Origin: Stegostoma tigrinum
Lineage: Eukaryota
Direction of reading: 5' to 3'
Length of the DNA stretch: 64,000 nt
Assembly: GCF_030684315.1 (NCBI RefSeq)
Contig: NC_081363.1
Span: 43,989,254 to 44,053,253, forward strand
Part shown: piece after piece, positions 1 to 64,000 of the stretch
Layout: each line of letters starts with the position of its first letter
How positions within the stretch are numbered: position 1 is the first letter of the stretch
Notes under the pieces: model-generated
Database searches by the model: none
Told to the model about the DNA's origin: nothing
Seen by the model: only the letters and a program-made list of their open reading frames with translations
Program-made: the position numbers and the translations under genes

Positions 1-752
1 CTTTAAATAATGTAATGGAGACCTTTTTTGCTAGAGGAAGGGGTGTACTTAATTATGAGCTGCAGTTATACCCAGGTGGGAAGAACAGGAAACACAGACT
101 ATTTTCGAAATGAAGAAAGGCTTCAGAAATCTGAAGTTCAAAAAGGTACTAAGGAGTCCTAGTTCAGGATTTTCTGAAGGTAATATGCAGGTTCATCTGG
201 CAGTTAGGAAAGTAAATGCAATGTTAGCATCCATTTCAAGAGGGCTAGGATAGAACGGCAGACTTGTACTGCTCAGGCTGTATAAAGCTCTGCTCAGACC
301 ATATTTCGAAAATTTGGAGCCCTGTATCTAGGGAAGGATGTGCTGGTGTTGGAGGAGATCCTGTAGAGGTTTACAAGAATGATCCCAGGGATGAAGGACT
401 CTGGATGTGTACTCAATGGGATTTAGAAGGATGAGGGGGGAATCTCATTGAAACTTACAGAATACTGAGAGGCTTGGATAGAACGGATGTGACGACCTTT
501 GAAAACTGAAATGAGGAGAAATTTCTTCAGCTAGAGGCTGGCGAATCTATGGAATTCAATGCCGCAGAAGGTTTTGGAGGCCAAGTAATTAAGAAAGTTT
601 TAGCCATGGATGGATGGTTTCTTGATTAATAAGGTTTCAGCAGGAAAATGGGGCTGAGAAATACATCAGCTCTTATCAAATGGTTCAGCAGGCCCAATAG
701 GCCAAATGGCTTAATTCTGCTTCAACATCTTATGGTCTATGGTCTTATGGTC
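1..752 (+). mobile_element. Degraded CR1-type LINE 3' fragment
   Basis: RT C-terminal CR1 remnants, with a short tandem tail tatggtc(t)tatggtc. Confidence 0.75.
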
Positions 753-915
753 TGAATGTAAAAAATCACTACAACTCATTCCCTTGTTCTTAAGATAACA
801 TGCAATTTGGATTAATTACAAATTTTTAATTTCTTTCAAATTAAGCTGGGAAATGTACCACCAGTATATCTTATATCTACATATTGTTCCATGTTAAATA
901 ATGAGAACACATTAC

Positions 916-950
916 CTTTGAACTCTTGATTGCAATTGGATATTTTAGAC
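916..950 (-). CDS. L2HGDH: L-2-hydroxyglutarate dehydrogenase, exon 6 (35 bp); gene continues beyond left edge
   Basis: ttttag|GT CTA AAA TAT CCA ATT GCA ATC AAG AGT TCA AAG|gtaat encodes (G)LKYPIAIKSSK. Resembles the vertebrate GMQYPIVIKNTK micro-exon and the phase fits exon 5. Confidence 0.88.
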
Positions 951-1279
951 CTAAAATACAAAAGAAATTCTCTAATCAAAGTAGGGGAATAACTGACAAC
1001 GTTGGATCATATTTATAACGCTGAAATTCACAAGTATGGTTACTACAATACATTATAAACCATAACTTATAAACAATAATTGTGTACCAGAATCAAGTAT
1101 TTTAACCAGAAATAATTTTTGTATGTCTTGTGTTGTGTTGTTATACTGACTAAATTAAATATAAATAATTAAATTACTTTTAATTATGAAACAAAACTTA
1201 AGGCTACTTCAAATTTAAGCTTGGTCACAATAAGTTTGTCAAGATAAAAACAGTCATAGAATCATGTCATGTTTTACTT

Positions 1280-1495
1280 CAAAGTCGCCATTATCCCTGA
1301 GTATCATAGAGCTGCTCTCTAATTAGACAGAGATGACTGAAGGTGGTTTAACCTGAGGGTCACCATACCTCAAATGCAGGCAATGCTGAGAAAACAGGAA
1401 CTTATTGGTACCTTCAGTGTTGCAGGAACTGAACCCATACTTTTGGTGTCAGTCTGCATTGCAAACTAGCTGTCCAGCCAACTGAACTAACCAAC
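1280..1495 (-). mobile_element. tRNA-derived SINE family (also about 2922-3075, 34195-34565, 39765-39842)
   Basis: Minus-strand head ggttagttcagttggctggacagc...gggttcagttcc. The shared body ctctctcattagagagag..tggtttaacctgaggg is found in four copies. Confidence 0.65.
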
Positions 1496-2316
1496 TCCTC
1501 CTTTTTTTGAAGAAAATTCATCCTTTGGTTTTATTTTTCTATCGAGATATCCACTACTTCTGGGTCAAAATTTGTACAGAACAGATATAGCTTAGTTCAT
1601 GCTCCTCAAATCATCATCAAACCCACTGTGAGAGAATTATTCCCAACTGGAATAGCTTGATTCTTCCAAGCTGAATTTCCACAAATTTAGATATCCAGTA
1701 AGACTGGGATATTAAAGATATTTAATGCGCAGATTTATACCTTCACTGGTAAAGTGTTCAAATTTGTTAGCAAGTGCTAACATGAGTAATTTCATTCCAT
1801 TATATAAAAAGACAGTACAATAGCCCACTGTGACATGCATACATTTGTTAAAATATTCTACTATTTATGAAATTTAATATGCCATTAATTCCTGCAATGT
1901 ACGACCAACCCTTGATTCAGTGCGTGTTGCGGCTTAAAGATTATTTGTAAATGGTTCAACATTATAAATGTGGTGTTGGAATCATCAGGAAGCCACGACC
2001 TTCCAGGGTAAATTACTATTTACTAATTTTTGAGAAGATAATAGAAATTTGTGAATTCTCCCATTTAGAAAGATAGCAGATGCACGATATCATGTCCTGC
2101 AAGTTCCCATCCCCATTTCTGAAGAAATATCCCGACCTGAAAAGTTAACTTTCCTGCTCCTCTGATGCTGCCAACCCTGCTGTGCTCCTCCAACTCCACG
2201 CTGTGTTATCCTGAATTCTGTATTGCTTCTATTTTAATAACTGTGCCTAAATTCTCAAATATCAAAAAAACTTAATTTGATCAATCATAAAACATCAAGA
2301 ATTGAGTTGCCCTTAC

Positions 2317-2479
2317 CATCTGTGGAGCCTTCAGGACTTTCCTTAGTTAGCTGAAAGTCTGTTGCTTCAAATTGTGTTTTAATAGTTCCACCCATTTCAC
2401 AAAAATCTTTTCCATATGACAGGGCCACCTCTCTCCAATCTACAATTCCTGTGTTTGGAGAATCTAAAGCTAATAAACC
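2317..2479 (-). CDS. L2HGDH: L2HGDH exon 5 (163 bp)
   Basis: GLLALDSPNTGIVDWREVALSYGKDFCEMGGTIKTQFEATDFQLTKESPEGSTD(G), with ag/gtaag boundaries. Confidence 0.95.
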
Positions 2480-3621
2480 CTACATTACACAAAGAAAGAC
2501 AAAAAACATTACTTTACTACTATCATATCTCATCTTTAGTTTATTTATTTGACATCAAAACAGTTTGTTTCCCTTTAGAAAACAGCAGTTTTTTGTTTGA
2601 GCCCATAACTTGAAAGTTAATATTTAATAAGTATATTATTTGAGAAATCTAGATCTGAAATTCAAAGAAAATAAATGTAAAGAAAGTCAAATACTCTGTG
2701 ACTTAGCTTGATGTAGTTTTTGATAAACACTTCAGAAATCTGAGAAGTTAGTTTATTAAAAAGCATTTCTGCAATTTGTTTTGGTATCAAGAGTACAAAT
2801 GATCTGATACCCTTTTCATATATTTTGCTAAACGTACAATGTTAATATATACATGACAATAAAAATGCTAAATGTCATTATGTGCATATTGCATTTACCT
2901 AGAATTATATACTAATGTGAAGGTAAGTTTGCCATAGTCCTAGAGTACTATAGGGATACTCTCTCGTTAGAGAGACAACTGATGTCGAGTTTAACCTGAG
3001 GGTCATTATGCTTCAGGTGAGGAAAGGTTGCTAATGTGGGATCTTAATATTGACCTCAGGCAGGAATTCAACCGATTTTTCTGCTGTCAAGACAATCTTT
3101 AAAATTACAGTAAGGAACCACCTTGAAAATAGTGTTTTCCACTTTATTGTCTCAAATTCCTTTAAAAGGAGCATAAATTACAAAAAAAAATGCCAAAACA
3201 TGTTTGAAGTACCTTTCTTCCTTTATTAATCCAGTTGGAAAAGACCGTTATATACCTGGGTATAACAAAAAATATATTGACTGTTTAATTGCCAGTTTGT
3301 GGCGACTTAACTCATCTGTCCCTTGGCAATAGTTGGGTCATTATAATTCCCAGAGCACTCTAGCATAGGGAACACAATAAGTAAGTCAGGCTTTTGACTC
3401 CTTATGTTTAAATAGTGACCTTCCTGAATAGCATACCTTTAGCCTCTGGGAGGGAAACTGTCACCATAACGCTAAATGATTAAAATTTAGCCTCCACAAT
3501 CACTGTCTAATCGAATGTGACAAAGTCATTTGGGTGAATGGCTAAAATGTGTCTTTCACTCAATCCATACACTGGCAAAAGAATTTTGAAAGGAGTTCTG
3601 AAAACATTTAGAAAACTTTAC

Positions 3622-3753
3622 TCTACAATAGGGCTCTCGCTCCTGAATTTCCTTTGCATCAATAAGTTTCAGGTCTCGGACGTTGTTCTGCAGTCCACGT
3701 TTGTACAATGCCTTTAGTCTTGAGATTTCTTCTTGTTCAACAGCAACAATAAG
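3622..3753 (-). CDS. L2HGDH: L2HGDH exon 4 (132 bp)
   Basis: [44 protein letters not shown], with cag/gtaa boundaries. Confidence 0.95.
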
Positions 3754-6700
3754 CTGTAGTTAAAAAAATATATAAATCAGGTATACCATCTGAACCAAGA
3801 AAGCCAACAAATTGAACTACTAACTTACTCAAAAATTCCGAACATGAATTGTTGAATTTGAAGTTAATTTTCTGCATTAAATTGAAGACAATATAAGATC
3901 ATCTACAATTTTTATTCGTTTTTGTATTTTCTACTTAAACATTTTTATCAAATTTCAGGAAGTCAAAAGCAGACGTCGATTACTCTGTGGATAAGAACAA
4001 TTTCACTATCAATCCCAAAGCTTTTTTGCTCATTTTAATCTGTAATTTCTTGTTCTATTCCCAGTTTAATTTGCCACAATATTCAAAAATGTTGACCTAG
4101 CTTGCAATGCCTACATGTTCTGACCAGATTTTAAAAAAAAAAACACTTCTCTGTCTGAATGTCTTCCTTGTGGAGCACAATTTTACACCCATCGGTAGGT
4201 TTTAAGGGAACGGACAGGTGGGTGAACTTATAAATACAGCATATGACCTGCCTTGGAGCTACATCCCATTTTACAGGGAGAGGAGTGGAGGTCTTGTGTG
4301 AACAACTTGCCCAATTAGTGGCCATGTGTGAATATCCTGCCCATGCCATTATTTTCACATGCAGTGTATAGATGCCCATGTAGTGTGGCGGCTTTGTTTT
4401 CAGGTGTCAAGCAACATGAGGGGTCTTTCCTTTTGTGGCCTCCTTTGCCAATTGGAAGCACTGCCCAAGCCCCCACCCCAGCAGGAGGTGTTCACACCTG
4501 ACTCTGGGAACAAAGGTGGGAAAGTCCCACCATATGGAAAACCCTGCCCCTTGCTGACAAAACTATAGACACAATACCCTGAGGTCTGGTCTGGCCAGAT
4601 CTCTTTTGTTTGATTATGATTTTTTGATTTGTATTCCACTGTTTTGGCACTGTAAACTTTATTTTGCATTGAGTGGATGTTTCCATCATCAAGCACGCTG
4701 GAAGTCCCATTTTTACAACTTCTTTTGCTACTTCCTGCATCATTCAGATGGCATGTATTGGTCATTTTCCTTCCAATGTGTATTGTCTTACATTTTATCC
4801 TATTAAACTTCATCAAGTGTTTTTAAGTTAAACTTGTACCAAGTACTATTTTGGCATCACCCAAAATTTTAATGAAAATTTTCAATAGAATTGTTAGAAG
4901 CAGTAGGGTCCTCAGGTGATGGCTCGGCACAACAAGTCTGGCCCACTTCAAACGAAGTCTTTGAACAAGTGTCTATTGTTTTCTATTCTTTAATCTATTT
5001 CTTAATGATGCTTAATATTTATCCTCAATCACCACATCAAAGATCATAATTAGTGGCACTTGTTGTAGAAATTTCCAGTTTTCTGGAAGTTTAGGTCCAA
5101 CGCATATAGAGTTCATCACAGTCCACTTAGGATTTGACTAAGGACAAGTTAAGGAGGTCGAATAGGTGACTTTCACAGGGAGTGGAACATTCAATCTACA
5201 TATTTATTGAATGTGCATCTATCTTGATACATGACATATTGCATTGAAAGTTTCTCTACAACCTGCATTCAATGGACATTACCATTACAAAAATAACAAA
5301 CTTACTTGCAATGTTTATTAAGCAATAGAGGAAATGCTTATAGGTATTTCCAAAGTTAATGATGTTACCACTTGGCTCTCTCATAATGAATCAGGTCCAC
5401 AGTCAGAGTAATTGTTACTTAATAGAGACACCATATGGTGAAAACTTAGCATAGCTCTGGTTGCTGACGCCTCGGCTGAACAGTTTCTTCTACATAAACT
5501 CAATTCAATAAGCATATTGGTGTTTGTTTGTGTAAAGTAAATCAACAGGCAATTTAACATATATTTAGTTTTTGAGTGAGGCAAGATTGGAGGGCCTGCA
5601 AGAAATAGAGACTAATGGACACAAATATTTAAAAAAAAAGGTTTAAATAAATAGAAAGGACTTTAGAAGAATGGGTACAAAAACAGATTCAAGGCATAAT
5701 TTTACACGTTTCATTTCTATGAGGCTTCTATTTCTTTTCTCCTTCCCTGGAAAATTAGACGGCACCAGTTCATGACATATATGTCAGAACAGTAACCTGG
5801 CAACAGTAGCTTGTCGCTTGCTTCTCTAGGCTTTCATTCAACTCTGTTTCCATCACAAATTACAGTACATACTCCATAAACACCATCCGCCACCACTCTT
5901 CATCTAGACCATCAGTAAATCAACAGCCCCACTACATCACCATGTCTGCTCTTGACTCAATTCACACCACCTCAGCCCTTCACTCTACAGCAAGGGATAG
6001 CTGCAGCTTGCATGTTTCTGCCACGTCACTTTATGTGCAGGGACATACGTGCATCTTATGTATCTACAAAGGATGCATCTTATGGCTCTTCACACCATTT
6101 CCTTGTGCTGAATCACTTCGTACTATTTTGGAGGCTGTCAGCTTGTATTGCATTGTCTTGCATTGCTTTTCAAGCACACAGGAAGAAGCAGACAGATTGT
6201 CAAGGGAGTAGATATGTTGACGTAGAAGGGAGCTACATTGCAATATCACGCGCCAGCAGATTACTCAGCAAACACACTACATGTGCCTGAACCAAATGGC
6301 CACAATGCAAACTCAACAGGAACCAGTCCTTAGTTGAGTCACAGTGACAACAGTCAATGCACTCATCTGATTCCAGCCCAGGTTTTGACTGTTCCGTCAG
6401 GCACTTGGTCCTACCAGAGTCCACGGATTCATTACCTTGTCATTCAAAGTTTTGATGACTGTCAATGACAAGCTTATCAAGTGCAACTTTTTTCTACCTT
6501 CAGTGTTGCTGGGTTAAAATCCTGGAACTCACTTCCCAATGCCATTGTGGTCCACATACATCCAGTGAACTGTAGTGGTTCAAGGAGGCAGCTTACCAAC
6601 ACCTTCTCAAAGTAAACTAGAGACGGGAAATAAATGCTGGCCCAGCCAGCGATCAACAAACCAGAGAATAAAAACAAAATAAGCCATTAATATTTTATTA

Positions 6701-7606
6701 TAAATCTTGAATATGGATAAAGCTAAATCCCAGCAGGCTGTATGTATATCAACAGGAGTTGAAAAGGTGTGAGAGAAAGTCCACTGAATCCAAGTATGAA
6801 AGATAATGTTCCTTCAAAATACCCAAAATAAACAACTAATTGAATTTTCATGACTTTATTTCAGGTAAGTGTTGAATTTACATACAGTCAATACATTGGG
6901 ATGAGTTCATAATGAAATTACAACCAACCCAACCCGAAACATCAGCTTTCCTGCTCCACTGATGCTGCCTGGTCTGCTGTGTTCCTCCAGCTCCACACTG
7001 TGTTATCCCAAAAACAGAAGGTCCAAATACTAATGTATACACTTTGAGTATCATGTTGACAGCTGAATAAAACAGACATTTTCCAGGGAATGGACTGTTT
7101 TAAATTCATCATTTATCTGGTATATCTATGCTGAATTGAAAGATGTTTGTCGAACCATGAGTTTTTTTTAAACACCCAAACTTTGAATCGTGTATGAGCA
7201 TTTAATTCGGCACACATCCAAATTAATTGTAGTCCTGTAAATTTGTGTTTGTTAAAGATTATAAAACTAGCAAGCTGAAAAATAGCACGTTCGTACAGCA
7301 TCAGATATTTGCACACACAGTCTTTGATTTTTTTAAATCAACATGTAAATTATAACATCCCTGGTACCTAATACATATGTGGACAAATGAAAAAAAAGGA
7401 TACATACTGCAGAGTTCTACAACTAAAAGATATCCTAATTCAGTAGCAGTGTGAAGCTGTTACAGAGTAACATGTATCCCACTTTTCCCAGGTAAAACTT
7501 AGGCAGACTATTTTCAAATCAAAATTAATTTATCTCATTTCATGATGTACTCATTTTTGCCATACAAGCAACAGTAAAGGAAACATAAAGCATTAGGAAT
7601 ACTCAC

Positions 7607-7758
7607 TTTTCCGCATCTTTTATGAGGGATACCTTTCTCCTGACAATATGCATAGCTTAGTTCAGCACCTCGCACACAAAGTTTGGCCTTCAAAGACCCT
7701 GGAGTATAGTAAATTCCACTGTGAATAACCCCACTATTGTGTCCACTCTGATGGAAAG
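7607..7758 (-). CDS. L2HGDH: L2HGDH exon 3 (152 bp)
   Basis: [51 protein letters not shown] (within ORF 7535..7774), with cag/gtgagt boundaries. Confidence 0.96.
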
Positions 7759-7997
7759 CTGAACAAGATATCAATTAATTATTGTGGCAGAAAACAAAAA
7801 GGCTAGAGTTATCTAACTACTGAATTGTTTTGTATTAGAAGGGCAACATTTGATTCTGCTCTGCTGTTTGCATTAGCATTTTAAACTAACAGTAAGGTAC
7901 TGTTGACCCCATTAGCTAGTATTGTGCACTTAGACTCAAAATCGCTTCTCACATGAGTGGTTTCCTCAGCATCAATACTTACTAAACTATCTTCAAA

Positions 7998-9700
7998 CAC
8001 TGGAAAGGCAAATCAGGGAAGAGATTACACACTTAATGGTAAGGTCCTGGGGAGTGTTGCTGAACAAAGAGACCTTGAAGAGCAGGTTCACATTTTCTTG
8101 AAAGTGGAGTTGCAGGTAGATAGGATAGCGAAGAAGTAGTTTGGAATGATTGCCTTTTCATTTTGGAAGGGTGAATTTGAATGCAGAACACAAGACTAAT
8201 GGCAGGATTCTCAGCAGTGTGGAGGAACAGAGGGATCTTGGGGTCCACATCCATAGATCCCTCAAAGTTGCTACCCAAGCTGATAGGGTTGTTGAGGAGG
8301 CGTATGGAATGTTGGCTTTCATTGGCAGTGGAGTTGAGTTTAAGAGCCGCGAGGTTATGTTGCAGTTCTATAAAACTCTAATTAGACCACACTTGGAATA
8401 TTGTGTTCAGTTCTGGTCACCTCATTATAGGAAAGATGTGGAAGTTTTAGAGAGGGTTAAGAGGAGATTAACCAGGATGTTGCCAGTTGGAGGGCAGGTC
8501 TTATGAGGAAAGGTTGAGGGAGTTAGGGCTTTCCTCATTGGAGAAAAGAAGGATGAAAGGTGACTTGACAGAGGCATACATGATGATGACAGACATAAAT
8601 ACAGTGGATAGTTAGAAACGTTTTCCCAGGGCAGAAATGGCTATTACAAAGAGGCATAATTTTAAGGTGATTGGAGGAAGGTATAGGGGAGATGTCAGAG
8701 GTAGGTTCTTCGCATAGTGAATGGTGGGCTTGTGGAATGCATTGCTGGCAGTGGTAGTGGAGTCAGAGACTGTGGAGACTTTTAAATGACTCTTGGATAG
8801 GCACATGGAGAATAGTGAAATGTAGGGCATGCTGGGTAGATTGATCTTAGTAGGATAATAGGTTGGCACAACATCGTGGGCCAAAGGGCCTGTACTGTGC
8901 TGTACTGTTCTATGATCTTTATTGGTCAATGCATTGAGTATAGGAATCAGGGGGTCATGTTGCAGCTGTACAGGACATTGGTTAGGGCACTTTTGGAATA
9001 CTGCATGCAATTCTGGTATATTCTGCTATATGTAGAATACTGTGAAACTTGAAAGAGCTCAGAAAAGATTACAAGGATGTTGCCAGGATTGGAGGGTTTG
9101 AGCTGAAGAGGAGAGATGGAGAGGCTGAATAGGCTGTGACTATTTTCCCTGGAGCATTAGAAGCTTAGGGGTAACTTTATGGAGGTTTATAAAATTATGA
9201 GGGGCATGGACAGGGTAAATCGACAAGGTCTTTCCCCTGGGGTGGGTGAGACCAAAACTAGAGGGTATAGGTTTAAGGTGAGAGGGGAAAGATTTAAAAG
9301 GGACCCAAGAGGCAACTCACACCGAGAGTGGTGCATGTATGGAATAAGCTGCCAAGGAATTGATGAAAACTGCAACATTTCAAACACATCTGGATAGTTA
9401 TAGGAATAGAAATATGAATAGGTTATGTGGACTGGCTATGTTAAATTGTCCGTAGTGTTCAGGGGTCTGTAGATTAGGTGGGTAATAAGGGGATGGGTCT
9501 AGGTGGGATGCTCCAAGGGTCGGTGTGGAATTGTTGCGCTAAAAGGCCTGTTTTACACTGTGGGGATTCTATTCTAGTCCATGAAAGGGTTTAGGGAGAT
9601 ATGGGCCAAATGCTGGCAAATGGGACTAGATTTATGTAGGATAGCTGGTTGGCGTGGACGAGTTGTTTCTGTGCTTTACATCTCTGTAACGCTATGATAA
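7998..9700 (+). mobile_element. Cluster of CR1 LINE 3' fragments with a nested HE1-type SINE fragment (about 9424-9575)
   Basis: ORF 8150..8506: EQRDLGVHIHRSLK...LIRPHLEYCVQFWSPHYRKDV..LERV is a typical CR1 ORF2 C-terminus. Confidence 0.88.
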
Positions 9701-10189
9701 TGACTTAATTTCTGTGCTCTCTATCTGTGGAATAATTGGTCCAATTTCTTGTCTCAGGCTGTTCACTTATCAACTGAATGACAAAGGTACATAGCGAATC
9801 AGTTGGCAATGGTATATTACCAGGATAGGGAAAGATCTGCAGGTGGCTTTAAAGATCATAGGTTGAGAGTCAGCTTCGTAAAAAGAAGTAGGGAATTCCT
9901 AGTTTTTGGACAGAGGAGGGATAGGAAGAAGAGGAGGAATTGTTGTTGCTTTTACTGACCTACTTAATGTATACAATCAATCTTTATCTCAGGACTGAGG
10001 GTCACGGGCTTGACTGCACATGGTACACAAGTACATTGCCATCTTTGGCAAAAAACACTTGAAACAGCATTGCATCTCTTCAAGCAAGCCAACTATTTTA
10101 AAATGTCTTAAAGCAGAAATATATGACACAGGACATGCTCAGAAGCTTGCATTTTTGTCTAGTGTAGCCATTTTAATCCCAGAGTGTAC

Positions 10190-10305
10190 CCAATTCCTTT
10201 TCCTTTTCCAGTAAGATGTAGCTCAATTTAGGATGCCGGTGTATAAGTTCTCTAGCAGACGCCAATCCAACAATTCCTCCTCCAACAATGGCCACATCAC
10301 AAGAA
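10190..10305 (-). CDS. L2HGDH: L2HGDH exon 2 (116 bp), FAD-binding GxGxxG motif
   Basis: [38 protein letters not shown], with tag/gtac boundaries. Confidence 0.95.
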
Positions 10306-10879
10306 CTAGAAAAATGAAATTCAATCAATCAATCATTAACAAACATTCCAATTTTTCAAGTACAAACCTGATTGAAACCCAAGCCTCTTCATGTAATATG
10401 TTACAAGATGCTTGGACTGAAGAAAATTTTACAATGTATTTCACACTTCAATAAAAAACATCCAGATATCAGTTATTATGATAAATGATCTCAAATCCTT
10501 CAAATATGCAAGTAATTCAACCCACAAAATTGATGGTTTAATCTAAGTTACACCTTTGACATAGAACCCAATTTACAAAACCAGAGCTGAATACTGCAAA
10601 TGCTGGACAACTAAAATAAAAACAGTAAATCACTCTTTCAAAGTATATCTTATTCCAAACTGAAAAACAATAACGGTACCACCAGCAATGATCAGCTGAA
10701 GTTACCTGTTCTTTTGCAGTCAACTACATATAACTTGAGTTTAAAATAAATACATTAAAGATCAAAAAGCGTTTGGGCACGGGTTTGTTTTGGACATAAT
10801 ATACATCATGTGCACATGCCTGCTCTTTTACCAAAGATTGACTGCTGTTGCCAAATGTCTCTCAAATAATTACAATGGT

Positions 10880-11320
10880 CTAGTCTCAGCAGATCTCAGT
10901 TGGTAGCACACTTGGCTCAGAGTCACACAATTCTAGATTCTGGTGCCACTCCAGCGCTTGAACACAAAAATCAAAGCTGACTCTTCAATGCAGGACAGAG
11001 AAAGTGCTACACTGATATAGGGGCCATCTTTGGATGAGATGGTAATTCAAGGCTTTGTATGTCTGCCCAAGTGTATGTAAAAATAAAATCCCACAGCATA
11101 ACTTTGAAGAACGAAGGAGATATCCTAGGTATCCTAGCCAATATTATCCCTCAGTCAACATCACAAAAAGAGATTATTCAGTCATTGTCATGTTGCTGTT
11201 CACTGTGCACAAGTTGATTTCCACATTTCTTACATAACGATATTGAATTCACTTCAAAAATACTCAATCGGTATTAAAGTATTACATGGTGCCTGGTGAT
11301 CATGAAAAATAAATGCAAAT
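10880..11320 (+). mobile_element. Deu-domain SINE (SacSINE1-like)
   Basis: tRNA-like head plus Deu core (cctagccaatattatccctcagtcaacatcac...gattattcagtcattgtcatgttgctg). Confidence 0.7.
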
Positions 11321-11885
11321 CATTCATTTTTTTCTTTCATACTAAAGACTTATCCTGTAATTACACTGTTAAAAACATGAATAAATTAAGCCCAGAATAT
11401 GAGATATAACAGGGAAAATTAATCCTTTTCCTGATGTTGTACTGTTGATTAACTAAATAAAAATCACCAGGACATACATAGCTTTTAATGCATTTTAACA
11501 ATCATTCTTTTCTGGGGTGAGAGTATTGTTACAATGGTAGCTTATCACTGATGGCCCTTGAGAAGTTGGTAGCGAGCTGCCTACTTGAAGTGCTCCAGTT
11601 CATCTGGTGTAGCTTCACAGAGTGCTGTTGGAGAGAGGCCCACCCAGGATTTTTACTCAGCAACAGTGAAGAAATAGCAATAATTGTTACAAATCAAGAA
11701 AGGATGCGGCTGAGAGGGGAACTTGTGGGTAATAGTGTTCCATACGTTCACTGTCCTAAGTAGTAGAGACCTGAGATTTGGAAGGTACCGCCTGGAGGAA
11801 AAGCTACTACTAGTTGTCACTGATAATAAAATGTGAGGCTGGATGAACACAGCAGGCCAAGCAGCATCTCAGGAGCACAAAAGCT

Positions 11886-11913
11886 GACGTTTCGGGCCTA
11901 GACCCTTCATCAG
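11886..11913 (-). ncRNA. Minimal hammerhead-ribozyme-like motif in Penelope pLTR
   Basis: CTGATGA-a-gggtc(ta)ggccc-GAAAcgTC on the minus strand. Confidence 0.6.
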
Positions 11914-12410
11914 AGAAGGGGATGGGGTGAGGGTTCTGGAATAAATAGGGAGAGGGGGGAGGCGGACCGAAGATGGAGAGAAAAGAAGATAGGTGGAGAG
12001 GAGAGTATAGGTGGGGAGGTAGGGAGGGGATAGGTCAGTCCAGGGAAGACGGACAGGTCAAGGAGGTGGGATGAGGTTAGTAGGTGGATGGGGGTGCAGC
12101 TTGGGGTGGGAGGACATCCCCTCCCCCCACTGCACCACACAACCAGCCCAGCTCTTCCCCTCCACCCACTGCATCCCAAAACCAGTCCAACCTGTCTCTG
12201 CCTCCCTAACCTGTTCTTCCTCTCACCCATCCCTTCCTCCCATCCCAAGCCACACCCCCATCTACCTACTAACCTCATCCCACCTCCTTGACCTGTCCGT
12301 CTTCCCTGGACTGACCTATCCCCTCCCTACCTATCTTCTTTTCTCTCCATCTTCGGTCCGCCTCCCCCTCTCTCCCTATTTATTCCAGAACCCTCACCCC
12401 ATCCCCCTCT

Positions 12411-12438
12411 CTGATGAAGGGTCTAGGCCCGAAACGTC
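12411..12438 (+). ncRNA. Minimal hammerhead-ribozyme-like motif in Penelope pLTR
   Basis: CTGATGAagggtctaggcccGAAAcgTC. Confidence 0.6.
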
Positions 12439-13030
12439 AGCTTTTGTGCTCCTGAGATGCTGCTTGGCCTGCTGTGTTCATCCAGCCTCACATTTTATTA
12501 TCTTGGATTCTCCAGCATCTGCAGTTCCCATTATCTCTGATACTAGTTGTCACTGTTCTTTGGTGGTGGAGGGAGTGGATGAGGTGGCGATAAAGTGACT
12601 GCTTTCTCCTGGACGACAATGAAACTTCTTGTGTGTCGTGCTGTATGTGGGTTAAAACTTCAACGTTCATTCTTCCTCGGGAAGGCAAAACATCCCGATA
12701 AACAACTGCCAAAACAGAACGAAGAACGGCGGATGCTGGAAATCTGAAACAAGCACAGAAACCGCTGAAGAAACTCATCACAGATGCTGTCATTGTTTCT
12801 CCAGCATTTTCTGTTTTTCTAACAATTGCCAAAATTGCGATCGCCATTCGTTAACCCCTCCGAAGTTTTAAGGTAAATCTAAGTCATTTCAGCCAGGTAC
12901 ATTACTCCACACGATCACAGGAATCAGGACAATCTTTTGGTTTTTTAATCAGGACAGTGCTCCCATTCTGTGCAATCTCCCTCCCTTCGCTTACGAAACA
13001 ATACCCCGCCTCGATCGGAGTCCTGCTCAC

Positions 13031-13131
13031 CTGTGCTTTCCTCGCACAAGGCAGTGCGCTGGGAACCCACTGAAAGTCCTGGCCAGCCGCGAAGCCGCAC
13101 AAGCGAGGAGCGCAGAAACCACCGTCGCCAT
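13031..13131 (-). CDS. L2HGDH: L2HGDH exon 1 coding part, mitochondrial-presequence-like
   Basis: ATG at 13131 encodes MATVVSALLACAASRLARTFSGFPAHCLVRGKH(S), which is Ala/Arg/Leu-rich with no acidic residues. The phase-2 donor ag|gtgag matches exon 2. Lies in a CpG-rich island. Confidence 0.85.
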
Positions 13132-13400
13132 GAAAGTCCAACCGGCCGCGACCTTTCACCCTCCGGCTCGAAGCCACAGGCGCGCATGCGGGGTGAACGA
13201 TCGGAACGGCGGCGGACTGCACCTGCGCAGTGTGCTCGTTGTTCTGGCGGCTGCTCGCGCTTGCGCCGGTGGTCGGCGTCAGGAGCAGGATTTTTGCTGC
13301 TTTTTAAATCCTGGGCCGAGGGAAACCAGCTCGGAAAACTATCTTCAGATTCGCATGTTAGACGTGACTGACTGCCCAGCTCCAATCTGATTTTTTGGGG
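13132..13400. promoter_or_regulatory. CpG-rich bidirectional promoter of L2HGDH/DMAC2L with NRF1-like sites
   Basis: CpG-dense region between divergent start codons about 640 bp apart. GCGCGCATGCG at 13180-13190, TGCACCTGCGCA at 13218-13229 and GCGCTTGCGC at 13257-13266 resemble the NRF1 consensus. Confidence 0.7.
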
Positions 13401-13430
13401 CGGGGGGTTGGTGAAGAAGGAGAGAGAGAG

Positions 13431-13578
13431 ACTACGGATACTGGAAATCAGAAACAAAACATAAATTGCTGGAAGAACTCAGCAGGTCAGTTCTGAAGAA
13501 GGGTGACTGAATCCTGAACATTAATTCTGCTTTCTCTCTGCACAGATGCTGAGTTTTTCCAGCAATTTTCGTTTTTGG
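13431..13578. mobile_element. Second-family inverted-repeat element with CTGAAGAAG core, in the DMAC2L 5' region
   Basis: Arms aaattgctggaagaactcagca / tgctgagtttttccagcaattt. Related copies at about 12712-12822, 17990-18115, 31722-31876, 33688-33990, 35463-35690, 49107-49202 and 51205-51403. Confidence 0.7.
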
Positions 13579-13772
13579 TCCGGTCCAATGACGGACTGTT
13601 TGTTCAGAGTTTTACTTGTTTTCGAATAGAAGAAACCATGTGAGCCTGTCTTTGCTTTCTCCAGCTCGCAGTGACATCACGTTTGTTATTACAGTATAAG
13701 CGATGGGAAGCATAAATAAATGTGGTATTCTAATCCATCTTTGTTTTTCATAACTTCAGAAAATCTATCAAG

Positions 13773-13876
13773 ATGCTGTTTGCGACGACACCGGCATCTT
13801 TCGCGGCTCTGCGGTGTATACATTCTCCTGTTTGCCGCAGAAATTTTTGGGGATGGTTGAATGCTGTTTTCAACAA
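13773..13876 (+). CDS. DMAC2L: DMAC2L / ATP synthase subunit s (factor B), first coding exon
   Basis: MLFATTPASFAALRCIHSPVCRRNFWGWLNAVFN(K) contains the FWGWLNAVFNK signature. Acceptor ttcag at 13759, donor gtaagt at 13877. Confidence 0.92.
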
Positions 13877-13963
13877 GTAAGTTTAAGCTAAACGACAACT
13901 TACCACTTCGAAATCGTTCACCAATATATCGTATGTAATGATGGTCCATTCCCTTTCAAATAG

Positions 13964-14172
13964 GGTGGATTATGATCGTATAAAGGCTGTTGGTCCAGAC
14001 AGAGCTGCATCAGAGTGGTTACTTCGTTGTGGCGCTAGTGTGCGTTACAAAGGCTTTGATAAGTGGCAGAAAGATTACAATCACCTACCCACTGGCCCAT
14101 TGGAGAAATTCAGAATTGAAGGAATTGATGCCACTGAATCATGCATTATGTTCAAAGGATTTGACTACCTGG
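13964..14172 (+). CDS. DMAC2L: DMAC2L coding exon 2 (209 bp)
   Basis: VDYDRIKAVGPDRAASEWLLRCGASVRYKGFDKWQKDYNHLPTGPLEKFRIEGIDATESCIMFKGFDYL, with tag/gtac boundaries. Confidence 0.96.
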
Positions 14173-15239
14173 GTACTGTATCTTTTAGTAATAGTTCATT
14201 TCTGTAATATTTTGGTAATGGTTTAAAACATTTCTAATGGCTTTTGTAAGAAAAGAATTAAATGATACCAATAACATCTTACAACAGCATGTAGTTGCTT
14301 GTTATAAATTCATATAATCACAATTATAATGGAAACTCCACATAAACATGCATGATTCTAATAGTAGAGGTAGTGCAGCATGTTATTCGCTGGAGGATTT
14401 AATTACAGTATGACAAGTCTGACATAGTTTCCACTATAATTATGGATATAGGTGTAGAATTACAGTGGAATTTAGGACATTGTTTAAATGTATACATTTA
14501 AAACTAAATTATAATTGTTCAAACCAGCCCAATTTACTCCTGTCTGGTTTAGCTAGAAAGTGCAATTGATTATGAATCCCTGATGGTGACATGATGATAC
14601 ACTGATTGGTTTTCCCCTTTTTAATCAAATACTAAAGGAATCAATTAACCTCTTAATTCTTTGTTTTGGTTCAAATAATTTAAAAGAATAATGATGTATA
14701 AATATTTAACTACTGATGGTAGTTAACCATGAGCCAGTGTAGGTTAGCAACCATAGAGATGGTAGTTGAACAGGTCTTCATGCGTCTAAGGACATGGTAG
14801 CAGATTTTTGGACAATTTTAAATTTAGCGGTGAGCGTGTGAAATTACTCCAGCCTAGAAGTAATAGATGTTTGAACAATTAAAAGAATCAAATCAGTTAA
14901 TGTTGATGAGGTATCGGTAAGCATCAGAAAACTGGGCGACTCCTTTTTAAAATGTACCATTTGCCTATTAGAAGCAACCAAAATATATTTCTAATGTTCT
15001 GCTTGAAAGGTTCCAGTTGAAAATATTCAGTTAAATGTAAAATCTATACAGCAAGAAAACTATGTTAAGTAAACAAACAATTCTGAATAAAATTCTCATT
15101 ATTAGAATTTGCTTGTAGTATCTTGCAAGCCCTTGGAAAGTGTTTTTTTTTTCCCCCCCAAAACTACCAAGTCATGTACCAGGAGCTCAATTTGGAATAC
15201 TTGTTTGGAGCATTATTGATTGGGTTTAAAATAGTTACC

Positions 15240-16150
15240 AGTTTCTTTCCCAACTATTTCTGTGTCATCCACAAATTTTGCTAAAGTATTTTTACTTTCC
15301 TCATCCACGTCTTTATATATTGTAAATAATTGTGGCTCCTGCATTGATCTCTTTGGCACACTTCAGGTTGCCGTCCTGAAAATGTCCGACTTATCCCAAC
15401 TCTCTGTCTTCTGTTAGTTAATCCTCTATTCATGCTAATATACTACCTCCAACACCTTGTGTTCTTATTAAGGAGTCAAATGAGTGGTATATCATCAAAT
15501 GATTTCTGACGATCCAAATATTTTGCTTCCTCTTTATCTGTCCTGCTTGTTACTTCCTCTGAGAGTTCTACTAATACCTGGATTTTACATCCTGTACAGT
15601 AAATTTTTATTTTTTCCCAAGAATAGACATTAACCTAACTGGCCTATAGTTACATCTTTATTTTTTTTGTCTCCTTTCCATCATAAATAAAGGTGTTACA
15701 TTGGTAGTTTTCCAGTTATCTGGGACTTTCCTAGAATTTAAAGATTCCTGGAAGAATAGTACCAGTATGTACACTATCTCTTGTAATTACTTCCTTTAAT
15801 ATCTTAGGATACATCCCATCAAGTTCACTTTATCTCTAGTGATGTTTTTTTTGTTTATTTCCTCTCTTCTTTTTGCCCTTTGAACATTTAGTAATTTTTT
15901 AATGCTATTAGTGTCTTCTACCGAAAAGACTAATGTACAGTTTTTATTCAACTTGTCTGCAATTTCCTGATTCCATTATTATTTCCCCAGCCTCATTCTG
16001 TAAGAAGCCATGTTTGCTTTGGCTTCTCTCTTGCTGCTCATCTTGATATTTACTTGCAAGTCTACCCTCTGTTTATTTTCTTCCCTTTTCTTTGGTCGTC
16101 TTTTGTTAAGTTTATGAAACTTGTTCAATCTCTTGGCTTAATAAGTGAAC
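15240..16150 (-). mobile_element. Highly degraded CR1 LINE fragment
   Basis: Antisense CR1-like RT remnants (ctggcctatagttac..., tcatcaaatgatttctg). Confidence 0.55.
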
Positions 16151-16962
16151 TGTTTGGCTACAAATACAACATCCTTGGCCATCAAGTCCTCAGGTGAAAC
16201 TTGAACCCAGTGCTACTGACTGATACGAAGGGATAATACTAATTGCACCATGTCCTCTTTGAAATGCAGTGACTATCGCTTGAACTTATTCTCCTGCTTT
16301 GACCTATGTCTGATTTTTAAAAAAATATCACCACTCTCCTTTGTGATACCTCTTGCTACCTGCTTCTATTACTACCACTTTATTGCAAAATTAATTCTAA
16401 GGTAGTGTATGTCATAAGTGTTGTAGCTAGACCTAAAACTGTACATAAATCTTGGCTATCTATCCTAACCGCTTCCAGAATTCCTCAAAATGCAGAACAC
16501 ATTCAGTACTTCCAGTCGACAGCCCTCCTCACTGCCAGTTCTCTTCCCACTCCCTAACTCCACTTATTGTTCCTACATTTAACTCTTTTCAGTTACTCTG
16601 GTACAAATGCTGCTAATTTGTTAATTACCCCAAATTAGCATAATTCTTCCACTTTATGCATTGCCTGAAACTTCCTATTGCCTCAGGTTTCCTCTGGCTA
16701 CAGCTTCCTGCTCCTGCTATTGGGACTGTCACCTCAACGTACAAGACCTTGCAAAGTCCCTGCCTTGAGTGCTGTCAGAGGCCAACAGTCACTTGTAATA
16801 TATTTAAACAAATAGGGAAAATGATGTTATTGGTAAAAGTGCATGTCTGATACTTGAAATCAAATGTGATGAAAATGGTTTTTAGTATAAAGAAATATAA
16901 GATCTTTGGCAGATCAGTTAAAACTCTCTTGTAAGATTTCTCATTTGTGTGTTTCACTGTAG

Positions 16963-17134
16963 ATGACCTGGAGCATGTTGAAGAAATTAAATTCCAAAGG
17001 TGTATTTACATTCAAGATGAGTGTCTTGAGAGGTTATGTGGGATAGGAAATTTGCAAAAGAGCCTGCAATGGTTGGAAATTATTTCCTGTGGAAACGTCA
17101 CAGACCGGGGAATCATAACTCTTCACCACCTTAA
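16963..17134 (+). CDS. DMAC2L: DMAC2L coding exon 3 (172 bp)
   Basis: DLEHVEEIKFQRCIYIQDECLERLCGIGNLQKSLQWLEIISCGNVTDRGIITLHHL (LRR-like), with tag/gtatgt boundaries. Confidence 0.95.
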
Positions 17135-17613
17135 GTATGTATTTTGGCACAAAAATATTGTGACCATTGAAAAAATCAACCATGTTTGTATCATGTCATC
17201 ATGACAAAACACTTTACTGTCGTTAGCCAACTAAAAATGTAGTGAAGTTATAATAAATTCTTTGCATCCAGCTAAAGAATGAATCAACAATACTAAGGGT
17301 AAAAATTATTTTGGTCAGCCAATATAACAAATTGTGCCTAATCCCGAATTCATTACTATAATTTGAACTTTGAGTTCTATTTGCTGGAATTCTGGTTAAA
17401 ATGAATGAAAATGCAACTAAATCTCAAGGTTCCTTCTATTCCCCAACACCTGCCCCACCCATCTGATGAAATACTTAATACAACAGCATTGACTTTCATT
17501 TATATAGCTCCATTTATTGCAGAGACTCCCAAAGTACTTTGCAGGGTGTGAACAGTAGAAAGTATGTCCAAGCCAAAAAAAAAAGTTGTGAAGGGATGTA
17601 AAGGAGGGGGGAG

Positions 17614-17639
17614 GGAGAGAGAGAGAGAGAGAGAGAGAG
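17614..17639. repeat. (GA)n microsatellite
   Basis: About 13 GA units. Confidence 0.9.
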
Positions 17640-17684
17640 CACGAGAGAGCGCGCTTGGTCATAAAAGATCAATATCAGATGAAT

Positions 17685-17779
17685 AGATAATAAAATGTGA
17701 GGCTGGATGAACACAGCAGGCCAAGCAGCATCTCAGGAGCACAAAAGCTGACGTTTCGGGCCTGGACCCTTCATCAGAG
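17685..17779 (-). mobile_element. Solo ~95-bp Penelope pLTR tip (hammerhead motif to TTATC)
   Basis: Near-identical to the reverse complement of 33405-33498. Confidence 0.85.
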
Positions 17780-19803
17780 GATAATGACCATTGGTAGTGC
17801 TGAGGTTAAAGACCTTGGAAAGGCCAAACCATAAAGGGATTAAAATACAGGAATTGAACATTTTTATTCAGGCGTTGGAAATGATGAGTGAATATTTCTT
17901 GGCAAGGACTGGAATTGTAGATAAAGACTTTGCATAGATAGGTAGCTGAAAATTATGAAATGAGAATGGCAGGCTGGATAGGAAAGCTGTTCTGAAGAAC
18001 TCATATCAGACTCAAAACAATAACTCTTTCAGTCTCTCAAATGCTCCTAGATCTGGTAAGCTTTTTCGGCATCTTATTTGTTTCAGATTTTCAGCATCTA
18101 CATAATTTTGCCTTTTTTATTGTAGTGCATAGTTTAAACTAACCAGTAATCAGTATGTTTTAATGGTTTTAATTTATTTATGAAATGTGAGCATTCTTAA
18201 ATGTCTGTGAAAATGTGATCAGCTGTGCCTTGAACCACTGCAGACAATGTGGTTTATGCCTGGGGTGCTTAAAGGCAGGGTGTTCCACAATTTTGAACCA
18301 GCAGTGATAAGAATGGTGATACTTTGTAGTATTTTAGAAACCAATATCCTTGTATATAGTGCTGGTGTTACTAGTTACAGTACCAAATATCCTTTTACTA
18401 GCAGATTTTCCATTCAGACTTGACCATTGGTTTATATCATACATGCTCTCCTTGCACTTTGGTTCGGAATCCTGAAGCTGGGAATGTATTCTCGTCTTAA
18501 TTGGGAGCAGCCTGGCTTGAATCAATTTGTCTTGATTGGTTGGTTAGTGACCTCCTATGTATACCTCCCTCAAATTAAAGGTAGGCAGGTTCTCTAAGCT
18601 GGAGGGTTAAGTGGAGGCTGTTCAGCAGGGAGGGAGCAGAAATGGATGGTAAAAGAGAAAGTTGAAACAAAAGATAAACTAGTTCAAATGAAAAAGGCCA
18701 CCGCTCCTGGATCAGCATTCTGTTCCTCCACAAAGGCCTGTTGGGGTAATGGGAAATGAACAACGGACATCCTGACACACTGGCTTTGTCTTTGTAGCCA
18801 ATCCCAAACAGCTGCCTCTGTAAATTACATAGCTACCTTAGCCATAGCTTTTAGATGAGTTAACATTTAATTCCCAATCCGGCTTTCCTAAAAATGACAG
18901 TTTCATGCTACTGATTAAACCAGCACACTGGATGGAGTGAATGTGCATACATCTACTTCAGTTCCTGCCCTACATTAGGGTAAAATCATGCCAGTGGTCT
19001 TTTTTTTTTTGGTCAACTTTGGCAGTTAATTAATTGTATTCATTGCTTTCATTGTGATATGGAAAATCCTGAAGATGGTACATTCTGTATCCATTTTTGA
19101 TGGTTCAGTCAAAGGAAGAAATAACACTGGCTCTAATTAGTCAGTTACTTCAGACAATTGAGAAGATCCAGGTTTTGGAGTAACTTTGAAAATAGTTGTC
19201 ACAGCTCCCATAACTGCACTTATTCCACTTATAGATCTGTTAATGCTAGTTGTTGAGTAATTGATCAAATGTACATGCATTGCATGTAGGGTGCTACAAA
19301 GGGCTTGGTATGTGTTTACAGCAGCACCACCAAGCAAGCAGTTTGGCACTTTAAGTTTCAGTAGGTATAAAGGCCAATTGGCCCAATCTGGTTTTAATAT
19401 TTATCCTTTTTACTTAGTCATACTGATTGTGTTAATGCTGCTTCCAATCTCTTGACTTTTTTTTCTTCTATCATTTACTTATTCTTACAAATTGATTTAT
19501 TGTTTTTCCTTCAGCCATTAAGTCCATTTAGATATAATACACACAGCACAGTGAAAGTGCACTGATATTTTGGTGATGCATGTACGTTGATCCATGTAAA
19601 TTGTTTGAAAATTGTAGTGCAATCACAACGTTCTACTAAGTGACATTCTGTTATCATGAAATGTTTCTTAGAAGGTATTTTAATACAGCATTTAAATTTG
19701 GAGCTGACAAAAATTAAACTTTGATTTGAAGTACAGTGAAATTTTGAATATCACTTTTTAATGTACAAAGTGTTAAATTTTTTTCTTTCTTATCTTACTG
19801 CAG

Positions 19804-19915
19804 AAACCTAAGATATTTGTTTCTGAGTGATCTTCCTGGCATAGAAGAAAAAGAAAAAACTCTTCAGCTTTTAGCAACAGCTCTACCTACCTGCGAGATT
19901 AAAGTTGATCTTTAG
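19804..19915 (+). CDS. DMAC2L: DMAC2L last coding exon with stop
   Basis: NLRYLFLSDLPGIEEKEKTLQLLATALPTCEIKVDL*. Joined CDS is 104+209+172+112 = 597 nt (198 aa). Confidence 0.94.
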
Positions 19916-20725
19916 AACTACAGCTTACAAATTTATGTATTGTCTATATACAATGCTACTTTGGAAAGAAGGACAAAAATGACATTATCTGCAAAAAGGG
20001 AGGCTCGTGCTTTTGCAGTAGTTAGACATCAGAATGTGTTAGCCACAATTGCACTCACTGAAGTTGTCCAAGGTGTTTTAACCTAATCTGTGAAACTGAT
20101 TTGAGCTTTCAAATTGAAAATACTTCATCTATAGTAATTATCTATTTGTTGGTGCTGTAAAATATCAATGAATCAAGACAGTAAAAGTTGCAATAGTATT
20201 TACAGTACATAATTTATAATTCTGAAAATGTTCAAACATTAATGCTTTACATGTTTTTGTAGTATAGGGGAAAAAACCTTCCCCATTAGCCAATATTTCA
20301 AAATACCTTCATCTAAAATGTCTGTACAATTGAGAAGACTACGTTATTTTCACTTTGTAGTTTCTGTATTTATTTGTATTTATAATTAACATTTTTTGAT
20401 GTTGCAAAGTGTACACATAACTATAGATGAACTGGATGTGCAATTTATACCAGTACTAACAGATTTGTGGCTAAGCATACAATATATAGATTTTTCAAAT
20501 CAATGAAGATAAATATTACAGATTTTATAATCTATTTGCAGTTCATAGTTTCAGCTGTTCACCAGTATACATTTATGACAATGATATCTCTAAGGGTATA
20601 AACCAATGATTTTACAAAAGCTGTGATCTTACAGTAGGCACACCTTTGGTTTTAGTTGTTTGATTCAAATATGCTAGATCAGCTTTTCAATGCTAATTCT
20701 TAGTTTGTATTTTTTAAATGAACTG

Positions 20726-20736
20726 TTTATTTTATT
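20726..20736 (-). terminator. Candidate polyadenylation signals of CDKL1 (overlapping AATAAA x2 on minus strand)
   Basis: tttattttatt on +, about 960 nt downstream of the CDKL1 stop. Confidence 0.4.
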
Positions 20737-21695
20737 AGCGAAATTGTATCAATCTAAGTCACTTCTGTGTACAAATACATGGGAAGCAGAACACTGAATT
20801 TTGCATGTTAAGAACTGTCACTTATTTGCAGTTTTGATCCAGTAATAGATTTAAAGTGAAATATTTATGTGCAGCCAAATTTGACTTGTTTTAATTCAGA
20901 TTATCTGTTAGACTAAACAGCTGTTCATGACTACATTGAGCACTGTACTAGAGTTGGAATCTAAGTGGAGCAAGAATGTAAAGAAGTGAAAACTTCTCAG
21001 CAGTGTATTTTAAGGAGTTGGCTGAAATAGGTGGTTTTAGAACTCATCAGAAACATTAAACCCCACTATTCCAAATAATTTCATGTAGAAGTCAGGTGAG
21101 GTCTGAAAGCATAACAACTTTTTTGTTTAAAAATTGAACTTGCAGGTTGTGAATCCAATATTTCAATCCCTTAATACACAGCTTTAAGTCTAAAAAAAGT
21201 CATTGTTATGTTGTTAGATAAAGGCTAAAATGAATCTTTGGCCTGGTGATCTCATAGCTGTAAAAGACTAATGTTGGCAGTATTCTTGACTCAGTCAACT
21301 TTTGGTAAGTGAAACATTGCACTTCTTAGGTAAGTTTACGATACCAAATGTTAATGTGACTTGGGTTCTGCCCAGCAAATGGGATTACAGTTTAAAGCAT
21401 TTTAGCATGTAGTCATGCATAAAATAGTGCTGTTTCTTTGTACAGACATTGTACACATTTTAAAAAGCAACCTGTGGCCAGATACCTTCTGGAACATGCT
21501 CATTTTCATTCATTTTAAACACACTAGAAGAAAAATAACAAACTTAAAGAAAGTGCATACAATCTCAGGTTAGGTAACATGACAAGTCTCCATTTTCAAC
21601 CCCACCAAAGTTTTAAAAACTCTTTAACATCTCTTTTGGACACTTGTTTTCCTCAGTTGGTCTCTTTTATAACTTGGTGTGTTCATGCCACTTGC

Positions 21696-21797
21696 TTAAA
21701 TGTTAGGTAGATGGTAATTATATTTCTGCTTGAAATACTTCTTGCTTTCCATGGATGGAGGTATATTGCTGCTGGTGAGTTGTGGTAAGTACTGCAA
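21696..21797 (-). CDS. CDKL1: CDKL1 last coding exon with stop
   Basis: LQYLPQLTSSNIPPSMESKKYFKQKYNYHLPNI* matches the CDKL1 C-terminus (LQYLPQLT...PNI). Joined CDS is 1047 nt (348 aa). Confidence 0.92.
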   Translation of the reverse strand: MQYLPQLTSSNIPPSMESKKYFKQKYNYHLPNI

Positions 21798-22832
21798 CTA
21801 TACAAAACATTATGGGGTGGGGGAGAGAAGAAAGAGTCAAGGGAACAATAAACAATACTTGGAATTGATCTAAAAACAGCAACTAACTTCTGTTGCATTT
21901 AGTTAACATTAGTACAGGTTTTTTTCCAAGCCAATTCTTGGGAAGGAGAAGTCATAATTCATATTTTCTCTTTCAGTTTAAAGCAGTATAATACTTAACA
22001 ATAAATATTTGTATCACTGCACAAGTATTTGAATTTGGAGCTGGGGTGGCCATTACAGCCCCTTGAGCCTGCACTGCCATTCAGTATTATCATAGCTAAT
22101 CTGATTACTTCTCAGTGATCTTTGCATTAAAAATATTCAGACTTTTCCTCAAAAGGTGATACAAGACTCTCCCTGGTGGAGGAAAAAAATATTCTCATTA
22201 ATATATCCCTTTGTAACCTCCACCATAGGTGCTTTGCATCTTGCTTTCCTACTTTTACCTTTGTGTTATGAATAAATTGAGCAACCGTGCCTTCTGGAAA
22301 TCTAAGCAGCAAACACCCATTGGTTGCCCTTTATCCACAATGCATGTCCTTCTGAGAATGCAAATTGGTTGGATATCACTTCCTTTTCTCAAATCTTGTT
22401 GACTCTGCCTGATTACCTTGAACTTTAAGTGCTCTTATCACTTTTTTTAATACCAGCTTTCAATATTTTTCTCTACTACAGATGACAAGCTGTTGGTTCT
22501 TACATTCCAACTCCCCATTTTTTTTTTAATAAAACTGTCTGAAGGGATAAGGAGTGATTTAAGAAATAAACAGTCAGGATCTAAAATTGCTAGACCTTTA
22601 GAATGTTTTGCTTTGAGACATGAGTAGGTTGCTAGACCGGTGCAGAGCGTGTGTTGAGAATCAAACCAGTAAACATTCCCATGCACAGGATGTGATATGT
22701 CTGTACTAATAACCAAATGTGTAACAAATTGATTATTATTTACAGGAAGTTCAATTTTCTGTATTTCTAAAATTACAGTATTATCTAAAACAACTTTATT
22801 TCCAAAATTCATTTTATCACATGGCTACTTAC

Positions 22833-22982
22833 TGCTGGTGCATTTCTGCGTGGTGGTTTTACACGCTTTTTCAGAGCTTTTTGTTTGCTCATTTCCAGCT
22901 CTTTTCTGAGACTGTCAAAGTATGGCTGATCCAACAACTGTTCACAATTTAGACGAGCAGCAGGATCCATATGTAAACATCC
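22833..22982 (-). CDS. CDKL1: CDKL1 coding exon 8 (150 bp)
   Basis: [50 protein letters not shown], with tag/gtaagt boundaries. Confidence 0.93.
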
Positions 22983-24169
22983 CTAAGTGTATAAATCAGA
23001 ATGAATACAGATTCTACAGTTGTGCACTTTTTTTAACCCTATATCCACTTTCATGACAGGAGTTAAAGTACTGTCATCAGATTTTTTTTTGCAGGTGTTC
23101 TTAATGAAATTTCATTCCAAGATCTCTAAAACTATCGAACATATCCTCTAGGTGTCAGACTGTGAATAGTAACTAATTTTAGGATTTTATTATCTTACAA
23201 GGCATTGTTAAAAATGTGGCACTTGGGCAAACAGTTACCCACTTCCGTATTTCATCCCACTGAAAATATATTCTAAGACTGATCATACACTTTCTATAGT
23301 CAGGCCAGTCAGTGACAACGTGGCTTCACTGGAAGAATGGTAAAGTGCACTGTTTACATTTATTGAAATCACATTTTATCAGTCACTCACTCCAATTGCT
23401 AAGGTGATAGTTAGGTAAAAGAGAATTCATAACAAGTATTAAAGTTTTAAAAGTAACTTTATTAATGCAATTACTGTGTATTACTAAAATTAAGTTACTC
23501 CTGACACATGATTCAGTAATTAGGGTTTGATTTGATGTCATCAGTGTTTCAGGGAGTTAAAGAACTGAATTGCCAGTGTCTGAAATTAGTCAAAAAATAT
23601 TTAGTATAGTAACTCTTTCTGAACATGTATCTCTTGTGAACTGTTTCCTCTTATTACAAGAAAAGTTTTACGAGAATGCAGTAGGAATGGAATTTTCATT
23701 AAATTTACATTTGAACTGAATACCATCTATTCAATAATGTTTACATACTAAATAGTGTCTGGGTTAAATGGATATGTGAAACCAGATACTGGCTATTTTA
23801 AATAATGATAAGTAGGTAATAAGTGATTTATCATCTCTTACCAGAGATGCACAAGGGAAGAGTGATCTATCATGAGGGAATTTCACATGCTGTTTTGGGG
23901 TGAGAAACTTCGATCTGAAGCTTAAAGACAGTTGCAAAGTGTGAAGGTGGAATTCACTAAAGTAAGCTGGTAGATAAGCAGGGGCAGGTATTTGAAGATA
24001 TTTTATAGTTTTACATGCCAGAGAGAAAAGGGAACTAAAACTACTGTTAGTCCAAACGATGGTATCACAATGAAAGGAAAAATCAGCAAAATGTTATGGG
24101 GTGGAAGTTTGGAAAAATTATGGAAATTACTAAAGAATATTTAATATCTGATGTATTAAGAGTAAATTT

Positions 24170-26420
24170 TAGAATATAAAACAACTTCTGCAAGTATATA
24201 AACAAGGAGTACTTGATTTAAGCAACAGTCTCTTAGAGAGTAACATTAAGAACTAACGTGAAACAAGGAAATGATAAGGGATCCAAATAATCAAGGGAGA
24301 GGAATATTAAAATCATTGTCACAAAAACAAAAGTATAAACCAAATAAATAGGACTTATGCTAAGAATCACTGTGACCTGATGGCCAGCATCCTGGGGTTT
24401 AAAAAGTGAATGGATTAACTGCAGTATTCCTAATTCTCAATTTTAGAAGGGTCCAGTGAATGGAAAAACTGCAGTATAAAGCAAGCAAATCAGAGTTACC
24501 ATTTCAGATTGGAGTCTTCCTTCTTTGAAGGAAAATAGAAATGTAATCAAGCTTTAAAGTGGTGGGATAAGATATCTCACAAAGCCACTTAAGAAGCCAT
24601 AGTGTCAGGGTGGTATATTAGGGATGGAATATTAACTAAACAATTGAAAACAAATGTTGGGATAAGATGGAGATTTTCAGGTTGACAAGTTGTAACTAAT
24701 TGATTCTGCTTAGAAGAGGTATTACCATGGACAATACACCCATTGATGATGATTCACAATTAACTGCCAGGCTTTGCTTACGTTTTAAACCAGGTAGGTT
24801 AATCCACTATCCTGATGATGTTTTTTTAAAACAATATATTGTACAAACGCAAAGAATGAAGGCTGTTGTTTCTGAAATTATACTGAAAGGGTAAGGTACA
24901 TGAAATGTTTGAGCAATGGGTCAAAATGGCTCTTTTACATTGCCCTTGTACAGTAACATACCAGCAGTATTCATCACTAACCCAATGCCACTGTTGAGCC
25001 AAAGAAACATTCTGCCCATCAGATAAATGAATAATATTGTATATGACTATGAGTTGCTAAGTACAAGGCCTGTATGTTCCAAAGACTGGCAGATCCTATT
25101 AAAACAGCACATTCCATTGGCTGTCAGCAACAAACAAGATACTGACTATTCCCAATCAAAACATGCAACAATATCCAATAGTGTGTGTGATGCTGCAGTT
25201 GGACAGCATTTACTAGATATTTAAGTGTGGGGAGAAAAAAACAGAAATAACATTAACCAACACTATGCCTGTTTCAACTCAACAAAATAGATATCATCCA
25301 TTTGCTGACTCATTTGTCCTCTAACCCAACAGATTAACCAACTTGGTTTGAATTTTAAAACAAAGCCTGGCACTTAAAGGATTCTTTCTTACAAAACTCT
25401 TCAGATGCTACCAGACTTAGTAATATTTCCTAGATTTTCTATTTTTATTTAAAATTTCCAGGGTCTGCAGAACTTGGATTTTGAGTAAATGTAATATGCC
25501 TCCTCAAAAATAACACATAGCACGAAACGAGGCCATTTAGCCTAGCATCCCTCGTTATCAATGAGGATAAGGAAGAAACCAAAAGATAATTACTTTTGGA
25601 AATCCAAATGCACTAATTAAGGTACCACCTCAAAAGTTACAGCACAAGATGAGGTCATAGTTAAGTAATTTATGGATAGAAGATCAGCTAACAAACAGGA
25701 AAGCATCAGGATAAATAGACCATTTTCAAGTTGGCAAACTAACTTGTGAGTGCCACAGGTATCATTGCTGGGACCGCATATATTTACAATATATATTCAT
25801 GACTTGGATGAAGGGATCTGTACTAGAACCAAATTTATTGATGAGGCAAAAATAGGTGGGGTAACAAGTTGTGATAAGGATCAAGGAGTATGCAAAAGAA
25901 TACATGTGGCTTAAGTGTTTTTAGCTAAAATTTGGCAGATGGTATTTCTTGTGAAGCAAATGAGAACTTATCCACTTTGGAATGGAAGAATAGAAAAGCA
26001 AATAATTTAATGCAGAGCTGTGCAGCATGTTGTGGCACAGAGGCATCTGGGTGCCTTTGTATGTAACTGACAGCATGTTAACAAGGAGGGAGGGAAATAC
26101 AATGTTGGCATTTATTGCAATGGGGTTGGAGTACAAGTGTGGTGAAATCTTGCAAATGTACATGGTGTTGGTGAGATTGGAATTGAGTACTCCGTAACAT
26201 TTTAAAGGAGTGATGTGCCTGCAGTTCACAGATGATTTACCAGGTCAATTCCTAGGATAATGGAGTATTGTGGAAACATTGAGTAGGTTGGCTTATTTGT
26301 GATGGAGTTTAGTAGGATGAGGGATAATCTTGTTGAAATATGACATTGAGAGAATATTGCTTTGTGAAATGGTTGCGTAACAAGGTATTGTAATTTCAGA
26401 ATTGAGATGGAGAGAAATTG
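24170..26420 (+). mobile_element. Degraded CR1 LINE fragments, interrupted by other repeats
   Basis: CR1 motifs (gtgccacaggtatcattgctggg, atatattcatgacttggatga, aatgttggcatttattgcaatgggg). Confidence 0.55.
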
Positions 26421-27189
26421 GAAGCCAATTACCACTCCTTCAGTGTCATCAGGTCAAATCCCTGGAATTCCCTCTGTAACCGTATTATGGGTATACCAAC
26501 CCCAAATGGATTGCAGTGATTCAAGAGAGCAGCCCACCTCCACCTTCTAAAAGGCAACTAGGGATCGCCAATAAATGCTGGCCCAGCTATTGACACCCAT
26601 GTTCCACAAGTGATTTTTTAAAAAATGCCTACTGATTCTACCAGCCTTGATGCTGTGCTCCCATGCTTCTTTCACAACACTATATTTCCAAGATTTATTT
26701 CAGCTGCATGTTCTGAACTTGTGACCTGTATACTTAAGGCAATCATTAATGCATATTAAGAAAAGCAGTGGTCAGAGTAACCACTGCAGGTAACAATGCA
26801 CTAGTCCAAAAATCAAATCATTCACTATTACTTTGTTTTCTGTTACTTAGCTGATTTCACAACCATGTTTCACATCCATGACTGCATTACACTGCCTCTA
26901 TTTGAAAATCCTCTAGGTGGAAATTATTTGTTTTATCTGCCCCAACATGGTCATTTTTAAAAGGGTTTTTCAGATCATTCATCAATGCAAACAGCCCTGC
27001 AGCCAATTTCTATGTTATGTTTTATATAGCCTCTGGTCTACTATCATTCAGATGATCTTTTCCCCACCTTCCTTTTTATTCAATACAAGTATTCTTAGAG
27101 GGTGTAAAGCCACTTCCTACTGCTAAACAATATACCAGCAATATATTAGCCTACTTGGGTAATTAATGTGCAATACAAACAGGACACAC

Positions 27190-27246
27190 CTTCATTAATC
27201 CAAGAGCATGTTGTGAAATATTTGAAAACTTCATTTCCAACGGTTC
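27190..27246 (-). CDS. CDKL1: CDKL1 coding exon 7 (57 bp)
   Basis: EPLEMKFSNISQHALGLMK, with cag/gtgtgt boundaries. Confidence 0.92.
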
Positions 27247-27300
27247 CTGTGGAGAAAATAAGTTCCAGTTATACCAACAGTAGAAAAACTATTTTCAAAT

Positions 27301-27677
27301 GTTTTCCAGGCCAATAATCCTCAAAGACTGTCAGTTTCTTCAGTTCTGGTCTTAAAAAAACCTCCTGGTCCTTGCCTTCAATTAACTACACCTATGCTTT
27401 AGAATTCACTCCTTGTACCTTGTGATCCCTACTCTTTTAAAACTCTCCATAAAAACAGCCTGTCAAAGCTATTAGGTATTCCGCCTAGTGCCTCCTTTGA
27501 CTCTGTCAATTTTTGTTCTCTATTTTTATAGGGTTTAAATAGGGTTGTATGTAATTGTTCATAAGTTATTTAAATCTTTGCCAAATTAGTTAATGAAAAG
27601 CTTTATATTTAAATTGCATCTTTAATGATGTCAGGATGTCCCAAAGTACTTTACAGCCAATTTAGAAGCAGATGTGG
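27301..27677 (+). repeat. Local direct duplication, copy 1 (copy 2 at 30519-30958)
   Basis: Long identical runs shared by both copies, e.g. gttttccaggccaataatcctcaaagactgtcagtttcttcagttc and ccttgtaccttgtgatccctactcttttaaaactctccataaaaacagcctgtcaaagctatt. Confidence 0.9.
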
Positions 27678-27984
27678 TAAATGCGGTAATAATCAGAATC
27701 CCAACTGCAGATGTAAAGTTTCTCCATTAAAATAATTGCTTTTCCTTGTTTCCTCAGATGGCTGTGGCAGGCACTTATAATCTTCCAAATCCAAGTTTTG
27801 CCTTGGCTTTAGCAGAAAGCAGGAAAGCCTGCCATTTGTAATTAATTTATTCCGGAGGTTGAAAGTTCCGGCATGGCCAAAGGCTCATTTTCATAAGAGA
27901 GGACTGCCCCAGAGGGACTGGAAAAAATCAAAAATTCAGATCCTGATGTTTAATACAAATGGATGAGTCATGGTTTAAATGTTA

Positions 27985-28119
<135 letters not shown>

Positions 28120-28939
28120 TCAAGATACAATAGTAATTACTAAATCCTTAATGGACATATTAAAATTACAATGTGTTATTGAGTGCGCAAAGTCACACTG
28201 AACAATGCAAATAATCATAAAACATTTTGTGCTTTGATGGTACAATGTGAAACTGGCAAACAATCCAATCTCCACAATTAACTCTGAATGGACTCTCAGT
28301 TTGAGTTTATTTAACCGTTAAATTCAAAGACAAAGGAAGCCAATTTGACCTATAGTTAATCCAAGAATGCCATTCAAAATGCAGAGCAATTATACCATGT
28401 AGTGTTAAAATAATTCACTTTGGCAATAGAATAATATATTCATGTTTAATGCTCCTGATTAAAGGAAGTGCACCTGATGGCATACATTTGCAGTGCCAAG
28501 TCATTAAATATAGTCAATCAATCAACTGTGGCATTGAACACAAGGAATAAAAAGCAATTATAGTTTAAGTAACAGAGTTGAGTTCCCATTTTACCAATAT
28601 TATATCCTTTCCTTATTATTTATCTGTATTATAAATTTCTCTCACCGTGGAAGATATACTTATAGAATATTAAGGTTAAACAGACACTTGCATTTGCAAG
28701 TACAGAATTTTGATTGATAGATGCTAGATGGTAGGAAATGGACAGATTGTGGACATCAATAAGAAAATTGAGGATATAACTATATTGCACTTTAGAAGTC
28801 AAATTATTAAAAGACATCACTAATATGAACATAATTTGTCAAATGAATTGAAATGACAACTTTGACCCAATTGTTATGTTAAAAAGAAAATCATGTCTGC
28901 TCTTCTAAAACAGACATTCCAATCTGATAATCTAGATTT

Positions 28940-29255
28940 CTTTTATTCATTCACTGGATGAGGGCATTTATTGCCTCTCCCTAACAGCCCAGAGGGCAGC
29001 TAAGAGTCAACCACATTGCTGAAGGCCGGACCAGGTAAGGATGGCAGTTTCCTTCCCTAAAGGTCATTAGTGAACCAGATGGCTTTTTCCCTGATAATCT
29101 ATAATGGATTCATGGGCTTCATTAGACTCTTAATTCCAGATATTTACTGAATTCAAATTCCATCAGCTGCTCTGGCAGAATTTGAACGGGGTCCCCAGAA
29201 TGTTAGCTGTCTGGATTAACAGTCCAGTGATAATACCACTAGGCCATCATCTCCC
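28940..29255 (-). mobile_element. tRNA-derived SINE with LINE-like tail
   Basis: Minus-strand head gatggcctagtggtattatcactggact...cgttcaaattc. The tail gcaataaatgc...tgaatgaat resembles the tail of the 57930-60552 LINE. Confidence 0.6.
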
Positions 29256-29904
29256 AGCCAGTTCCACAATTATTCCTCACAGTTCGTATTGTGCAGTATT
29301 TTTAAAAAAACTGACACTGGTGGCTTTTAACCCTCACAACAATCTTAGTAACCCAAGGACATTACTACAGGCAACAATTTTTTTTCTAGAATATCATTTT
29401 TCTTCAGCTAAGTTATTTCAAGCATTGAGAGTGACAAATTGAACTGAATGAAAGACCATTAAAACTCGACAAAATGGACTTTTTCAAATGCAGATTTTCT
29501 GCGTCCTACTTTTCTTGAAATCTAACCTAAGTGTCATTGAGCAGATATTAAATAATCTCTGTGAAGGAGTTTCCAGAGAATGGGTGAAAGAAGTGATCAC
29601 CGAGATGGATCGAAAAATGATCAGAAGGGAAAGATGTGTCTAAACAGTCATGGTGGCAGTTTGCAGAAGGCACTGGTGGTAATTGCTGAGTAAATCACAT
29701 GGTCATTTTCTAGTACCTAAAATGATCCCCAAGCTGAAAAGAACTGATAGGGAAAAAAAAGGTTGCAGAGGCAAGTTTTTTTTAAAAGAAAAAATATTAC
29801 AAATACAGGATTTATTTCCTAAAATATTGCTGCATGTCTCAAGGGTATTATTCACTTTGGTCTAGTGACATTTAATGCTTGACATTTGTAAAATAAGCTC
29901 ATGG

Positions 29905-30300
29905 TCAGGGTTCGGGAGGTTTTGCTAAAATATACAAGTCACATTTCAGACCACACCTGAAATACCATGAATAGTTTTGGATGCCTTATCTAAAGAAAGC
30001 TACATTGACAGTAGAGACAACCCAGAGAAAGTTCACCATATTGATTCCAGGCACAGAGAATTTTCTTATGAGAAATGGTTGAATAAGTTGGGCTTGTATT
30101 CATTGGAGTTTAGGAGAACAAGAGGACACCCTCATTGAAACATAAAGATTCTGAGGGGGGTTTGACAGGGCAAATATGGAGAGGTTGTGGGAGAATCTAA
30201 GGCCATGCATAATTTAAAGGATTGCCCATTTTAAGACAAAGATGAGGAAGAATTTCTCCTAGGGTAGTCAATTTGTGGAATCCTTTACACCAGAGTGCTG
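29905..30300 (+). mobile_element. CR1 LINE 3' fragment
   Basis: Similar to the other CR1 tails in the window (cagaccacacctgaaatac..., ttggagtttaggagaa). Confidence 0.65.
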
Positions 30301-30518
30301 TTAGGGTGCTACTGCCCTGCCTCCCATCTACATAATCCATACACCTGATCTCATTAAAACACCTGTGAGTCTGTATCTAACCCCATACCAGATGGTGTTT
30401 ATCTAGCACCACTGTGTTTACTGATGAATCTTAGACCCACTGCCCCAATACCTTCATTTCAAAGTGTTCAGCCACATGTTTCCCTTTCCATAGCCTTACC
30501 CTTCTTCATGTCTGTAAC

Positions 30519-30958
30519 GTTTTCCAGGCCAATAATCCTCAAAGACTGTCAGTTTCTTCAGTTCAGGTCTTAAAAAAGCCTCACAGTCCATGCCTTCAAT
30601 TAACTACACCTATGCTTTAGAATTTCATTCCTTGTACCTTGTGATCCCTACTCTTTTAAAACTCTCCATAAAAACAGCCTGTCAAAGCTATTCGTTATTC
30701 CTCCGAGTGCCCCCTTTGACTCTGTCAATTTTTGCTCTCTGTACTGCTATGAAGTGCTCGGGATTATTTTCCTTCGTACTATGAAAATGTAAATTGTTGT
30801 TTAGATAAATTTAAATAGGTTTGTATGTAATTGTTCATAAATTATTTAAATCTTTACTAAATTATTTAATGAAAAGCTTTATATTTAAATTGCATCTTTC
30901 ATGGTGTCGGGTTGTCCCAAAGTACTTTACAGCCAATTAGACATTTTTCAGATGTGGT
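30519..30958 (+). repeat. Local direct duplication, copy 2
   Basis: See 27301-27677. This copy has about 60 extra nt in the middle. Confidence 0.9.
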
Positions 30959-31300
30959 CATGGTTGTATGCAAGTAAATGTCGCAACAAATTTGTAAACA
31001 GCAAACTCGCACAAACAAAAATATGATACCAATTACATTTTTATTTTTCGTAATCTTGATTGAGGTAGAAATATTTCTTGGAGGGCTCGTCTTCAAAAGA
31101 GAGTCGTGGGATCCACTTGATGGTGGAATTAAGCCATTGGTTTCATCTGAAAGAAAGCACCTCCAACAGCATGGTATTCCTTTAGTACTGCATTGGAGTG
31201 TCAGGTCTTGGTTCTCGTATCAAGTCTCTGGAGTGGAACATTATCCACAACCTTCAGACTTAGTGATGAGAACACTACCAGCAGAGTCATTGCTGACATC
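30880..31300 (-). mobile_element. Deu-domain SINE
   Basis: Reverse-complement homology to 10880-11320. Confidence 0.65.
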
Positions 31301-31366
31301 TAAACACTTAGAAAGAATCCTATACTGCTAAAATGCAAGAAATTGGGTTTTTTTGTAAACTTACTA

Positions 31367-31681
<315 letters not shown>

Positions 31682-31915
31682 TCATGCAACCAAACCTCAC
31701 TTTAAATAGAAAGAAAAAAAAAACAAAACCGCGTATGCTGGAAATCAGAAACAAAATCAGAAATTGCTGGAAAAACTCAACTTTGTTCTGAATAAGGACC
31801 CAAAACGTTAACTCCACTTTCTCTCCACAGATGTGGCCAGATCTGCTGAGTTCTTCCAACAGTTTCTGATTTTGTTTAATGGGAGGATACAATACTTAAA
31901 CAAAACCAGTGATCC

Positions 31916-33536
31916 CTATGCCTGCCTCTTTGTACGTTACGTGGAACAGTCCCTCTTCCGCACCTACACAGGCCCCAAACCCCACCTCTTCCTCCGGTAC
32001 ATTGATGACTGTATCGGCGCCGCCTCTTGCTCCCCAGAGGAGCTCGAACAGTTCATCCACTTCACCAACACCTTCCACCCCAACCTTCAGTTCACCTGGG
32101 CCATCTCCAGCACATCCCTCACCTTCCTGGACCTCTCAGTCTCCATCTCAGGCAACCAGCTTGTAACTGACGTCCATTTCAAGCCCACCGACTCCCACAG
32201 CTACCTAGAATACACCTCCTCCCACCCACCCTCCTGCAAAAATTCCATCCCCTATTCCCAATTCCTCCGCCTCCACCCCCACGATAAGACATTCCCCTCC
32301 CGCACATCCCAGATGTCCAAGTTCTTCAAGGACCACAACTTTCCCCCCACAGTGATCGAGAATGCCCTTGACCGCGTCTCCCGTATTTCCCGCAACACAT
32401 CCCTCACACCCCGCCCCCGCCACAACTGCCCAAAGAGGATCCCCCTTGTTCTCACACACCACCCCACCAACCTCCGGATACAACGCATCATCCTCCGACA
32501 CTTCCGCCATCTACAATCTGACCCCACCACCCAAGACATTTTTCCATCCCCACCCCTGTCTGCTTTCCGGAGAGACCACTCTCTCCATGACTCCCTTGTT
32601 CGCTCCACACTGCCCTCCAACCCCACCACACCCGGCACCTTCCCCTGCAACCGCAGGAAATGCTACACTTGCCCCCACACCTCCTCCCTCACCCCTATCC
32701 CAGGCCCCAAGATGACATTCCACATTAAGCAGAGGTTCACCTGCACATCTGCCAATGTGGTATATTGCATCCACTGTACCCGATGTGGCTTCCTCTACAT
32801 TGGGGAAACCAAGCGGAGGCTTGGGGACCGCTTTGCAGAACACCTCTGCTCAGTTCGCAACAAACAACTGCACCTCCCAGTCGCAAACCATTTCCACTCC
32901 CCCTCCCATTCTTTAGATGACATGTCCATCATGGGCCTCCTGCAGTGCCACAATGATGCCACCCGAAGGTTGCAGGAACAGCAACTCATATTCCGCCTGA
33001 GAACCCTGCAGCCATATGGTATCAATGTGGACTTCACCAGTTTCAAAATCTCCCCTTCCCCCACCGCATCCCTAAACCAGCCCAGTTCGTCCCCTCCCCC
33101 CACTGCACCACACAACCAGCCCAGCTCTTCCCCTCCACCCACTGCATCCCAAAACCAGTCCAACCTGTCTCTGCCTCTCTAACCTGTTCTTCCTCTCATC
33201 CATCCCTTCCTCCCATCCCAAGCCGCACCCCCATCTACCTACTAACCTCATCCCACCTCCTTGACCTGTCCGTCTTCCCTGGACTGACCTATCCCCTCCC
33301 TACCTCCCCACCTATACTCTCTCCACCTATCTTCTTTTCTCTCCATCTTCGGTCCGCCTTCCCCTCTCTCCCTATTTATTCCAGAACCCTCACCCCATCC
33401 CCTTCTCTGATGAAGGGTCTAGGCCCGAAACGTCAGCTTTTGTGCTCCTGAGATGCTGCTTGGCCTGCTGTGTTCATCCAGCCTCACATTTTATTATCTT
33501 GGATTCTCCAGCATCTGCAGTTCCCATTATCTCTGA
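31916..33536 (+). mobile_element. 5'-truncated Penelope-like retroelement (probably Neptune-type), with open RT C-terminus, GIY-YIG endonuclease and 3' pseudo-LTR
   Basis: ORF 31833..33182 has RYIDD (RT), a thumb region FLDLSV...HFKPTDSHSYL, a Cys linker CNRRKCYTC and GIY-YIG VVYCIHC..C..LYIGETKRRL..RF.EH. It is followed by a C-rich repeat ending ...cccattatctctga. Confidence 0.92.
33407..33434 (+). ncRNA. Minimal hammerhead-ribozyme-like motif in Penelope pLTR
   Basis: Same 28-mer, downstream of the GIY-YIG ORF. Confidence 0.62.
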
Positions 33537-34926
33537 TCCTTCAGTACCTGATCACATTGCTCAGCCATCCTAAAATACATCAATACGATTACTTTTAACT
33601 TGTAGTTAATTTAATATAACGCAGTTATGTTTTGAACTCTAAAGTGGCACAATAAAGCAAAGCACTGAATATCCAGTTAGTATGTAAAAACTGAAATAAC
33701 TGTGGATGCTGTAAATCAAAAACAAATTCAGAAATTGCTGGAAAAGCTCAACAGATCTGGCAGCAAAACACCTGCTGATCTGTATGTGCTTGCTTAGTAT
33801 GATCTGCCTGTACTGCTCGCAAAGAAAGCTTTTCACTGTACTTGGGTACACATGACAATAGATCAGATCAAATCAAAACATCTGTGGAGAGGTGGTTTGA
33901 AGGACAGTCACTCGATTCAAAACATTAACTGATTTCTCTCCATAGATGCTGCCAGACCTGCTGAGTTTTTCCAGAGATTTCTGCTTTTCTTTGTGACCAG
34001 TTAATATGGTTAGGTGATGTCAAATGAGGGAAAAAAAATTAACCAAGTCATTTAAACAACTCTCAACTCCTGGATGAGATCTTTTGGTTTTAACTCATTT
34101 AAAACTCATGCTCTTGTAGAATTGGAACCTTTATGTTTGCCTTAACATTTGGAAGACCTCAATCTAAGGTTTTAGGTTTTATAGGATGACAAGGTAAAGG
34201 TAAAGTCATCATAGTCCTACCAGACCAAAGGGCTGTTCTCTCATTAGAGAAAGAGAGAGAGAGGAATGACTAGTGGTGGTTAAACCTGAGGTCTAAGGGA
34301 AAGCTCTAGAAAGAGAGTACTTCAGGGTAACCTCAGCTGTTGATAGAATAAAACCCATGCCAGTGGCACCAAATCCAAAGACATGCAGGTTAGGTAATTA
34401 GCCCCACGTCATAGACCCCATACAGGGTTAGGAAAATGGAGGCAGTAGCTGCGTGGGATGTTATTTCAGTGCAGACTCGATGGGCCGAATGGCCTGTTTA
34501 TGCTGTGAAGGGATTCTATGATTAGCAATCACACTGCATCACAGACTGGCCAACAGAGCTAACCAAACCTTTAAAAGATAGCACTTCTAAAAAGTATCAT
34601 GACAGCTTAGAATTGCACAGAAACATCAGCCTAGAATAGTGCACTCCACTTCCATACCCGATCTATATTTAAATGCGTACATCAAAATAAAGACCACTAT
34701 TTCAGAAATGCTATATGATGGTTGATACATATATATTCAATGAATGAAACTGGTCAAAGGCATTTGAGTGATACTTAAAGCAGCCCAGTATTACTATTTA
34801 TTATTAACTCTGCAACTGCCCAACTGAGAAATTTATATTTCAAAAGTAGTTTTAATCTTGTGCTTATCAATATCGAGACACTTTTTAAAAAATCTGAACC
34901 AAAGATGCAGCAGTTTTTAAAATATC

Positions 34927-35345
34927 ATAGAGTCATACAGCATGGAAACAGACTTTTCAGTCTGACTTGTCCATGCCGACCAGGTTTCCCAAACTAAATT
35001 AGTGCCATTTGTCTGTATTTTGCCCATATCCTTCTAAATCTTTCCTATTCATGTACTTATCCAAACATTTATTAAATGTTGTAACTGTACCTGTATCCTC
35101 TGGCAGTTCATTCTACATACAAAACCACCCACTGTTCGAAAAATCTGCCTCTCAAGTCCCTTTTAAGTCTTTCTCCTCTCACCTTAGACCTATGACCTCT
35201 AGTATGGAACTCCTCTACCCTAGGGAAAAGACCTTTGTATTCACCTTATCTATCCCCCTAATGATTTTATAAACCTCTATAAAGTCAGCTCTCAGCCTCC
35301 TATGCTCAGTGAAAAAAATCTCAGCCTATCTAGCCTCTCCTTGTA
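34927..35345 (-). mobile_element. CR1 LINE 3' end
   Basis: Reverse complement of the CR1 tail seen at 9130-9700. Confidence 0.7.
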
Positions 35346-35462
35346 AGATTTAAAATAATATGAAAATTTCATTTCATTCAGATGATGGTGTTAATTGCAA
35401 GTTTTAGTTGGTATTATAATGAACTCCTAAACTGTTGTGATATATAGCAAATCAATTGTTAT

Positions 35463-35690
35463 AAAAACTGAAAGAACTAAGGATGCTGTAAATCGGGAAC
35501 AAAAACAGCAGTTGCTGGAAAAGCTCAGCAGGTCTGGCAACATCGGCAAAGAAAAATAAGTTAACATTTTGGGCCCGGTGACCTTCAACTGTCATTAAGT
35601 TCAGAGGAAGGGTCATCAGATCCAAATATTAACTGATTACTTTCTTCACAGATGCTGCCAGACCTGCTGAGCTTTTCCAACATAATTGTT
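35463..35690. mobile_element. Second-family hairpin element (head-to-head degenerate hammerhead cores)
   Basis: gctggaaaagctcagcaggtctggcaacatc ... gatgctgccagacctgctgagcttttcc inverted arms. Confidence 0.7.
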
Positions 35691-35841
35691 ATCTTTAGTT
35701 TAAGCATATAATCTACTCAGTCACTGAAGCAGTTATCTTCTTTTAGTAATGCCACTCAAGAACAGCTAAACAATTGTCATATATCTTATAATAAGTGGTA
35801 AAACTAACCATTAGATATTTGTTGAAAATATAGGATAGTCA

Positions 35842-35967
<126 letters not shown>

Positions 35968-36312
35968 TTAATGATTAGTTCGAAAAATGCTAAACAGTTG
36001 CAACAATAGCAAAAATATGCTAGCCCAGAAATTGCAGATTTGTAGATCTATTTTATCATATAAACTGTAATTCTTGACAAAATAAGAGACATCTGGAGAA
36101 AGCATATTTAAAACTTTTAATTGGAGAATTCCAATATCTATGCAGTTTCAACCCATTTTAAATTATATCCCAACAGCCTCTCAGAAGATTGTTTTCTTTA
36201 ATATATTACTGTCTATTTTTTACTACTTGCGGTGTTTTACATTTGATTGATCTGGTAGGTTGAAAATCAATCCAAATGATGCAAAAGGAGCTAAAATTTC
36301 TGCCAGCTGCAA

Positions 36313-36970
36313 AGAACAATACAGTTCAGGAACAGGCCTTTCGCCCTCCAGGCCTGCATCAACACACTTTGCCCTTCCTTACCTGTCTTCACTAATAGGA
36401 TCCGTATCCCTCTATTCCCTTCCTATCCATGTATTCATCCAGGTGCTCCTTGAATGCTGCTGTTGTGTCTGCTTCCACCACATCCTCTGGCTGTGTATTC
36501 CACACAGTCACCACCGTTTGAGTGAAAAACTTGACTTGCACATCTCTTTTAAACTCCCCCCTCCCCAACCTCCTGTGTCCCAGTGAAAACAAACCCGTCT
36601 ATCCAACTTTTCTTCATAGCTAAAATCCCCCACACCAGGCAACATTCTGGTAAACCTTTTCTGTACCCTCTCCAAATCATCCACATCCTTCTGGTAGTGT
36701 GGTGACCTGAAATGTATGAAATACCCTAAGTGTGGCCTGATTAAAGTTCAATAAAGCTGCAGCATAACTTGCCTGTCCTTATACTCAATGCTCCTTCCAA
36801 CAAAGGCAAGCATGCCACAGGCCTTTTTTACTACCTTATTTACGTGCGCTGCATTCAGTGATCTGTGAACCCGCACACCAGAACCCTCTGCGCATCAGTA
36901 CCCCTAAGGATTATGCCATTCACTGTATAATTTCCACCTGCATGACCTTCCAAAATGTATCACCTATTTG
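36313..36970 (-). mobile_element. CR1 LINE 3' fragment
   Basis: ORF 36392..36592(-): FKRDVQVKFFTQTVVTVWNTQPEDVVEADT..AFKEHLD is the CR1 C-terminus. Confidence 0.8.
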
Positions 36971-37040
36971 ACTGCAAGCTGGTAAAATTTATTATGTTAT
37001 TATTACACAATAAGATTTCTCTAAAAGATTCCATATACTT

Positions 37041-37136
37041 TTCTGAAGAAGGGTCCCAATCCGAAACGTCAGCTTTCCTGCTCCTCTGATGATGCCTGGC
37101 CTGCTGTGTTCCTCCAGCCCCACACTGTGTTATCCA
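37041..37136 (+). mobile_element. Solo pLTR tip of the related subfamily (further copies at about 2117-2211, 6932-7008, 39364-39449, 44048-44115, 56396-56487)
   Basis: ttctgaagaagggtcccaatccgaaacgtcagctttcctgctcctctgatg...gttatcc. Confidence 0.75.
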
Positions 37137-37924
37137 AACATCTTAGACTGTTTAGTCAAAGATTGAAACCAGTTAATGGCCTGTTTAGGTTATTTGATTT
37201 TACAGAATATCTATTCACAATGCTGGATGTGGATACTGGATTGGCAGGCATCAATGCCCCTATTGATACCAGTCAGACCTACATTGCCAGAATGTCTCCA
37301 TGCAAATACAGATGACGACATCAACATCGCTGTGCGTACAGAACAGTCAGGTAGCAAAGACACATACCTCAGGAAAAATACAAATATTCCTCAGTTAAAA
37401 ACTTCACTGTCTTCATGGCAAATGAAGAGATTCTCAAAATTGAGACCACGAGCGTGCCCATAATGGCCCATAATGAGCACAAATGCATTAATGGGAATGA
37501 ATATAGTTAATGATAACTGTTTTCTTCACTTTCCCTTATTCCACTTTACAGCATGGACAGTAAATGGATTGAGAGTTTCCAATTTAATAGACTACCAATC
37601 AATTGAAAATAAATGTTATTGTTTTTGCAGCTGTATGATTATTTGGACAACACCATCTTTACGGCAGGCAGCTAATTCAAGCAATGCACCCCATTGTAGT
37701 GCTGACAATAAATGACCAATTGAATGTAAAATAACAAAAGTAATTTAAGAATTCAGTATATTGAGGGGTGATTTTTTTTTAAAACCAGGTTTTAGTCTAA
37801 ATGAGGATTAGACATGCAAGGAGATCCACATTTGTTTATTTAATTGCAGTACATGAATCTAACTAAAGCTTTAAACATTCTCAAAATTAACCAGCATTGT
37901 AAAAATAGTACATTTGGTGCGCTA

Positions 37925-38080
<156 letters not shown>

Positions 38081-38959
38081 TCATTCCACTTCTATCTACA
38101 GTAGTGGTTATAAACTTGGTACATAGATTTAGTAGTGAAAAAAACAAAAAAGCAATACCACACTCAAAAAATAAACTATTAAAGACACTTGGATCCACTT
38201 TAATATGCATGAGAATATGGGAAACCTGGTTTGTCCAGTTTTTAAAAACGTATCAAGAACGGGAATACACACAAATCTAACAAAAACCTGGTACTGGAGG
38301 GATAAATGCTTAAAATGGGAATTATTCTGTAGCCTCCACTGTTTGCAAAGATTCATGCAAATAATATGCATTATTAATCAAGGGCTCAATTAAATATTGA
38401 CAATAAGAACATAGTTCACAACGGTAAGTCAAGACTAGACGAATGTAGGAAACCAATATGTCCTGCAGAATTGATGCTCGTCACATATGCTGACTCAAGT
38501 CAGTAATGGTTTCTCAACTGAAATACTATATCCCAGATGTGATTTAAATCACATATGAAATATTCAAACATGTAGAGTAATCATGCTATTCCTAAAAAGT
38601 GCTGTAAAAACTCTTGAAAAACAACTGAATTTTTTTCTACCAAATATTTATTTGTTCAGTGCATTTAGTACTTGAAATACAAACTAAAGAACCAGTTTAC
38701 ATTTGCTGTTTGTAGAATTTTGTGGCATAAATTAAATTGTGTTTGCCTATTTTCTTACACACCAAAAAGTTATCCATTGAAATGTGCAGCTTTGGGGTTT
38801 TATAAAGATATGCCAACAAAATTATTCTAACTAACTATACAACAATCTTTTCTGACATGATTTGCATCAAATTATTTTATCTTTAGGTCTTGCAGAGCTA
38901 TGTATTATTAACTCTTTTTTGTAGCATAATTCTGACAAAAAGCAATTAAAGCCCAACTA

Positions 38960-39328
38960 GTCGAGCAGTTTAGTGGCAGAGTGGTTAACAATGCTGCCTC
39001 ACAGCTCCAGGGACCTGGGTTCAATTTCAGCCTCGGGCAACTGTCCGTGCAACATCCAACCATTCTCTCCACGTCTGCGTGGGCTTTCTCTGGGTCCACG
39101 CATTTCCTCCCATAGTCCAAAGATGTGTGGGTTGGGTTAATTGGCCATGCTAAATTGCCCATAGTGTCCAGAGATGTGCAGGCTAGGTGGGCTAGCCATG
39201 GGGAAATGCAGGGTTACAGTGAGTGGGTGGCGAGAGTGGGACTGGGTGGGATGTTCTTTGGAGGGTTTATGCAGACTAGATGGGGCGAATGGCCTGCTTC
39301 CTGCACAGTAGATAGTCACTGATTCTAT
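38960..39328 (+). mobile_element. HE1-type tRNA-derived SINE
   Basis: gtggcagagtggttaacaatgctgcctcacagctccagggacctgggttcaatttc... is homologous to 50598-50905. Confidence 0.8.
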
Positions 39329-39531
39329 TTTTCATTGCCAAGAATAAATCAGTGCCATAGATCGAAGGGTCTAGGCCTGAAACATCAACTTTTGTGCTCC
39401 TACGATGCTGCTTGGCCTGCTGCGTTCATCCAGCTGCACACTTTGTTATATCACAGTAATCAAGCTTAGAATGCTACCTTCCTTGCTATGCAAATCAGGT
39501 GTATTGTGTAGGCTACACTCAATGTTACTTA

Positions 39532-40038
<507 letters not shown>

Positions 40039-40206
40039 CTAACACCAACTTTTACTACAGATTATTTGCTGAATGAATACTTGCAATAATAATCAGTTTG
40101 CGCTGAAAGCAACTCAGTTTCCAATTCCCACATTGTTTTGCACAGTTACGGACATTTTACATCTTGAACAGGAAGCTTCATTACAGACCAGTTCAACATA
40201 TAAATG

Positions 40207-42060
40207 AACATAAGAACTAGGAGTTGGAGTAGGCAATTCAGCCCCCTCAGCCTGCTTCATTATCCAATACAGTCATGGCTGATCTTATCTGGCTTTCAAC
40301 TCCTGCCTAATCCCCATAACTCTTCAACCTATTGCTGAATGAAAATCTGTCTGTCTATCTCCTCAAGTTTACTCAATGCTCCAGCATCCATTGCACTCTG
40401 AGGAAATGAATTCCATAGATTCACAACCATTTCATGTTTTAAATCTGTCACCATTTATCCTAAAACTACAACCTCTCATTCTAGATTGTTCCATAGGAGG
40501 AAACATTCTCTCTTTATACACTTTGTCAAACTCCTTTAGCATCTTATATACCATGGTTAGATCTCCTTCCATTCTTCTAAATTGCAGACAGTATAAGCCT
40601 AAACTGCTCAACATCTCTCCGTAGGATAAACTGTTCATCCCTGGAATCAATTTAGTGAATCTCCTCTGAACTGCCTCCAATGAAACTACATCCCTCCTCA
40701 AGTAAACGGACCAAACTATATACAATACTCTAGGTGCAGTGTCACTAATGCCCTGTACAGTTGCAGCAACACTTCCCGAATTTTATACTCTCCCTTGAGC
40801 AATAAATACCAAAATTCCATTTGCTTTCCTTATTACCCACCATACCTATGTACTAGTTTTCTATAATTCAGGCATGAGGACACCCAGATCCCTCTGCACT
40901 GAAGCAGTCTGAAGTTTCTCGCTATTTAGATAATAAATTGCCTTTCTATTCTTCTGATCAAAATGGATAACCTTGTTATCAAATTTAAACTCACTCAATC
41001 TGTAAAATTTTGGCTAACTTACCCAATCTATCCATATCCAATTATACATTTCTTATTTCTTCAGTGCAACTTACTGTCCCAATGATTTTAGTGTCATCTG
41101 CAAATCTGATGACAGTATATTGTATCCCTGAATCCAAGTCATTAATATAGATTGTAAATACTTGGTGCCCAAGGACTGAAATCTGTGGGAGACTCTGTTA
41201 GTTACAGCTTGCCAAACAGAAAAAGACCTCTTCATCCCAACTCACTCAGAGGCAGCAAGAACTGCCAGTGCTGGAGTCTGAGATAACACAGTGTGGAGCT
41301 GGATGAACCCAACAGGCCAGGCAGCATCAGAGGAGCAGGAAAGCTGACGTTTCGGGTCAGGGGAAGGGAGCTCTGAAATAAATAGAGAGGAGGAGTGGGG
41401 CTGCAGAAGTTAGATGGGATGGTGACAGGTGAGTGCAGGTAGGCAGTGGTGGGGATTGGTCAGTGAGGTTGTGGAGTGGATAGGTGGGGAGAAGACAGAC
41501 AGGTCAAGGAGGTAGGGATCAGAGGAAGGCTTGGTCATGGGATGGGGCCAGAGGTGGGGAGATTTTGAAACTAGTAAAGTCCACATCGAGATCATTGGGT
41601 TATAGGCCCCTGAGGCAGAATATGAAGTCCTGCCCCTCCAGTTTCCAGGTGGCGTCGTTGTGACACTCGAGTAGGCCCAGGATGGACGTGTCATCCAGGG
41701 AGTGGGAGGGGGAGTTGAAGTGGTTTGCAATTGGAAGGTGTTGTTGTTTGTCACGAACAGAGCGCAAGTGCACCTCACTGACCAATCCCCACCACTGCCT
41801 ACCTGCACTCATCTATCACCATTCCACCTATCTTCCCCAGCCCCACCCCTCCTCTGTCCTTATTTCAGAGGCCCCTTCTCCCTCCTGCATTTCTGAAGAA
41901 GAGTCCCGACCTGAAACATCAGCTTTCCTGCTCCTCTATTCATCCCAACTGTCTGCTTTTTGTTGGTTAATCTTCTAAGCTAATAAATTAGATGTAACCC
42001 CATGTGGTCTTATGACTGTAACCAACTGCTACTGTTTGGGGACTTGTAGGTTCCTTCCAC
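40207..42060 (-). mobile_element. CR1 LINE fragment split by a Penelope insertion
   Basis: ORF 40432..40725(-): LEAVQRRFTKLIPGM..LSY.E.L..LGLY. CR1 sequence resumes after the TSD at 41950. Confidence 0.8.
41243..41938. mobile_element. Penelope-derived inverted insertion nested in a CR1 LINE, 12-bp TSD
   Basis: Minus-strand GIY-YIG tail and pLTR, then a plus-strand pLTR from about 41771. TSD ttcatcccaact at 41231-41242 and 41939-41950. Confidence 0.8.
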
Positions 42061-45000
42061 TAGGGAATTCTTTCCCGTGCTATTTCTTAATCAGTTTAAT
42101 TAGAAATTTGGTGTCTTAATCTCCGGTGCCTAAATAATTTCTCACTACAGCACTAATCTTTTCCTTTACCAAAGTTACAACACCTCTTTTCCCTTCTTGC
42201 CTATCCTTCCAAAGCAGAGTACCCTTGGATAGCCAATTTTGAAACCTGGTCTCCCTGCAACTATGTCTCAGTAGTCACCGTCAAATCACATCCTTTCATC
42301 TCTAGTTGTACTACTATGTAATTAATTTTATTGCAAATGCTTCATGTTTTCAGCTTCAAACCCTTTAAATTTGTTCAAATTTAATGTTTCCCTACTCTTG
42401 TACAATTCCTTGTTGCAATAGGACATTTAGATAATAAAAGGAAGGGACCAGCTATGTTAATGACCCTTTTATTAGTTCAAAACAATGAAGTGAAACAGTT
42501 ACACGGTTGACATTTTAACTTCAAATGCTTAACTTTTTATAGTAAACAATAACGTCTCCTGCACAAAGAATCCAATTATTTCCCTTCTCATGTTCATTGC
42601 AAATACCATTTCTTCTTAATGGGATTTCCTGGTTTCCTACTTGCTGAAAGACATAAATGGAAGATCCGAGTATGAACTGATTCTGAACAAACTAAATACT
42701 AGTTATTTGATCTGGATAATTTGTTCTCTAGCACATGTGATACCACTTATTCAATGAACTATTGGATGACTGATCATTTTTACAAACTTTTGGAACCACA
42801 CACGTCCTTTCAGAAGGAGAAAAATGGTGCTGTTTCGCAATGAGTAAAGGTATCACATTACAATGAAAAACACTGCGGCAAGCAAAGCAGTAACGATTAA
42901 AACAAATGTTTGATTAAAACTGATAATGAACAGCAAAGAGCACAGTAGTCTATGTAACAACATTAGGTTTTGCTACAAAAAATAAAAGCATGATTTTTTT
43001 TTCTCAATTTCATATACTTACCACTGGTATTAAATATAGTGCAATCTCTCCAACCCAGAATGCTGGAAACCAAGTCATTTTCAGATATTGGAATTTTCTC
43101 ATTTTTAAGAATGATGTTAGGATGCCTAACCATTAGTGTATGAACCAGAGAACACCATAAAATATAAATATTTACCATTAAAACAAAACAAAGGATAAAA
43201 CGTTATGCATCAGTTGTAATATTTTTCATTTATCCAAGGATATACCTTTCAGGTTTCCTAAAAGTCCTGCACTAAAATGATTCTGAGCTGCTCGAGTCCT
43301 GTTGAGAAGATTTCCAGCCAACATGTGTTTCTGAATTTTTTTCCAGACCAGAGAGGTTACAGTGTTATGATTTGCCAGAGTTATGCATGTTTTAAACATA
43401 ATCATGACCAGGAAAGACTACCAGTTCTATCCTAATGGGGGTAAGTGCTTACGATATGTGCCACCCTGTAAAATGGCAACAATTTAGTTTGCCATAATGG
43501 GTCTTTACTTGACTCTATTTCACATTCCATAACTGAACAACTGACACGTTTCAACTCTGGAGCCAAGATGGGTTCAATAAAGCTTTGAGTTATTACTCTT
43601 GAATACCAGTATAAAATATTAGTAACATAGGTTTGTCTTTCCTAAAAAAATTTTAACTGTGAAACAGGGAATTAATATTTTTGTAGAAAAGTTAATCGTT
43701 AATAATTGAATGGTATTCAATTTAAGATAAGTTTATAAACTAATCACTCAAACAGAATGAAAACTTGGCATCACAATAATGCACATTTTCTGTGTTGAGA
43801 TATAATGTGCTCATTTGATGTAGTACTGCTCTTTTTATGTTAAAGCTATTTAGTGCAAGTCGTAAGAACTTGAATTCAAGTTTGAAACAAATATTTGTGT
43901 AATTATGGCAGGAAAAGACTTCAATCTAAGCAAAATTGAAGCAAAAATCTACATTTAAATTCTGATCGTTCTAAATGACTGACCATATCGTAGATTCAGT
44001 TTAAAACTGACCACAGGTAGTTTTGTAATCCGGATTCGGCTTAGATTCAAAACATCGACTTTCCTGCTCCTCTGATGCTGCCTGACCCGCTGTGCTCCTC
44101 CAGCTCCATACTGTACTGATTCTAAAGGGGCCTTGACAGGCTAGACCTGAGGGGAGGCTCCTCCATCTTAGGGAATCTTAATTAGTTTAAAAATAAGGGG
44201 TGTCCTTTTTAATGATGGAAATGAGAAATTTCTTCCCTCAGAGGGTTGTTGGTCTTTGCAATTTTCATCCAAAAGTACAGCAGTGGTTGATTCAGCAAGT
44301 ATTTTCAAGGCTGGGTTTGACAGAGTTTTGATCTACAAACAGATGAAGGGATTTGGGAGCATGGATTGCAGGGAAGAAACTGGTGTTAAGAATCACATTA
44401 GCCATGACCTTACTGAATGGCACGGCAGGCTCATTGGGCTGAATGGCCTTCTCATGTTACTACTACTTATAATTTTATGATTTTAAAATATCAAGCAGTA
44501 AAGTCTCCATGCATTACTTTGTCTTTAAAGTCCACAGAACAGAGAAACTAGGTGCTGGAAGTTGTAGATGCCCTGCAAGGGTGGAAGTAATGGCATGTGG
44601 GGTGATTTTATTGGCAGGATTATATTCTCAGTTTCCCTGACAGTAGGTTAAGATACAGATATGTCAGCAGCATGTTAAACCACATGCCAACCTGCGGTTG
44701 ATTCTCACTTGTAATACATTTACGGACCATGAATATTCATTAACATACACCATTTTCATTTTGAAGGTCTGACCCAATTTTAAAGTCAGCAGTTAATGGG
44801 CTCAAGCTAGTTTAAAGATGGTATGCAGTAGATTGGCTTTGAGTTGCAAGGCCAACACTTTCCCTCACTTAACTCTGTGACACAGGAGAAGGGATCAGGA
44901 AAATAGCAACTTGCTTGGAGGGTCAGGCCAGCAAAGGTGAGTCAGGGATAAAGGGGGCAGGGTGCAGTGGATAAGGGATTCAAGGGATAATAGACGGTGG

Positions 45001-45326
45001 GGTCGAAGTCATGGCAGAGTGAAGTAGGAAAAACTTAGGTGTCATTGATGTGGTGGGGGTAAATATCAATCAAGCTAAAAAAGTAAGGTGCCCAAAGTCA
45101 GGACTGTCTAAATAGGTAACCATCACTTGGGTGTTGACTGGCACAAAGAGCTTTTAGTTCATGTAATAATTACAGTAATCCCTACTGAAAGTAAAAGCCA
45201 TTGTCTAAGACTGATGCATAGAAAGAAGGGTCAACTGAGCCTGCAGGTTCAGCTGCATTCCAGAGTGACAAGTACAACAGTGGACACTAACATGAACATT
45301 AAATAAAGAATGAAGAATAAAACATT

Positions 45327-45535
45327 AGAGATAACAAGGTGTAGTGCTGAATGAACACAGCAGGCCAAGCAGTATCAGAGGAGCAGGAAAGCTGACGTTT
45401 CCTCAGTTTCTGAAGGTCAAGACCTGAAACAACAGCTTTCCTGCTCCTCTGATGCTGCTTGGCCTGCTGTGTTCATCCAACTCTACACCTGGTTATCTCA
45501 GATTCTCCAGCACCGGCAGTTCCTACTATCTTTGT
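45327..45535. mobile_element. Older Penelope-derived mini-hairpin element
   Basis: Head-to-head pLTR tips. Degenerate TSD aagaataaaacatt (45313-45326) / aagagtaaaacatt (45536-45549). Confidence 0.8.
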
Positions 45536-46232
45536 AAGAGTAAAACATTGTTTCTTTCATAATGAAGGAAGTTACCTTTTCCTGTCACCACCAATACATA
45601 CCAAAAAAGAGGTGTTCCAGTAAACTTAGCTCTTTGAGCTAGTTTCAACAAAGTGATGATGCACTTTATTCATAGTTAATTAATGTGAAATATCTACAAA
45701 TGAAATTTAAATTTTGAAATATATCTTATGGCACCTCTGTGCTTTCAAGTATTACATTAATGGCCATGGAGTTGGGCAGGAAAGTTGCAGTTATGAGACA
45801 CTGCCTTACTGTTTGAGGATGAGACTTTTTTTTTGTTTTTGTGGATGTTACTGACTGGGCCACCATCTACAGTTGCCCTTGAGAAGTTGGTGGCGAACCG
45901 CCTTCTTGAACCACTGCAGTCTACATGCTGCAGGTAGATCCATAATGCCATTAGAGTGGGAGTTCTGATCCAGCAACAGTGAAAGAATGGCAATATTTTT
46001 CCAAGTCAGGATGATGAGTGGGTTGGAAGGGTTCCCAAGTGGTGGTGTTCCCAAGTATCTACTGCCTTTGTCATTCTGGATGGAAGTGGTGGTAGGTTTG
46101 GAAGATGCCCGCTGATGGCAGGTTTCAACAAAGGAAAAAAAAGCTTTCCAGCTGCACGAATGTATGTATCTTACACATGTCAAACACTAAAATTTTAATC
46201 GTAATCCAAAGGAAGCATGAACATGAGAATTG

Positions 46233-46798
46233 GAGATATTCCCTCCCATTCCTTAAATGACATGTCCATCCTGGGCCTCCCGCAGTGCCACAATGATGCC
46301 ACCCGATGGTTGCAGGAACAGCAACTCGTATTCCACTTGGGAACCCTGCAGCCTAATGGTATCAATGTGGACTTCACAAGCATCAAAATCTCCCCCTCCC
46401 CCACTGCATCCCAAAACCAGCCCAGCTCGTCCCCGCCTCCCTAACCTGTTCGTCCTCTCACCTATCCCCTCCTCCCACCTCAACCGCACCTCCATTTCCC
46501 ACCTACTAACCTCATCCCGCCTCCTTGACCTGTCCATCCTCCCCGGTCTGACCTATCCCCTCCCCACCTCCCTACCGATACTGTCCTCTCCACCTAAATT
46601 CTCCTCTGTCCATCTTTGGTCCGCCTCCCCGCTCTCCCTATTTATTTCAGAACCGCCCCCCAATCCCCCTCTCTGATGAAGGGTCTAGGCCCGAAATGTC
46701 AGCTTTTGTGCTCCTGAGATGCTGCTTGGCCTGCTGTGTTCATCCAGCTCCACACTTTGTTATCTTGGACTCTCCAGCATCTGCAGTTCCCATTATCT
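46233..46798 (+). mobile_element. 5'-truncated Penelope-like insertion, 11-bp TSD
   Basis: GIY-YIG tail (MSILGLPQCHNDATRWLQEQQLVFHLGTLQPNGINVDF) plus pLTR. TSD catgagaattg at 46222-46232 and 46799-46809. Confidence 0.88.
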
Positions 46799-46961
46799 CA
46801 TGAGAATTGCACTTGGCACACACTTTCGGTTACATCACTCAGAATGGCACACTGACAAATTCTAAACCCCACACCCCCAACCCTGATGTCAGTGAGGTAC
46901 ATAAAGGGCAAAACTGGGATGATTTTTATTTTTATCCCAATCACAACTGAGCTCTTCATTT

Positions 46962-47650
46962 GTGATAATGGGAACTGCAGATGCTGGAGAATCCAAAATA
47001 ACAAAGAACATATATATACCACATTGGCAGATGTGCAGGTGAACATCTGTTTGATATGGAAGGTCATCCTGGGGCCTGGGATGGGGGTGAGGGAGGAGGT
47101 GTGGGGGCAAGTGTAGCATTTCCTGCGGTTGCAGGGGAAGGTGCTGGGTGTGGTGGGGTTGGAGGGGAGTGTGGAGCGGACAAGGGAGTCACGGAGAGAG
47201 TGGTCTCTCCAGAAAGCAGACAGGGGTGGGGATGGAAAAATGTCTTGGGTGGTGGGGTCGGATTGTGGATGGCGGAAGTGTCGGAGGATGATACGTTGTA
47301 TCCGGAGGTTGGTGGGGTGGTATGTGAGGACGAGGGGGATCCTCTGGGGGCGGTTGTGGCGGGGGCGGGGTGTGAGGGATGTGTTGCGGGAAACACGGGA
47401 GACGCAGTCAACGGCATTCTTGACCACTGCGGGGGGAAAGTTGTGGTCCTGGAAGAACGTGGACATCTGGGATGTGCGGGAGTGGAATGCCTCATCCTGG
47501 GAGCAGATGCGGCGGAGGCAGAGGCGGAGGAATTGGGAATAGGGGATGGAATTTTTGCAGGAGGGTGGGTGCCGGAGTAGTGTATTCTAGGTAGCTGTGG
47601 GAGATGCTGCTTGGCCTGCTGTGTTCATCCAGCTCCACACTTTGTTATCT
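46962..47650 (-). mobile_element. Internally deleted Penelope-like insertion with short inverted arm, 14-bp TSD
   Basis: ORF 46798..47466(-) matches the 449-aa ORF. TSD tgagctcttcattt at 46948-46961 and 47651-47664. Confidence 0.88.
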
Positions 47651-49252
47651 TGAGCTCTTCATTTATCAGCTTTGTACAGATGCAAATATGAAGTTCAGAA
47701 CATTGTTACAGATGAGAAATGGCACCGTCTCAGTTATTTAAAAATTTAAATTAGTGGTTTCAAATCCTTTGTACATAGAAAGCAACTATTAGTAAGACTT
47801 AATTTGTTGCATGTTTCAAAATGCATAGCTTATAGCAGAGCATTTCATGTTTGAACAAATTATCACATGTTTATATTAACTTGTAACTTTTTTATTTACC
47901 TACTTTCTGAATATAGTAATATCACACAATCTACAAATGTCTAAAGTAAAACTTTGGCACTATATAGTTTGCGTTCAGCAACAGGGTTAGTTTGACACTC
48001 CCACAAATTTTTCATACATCTCAAACACACCATAAATAACTGATTTGTTACAAGTTGTCGTATTTACTTGCAAATGCCAACCCATTCTTAGCAACAGCAG
48101 CAGTAAGGAAAACAGATTATTGCTAGGTTCCAATATGTTACTTTTAAAATTAGTTCTGGTCTTGTGTTCGTGTCCAGGTAATGAAACTGAGAAATATATA
48201 GTTTATCATATATCAGAACATTAAAAAAAATTCACATTCATTTCATGAACACCAAAGTTAATGTTTACATCACAATACCCACAGAATGAAATGTTTAATA
48301 CAATCGGCAGTTACTGACAAACACACACCACTTGGAAGTCTGCAATTTTTTCCTGGTCAACATCTATATGAATATGAACATGAAAAGGAACATTATAACA
48401 AGTAATGCAGTACAAACAAGAAACATATTGCACCAAAACTGTCTTTGCTAATACAAGTAAACTTTCTTGATCAATTTTTCACCCCTGGAAAAATGATTCA
48501 TGTGCTGAGTTCCTTTTAAAATCCTTCTAAAAGTACAAGGGTTTCTGAATTACCTAATCATTTTTAAGATGACTTTTAATTTAGAAAGATTTATCACAAA
48601 CAATCCAATAGTGCATGAAAAAGGAGGACATTTTTGAGAAACAATGTTATTTAAAAGCTTTTGCAGACATTTGGCAATGGGGAAAATAGCATGAATTATT
48701 CAGAAATGCAAGGATATTCATATCAATAATACAGCCAAAACCATTTATATTGTTAAAATGGGTCAGTGGGAAAAATGTTGATGGTATCACGTTATAAAGT
48801 AACAACAACCAATGCCAACAGAATGTTCAGTATGCAAGTAAATCCATAATTTATTGGTCTGGAGACACAAGACTGACACTCTAGAAAGCATTGGCAAAGA
48901 CACACAGAATACTGTGTCCAACTGTGGTGTCCATTTATGAAAAGACATACATACTGTAAAATCTTCAAAGAAGAGTAATAAAAACAATAATTTTAAACAA
49001 TCCAGGAGAGGTTAAAGTGGATTTTTCAGGGAAAATAACAAATAAAGTAAAGAAATAAGGTAAAGGGTCAAAAAGGGAAGAGTTGAGGAAGAATGTTGGA
49101 TGTGCCCTGAAGAAAGGTCACTGGACCCGAAACATTAACTCTGGTCCTCTGTCCGCAGACACTGCCAGAAAGTTTCTCCAGCAATTTCTCTTTTTGTTTC
49201 AGGAATAATGTGAGTTTCAACTTTTATCGATACAAATGACGATTGCTCTGAT

Positions 49253-50365
49253 AGAACATAAGAACCAGGAGTAGGAGTAGGCCATTTGGCCCTTTGAGCC
49301 GGCTTCATCATTCAATAGGACCATGGCTGACCATTGTGTGGTCTCAGTTCCATCCTCACACCATAACCTTTACTTCCTTTACTATTCAAAAAAATCTTTG
49401 CTTTAAAAAACATTCAATGAGGAAACCTCAACTACTTCACAGGGCAGGGAATTCCACAGATTCACAACCCTTTGAGTGAAGACATCGTTCCTCAATTCAG
49501 TCCTAAATCTAGTCCCCCTAATTTTGGGGCTATGCCCCCTTGTTCTTGTTTCACCCACCAGTGGAAATAACCTCCCAGCTTCTATCTTATCTGTGCTCTT
49601 CATAATTTAATATATTTCTATAAAATTCACCCCCACCTCTCATTCTCCTAAATTCCAATAAATTTAATCCCAGTGCACACAGTTTCTCCTCATAAGTCAA
49701 CCGTCTCAACTCTAGAATCAACCTTGTGAATTTTCTCAGCACCCCTTCCAATACATCCTTTCTCAAGTAAGGAGACCAAAACTATATGCAGTACTCCAGG
49801 TGTGGCCTCACCAGCACCCTATACTGCTGTAACACAACCTCCCTGCTTTTAAACTCAATCTCTCAGGCAATGAAGGACAAAATTCCGTTTGCCTTAATTA
49901 CCTGTTGTATCTACAAAACAACCTTCTGTGATTCACGCACAAGGACACCCAAGTCCCTCTGCACAACAGCATGCCTCAATGTTTTACCATTCAAATAATA
50001 GTCCATTTTACTGAAATTCTTACCAAAATGGTTGGCTTCACATTTTTCAACATTGAAGTTCATCTGTCAGACCTTTGTCCACTCTTTTAAACTATCTATA
50101 TCCCTCTGCAAACTTTCAGAGTCCTCTACACATTTTGCTCTACCATTCATCTTAGTGTCATCCGCAAACTTCGATACATGTGGTCCCCAACTTCAAATCA
50201 TCTATGTAAATTATAAACAATTGCAGTCCCACAATATCCTGGAGGCACACCACTGGTCAATATTCATCACCCAGAAAAGCACCCATTTATCTCAGCTCTT
50301 TGCTTCCTGTTAGTTAACCAATCCTCTTTCCATGCTAATACATTGCCCATAACACCATGCACCTG
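49253..50365 (-). mobile_element. CR1 LINE 3' fragment
   Basis: ORF 49403..49603(-): LFPLVGETRTRGHS.KIRG..FRTELR..VFTQRVVNLWNSLP. Confidence 0.85.
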
Positions 50366-50597
50366 ATGAACAGGTAATACTCACACATACAACATTATGC
50401 TCCATTGCTGTGAATCAACATAACAGTAAATCATGATCCAACTTAAAAAAAATCACTAAGCAACCCCATAAGATGACTTTTGTAAGTTAGTGATCTCAGA
50501 GACAGAACTACAATGTATGAAATCTACAAGTACAAGGTATCTCATATAAATACAACACACACATTTAAAATATAATTTGCAGGGTTTTTTTTAAAAA

Positions 50598-50905
50598 CAT
50601 AGAATCCCTACAGTGTGGAAACAGGCCCTTCGTCCCAACAAGTCCACACCGACCCTCAGAACATCCCACCCAGTCCCATCCCCCTATAAACCCACCTAAT
50701 CTACATATCCCTGAACATGAAGGGCAATTTAGCACAGCCAATCCACCTAGCCTGCACGTCTTTGGACTGTGGGAGGAAATCGGGGCACCTGGAGGAAACC
50801 CATGCAGACACGGGGAGGATGTTTGGAGTTTGCACAGTAACCTGAGGCTGGAATCGAACCCAAGTCCCTGGTGCTGTGAGGCAGCAGCACTAACCGCTGT
50901 GCCAT
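50598..50905 (-). mobile_element. HE1-type tRNA-derived elasmobranch SINE
   Basis: A box tggcacagcggttagtg, B box gggttcgattcc, central tgcgtgggtttcctccaggtgc-like domain and a CR1-like tail. Confidence 0.8.
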
Positions 50906-51639
50906 GGTCCTGCTCCATATTCTTTGCTTACTTGTCATATGTTTACTTATCACCCATCCATTGATGCCCTGAGAAGACGCTGCTCGGCTGCCAAATTAAA
51001 ATGCTCCAGTTGAGAGCAGTTTGGCGCAATCTATTAGCCTCCACTTCAGAGAGCAAGTTGGTGTGGTGCTGCAGTGATATATTAGCCAAAGTAGGCAAGG
51101 ACAGGGGTTTTTCAAAAGATGTGTCATTAGTGAACCAGGTAGGTTTTAAAATATAATAGAACAATCTCATGGTCAATTTCACTGACCAGCTTTTGAAGAG
51201 ACATTAATAAAAACACAAAAGGTTTGGGCAGACTTGACAGGTCTGACTGCATCTGTGGATAGAGAAGAAGCGTTAACATTTCAACCCTTCTTCTGGACAA
51301 GTTTGAAATGTTCACTGTTTCTCTCACCACCAGAACAGCTGGATTTCTCCAGCATTTTCTGTTTTATTTCAGATTTCAAGCATTGGAATTACTTTGCTTT
51401 TATTTGAAAAAGTAACTTTGGTGAACTAATAAACTCCTTTTGGTGCAGCAGGTTTCTGATGAACAATTGCAGCTGACCTCTTGCCTATGCAAAGAGAAAG
51501 CAGATTAATAACTATTAGCCACTCTTGTACATTTCTAATAAATCAGTTAAAAAGCTGTCACCTATAAACAGTTTAGCTACCTTTCCTCACTTGGTGTGTT
51601 TTGTCCCAAAACAGGAAAACAAAATAATTAATATGTGAT

Positions 51640-51869
51640 CAGAGATAATGGGAACTGCAGATGCTGGACAATCCAAGATAACAAAGTGTGAAGCTGGATG
51701 AACACAGCAGGCCAAGCAGCATCTCAGGAGCACAAAAGCTGACATTTCGGGCCTAGACCCTTCATCAGAGAGCTCTCAGATGAAGGGTCTAGGCCCGAAA
51801 CATCAGCTTTTGTGCTCCTGAGATGCTGCTTGGCCTACTGTGTTCATCCAGCTTCACACTTTATTATCT
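51640..51869. mobile_element. 230-bp palindromic Penelope-derived element, 15-bp TSD
   Basis: Two pLTR tips head-to-head around the centre cagagagctctcag. TSD taattaatatgtgat at 51625-51639 and 51870-51884. Confidence 0.9.
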
Positions 51870-53829
51870 TAATTAATATGTGATATAGATAGAATATCAG
51901 AGAGTAAATTAGAGTATAAACAGTTAATTCAGTCCACATGATTTCCATTCAAAATGCATTGAAATTGGCTTATTTGTTTAACTCTCAAGAGAAATAATAT
52001 GCTAATTTTTTTGATCCCTGGAGTTAATTCAGCCAACTTGATTCCTATTTCATTGCAATAAGTCAGGATTGAAATGCTCTCTGCAAGCAACAACTTGTAG
52101 TAGTACTACATGTTTGATCACTCCAGATGAACAATATATCACCAACTATTTTTGTGAATGAATAAGTTGACAGAACATCAGCTATTTTTATAGCAGTTTA
52201 TGTTAAAAGTCCGTGGCATATACGACAAAAAAAACTTCAGCAACTCACAAAATCAACGCCTCTCCAAATTTTAAAGAAATGATTTGTGTTCTCTCCTCCC
52301 ACTTTTTATCTGCTCTCAAATCAAAACTGCTCCATTCTGTTTCTGAACCAATTACTTAAATCTGCGAATCATCCCTTCAATTTTATCCAGTTTTTAAATT
52401 TTCATGAACATGATTGTATTGTGTGAGATGCACACAAAGTTTTCTGGTAACTTTAGAAAACACACAATTGTCATAGCCAACCATCTGAATTGTTCTTGTA
52501 GAAGTGAAAACGTCTAGAGAAACCAAACTTTCTTTGATATATCTGGCACAACAACACTGTAGCTGTCAATGTGTGGTAGTCATAAATAGCAAAAAACTGA
52601 TCAAAATGTTGTCTCTGTAAAATGTGTATTGCTGACATTTGCTAATTTATTTAAATGTGAAATATTGTCTTACTGGATAATAGCATTCATTGGCTATTAT
52701 AATTCAGCATTTCTGGCCTTAATAAATGATAACATACAGTAATTACCTTAAACTATTAAGGTTGGGGGGTCATACTATACATCCTCAACTTGAAATACTC
52801 AAACCAAATTTTTTTTAAAATCAGATTCAAGTTATTAGTTTTTTTTCTAAAATGTTATTCCAGACAATGAAGCATTGGGTGCTGTTTAGTTAACTAATAT
52901 TGTCAAACCGTGAAACAACCATTATGCATGCAAACAAAGCCACATAGGGAGTGTTTCAATTTGACTGTTACAGAGTAAACACTTTCCTTGGAGGGACAAA
53001 TCCATTTACCCATATACAGTAAGCTTTGCAGAGTTGATTGAGCCAAAGAGTGGCACGGTGTTAACCAGAACTGTGCAGTCTGACAGCACAGGACACTTCT
53101 AAATTTCTACTTCTTGTTAAACCAAAGCCTCTCTCACATTAGGAATAATATTGGCTTGCATGGCTAGAGCCAAATTAAAAAGAATTCCTGCTCCAATGAT
53201 TACTCCAATTGTCAAACATGCCCTGAAGTACAATGAACCGCTCCTCATCATTGTCACCATGTAAGAAAACATTACCATGATACTGAATGTAAGCATCATA
53301 TCTAAAAATTAACTGTTTCTTTTTCTCTCTCACTCCCCACAGAGGCAGCCAAACCAGCTGGGTTTCTCCAGCACTTTGTTTTTACTTCAAACCCCACTGT
53401 TTGGGACTTCTACCATTTGGCAGTGCAGTTTCACTGCAACACAATCAGGGGTTCAATACAGGAATGTCTGGATGACATGAGCATGGGTTACATACTTGGC
53501 CTACCTGGTTTTCCCAGCAGCTATAAGCCCCATTCTCAGAGTTCTAAGCAATGAGAGGAGATCCATCTCCCTCAGTATGATGGTAGAATGCTGAAAGAAT
53601 GGCAAGTCCCAAGCTTCCAAGTCCAGGGCTGTGCATCCAGATAACACAAAAGATTTCGTAAAGAGGTATGCTTGAAATGAATCAATTTTCACTTTAAAAG
53701 AACTGAGCTGTATGTTAGTTTTCTTTTCTTGCCACAAATCCCTGTTGCTCTATTTGGTTCTTAAACTATCAAACCTATTCATTATTTGTGTGACTAGACA
53801 ATTACCTGGACACCAGGAATAGATGTCAG

Positions 53830-54140
53830 CCTTGGCTTTAATTCTTGGGTTCAAATCCCTTGGACCTGAGCTCATAATGCAGGCTGCTGTATATGTTCCA
53901 CTTACCCTCTTTTAGATGAAAGTTTAAAAAGATCTGTTGGCGTTATCGGAATAAGAGCAGGACCAGACTTCTGGCCAATACTTGCTCCCCATCTTAAAAC
54001 AAAATCCAAATACTTTCTCTCATTTCTGTATGATCTGGAGAATTTGGTGTGCACAAACTGATTATGACATTTCCGACAACACAAAAGTGACTGGACTTGA
54101 CGGCTAAAGCAGTGGAGAACATCGTCAAACCAGCAACATG
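53830..54140 (+). mobile_element. Deu-domain SINE (degraded)
   Basis: aagagcaggaccagacttctggccaatacttgctccc...gtgcacaaactg. Confidence 0.55.
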
Positions 54141-54958
54141 GGGAATTTGCTGTGAAAGGCAGGTCCAAGGATTAGAATTGACACAGAAATACAAGGGCAA
54201 ATATATGATCACACTCACTTCGCTTAGACACATACCATCATTATGTGTTGCAGCAAAGCAATGCCTGATTACCGAAGAAGAGCAGAGAAATGATACGTGA
54301 GACGGTGGGACCGGTCATGATCCACAAAATGCTCACGGTAGTAGCTATGAAGAAAATAACTTCGTTGAGAGGGGAATGGCCACAATCCATTCGTGGTGCT
54401 TTGTCAATCAGTGCATGAAACCAGCAGCAATATGATTTAATCTCAGAGACGACGGGCTTTTCCTGTTTATTTGATTGGAAATGGTGTGCGGGGATACAGG
54501 GAAAAGGCAGGGGACTGGCAGTAGATAACAGCGAAGACAGGATGGGCCGAATGGCTTCCTCCTGCACCAGAGTAACTCGGTGATTCTGGCGCCTTCAGCA
54601 GCTTGCAGCGTTGCCTCGAACGGCATCCACACAAACCTCAGCCGGAAAACAACAAGCCCCAGTTTCCCCGTCCCTCGGACAAGGCGACCGGTCCCAGCTG
54701 TCGACTGTTCACTCAGCCCGAGCTAACTACTTCATTCAGGCGATGAGGAAGCGAGATTTATTTCTCACCCGTACAAGAAACCCTCAAAATTCAAAAAGAA
54801 ATCGCAATCCCGCGGATACTGGAAATCTGAAATGAGTACAGAGAAACTCGTCAGGTCGCGGTAGCATTTGTGCACAAAGTTACTGTTTCAAGTCCAATGT
54901 GCCTTCTTCAGGTCTGTATAAGATCAATCTACTCAAGGCTGTGCGGACTCAAATTTTA

Positions 54959-55800
<842 letters not shown>

Positions 55801-57611
55801 GAGCCTCGCGTCATTAATAAAAAAGCAGAACATACCTAACAGCTTCAGTGGTCGTTAGCCACTTTCAGGGCAGGGTTTAAAAAAAGCAAATCTCCGATTT
55901 ACCCCAAAATTGGAGGTATTTTGAACGACAGGCTTGGCCTCTAGCTAACTGATCTATTAGTTCAGATGTTAACACTGTCGCAAGCAACAGCCGGTGCTTA
56001 GCCTGTTGAGGTCTCCCAATTCCAGGCTCTTATCTCAATTATTACAGATTTGGTAACTCAGTCACAAAAGAATTAGGCAGGGATAACACAGATTTAGGAA
56101 AACGAATGGGTACTTGTTCGTTGAGGTTGGAACCTCAAAAGGTTGGTAACGAGGAGAAATGAACACAATGCTGGTGCTGCCAGGCCTGCTGCGTTTCTGC
56201 TGCATTCTTTGTGCTTGTTTCAGATTTCCAGCATCTACAATGTTTTGCTTTCATACACGAGGACTCAGATGTTAAAATTGGATTTTCAAAGAAATCATTT
56301 GACGAGGTGCACACAGGATATTATACGAAGGATCTAACAAAGTGAAATGTCAAATGATTTGGAATTCTCAACCCGAGAGATGTGGATGCTCAGTCCAGGT
56401 CCGAAACGTCAGCTTTCCTGCTCCTCTGACGCTGCTTGGCCTGCTGTGTTCATCCAGCTCTACACTTAGTTATCTCAGATTCTCCAGCTCTCATTCTAGA
56501 TTGCCCAATATGAAGAAACACCCTCTTCACGGCTACTTTGCAAGTCCCCTCTAGCATCTTGTTTACCTCAATTATATAATCCTGTTGACTTAGGCCCTTC
56601 AGCCTAACAAGTCCACACCGATTCTCACAGCATCCCGCCCAGATTTTCCATCCCCCTATAGTCCACCTAATCTACACATCTTCCTACCTTCCATTTCTTC
56701 TAAACAGTAAAGAACGCTTAAACTGCTTAACCTCCCTTCATAACGTAAAACCTTTGGAACAATCCCGTAAACCTCCCCTAACCTGCTTCCAAATGTCTCC
56801 ACAAGCAAGGGATCGAAAACTGTACCTTTGTACTACAGCACCCGAAGTACTTCCAAAACAGAAACTGTCGTTTTTTAGGTACCAAAAGAAATAAGGAAGT
56901 TGTAAAAATATGGAGGAAGATAGAATCTATAAGATTGATGATCGTATTGAAAAATCTACTTGTTTTTATTTCTAATGTAGGGAGACGGTAGGAGGAAAGA
57001 AGACAGAATTGCTACTGAAGGCACTGAAAACTTGTGAAAACAGGAATTTCCTTTAAAAAAAATTCTCTTTTAAAAGAGACCACGGACTTTCCACCGCCCC
57101 ACCCCAACCCAGCCCGCAAATCCCCCTTTCTGAATTTAGCAACGGTCATTTGGTAAGGATGATGCAAGAAGTCACATCAATATCACCATTAGATGCTGGG
57201 TCCCATGAACTTACTTTTCGTTATTTTCTGAAACCTGGCTTACGGAATTTGAACTTTTTAGGGCCGATCTCTTAACATAGATTTAATGTTATACATAATC
57301 TTGAAAAATACGATGCTATGAAATAGCAAGAAAAGTCGCACACTATAAAAACATCTTAGGTGCCAACAGGACATCAAATGTGATTTTTTTTTCTTGCACA
57401 AGTAGCATACTAAGCAAACACATACTTGCCGATAGCGCACAGTCAGGGACAGCCAGCTGGTTACCGCTTTGCCCGAGAGACAGCAAGAGCGAGAAACAGC
57501 CATAGAAAGATTAAAATTATAAAATCCCTGCCATTACGCAATCTCAATATTTGAAAAGAGACAGTCAGTTCATGTTTCTAGACTGAACTTTCATCAGAAC
57601 TAGCAACGGTT

Positions 57612-57866
57612 CGGAAAGTTGAGGGGTGATAGATTTAAGACAGATGTCAGAGGCAGGTTCTTTACTCAGGAGAGCGGTAAGGGAGTGGAACACCCTGCCT
57701 GCCAATGTAGTTAAATCAGCCACATTACGGGCATTTAAACAGTCCTTGGATAAGCATATGGATAATGACGGGATAGTGTAGGCGGTGGGGCTTAGATTAG
57801 TTCACAGGTCAGTGCAACATCGAGGGCTGAAGGGCCTGTTGTGCGCTGTATTGCTCTATGTTCTAA
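57612..57866 (+). mobile_element. CR1 LINE 3' end
   Basis: Similar to 8660-8915. Confidence 0.7.
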
Positions 57867-57929
57867 ATGTAATAAGACTTGGAAAACTGAAAAGGGAAAA
57901 TGCAGTGAGAACAAAAGGGAAGGAATATG

Positions 57930-60552
57930 ACATAGATGAGGGTTGGAGAAACTACCTAGGGATGATGATATGTCCTGTTGTGGTGGCACAATAGTATACC
58001 AGTCAGGAGGGTGTTGCTTTGGGAGTCCTCAACATTGACTTCAGCCCCCACAAATTCTCATGGCTTCAGGTTAAGCATGGGCATGGAAACCTCCTGCTGA
58101 TTACCATATACCATCTTCCACAGCTGATGAAACAGTACTCCTCACTGTTGAGCAACACTGAAGAGGAAGCACTGAGGATAGCAAGGGCACAAAATGTATT
58201 CTGGGTAGGGGATTTCAATGTCCACCACCAGGAATGGCTCAGCAGCAGTTCTACTGATCGAGCTGGTCGGGTTCTGAAAAGGATAGAGCTGCTAGACTGG
58301 ATCTGCGGCAGATGGTCTTGGAACCAACAAAGGAGGGAAACACATGCTTGAATTCATCCTTACTAATCTGCCAGGTGCAGTAAGAGAGTACCCATTGCAC
58401 AGTACTGTTGGAGCCTTCACATTGAACATACAACACAATGGAAGTTATCATCATGCAAAAATGTGTACAGACTTCACACAGATCGAGCAACTCAAGACTG
58501 GGCATCCATGAGGTGCTGTGGGCCATCACCAGCAGCAGAATTGTATTCCAGCACAACCTGTAACCTCAAAGCCTGGCATATCCTCCACTCAACCATTACC
58601 GTCAAGCCAGGGGATTAACCCTGGTTCAATAGAGAGTGCAGGAGGCCATGCAGCACCATGTATACCTGAAGATGAGGTATCAACCTGGTGAAGCCACCAA
58701 ACAGGATTACTTGCACGCCAAATAGCAAAAGCAAGTGATCAACAGAGCTAAGCAAACCCACAACCAATGGGTCAGATCTAAGCTCTGCAGTCCTGCCACA
58801 TCCAGTAGTGAATGGTGGTGGACAATTAAACAACTCACTGGAGGAGAGGAGGCTCCACGAATATCCCCATTCTGAATGATGGAAGAGCCCAGCATATCAG
58901 TGCAAAAGATAAGGCTGAAGCATTCACAGCAATCTTCAGCCAGAAGTGCCGAGTCGATGATCCATCTCTGCCTCCTCCAGTGGTCTTCAGCATTACAGAT
59001 ACCAGTCTTCAGCCAATTCGGTTCACTCCACGTGATATCAAGAAACAGTTGGAAACACTAGATTCTGTAAAGGATACGGGCCCCAACAAAATTCCAACAA
59101 CTGTATTGAAGACTTGTGCTCCAGAACTTGCTGCTCCCCTAGCCAAGCTGTTCCAGTACAGTTACAATATTAGTATCTACCATACCATACAATTTGAAAA
59201 ATTGCCCAGGTAAGTCCTGTACACAAAAAGCAGGACAAATCCAACCCAGCCAAATACCGCACTATCAGTCTACTCTCAATCAATAGTGCAGCACCCGCTC
59301 AGAAATAACCTGCTCAGTGACGCTCAGTTTGTGTTCCGCCAGGGCCACTCAGCTCTTTACCTCATTACAGTCTCGGTCCAGACAGGGACAAAAGAGCTGA
59401 ATTCCAGAGGTGAGATGAGAGTGACAGACCTTGACATCCAGGCTGCACTTGACAGACAGTGGCATCAAGATGACATAGCAAAACAGGAATCAATAGGGGG
59501 CAAACTCTCCAGTGGTTTGAGTCAGTCCTGACACATGGGAAGATGGTTATGGTCAAATCATCTCAGCTCCAGGACATCACTGCAGGTTAGTGTCCTAGAC
59601 CCAACCATCTTCAGCTGTTTCATCAATGGCCTTCCCTCCATCATAAAAGGTCAGAAGTGGGGATGTTTGATGATAATTGCACAATGTTCAGCACCATTCG
59701 TGACTCCTCAGATACTGAAGCAGTCTATGTTCAAATGCAAAATTTGGACAATATTCAAGCTTGACCTGACAAATGGCAAGTGGCATTCACACCACGCAAA
59801 CGCCACGCTATGATTACCACCAAAAAGCGACAATCTAACCACAGTCTCTTGACATTCAATGGTGTTAACATCACTGAATCTGACACTAATCAACATTCTG
59901 GATGTTATTATCGACCAGCAACTCAACTGGACTCACCACATAAACATAGTGGGTACAAAAGTGGGCCAGAAGCTAGGAATACTGGGGTGAGTAATTCACC
60001 TCCTGACTCCTCAAAGCCTGTCTGCTATCTACAAGGCGCAAGTCAGGAGTGTGATAGAATGTTCCCCATTTGTCTGGATGAGTGCAGCCCCAACAATACT
60101 CAAGAAGGTGACACCATTCAGGACAAAGCAGCCCACTTGATTGGCACCACACAAGCATTCACTCCTTCCAGCACTAATGCTCAGTACACACTGCTGCTTC
60201 TATCTACACGATGCACTGCAGAAATTCACCAATGATCCTTATATAGCACCTTCCAAACCCACATTTCCATCTGAAAGGATAAGGACATCAGGGAGATGGG
60301 AACACCACCACCTCCAAGTTACCCTCCAAGCCACTCACCATCCTGACTTGGAAATATATTGCCCTTCATTCATTGTAACTAGTTCAAAATCCTGGAATTC
60401 CTTCCCTAATAGAATTGTGGGTCAACCCACAGGAGGACTTGAGCAGTTCAAGAAGGCAGCTCATCACCACCTTCTCAAGGGCAATAGGGATGGGCAAGAA
60501 ATGCTGGCCAGCCAGAAATGCCCACATTCCACAAATGAATAGAAACAAAAAA
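57930..60552 (+). mobile_element. Long decayed CR1/L2-group LINE ORF2 (APE endonuclease + RT) with intact 3' tail
   Basis: Frameshifted pieces: GDFNVHH (APE), GPNKIPTTVLKTCAPELAAPLAKLFQYS, QFVFRQGHS, SVLDPTIFSCFIN. The tail ...ttcaagaaggcagctcatcaccaccttctcaagggcaatagggatgggcaa is also at about 6500-6660(+), 26430-26610(+), 45840-46110(-) and 11500-12650(-). Confidence 0.8.
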
Positions 60553-60879
60553 AGGCTTTATGCTGACCTTGAAATTCTTATAGAGTGGAGGTCAATGGTG
60601 ATGAAACATAGGCTTTTACGAAAGAAAGATAGACAGGCTCAAAGAGATCAAAATCAGAATAATGAATAAAGGCAAGGGTGGGATTAGTTTGCAGATATGT
60701 CTTCAAATCCTGCAGACAAATCTTCTCAAACTTTTAAAGGTGAGATTATTAGAAGGGACAAAGTCAAAAGAAAGGGCAAAGATCCAAAGGGCTGTTGGTA
60801 TCCAATAAAGTTAAGCTTACAATCACTCATAACTGAAAGGCAAAGTTTTTTGCTGTATGAGTGATGACATTCATCAGTC

Positions 60880-61465
60880 CACAAATGTAACCCAAAGCTT
60901 CCAGTTGCTGGTCATTGAATTTCTAGGCCTCTTGCCATATTCCCATAAAGCTCCACACAAGGAGCAGCAACTTATTCTCCTGAATGGACACTTTACGACC
61001 TTCTGGAATTAAAACCGAGTTAGCACTTTTAGTAAATGCAAAAAGTTAGCAAAAAGCAATTATGATACATAAATTTAGTTGTAATTTGTGCCCCACTTTG
61101 TGTTTTGTCTTCTTTCCTCATTCCCCTGACCATCCCCTGTTTTCTCCGCTTCAGGATAGGAGCTTCTTTAGATCCTGCCTTCAGGCCTCCTCTACACATT
61201 TTTTACTTTCTGTCCCGTTTCAATTTCTTTCAGCCTTGCATAATTAAACTTTTTTCCTAATTTTATCTCCCATCTCCCCAAGTGAACAGAAAAGTTTCCC
61301 TTCAATTTTTCCCCCTCTACTCTTTTTCTTTCAAACAAACAATCAAAATCCATCACGTTTCACTTTTCAGGCAGCCACTTTGTAAACTGATTTTCTCCTC
61401 ATAGATACTGCTGAGTATTTCCAGCGATGTTTTATTTCAGAATGCCAGCATCTGTGGTTTTCTTG
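60880..61465 (+). mobile_element. Highly degraded Penelope-like 3' fragment
   Basis: ctaggcctcttgc...ggagcagcaacttattctc...ggacactttacgaccttctggaattaaaaccgagttt resembles the GLL...EQQLIF.LGTL.P.GIN..F coding tail. It is followed by a pyrimidine-rich stretch and a second-family tip. Confidence 0.5.
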
Positions 61466-62344
61466 GCAGAAATCAATAAATTCAACCTTTTAGATACGTC
61501 TGACATGTAAATTTGATCCACCCAGCAGACAATTTCTACACAAGTGGTCCAAATACACAAACTCCTCCAAAATGGGTGATGACTGATGGGTACTTACAGG
61601 CAGCAGTAGGTGTGTAAGTACTGTGAACTTTTCTCCATTTCTAACTTTCTAAGTTATTCAAACAAGGTATACTCATAGCACTCAAACAGGGTGAGATGCA
61701 AAACCAGGAACTGAATTACATCTATTTTGCCTCTATTTCTAAGCTGACAGCAGTAACAAATTGTGTTGTAATAATATTGAATATCTGAAAAATGACAAAT
61801 TTACAAATATTTGATGCAAATTCTGATAAGAATCAATCTTTAAAAATGGCCATTGTTGTTATTGTATTGTATATTGAGGCATTTAACAAAGTAGCTCTTT
61901 GCTACTGCTCAAGAAGAATAATTACATGCTAAAGAGACCTCTTTCATTTCTCCAAGTTCAACATTTACAGATGGTATACTTCAGGAGGCATGTATATTTC
62001 TTAAACAGCTGTTTTCAGGAATGAGTATATAATGTGATACTTACATGACACTTATCAGTTTGCTGTTTACATGACTTGCTATATTTCACTGTGAATGCAG
62101 AAGCTGTAAGCGAATGTTTTGTAAACCAATTTCAAAATATATTGATTAATCGCTAACTTTAAACTAGGGTTAGATAGAGGTCCGTTAACGAAATACACAA
62201 AATTTGCACCCACCTCAAACAAATGGGTAGGATGAAGACTTATAAACTTAAATTTAAGCACTCCCGTCAGAAAGGGATTATTTTCTATTGCAAGTTATAA
62301 AATAGCTCTTATGCAAAAAGCAATTATGATACATAAATTTGAAC

Positions 62345-63701
62345 CCATGCATTGAATATTTTATTTTACATTATTTACAGGTACATATTACAGAGCTACA
62401 ATTAATTCAAGTTTTTTGCTACAAATAGTGTTTATTCCACTGAATTAGAGTCTTTAATATGTATGACTAATTTTAAAGGATGTGAATAAAATTTGCTGAA
62501 AGATCTTCAAAATAAAGTGGAGGCATAGAAACCAGCCATTCATAGGTTGAGGTAGAAATTGAAAATTATGACTTTAAAACATTCACTGCTTATAATCATA
62601 AATCATACTCCAACTCCAAAGTTGAAAGAATAAATGGTGAAATGGAATGATTTTCTAAATCATTTGAGCCAGAAGATCGTTTATATCAAAAAATTAAAAT
62701 TATGTTTGAAAAATTTACATGTTTTATTACCTTTTATAAACTATGACTGCATGTGTATAGAAGACACCTTTGCTATGCACTGTATGTGAAAAGATTAAAA
62801 TATGAAAAAAAATCTGCTGTGGCACCTAAACAGATAAGCTTTACAAATTAAAAGTGGGACAGAAAGTGCTTAAATGGTGTTGTTGTACAAAGACAGTGTA
62901 GGAGTTTAGCCGCTAAATTATACACTACAATATGCTTACGCATACAGACAGCTTTTAAAAGGAACATTTTTCTCCCTTTCAGCCCCAAGCTTTAATAACA
63001 TAAATGGAACTAAATGGCATCATTACCTATCTTTTCCCATAAGTGTCTAATCTTTCTTACAACTGGCAGATTAATAAATAAAGCTTTTAAATATTCAATT
63101 TAACACTATACTATGACAGAATTCAAGCTGTACAGTCTTGCAGTGGGTGCATTAAAAATCCTATAAAATTGCAACAATTTTAAGCAAGGGAAGATTTCCA
63201 AAGGAATAGAGTTAGTACTCAAAGTAGATTCAGACAATATACAACACAGAACATTATGAAACACCAAATTTTGCTGAAAAATATTTATAAAATAGAAGGC
63301 TTAAGAAGATAGTTATGAGAAACTGTGGCACTTTAAGAACACTGCAGCATATTTTCATTTTGAATTACTGTGCTTTTATAATTAGAAATTGGATCTTTAT
63401 AGATTTCAAAAATTCAGTTAATCATAGCTCTTATGAAGCAAATTTGACATGACCGATCAACCACACAGTGGCTGAATATTTTAATTAAGTCACATCCAAC
63501 TACCAAATTTACTTCTTTGCTGAGAAAATCTACCTCATGATAGAATCAAATATAAAAGTACACCAATAACAAGGCTACTGTAGTCACAGCTGGACTTCTG
63601 TTGTTTTCTGTTTCCCTTACTAAATCTTCATTGTTGGAAGCAGTTGTGGTGTTAGTCCTGTTTCAAGCAACAATCATCATGATTACATTTCTTGGTGTTG
63701 C
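62345..63701 (-). other. MAP4K5: Probable MAP4K5 3' UTR
   Basis: Repeat-free AT-rich stretch after the stop codon, with AATAAA on the minus strand at 62360-62365. Confidence 0.6.
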
Positions 63702-63789
63702 TTAGTAACTATTTTCGTGGCCAGCTAGGATGTAGAGATTGCTGTGGGCTGTAGGATTGTCCGTTGGTCGACTTTCTAGCACTACAACC
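63702..63789 (-). CDS. MAP4K5: MAP4K5 last coding exon
   Basis: ttttattgcag|G, then [28 protein letters not shown]. This is the MAP4K5/MAP4K3 C-terminus; synteny supports MAP4K5. Confidence 0.92.
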
Positions 63790-64000
63790 CTGCAATAAAA
63801 AGTAAACCATATAGTTGGGCTCATATTTTTCAATAAAATCCAAATATATTTTATAAACATGATTGCTGGAATCAATGTTGTTCAGACAATTTTCTTTCAG
63901 AAGAAGTTAATCTGTGGTGCAGCAAGAAAAATGGACTTGTTTTTAAAAAAGTGCACCACAACTTGCAGGAGTGTGCGTGCAACCCTTTCCTACCCTCTCA

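What the first reader, a model, noticed from the sequence alone, without database searches (positions are those of the whole stretch)
11808..51884. Stereotyped long-arm/short-arm asymmetry: the two ends of inverted insertions stop at two different TTATC(T) motifs
Seen in four TSD-bounded insertions (11823-12540, 45327-45535, 46962-47650, 51640-51869). One arm runs to the distal ...cccattatctctga-type end. The inverted arm always stops about 38 nt earlier, at the internal ...cacattttattatc / ctttgttatct motif. Solo tips at 17685, 2117, 6932, 37041 and 39364 also end at the internal TTAT(C). The 46233 insertion starts with a residual inverted 'gagata'. Inference: there are two fixed initiation or nicking points in the pLTR, one for each strand-priming event at a staggered 11-15 nt target cut. 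This would be a mechanistic footprint of Penelope integration readable from the genome.
Basis: partly seen in the sequence, partly recalled or inferred. Interest (0 to 1): 0.72.

Follow-up and report, generated by a model that had tools for sequence, protein, structure and literature searches.

The report
Penelope retrotransposon one-sided "tail"
The uneven ends of these mirror-image insertions are the already described 30-40-base "tail" of Penelope-like retrotransposons, probably left because the two cut DNA strands start copying the element's RNA at two different points.

Summary
The asymmetry is real. All four insertions have 14-15-nt target duplications, one arm ending at a short site (33498-33501 on the window's longest copy) and the other 30-39 nt further on. 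Over two related Penelope-like families, 10 of 11 head-to-head pairs have exactly one long and one short end; none has two alike. Same-species contigs show 3' end piles at 33499 and 33536/7. This is the published PLE "tail", usually at one end only (PMC8557442, PMC3846280); two RT start sites bracketing it were shown in vitro (PMC11167929). Two details fail. TTATC is not the signal: most long ends lie 4-6 nt past it and the second family lacks it. The short end is not tied to the minor arm: the tailed arm reaches further 5' in 4 of 4 decidable family-1 pairs but 0 of 6 family-2 pairs. Likely mechanism (inferred): twin target-primed reverse transcription, one site per target strand. Extras: a 5' end pile just before the hammerhead ribozyme, and unexplained tail-to-tail short-long joints.

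The parts
31914..33537 (+). Longest family-1 copy G (5'-truncated, long end, no TSD, no inverted arm); used as coordinate reference
31914..33182 (+). ORF remnant: end of RT (YIDD), CX4CxxC linker, GIY-YIG endonuclease with two internal cysteines
   Evidence: GIY-YIG E=5e-4, below Pfam cut-off; 99 longer homologues, best E=8e-126
33373..33379 (+). TATA-like heptamer about 30 nt upstream of the 5' end pile (promoter role inferred only)
33403..33406 (+). Common 5' boundary of short copies, just before the ribozyme core
   Evidence: 741 and 731 contigs (X15, X16), 159 in another species (X8)
33407..33434 (+). Minimal hammerhead ribozyme motif (core, bulged A, stem II, GAAA, palindromic stem III); predicted cut after 33434
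   Evidence: motif scan; features as in PMC4209133; not found by Rfam; activity untested
33497..33501 (+). Short end site S
   Evidence: 915 and 899 contigs at 33499
33499..33537 (+). The optional tail; long end site L at 33531-33537
   Evidence: 764/754 contigs at 33536, 724/704 at 33537
11808..12555 (.). Insertion A: TSD, short arm 11823-12114 (-), long arm 12117-12540 (+), TSD
45313..45549 (.). Insertion B (older subfamily): TSD, short arm 45328-45401 (-), long arm 45411-45535 (+), TSD
46948..47664 (.). Insertion C: TSD, long arm 46964-47600 (-; tail plus about 10 nt, then a skip of about 725 nt into the ORF), short arm 47601-47650 (+), TSD
51625..51884 (.). Insertion D: TSD, long arm 51640-51771 (-), short arm 51774-51869 (+), both starting at the ribozyme boundary, TSD
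41231..41950 (.). Insertion E (exception): TSD, long arm 41246-41763 (-), second arm 41772-41935 (+) stopping about 50 nt before S, TSD
46222..46809 (.). Insertion F: TSD, 6-letter inverted remnant 46233-46238 (site ambiguous), body 46241-46798 (+) with long end, TSD
12701..12834 (.). Family-2 pair K: tailed arm (-), short arm (+), 14-nt TSD with one mismatch
13429..13584 (.). Family-2 pair I: tailed arm (-), short arm (+), no TSD found
31721..31907 (.). Family-2 pair J: tailed arm (-), short arm (+), possible 10-nt TSD lying 20 nt beyond the short arm
33673..34008 (.). Family-2 pair L: tailed arm (-), unrelated 130-nt insert, short arm (+), 12-nt TSD with one mismatch
35454..35692 (.). Family-2 pair H: tailed arm (-), short arm (+), 9-nt TSD (at the top of background)
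51200..51396 (.). Family-2 pair M: short arm (-), tailed arm (+), no TSD found
17685..17779 (-). Solo short copy (ribozyme boundary to S); likewise 2116-2211, 6929-7007, 37038-37134, 39364-39449 on +
56393..56488 (+). Solo copy ending inside the tail (exception); 44046-44115 (+) ends before S (exception)

Best explanation
These are insertions of a Penelope-like retrotransposon with a Neptune/Nematis-type linker, and the long/short difference is the known PLE tail. Mechanism: the GIY-YIG endonuclease nicks both target strands 11-15 nt apart (inferred from the TSDs). Each free 3' end primes reverse transcription inside the element RNA, one at the distal site L and one at the proximal site S about 37 nt upstream, with 0-3 nt of pairing (inferred; two such start sites and cleavage and extension of both strands are shown in vitro for a Poseidon element, not for this one). 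The two cDNAs grow towards the RNA 5' end and are joined head to head, giving TSD-arm-arm-TSD with one tail. When priming occurs at the 5' copy of the repeat the cDNA runs off at the RNA 5' end just before the ribozyme, giving the 95-135-nt short copies (inferred). The sites are set by position in the RNP rather than by the TTATC word, and which cDNA gets further is family-dependent.
For: 10 of 11 pairs one long plus one short, 0 short-short, 0 long-long; chance of 10 of 10 discordant is 0.001 if ends were independent at 50:50 (profile built from these same copies, classes assigned after the fact). TSDs of 11-15 nt on 6 of 6 two-sided family-1 insertions. Contig end piles at 33499 and 33536/7, in two runs. 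S and L align between the two families. PMC11167929: both strands cleaved and extended, two RT start sites, tail equals the sequence between them, predicted dimer. In family 2 the short-ended arm reaches the ribozyme boundary in 5 of 6 pairs while the tailed arm stops earlier, which a simple fold-back copy cannot produce.
Against: No biochemistry for this family or clade. PMC11167929 found no strand difference in start site. E has a TSD but its second arm stops about 50 nt before S; F may have two long ends; 2 of 17 unpaired copies end at neither site; unpaired copies lack TSDs. D's two arms differ at 4 of 88 positions while D's long arm differs from copy F at 1, which does not favour a single RNA template. 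One search showed only 24 of about 1,980 loose-end rows, so peak sharpness against background could not be measured, and part of the 33499 pile may be older tails clipped by the aligner. A proposed stem around S has no covariation support (100 of 500 shuffles as good). That the RNA continues past L rests only on a weak consensus of loose ends (agreement 0.4).
Confidence: 0.6

Rival explanations
1. One end is an RT start and the other is an endonuclease cut or strand-transfer point made while resolving the intermediate, so S or L is a nick site on element DNA.
For: PMC8557442 attributes the tail most likely to EN-mediated resolution; PMC11167929 reports earlier work that the D. virilis EN needs the tail to recognise DNA. 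It predicts exactly one tail per insertion, as seen. Tail-to-tail short-long joints could mean cutting at existing element ends.
Against: PMC11167929 mapped RT starts at both sites in a Poseidon element. Solo copies end at S and at L about equally (7 and 8 of 17).
Confidence: 0.2
2. Fold-back self-priming: one cDNA is made from L, its end folds back and copies itself as far as S, where it is joined to the target (a variant of the self-priming proposed in PMC3846280).
For: D has a near-perfect palindromic centre; in family 1 the tailed arm reaches further 5' in 4 of 4 decidable pairs, as a hairpin loop would give; A's arms are identical over 88 nt; raw reads show a head-to-head joint at the ribozyme boundary in 360 reads.
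Against: In 6 of 6 family-2 pairs the short-ended arm holds 5' sequence that the tailed arm lacks, so it cannot be a copy of it unless each lost its centre later; A's short arm holds about 26 nt missing from its long arm (read by eye); D's arms differ at 4 of 88 positions.
Confidence: 0.12
3. One reading: two TTATC(T) words are the recognition signal and the minor inverted arm always takes the internal one.
For: Family-1 short ends lie 0-3 nt after the internal TTATC in 4 of 4 named pairs; C and F end at the distal one.
Against: Long ends pile up 5-6 nt past the distal word; family 2 uses the aligned positions mostly without the word; tailed arm is the further-reaching one in only 4 of 10 decidable pairs overall.
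Confidence: 0.05
4. Chance truncation or later deletion gives an apparent pattern.
For: Few insertions, old copies, classes assigned after the fact; several exceptions.
Against: TSDs abut both ends; hundreds of contigs end at the same two sites; same pattern in two families and in the literature.
Confidence: 0.03

Closest known systems
PLE 'tail' (30-40-bp optional 3' extension; PMC8557442, PMC3846280, PMC2377424)
   Same: Same length (30-39 nt), same place at the 3' end of the repeat downstream of a hammerhead motif, present at one end of head-to-head inverted, TSD-bounded insertions.
   Different: Nothing of kind. The papers read say 'often only at one end'; here a small count (10 of 11 pairs) and a family-dependent link with arm length are added.
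Poseidon element of Anolis carolinensis, PAc (PMC11167929)
   Same: Two internal end points bracketing the tail downstream of the ribozyme (main PAc start 85-92 nt after the cut, from the paper's +111-118 and +26; here L is about 102 and S about 65 nt after the predicted cut); AT-rich flanks; both strands used.
   Different: This element has the CX2-5CxxC linker that Poseidon lacks; its sites are U/C-rich rather than AC-rich; PAc showed no strand preference in vitro and pairing of sites was not examined in the text read.
Neptune and Nematis clades of PLEs (PMC8557442)
   Same: C-terminal GIY-YIG with internal cysteines plus CX2-5CxxC linker (80 of 99 homologues share the pattern).
   Different: Clade not fixed by phylogeny here; no named reference element was compared.
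Twin priming of LINE-1 (recalled; only seen as a search listing)
   Same: Both target strands prime cDNA, giving an inverted arm inside one TSD.
   Different: In L1 the second start is variable and the two arms cover different parts of the RNA; here both starts are fixed and the arms overlap.
Non-LTR retrozymes as non-autonomous PLE derivatives (bioRxiv 10.64898/2026.07.22.740005)
   Same: Short hammerhead-bearing pieces of the PLE repeat spread through vertebrate genomes.
   Different: Those are defined as tandem arrays; the pieces here are solos or head-to-head pairs.

Membership tests
EN+ Penelope-like element | RT followed by C-terminal GIY-YIG endonuclease in one ORF | tested here: met
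   ORF remnant with YIDD and GIY-YIG (E=5e-4, under the curated cut-off); 99 longer homologues, 3 of 3 scanned hit RVT_1 and 2 of 3 GIY-YIG
EN+ Penelope-like element | [quoted passage not shown] | tested here: met
   pattern match in the G translation; the histidines were not checked separately
EN+ Penelope-like element | Minimal hammerhead ribozyme motif in the terminal repeat | tested here: met
   33407-33434 and other copies, features as in PMC4209133; Rfam did not report it
EN+ Penelope-like element | Ribozyme self-cleavage activity | not testable with these tools
   needs an assay
EN+ Penelope-like element | Inverted 5'-truncated copy at the 5' end, TSD-bounded | tested here: met
EN+ Penelope-like element | Optional 30-40-bp tail at one end | tested here: met
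   30-39 nt in 4 of 4 named pairs; 10 of 11 pairs one-tailed
EN+ Penelope-like element | Partial tandem forming direct pseudo-LTRs around a full ORF | tested here: inconclusive
   no full-length copy in the window; one search lists joints from the long end back to upstream positions that may be tandems
Neptune/Nematis clades | CX2-5CxxC linker between RT and EN | tested here: met
   criterion from PMC8557442
Neptune (as against Nematis) | Placement by RT phylogeny | not tested
   no named reference sequences at hand
Penelope/Poseidon clade | Absence of the CX2-5CxxC linker | tested here: not met
   linker present
PLE with two RT initiation sites (PAc type) | cDNA starts mapped at both tail boundaries | not testable with these tools
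   only genomic end points were measured

The most novel reading that the evidence does not exclude
PLE integration uses an asymmetric RT pair in which the two target strands are obligately assigned to different start sites (one S, one L), and this holds beyond Poseidon in a Neptune-type clade; the very common 95-135-nt copies are run-off ('strong-stop-like') cDNAs that map the RNA 5' end just upstream of the uncleaved ribozyme; and the tail-to-tail short-long joints record an element's own long end priming a new cDNA at S through a 3-nt match. I did not find these three points in the papers read or in searches, but the older key papers were not available.
Probability: 0.3. Interest if true: 0.55.

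Novelty: new member of a known kind. Interest (0 to 1): 0.27.

Why it matters
The tail and its link to two RT start sites are published, so the finding as stated is not new. What is useful is the material: a very high-copy family (over 220,000 contigs laid per run on a 491-nt stretch) whose TSD-bounded pairs would let someone test in vivo whether the two sites are obligately paired, which the in vitro study did not address in the text read, and whether the mechanism extends to Neptune-type elements. PLE integration steps after first-strand synthesis are still described as unvalidated in PMC11167929.

Tried and rejected
No whole genome is held, so the genome-wide pairing test could not be run. 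Pattern scans: viral contigs 0, bacterial/archaeal genomes 0, metagenomes 8 loci that match only over 19-21 nt and are chance. Rfam: 8 weak matches, none a ribozyme, the microRNA hits being the palindrome of insertion B. Folding of 33400-33537 is no better than shuffles (z -0.26); RNAalifold gave one 5-pair helix; my own two-helix model had no covariation support. Idea that the tail encodes the ORF start, as in Poseidon: no matching motif in the first 200 residues of 99 homologues, the nearest 53% identical, so untested. Idea that both arms come from one RNA: A neutral, D slightly against. The only raw reads offered were bisulfite-converted, so X19 positions are shifted and its depth is strand-biased. 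Small-share runs X1-X14 were not used except X8, which was laid. Earlier scan findings: three look-ups, nothing. PMC12602865 has none of four terms sought. Supplements of PMC11167929: 3 files held as text, no hit for 3 terms; figures S1-S2 with the exact start positions could not be seen.
Full report
WHAT IS THERE. The window is vertebrate DNA holding a CDKL1-like kinase gene (exon at 55103-55273, best match CDKL1, E=9e-30); my impression that it is a cartilaginous fish is recalled and untested. A self-comparison shows a dispersed repeat family. Its longest copy, G (31914-33537, +), carries an ORF remnant with the end of an RT, a CX4CxxC linker and a GIY-YIG domain. A search among longer proteins gave 99 homologues, best E=8e-126; 3 of 3 scanned hit the RT family and 2 of 3 GIY-YIG; 80 of 99 share the linker plus endonuclease cysteine pattern. 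By the criteria in PMC8557442 (passages) this is an endonuclease-bearing Penelope-like element of Neptune/Nematis type, not Poseidon; no tree was built. Downstream of the ORF lies a minimal hammerhead motif (33407-33434) with the features listed in PMC4209133 (parts 1-2 of 4 read).

THE OBSERVATION. The four insertions are as described. TSDs are 15, 14 (one mismatch), 14 and 15 nt, and E and F have 12 and 11 nt; random pairs reach at most 9 nt exact in 399 of 400 draws. On G coordinates the short ends are 33498, 33499, 33501, 33500 and the long ends 33537, 33535, 33531, 33537, so the gap is 30-39 nt. I then found an older related family whose terminal region aligns with the first. A profile built from 22 of these copies and run over the window (circular as a detector, but one rule for all copies) gives 11 head-to-head pairs. 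Ten have one end at profile positions 101-106 and the other at 124-129; A's short arm scored 118 through spurious extension into its TSD and is counted short. E has a long end and an arm stopping about 50 nt before the short site. None is short-short or long-long. If ends were independent at 50:50, 10 of 10 discordant pairs would have probability 0.001. Three of the six family-2 pairs have a TSD of 10 nt or more (K, L, and J with an offset), H has 9 nt, I and M none.

BEYOND THE WINDOW. No genome was held. I laid 33170-33660 on contigs of two runs that hold 84-85% of the words of a 9.5-kb window stretch (X15, X16; possibly the source of the assembly, so not independent), one run of another species (X8) and one bisulfite raw-read run (X19). 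Among the 24 loose-end rows shown (1,955 hidden, counts incomplete for X15 and X16), 3' ends pile at 33499 (915 and 899 contigs), 33536 (764, 754) and 33537 (724, 704), with long, heterogeneous, AT-rich loose parts (agreement 0.37-0.40). The consensus after 33499 begins like the older subfamily's tail, so some of that pile may be clipped older copies. X19 shows the long end (8,109 reads at 33534); a short-end row was not among its six shown. X8's six rows show neither 3' pile at those positions, but one at 33482 (153 contigs) whose consensus runs on through the short site. So two end sites exist genome-wide; their sharpness and their pairing could not be measured.

WHAT FAILS. TTATC is not the signal. 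The two words are 33 nt apart, the long pile is 5-6 nt past the second, E's long arm lacks it, and most family-2 arms stop at the aligned position without it. Orientation is not fixed: the tailed arm reaches further 5' in 4 of 4 decidable family-1 pairs (D tied) and in 0 of 6 family-2 pairs (H nearly tied); the contrast has Fisher p=0.005, after the fact, and the pooled 4 of 10 is no different from even. Of 17 unpaired copies at E<0.01, 7 end short, 8 long and 2 elsewhere; the family-1 solos and G have no TSD. The six letters at 46233 fit the long end as well as the short.

WHAT IS KNOWN. [quoted passage not shown] PMC3846280 (passages and Discussion): a 31-bp tail optionally on one of the inverted repeats, TSDs of 8-10 bp, head-to-head palindromes read as self-priming. 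PMC2377424 (passages): the 34-37-bp repeat of D. virilis Penelope. PMC11167929 (parts 1-3 of 4): purified anole Poseidon protein cleaves and extends both strands, starts cDNA at two internal sites, the tail is the sequence between them, genomic copy ends fall on them, a dimer is predicted, and no difference was seen between strands. PMC8969392 (passages) lists inverted repeats and short 3' extensions as routine PLE features. bioRxiv 10.64898/2026.07.22.740005 (parts 1-2 of 5) treats hammerhead retrozymes as PLE derivatives. [quoted passage not shown]

MECHANISM. Shown here: two end sites, one of each per inverted insertion in 10 of 11 cases, TSDs of 11-15 nt, 0-3 nt overlap between TSD and element end (A, C, D, F). 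Shown elsewhere for Poseidon: both sites are RT starts. Inferred: each nicked strand primes at a different site and the cDNAs are joined head to head (0.6). Rivals: one site is a nick made in resolution (0.2); fold-back copying (0.12), which family 2 argues against because its short-ended arm holds 5' sequence that the tailed arm lacks. An RNA stem enclosing the short site is possible in both families but has no covariation support.

TWO EXTRAS. First, 5' ends pile at 33406 (741 and 731 contigs; 159 in the other species; AT-rich heterogeneous flanks), at the 5' side of the ribozyme and 28 nt upstream of its predicted cut, about 30 nt after a TATA-like heptamer. Seven window copies that start there share only 5-14 of 40 upstream bases with G, against 20-39 for copies that run on. 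Run-off at the RNA 5' end is my reading; it fits the report in PMC11167929 that uncleaved RNA is the main template. Second, 9 of the 15 joint rows shown (420 hidden) are opposite-strand joints between 33496-33500 and 33531-33538, with 18-38 contigs each in X15 and 15-34 in X16; no short-short or long-long row was shown. By geometry they must be tail to tail. One row has three shared letters, which equals the overlap between the end of the long site and the short site, pointing to a direct fusion. But the tool does not give spacer lengths for these rows, the rows shown are not plainly ranked by count, and neighbouring insertions within one contig (as F and C, 165 nt apart, long end to long end) could contribute. 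This stays unexplained.

VERDICT. A real feature, a new example of the known PLE tail, with the motif and orientation claims corrected. Interest 0.27; the most novel reading (obligate site pairing, run-off products, priming from element ends) has probability about 0.3 and would merit 0.55.

Noticed in passing
reference positions 33496-33500 with 33531-33538: Opposite-strand joints between short and long ends, 15-38 contigs per row in two runs; tail-to-tail by geometry; one row with a 3-letter overlap. Unexplained.
   Followed up: partly
33403-33406: 5' end pile at the ribozyme's 5' boundary in this and another species, about 30 nt after a TATA-like heptamer; possible RNA 5' end.
   Followed up: partly
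table 5c, joints 33537 to 33435 and 33503 to 33435: Joints into 33435, the first base after the predicted ribozyme cut; could record cDNA ending at a cleaved RNA end. Strand and locus number unknown.
   Followed up: no
12701-12834, 13429-13584, 31721-31907, 33673-34008, 35454-35700, 51200-51396: Second, older PLE family with six one-tailed head-to-head pairs; the tailed arm is the one reaching less far 5'.
   Followed up: yes
short site in family 2 and the older family-1 subfamily (e.g. 45490-45503, 49185-49203): The short site lies just before a pyrimidine-rich CAG that looks like a splice acceptor; the young subfamily lacks the AG.
   Followed up: no
46964-47014: C's long arm holds the tail plus about 10 nt and then skips about 725 nt into the ORF: template jump or later deletion.
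   Followed up: no
55103-55273 (-), further exon near 39530-39620 (-): CDKL1-like kinase gene; insertions B, C, D, E and F lie between these exons.
   Followed up: partly
27298-27662 and 30516-30938: Direct repeat of about 365 nt, 93-94% identical in blocks, 3.2 kb apart, with an insertion in the second copy.
   Followed up: no
33050-33165: Three imperfect 35-nt tandem units at the end of G's ORF; fewer units in copy F.
   Followed up: no
33770-33895: Unrelated 130-nt piece inside pair L, resembling a LINE 3' end (recalled, untested).
   Followed up: no

Follow-up and report, generated by a model that had tools for sequence, protein, structure and literature searches.

The 230-bp hairpin at 51640–51869 of the window (the whole stretch of 64 000 nucleotides analysed here) is of a known kind: it is an extreme Penelope insertion product, and neither a MITE nor an active ribozyme unit. 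We consider it probable that the hairpin was formed independently of its relatives, with a preferred 5′ boundary. The single locus is an ordinary decayed retroelement stump in what is most likely a CDKL1-like intron, and mechanistic interest is confined to the recurrent 5′ boundary. For annotation, such hairpins mimic MITEs or microRNA precursors and belong under Penelope.

The insertion, its parent family and its hammerhead motifs

The features discussed are listed in Table 1. The insert is flanked by exact 15-bp direct repeats, as stated in a preliminary description of the locus; among 1000 intervals of 230 bp drawn at random from the window, none had an exact flanking repeat of 15 bp or more, and 11 bp was the maximum. 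The same description had called the element an almost perfect 230-bp hairpin. The inverted arms (51675–51772 and 51773–51870) are indeed stable and 95% complementary with 0 nt between them, and the computed fold energy is −176.6 kcal/mol (z = −22.8, with equal stability in none of 200 shuffles), but the palindrome takes up no more than 196 of the 230 bp. The leftmost 35 nt (51640–51674) are unpaired, lack a counterpart on the other arm and correspond to the Penelope 'tail'. The symmetry axis was correctly placed a few nucleotides upstream of the CTGATGA cores: it lies between 51772 and 51773, and the core of each arm follows 4 nt downstream. The mutation of the plus-arm core to CAGATGA was likewise confirmed. 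The family sequence beyond the tail agrees with the last two to three bases of the left duplication, which is possibly a priming microhomology.

Table 1
Features of the window. Positions are those of the window; TSD, target-site duplication.
Feature	Positions	Strand	Remarks
Long-armed head-to-head insertion (~290 + ~425 bp), junction far upstream of hammerhead	11823–12540		Exact 15-bp TSD; arms with 0 differences over 94 pLTR positions
5′-truncated parent-family copy: RT end (YIDD motif), CX4CxxC linker, GIY-YIG, then same pLTR and tail (33404–33535)	31812–33535	+	
Consecutive coding stretches, CDKL1-like kinase	39532–40038 and 54956–55579	−	Profile and structure matches
Older-subfamily head-to-head insertion, asymmetric centre	45327–45535		14-bp TSD with 1 mismatch
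Closest relative of the arms	46233–46798	+	11-bp TSD; 6-nt inverted stub of element end on 5′ side; reference for reads
Tail arm running into internally deleted ORF, joined by 3-nt microhomology to 50-bp short arm	46962–47650		Exact 14-bp TSD
Left target-site duplication	51625–51639		15 bp
Penelope 'tail', long 3′ end, on a single arm only	51640–51674	−	35 nt; long end shared with the copies that end at 12540, 33535 and 46799
Tail-side arm, a pLTR piece beginning 4 nt before hammerhead core	51675–51772	−	1 difference from copy at 46669 over 94 positions
Minimal type I hammerhead motif, core intact	51741–51768	−	C15.2 to T (GAAATGTC), CpG decay
Head-to-head junction without spacer	51768–51777		Axis 51772/51773
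Short arm, start as in tail-side arm, ending at short 3′ end	51773–51869	+	5 differences from tail-side arm in 97 positions
Minimal hammerhead motif with two lesions	51777–51804	+	G16.2 lost (G16.2 to A; GAAACATC) besides U4 to A
Right target-site duplication, exact	51870–51884		15 bp

Four of the five differences between the arms are carried by the short arm; three of these are G to A, one at a CpG. One of the differences on this arm is a variant of another subfamily. This pattern could reflect a separate template, cDNA editing or chance.

The arms are 94–98% identical to other copies in the window and 96–98% identical to pLTRs that adjoin an RT/GIY-YIG frame, in agreement with their earlier reading as hammerhead-bearing Penelope termini. 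This stop-to-stop frame (31812–33182) takes in about 90 bases of unrelated upstream DNA. It contains a YIDD motif, VVYCIHCTRCGFLYIG, and, before the endonuclease, the linker CNRRKCYTC, which is of the CX2-5CxxC type; the Pfam GIY-YIG match is below cut-off (E = 6e-4). Full-length relatives, which are longer proteins, numbered 82 at E ≤ 1e-3 among 2031 candidates, the best with 53% identity. Both of the relatives that were scanned for domains have RVT_1 and a weak GIY-YIG, and comparison of the best relative with solved structures gave no match. The CX2-5CxxC linker is described as marking Neptune or Nematis and as absent from Penelope/Poseidon (PMC8557442, available text). By its linker sequence the parent family is therefore classed as endonuclease-positive Penelope-like of Neptune/Nematis type, not Poseidon. 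Young copies finish at either of two 3′ ends about 35 nt apart. A 23-nt family motif had no matches in metagenome, prokaryote-genome and viral contigs.

Hammerheads were called from the motif and a published descriptor (PMC4209133), not from Rfam: the window had no Rfam match at gathering score, and the 17 weak matches in 44000–53000 included no hammerhead family. The 14 sub-threshold Rfam microRNA matches that fall on hairpins were rejected as microRNA precursors, being hairpin artefacts below gathering score. Of the nine matches to the motif in the window, five are intact throughout. In helices I and II, 93% of cells are paired, against at most 52% when the helices are slid; covariation was not significant, the same score being reached by 89 of 500 shuffles. 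The motifs share with the minimal hammerheads of metazoan PLEs (as described in PMC4209133) the core, the extra base before helix II, G10.1–C11.1, the palindromic 15.2/16.2 positions and the lack of helix III. They differ from them in having only 2 bp in helix I and 4 bp in helix II and in forming, in the insert, an opposed pair 8 bp apart that is locked in a duplex. In the fold prediction, the pairing probability of helix II is 0.000 on both hairpin strands, compared with 0.80–0.90 in the monomer. The hairpin is thus predicted to bury both hammerheads and not to act as a ribozyme, neither motif being able to fold because it is locked in the hairpin duplex. As far as the available text of PMC4209133 goes, a single minimal motif gave no cleavage and dimers gave low cleavage.

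Related insertions in the window and in sequencing reads

Eleven head-to-head insertions were counted by eye from alignments of the window (11823–12540, 12716–12819, 13435–13581, 31735–31878, 33698–33996, 35480–35692, 41259–41937, 45327–45535, 46962–47650, 51207–51385 and 51640–51869). All but one of them, by the same reading by eye, have a tail at one end and a short end at the other (10 of 11; 41259 is unclear). They stem from at least three subfamilies, and their 11 centres are all different, no two being alike: among them are a blunt centre well upstream (11823), a centre within the ORF with 3 nt of microhomology (46962), a 5-nt spacer (45327) and the perfect axis of 51640–51869. Since the centres differ, the insertions were probably built anew and not copied as a MITE-like unit, and to judge from their sequences they make up a continuum of independent events. 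Duplications of 14–15 bp were found around five head-to-head insertions, and the duplication lengths vary (11, 14, 14, 14, 15 and 15 bp, with 15 bp at 51640–51869); no duplication was found in three of eight young or intermediate copies and in six of seven older pairs tested. The element at 45327–45535, described earlier as an older one of the same design with its own duplication, is head-to-head and has a duplication of 14 bp with one mismatch, but its centre is asymmetric: one arm begins some 19 nt into the hammerhead, and around five unassigned bases separate the arms. The insertion at 51207–51385, 250 bp from 51640–51869, is a head-to-head Penelope hairpin of an older subfamily, and further hairpins of older type are found at 12716, 13435, 31735, 33698 and 35480.

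The starts of the arms were read by eye and compared with a uniform model, using the 12 young or intermediate short arms whose start is no more than 60 nt from the core and excluding seven that start far upstream. Five of the 12 begin at most 4 nt before the core (P = 0.006, or 0.047 when the two arms of 51640–51869 are counted once).

For a genome-wide view, reads of four runs (of 20 listed) were aligned to the single copy at 46150–46940; there were about 250 000 contigs per organism A run and 33 508 for organism B. On this reference, 46669 corresponds to the axis of 51640–51869, 46673 is C3 of the core and the ribozyme cut site is 46700|46701. Runs X1 and X2 are from the same species and gave near-equal counts except where stated; the loose ends considered are the 24 listed of 2734, and some ends are uncounted. 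Loose ends at the short 3′ end (46762–46765) were found in at least 5272 contigs of X1 and at least 5225 of X2, and in at least 1031 of X11 (46764–46765); those at the long 3′ end (46799) were found in at least 953 and 966 contigs of X1 and X2, respectively. The two peaks lie about 35 nt apart, which equals the length of the tail, and short ends outnumber long ends by about 5:1 among those listed.

At the 5′ side, 735 contigs of X1 pass into unrelated DNA before 46672, a position one base ahead of the hammerhead core. The agreement at this loose end is 0.37, like that of the 3′ ends, compared with 0.66–0.98 for family-internal breaks. Among the loose ends listed, this one appears for X1 only; it is not among the six listed for X2, nor among those listed for X11. 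Head-to-tail joints returning to 46669, 46672 or 46673 (five of 15 joints listed, of 479) occurred in at least 78 contigs of X1 and at least 74 of X2. They give tandem monomers of 94–98 nt that bear the hammerhead (46669–46767), an arrangement that could form dimeric ribozymes in the manner of retrozymes. Tail-to-tail joints of the short end to an inverted long end (46764–46767 with 46797–46800) were also recorded, in at least 193 contigs of X1 and at least 189 of X2 over the four joints listed (largest, 89 and 93); these may be arrays of head-to-head units or insertions into the element's own end.

Near-core head-to-head joints were found in raw bisulfite reads, of which 171, with about 86 starts, switch strand at 46674/46690. 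Simulated converted reads of 51640–51869 gave 46674/46690 (bottom strand) and 46675/46690 (top strand) in one of three scoring schemes and other ends in the other two. The bisulfite joint pools junctions in which one arm starts anywhere from about 4 nt before to about 17 nt inside the core (~46669–46690). Near-core joints correspond to roughly 400–800 loci, given an assumed genome of 2.5–4 Gb; the depth in the neighbouring bin is about 5300 reads. A strand change at 46669/46669 was not among the 15 joints listed of 479; unitigs resolve perfect palindromes poorly. Library fold-back is an unlikely source of the bisulfite joint by reasoning, since it would convert both arms alike and would not give the 46674/46690 asymmetry. 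Near-core hairpins are thus a recurrent class, but the bisulfite joints do not tell one exact centre from another. Reads and window arms together point to a preferred 5′ boundary that is a cluster just before the hammerhead core, and random truncation is probably not the whole story.

In organism B, a single contig depth (13.8) was recorded on both flanks of 46233–46798, and a contig of 875 nt leaves too little space for the insert. Organism B probably has an empty site here, in which case the copy would postdate the split.

Origin of the hairpin and of its 5′ boundary

An inverted 5′-truncated copy, a 30–40-bp tail on one end and a target-site duplication are the published norm for Penelope (PMC8557442; PMC3846280; PMC8969392, available text). 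EN+ Penelope-like insertions such as Pen2a_Av likewise combine a truncated copy with an adjacent inverted truncated copy, and have the one-ended tail of 30–40 bp, a variable duplication and a parent with RT plus GIY-YIG at the C terminus (PMC8557442; PMC3846280). The insert at 51640–51869 differs from them in that its copies are reduced to the last 97–133 bp and meet without spacer or overlap. Of the two origins proposed in the preliminary description, an extreme 5′-truncation product of Penelope integration, with an inverted copy, fits. The other, a distinct non-autonomous ribozyme hairpin unit, found no support: the centres of all 11 window insertions differ, at least three subfamilies are involved, the 35-nt tail is one-sided and the hammerheads are predicted to be unable to fold. 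This either/or misses a middle case, favoured by the reads, in which independent events often have their 5′ ends among the same handful of pre-core bases.

The explanation that we prefer is double-primed integration. The element protein would nick both DNA strands, 15 bp apart, and from each nick reverse transcription would be primed at one or other of two internal start sites separated by 35 nt; both cDNAs would halt 4 nt before the hammerhead core and would then be joined. In 51640–51869, two head-to-head pLTR pieces, one short-ended and one tail-ended, lie within the 15-bp duplication. Were the template RNA to begin at helix I's 5′ edge, priming within the transcript's first repeat would yield a run-off cDNA of about 95–135 nt. 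Solo arms, head-to-tail tandems and head-to-head hairpins would be alternative resolutions of this one product, the hairpin being a dead end that is not itself copied. Run-off at the RNA 5′ end, for which the transcript start is inferred, is offered tentatively as the cause of the preferred boundary. With similar reserve, the hairpins may be regarded as products of a stereotyped 'double run-off', in which a protein dimer primes both nicked strands and the cDNAs fall off the RNA 5′ end at the hammerhead edge and not at the cut site.

The model for this mechanism is the lizard element Poseidon_Ac (PAc) of Anolis. In vitro, both strands were cut and extended, two internal RT start sites bound the tail, shorter 5′ ends led to shorter products and ribozyme cleavage was dispensable; the protein is predicted to be a dimer (PMC11167929, available text). 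PAc shares with the shark family the two fixed 3′ ends bounding the tail, the AT-rich target and an ATG at the start of helix II, and its cut site lies 26 nt downstream compared with 25 nt in the shark family (PMC11167929). Against the comparison, PAc belongs to another clade (Poseidon), whereas the shark family has the CX2-5CxxC linker; the frame from the helix II ATG stops after 13 codons in the young shark subfamily; and the available text of PMC11167929 describes no preferred 5′ boundary for PAc. The ratio of about 5:1 between short and long ends among those listed also departs from the 1:1 expected under strict two-ended priming, although older subfamilies confound it.

Ribozyme cleavage was rejected as the origin of the 5′ boundary: the arms still contain all of the core that precedes the cut site, which means that the template had not been cleaved at that position, and no joints or loose ends at 46700|46701 were among those listed. 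A splice acceptor was likewise rejected, as no AG precedes the boundary. A TCT-type initiator motif fits the axis, yet occurs twice in 281 nt of pyrimidine tract, and is only a lead. A cap-derived G is compatible with the centre of 51640–51869, whereas two solo copies (17779 and 37042) are without it.

Nearly as likely as an RNA 5′ end is a boundary set by an RT stall, by a template-switch hotspot at the border of the C-rich tract and the ribozyme, or by a protein-protected edge against 5′-to-3′ decay. It would account for a boundary that is a cluster (46669, 46672 and 46673) instead of a single base and that is found where a long pyrimidine tract ends. The start site in Drosophila virilis is 46 bp ahead of a 75-bp intron (PMC2377424, available text) that ends at helix I (PMC4209133), and the RNA of that element therefore does not start at the ribozyme edge. 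Against a stall, the C-rich upstream template strand presents no obvious structured block, and many copies read through.

We regard it as somewhat unlikely that the second arm arose by fold-back, with one cDNA, or an antisense template as proposed for rotifer elements, priming and copying itself in place of priming from a second nick. Self-priming has been proposed for palindromes at inverted junctions (PMC3846280, available text), and a zero-spacer centre would suit a hairpin intermediate. Both arms of 51640–51869 share a variant at pLTR position 81–82 that is absent from the five other young arms compared, and the arms of 11823–12540 are identical where compared; two RNAs from a single source copy would, however, be expected to share such variants just as much. 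At position 91 the arms of 51640–51869 differ by subfamily-diagnostic variants, which speaks against fold-back, one site being insufficient. If the tail strand simply folded back, the tail arm should always reach further 5′; this is true of three young or intermediate insertions and false for four older ones (13435, 31735, 35480 and 51207). Fold-back also needs a separate reason for stopping exactly at the short end, which is a mapped RT start site in the lizard element.

That the hairpin is a self-copying non-autonomous unit, mobilized in trans by Penelope proteins, is very improbable. Near-core hairpins are numerous, as the bisulfite reads attest, and the tail-to-tail joints (89 and 93 contigs for the largest listed) could be arrays of hairpin units. 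Penelope proteins are able to mobilize cargo in trans when it is flanked by pLTRs (PMC3846280, available text), and tandem retrozymes derive from pLTRs (bioRxiv 10.64898/2026.07.22.740005, available text). These non-LTR retrozymes are also short, non-coding and pLTR-derived with a type I hammerhead, but are arranged head-to-tail and able to form dimeric ribozymes, which the head-to-head 51640–51869 cannot. A replicating unit is further opposed by the lack of any matching pair among the 11 window centres, by the 98-bp duplex of −177 to −190 kcal/mol, which blocks the ribozyme, and by the need for copying of a hairpin RNA to begin at one RT site and to finish precisely at the mirrored position of the second site. 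A true MITE, that is, a derivative of a cut-and-paste DNA transposon with terminal inverted repeats, is matched in size and hairpin shape only and can be dismissed: the ends are asymmetric (35-nt tail), the duplications of 11–15 bp are variable and not short and fixed, and the arms are the terminus of a retroelement.

How Penelope head-to-head structures form and what the hammerhead does are described as open questions in the available text of the literature cited here. Opposite-strand motif pairs 100–700 bp apart and many solo truncated copies were already noted in 2014 (PMC4209133, available text). With its roughly ten thousand arms, its fixed 3′ ends and a preferred 5′ boundary that lies upstream of the cut site, a genome of this kind is well suited to testing such questions. 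If double run-off is true, several hundred fossils would show where the RNA starts and by what chemistry the ends are joined, and would test the origin of Penelope inverted structures. In the literature searched, which leaves out most subscription papers and Repbase/Dfam entries, neither a preferred 5′ boundary at the edge of the hammerhead nor a class of minimal hairpins was found to be described. Dfam is said to contain an ancient palindromic vertebrate Penelope repeat; UCON13 is classed as Penelope, and no mention of a palindrome was found in the literature searched.

Host locus

The insert is located between two minus-strand kinase-coding stretches, which cover Pkinase profile positions 1–56 and 51–88 and for which the best match to a solved structure is CDKL1 (E = 4e-28). 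As it is flanked by these two stretches, the insert is most likely intronic in a CDKL1-like gene. Hairpins across 41259–51869 would sit in the same intron and would place long double-stranded RNA in the pre-mRNA. Frames in 50565–50964 resemble what we take to be the elasmobranch HE1 SINE, and fragments at 58830–60542 read like the reverse transcriptase region of a LINE.
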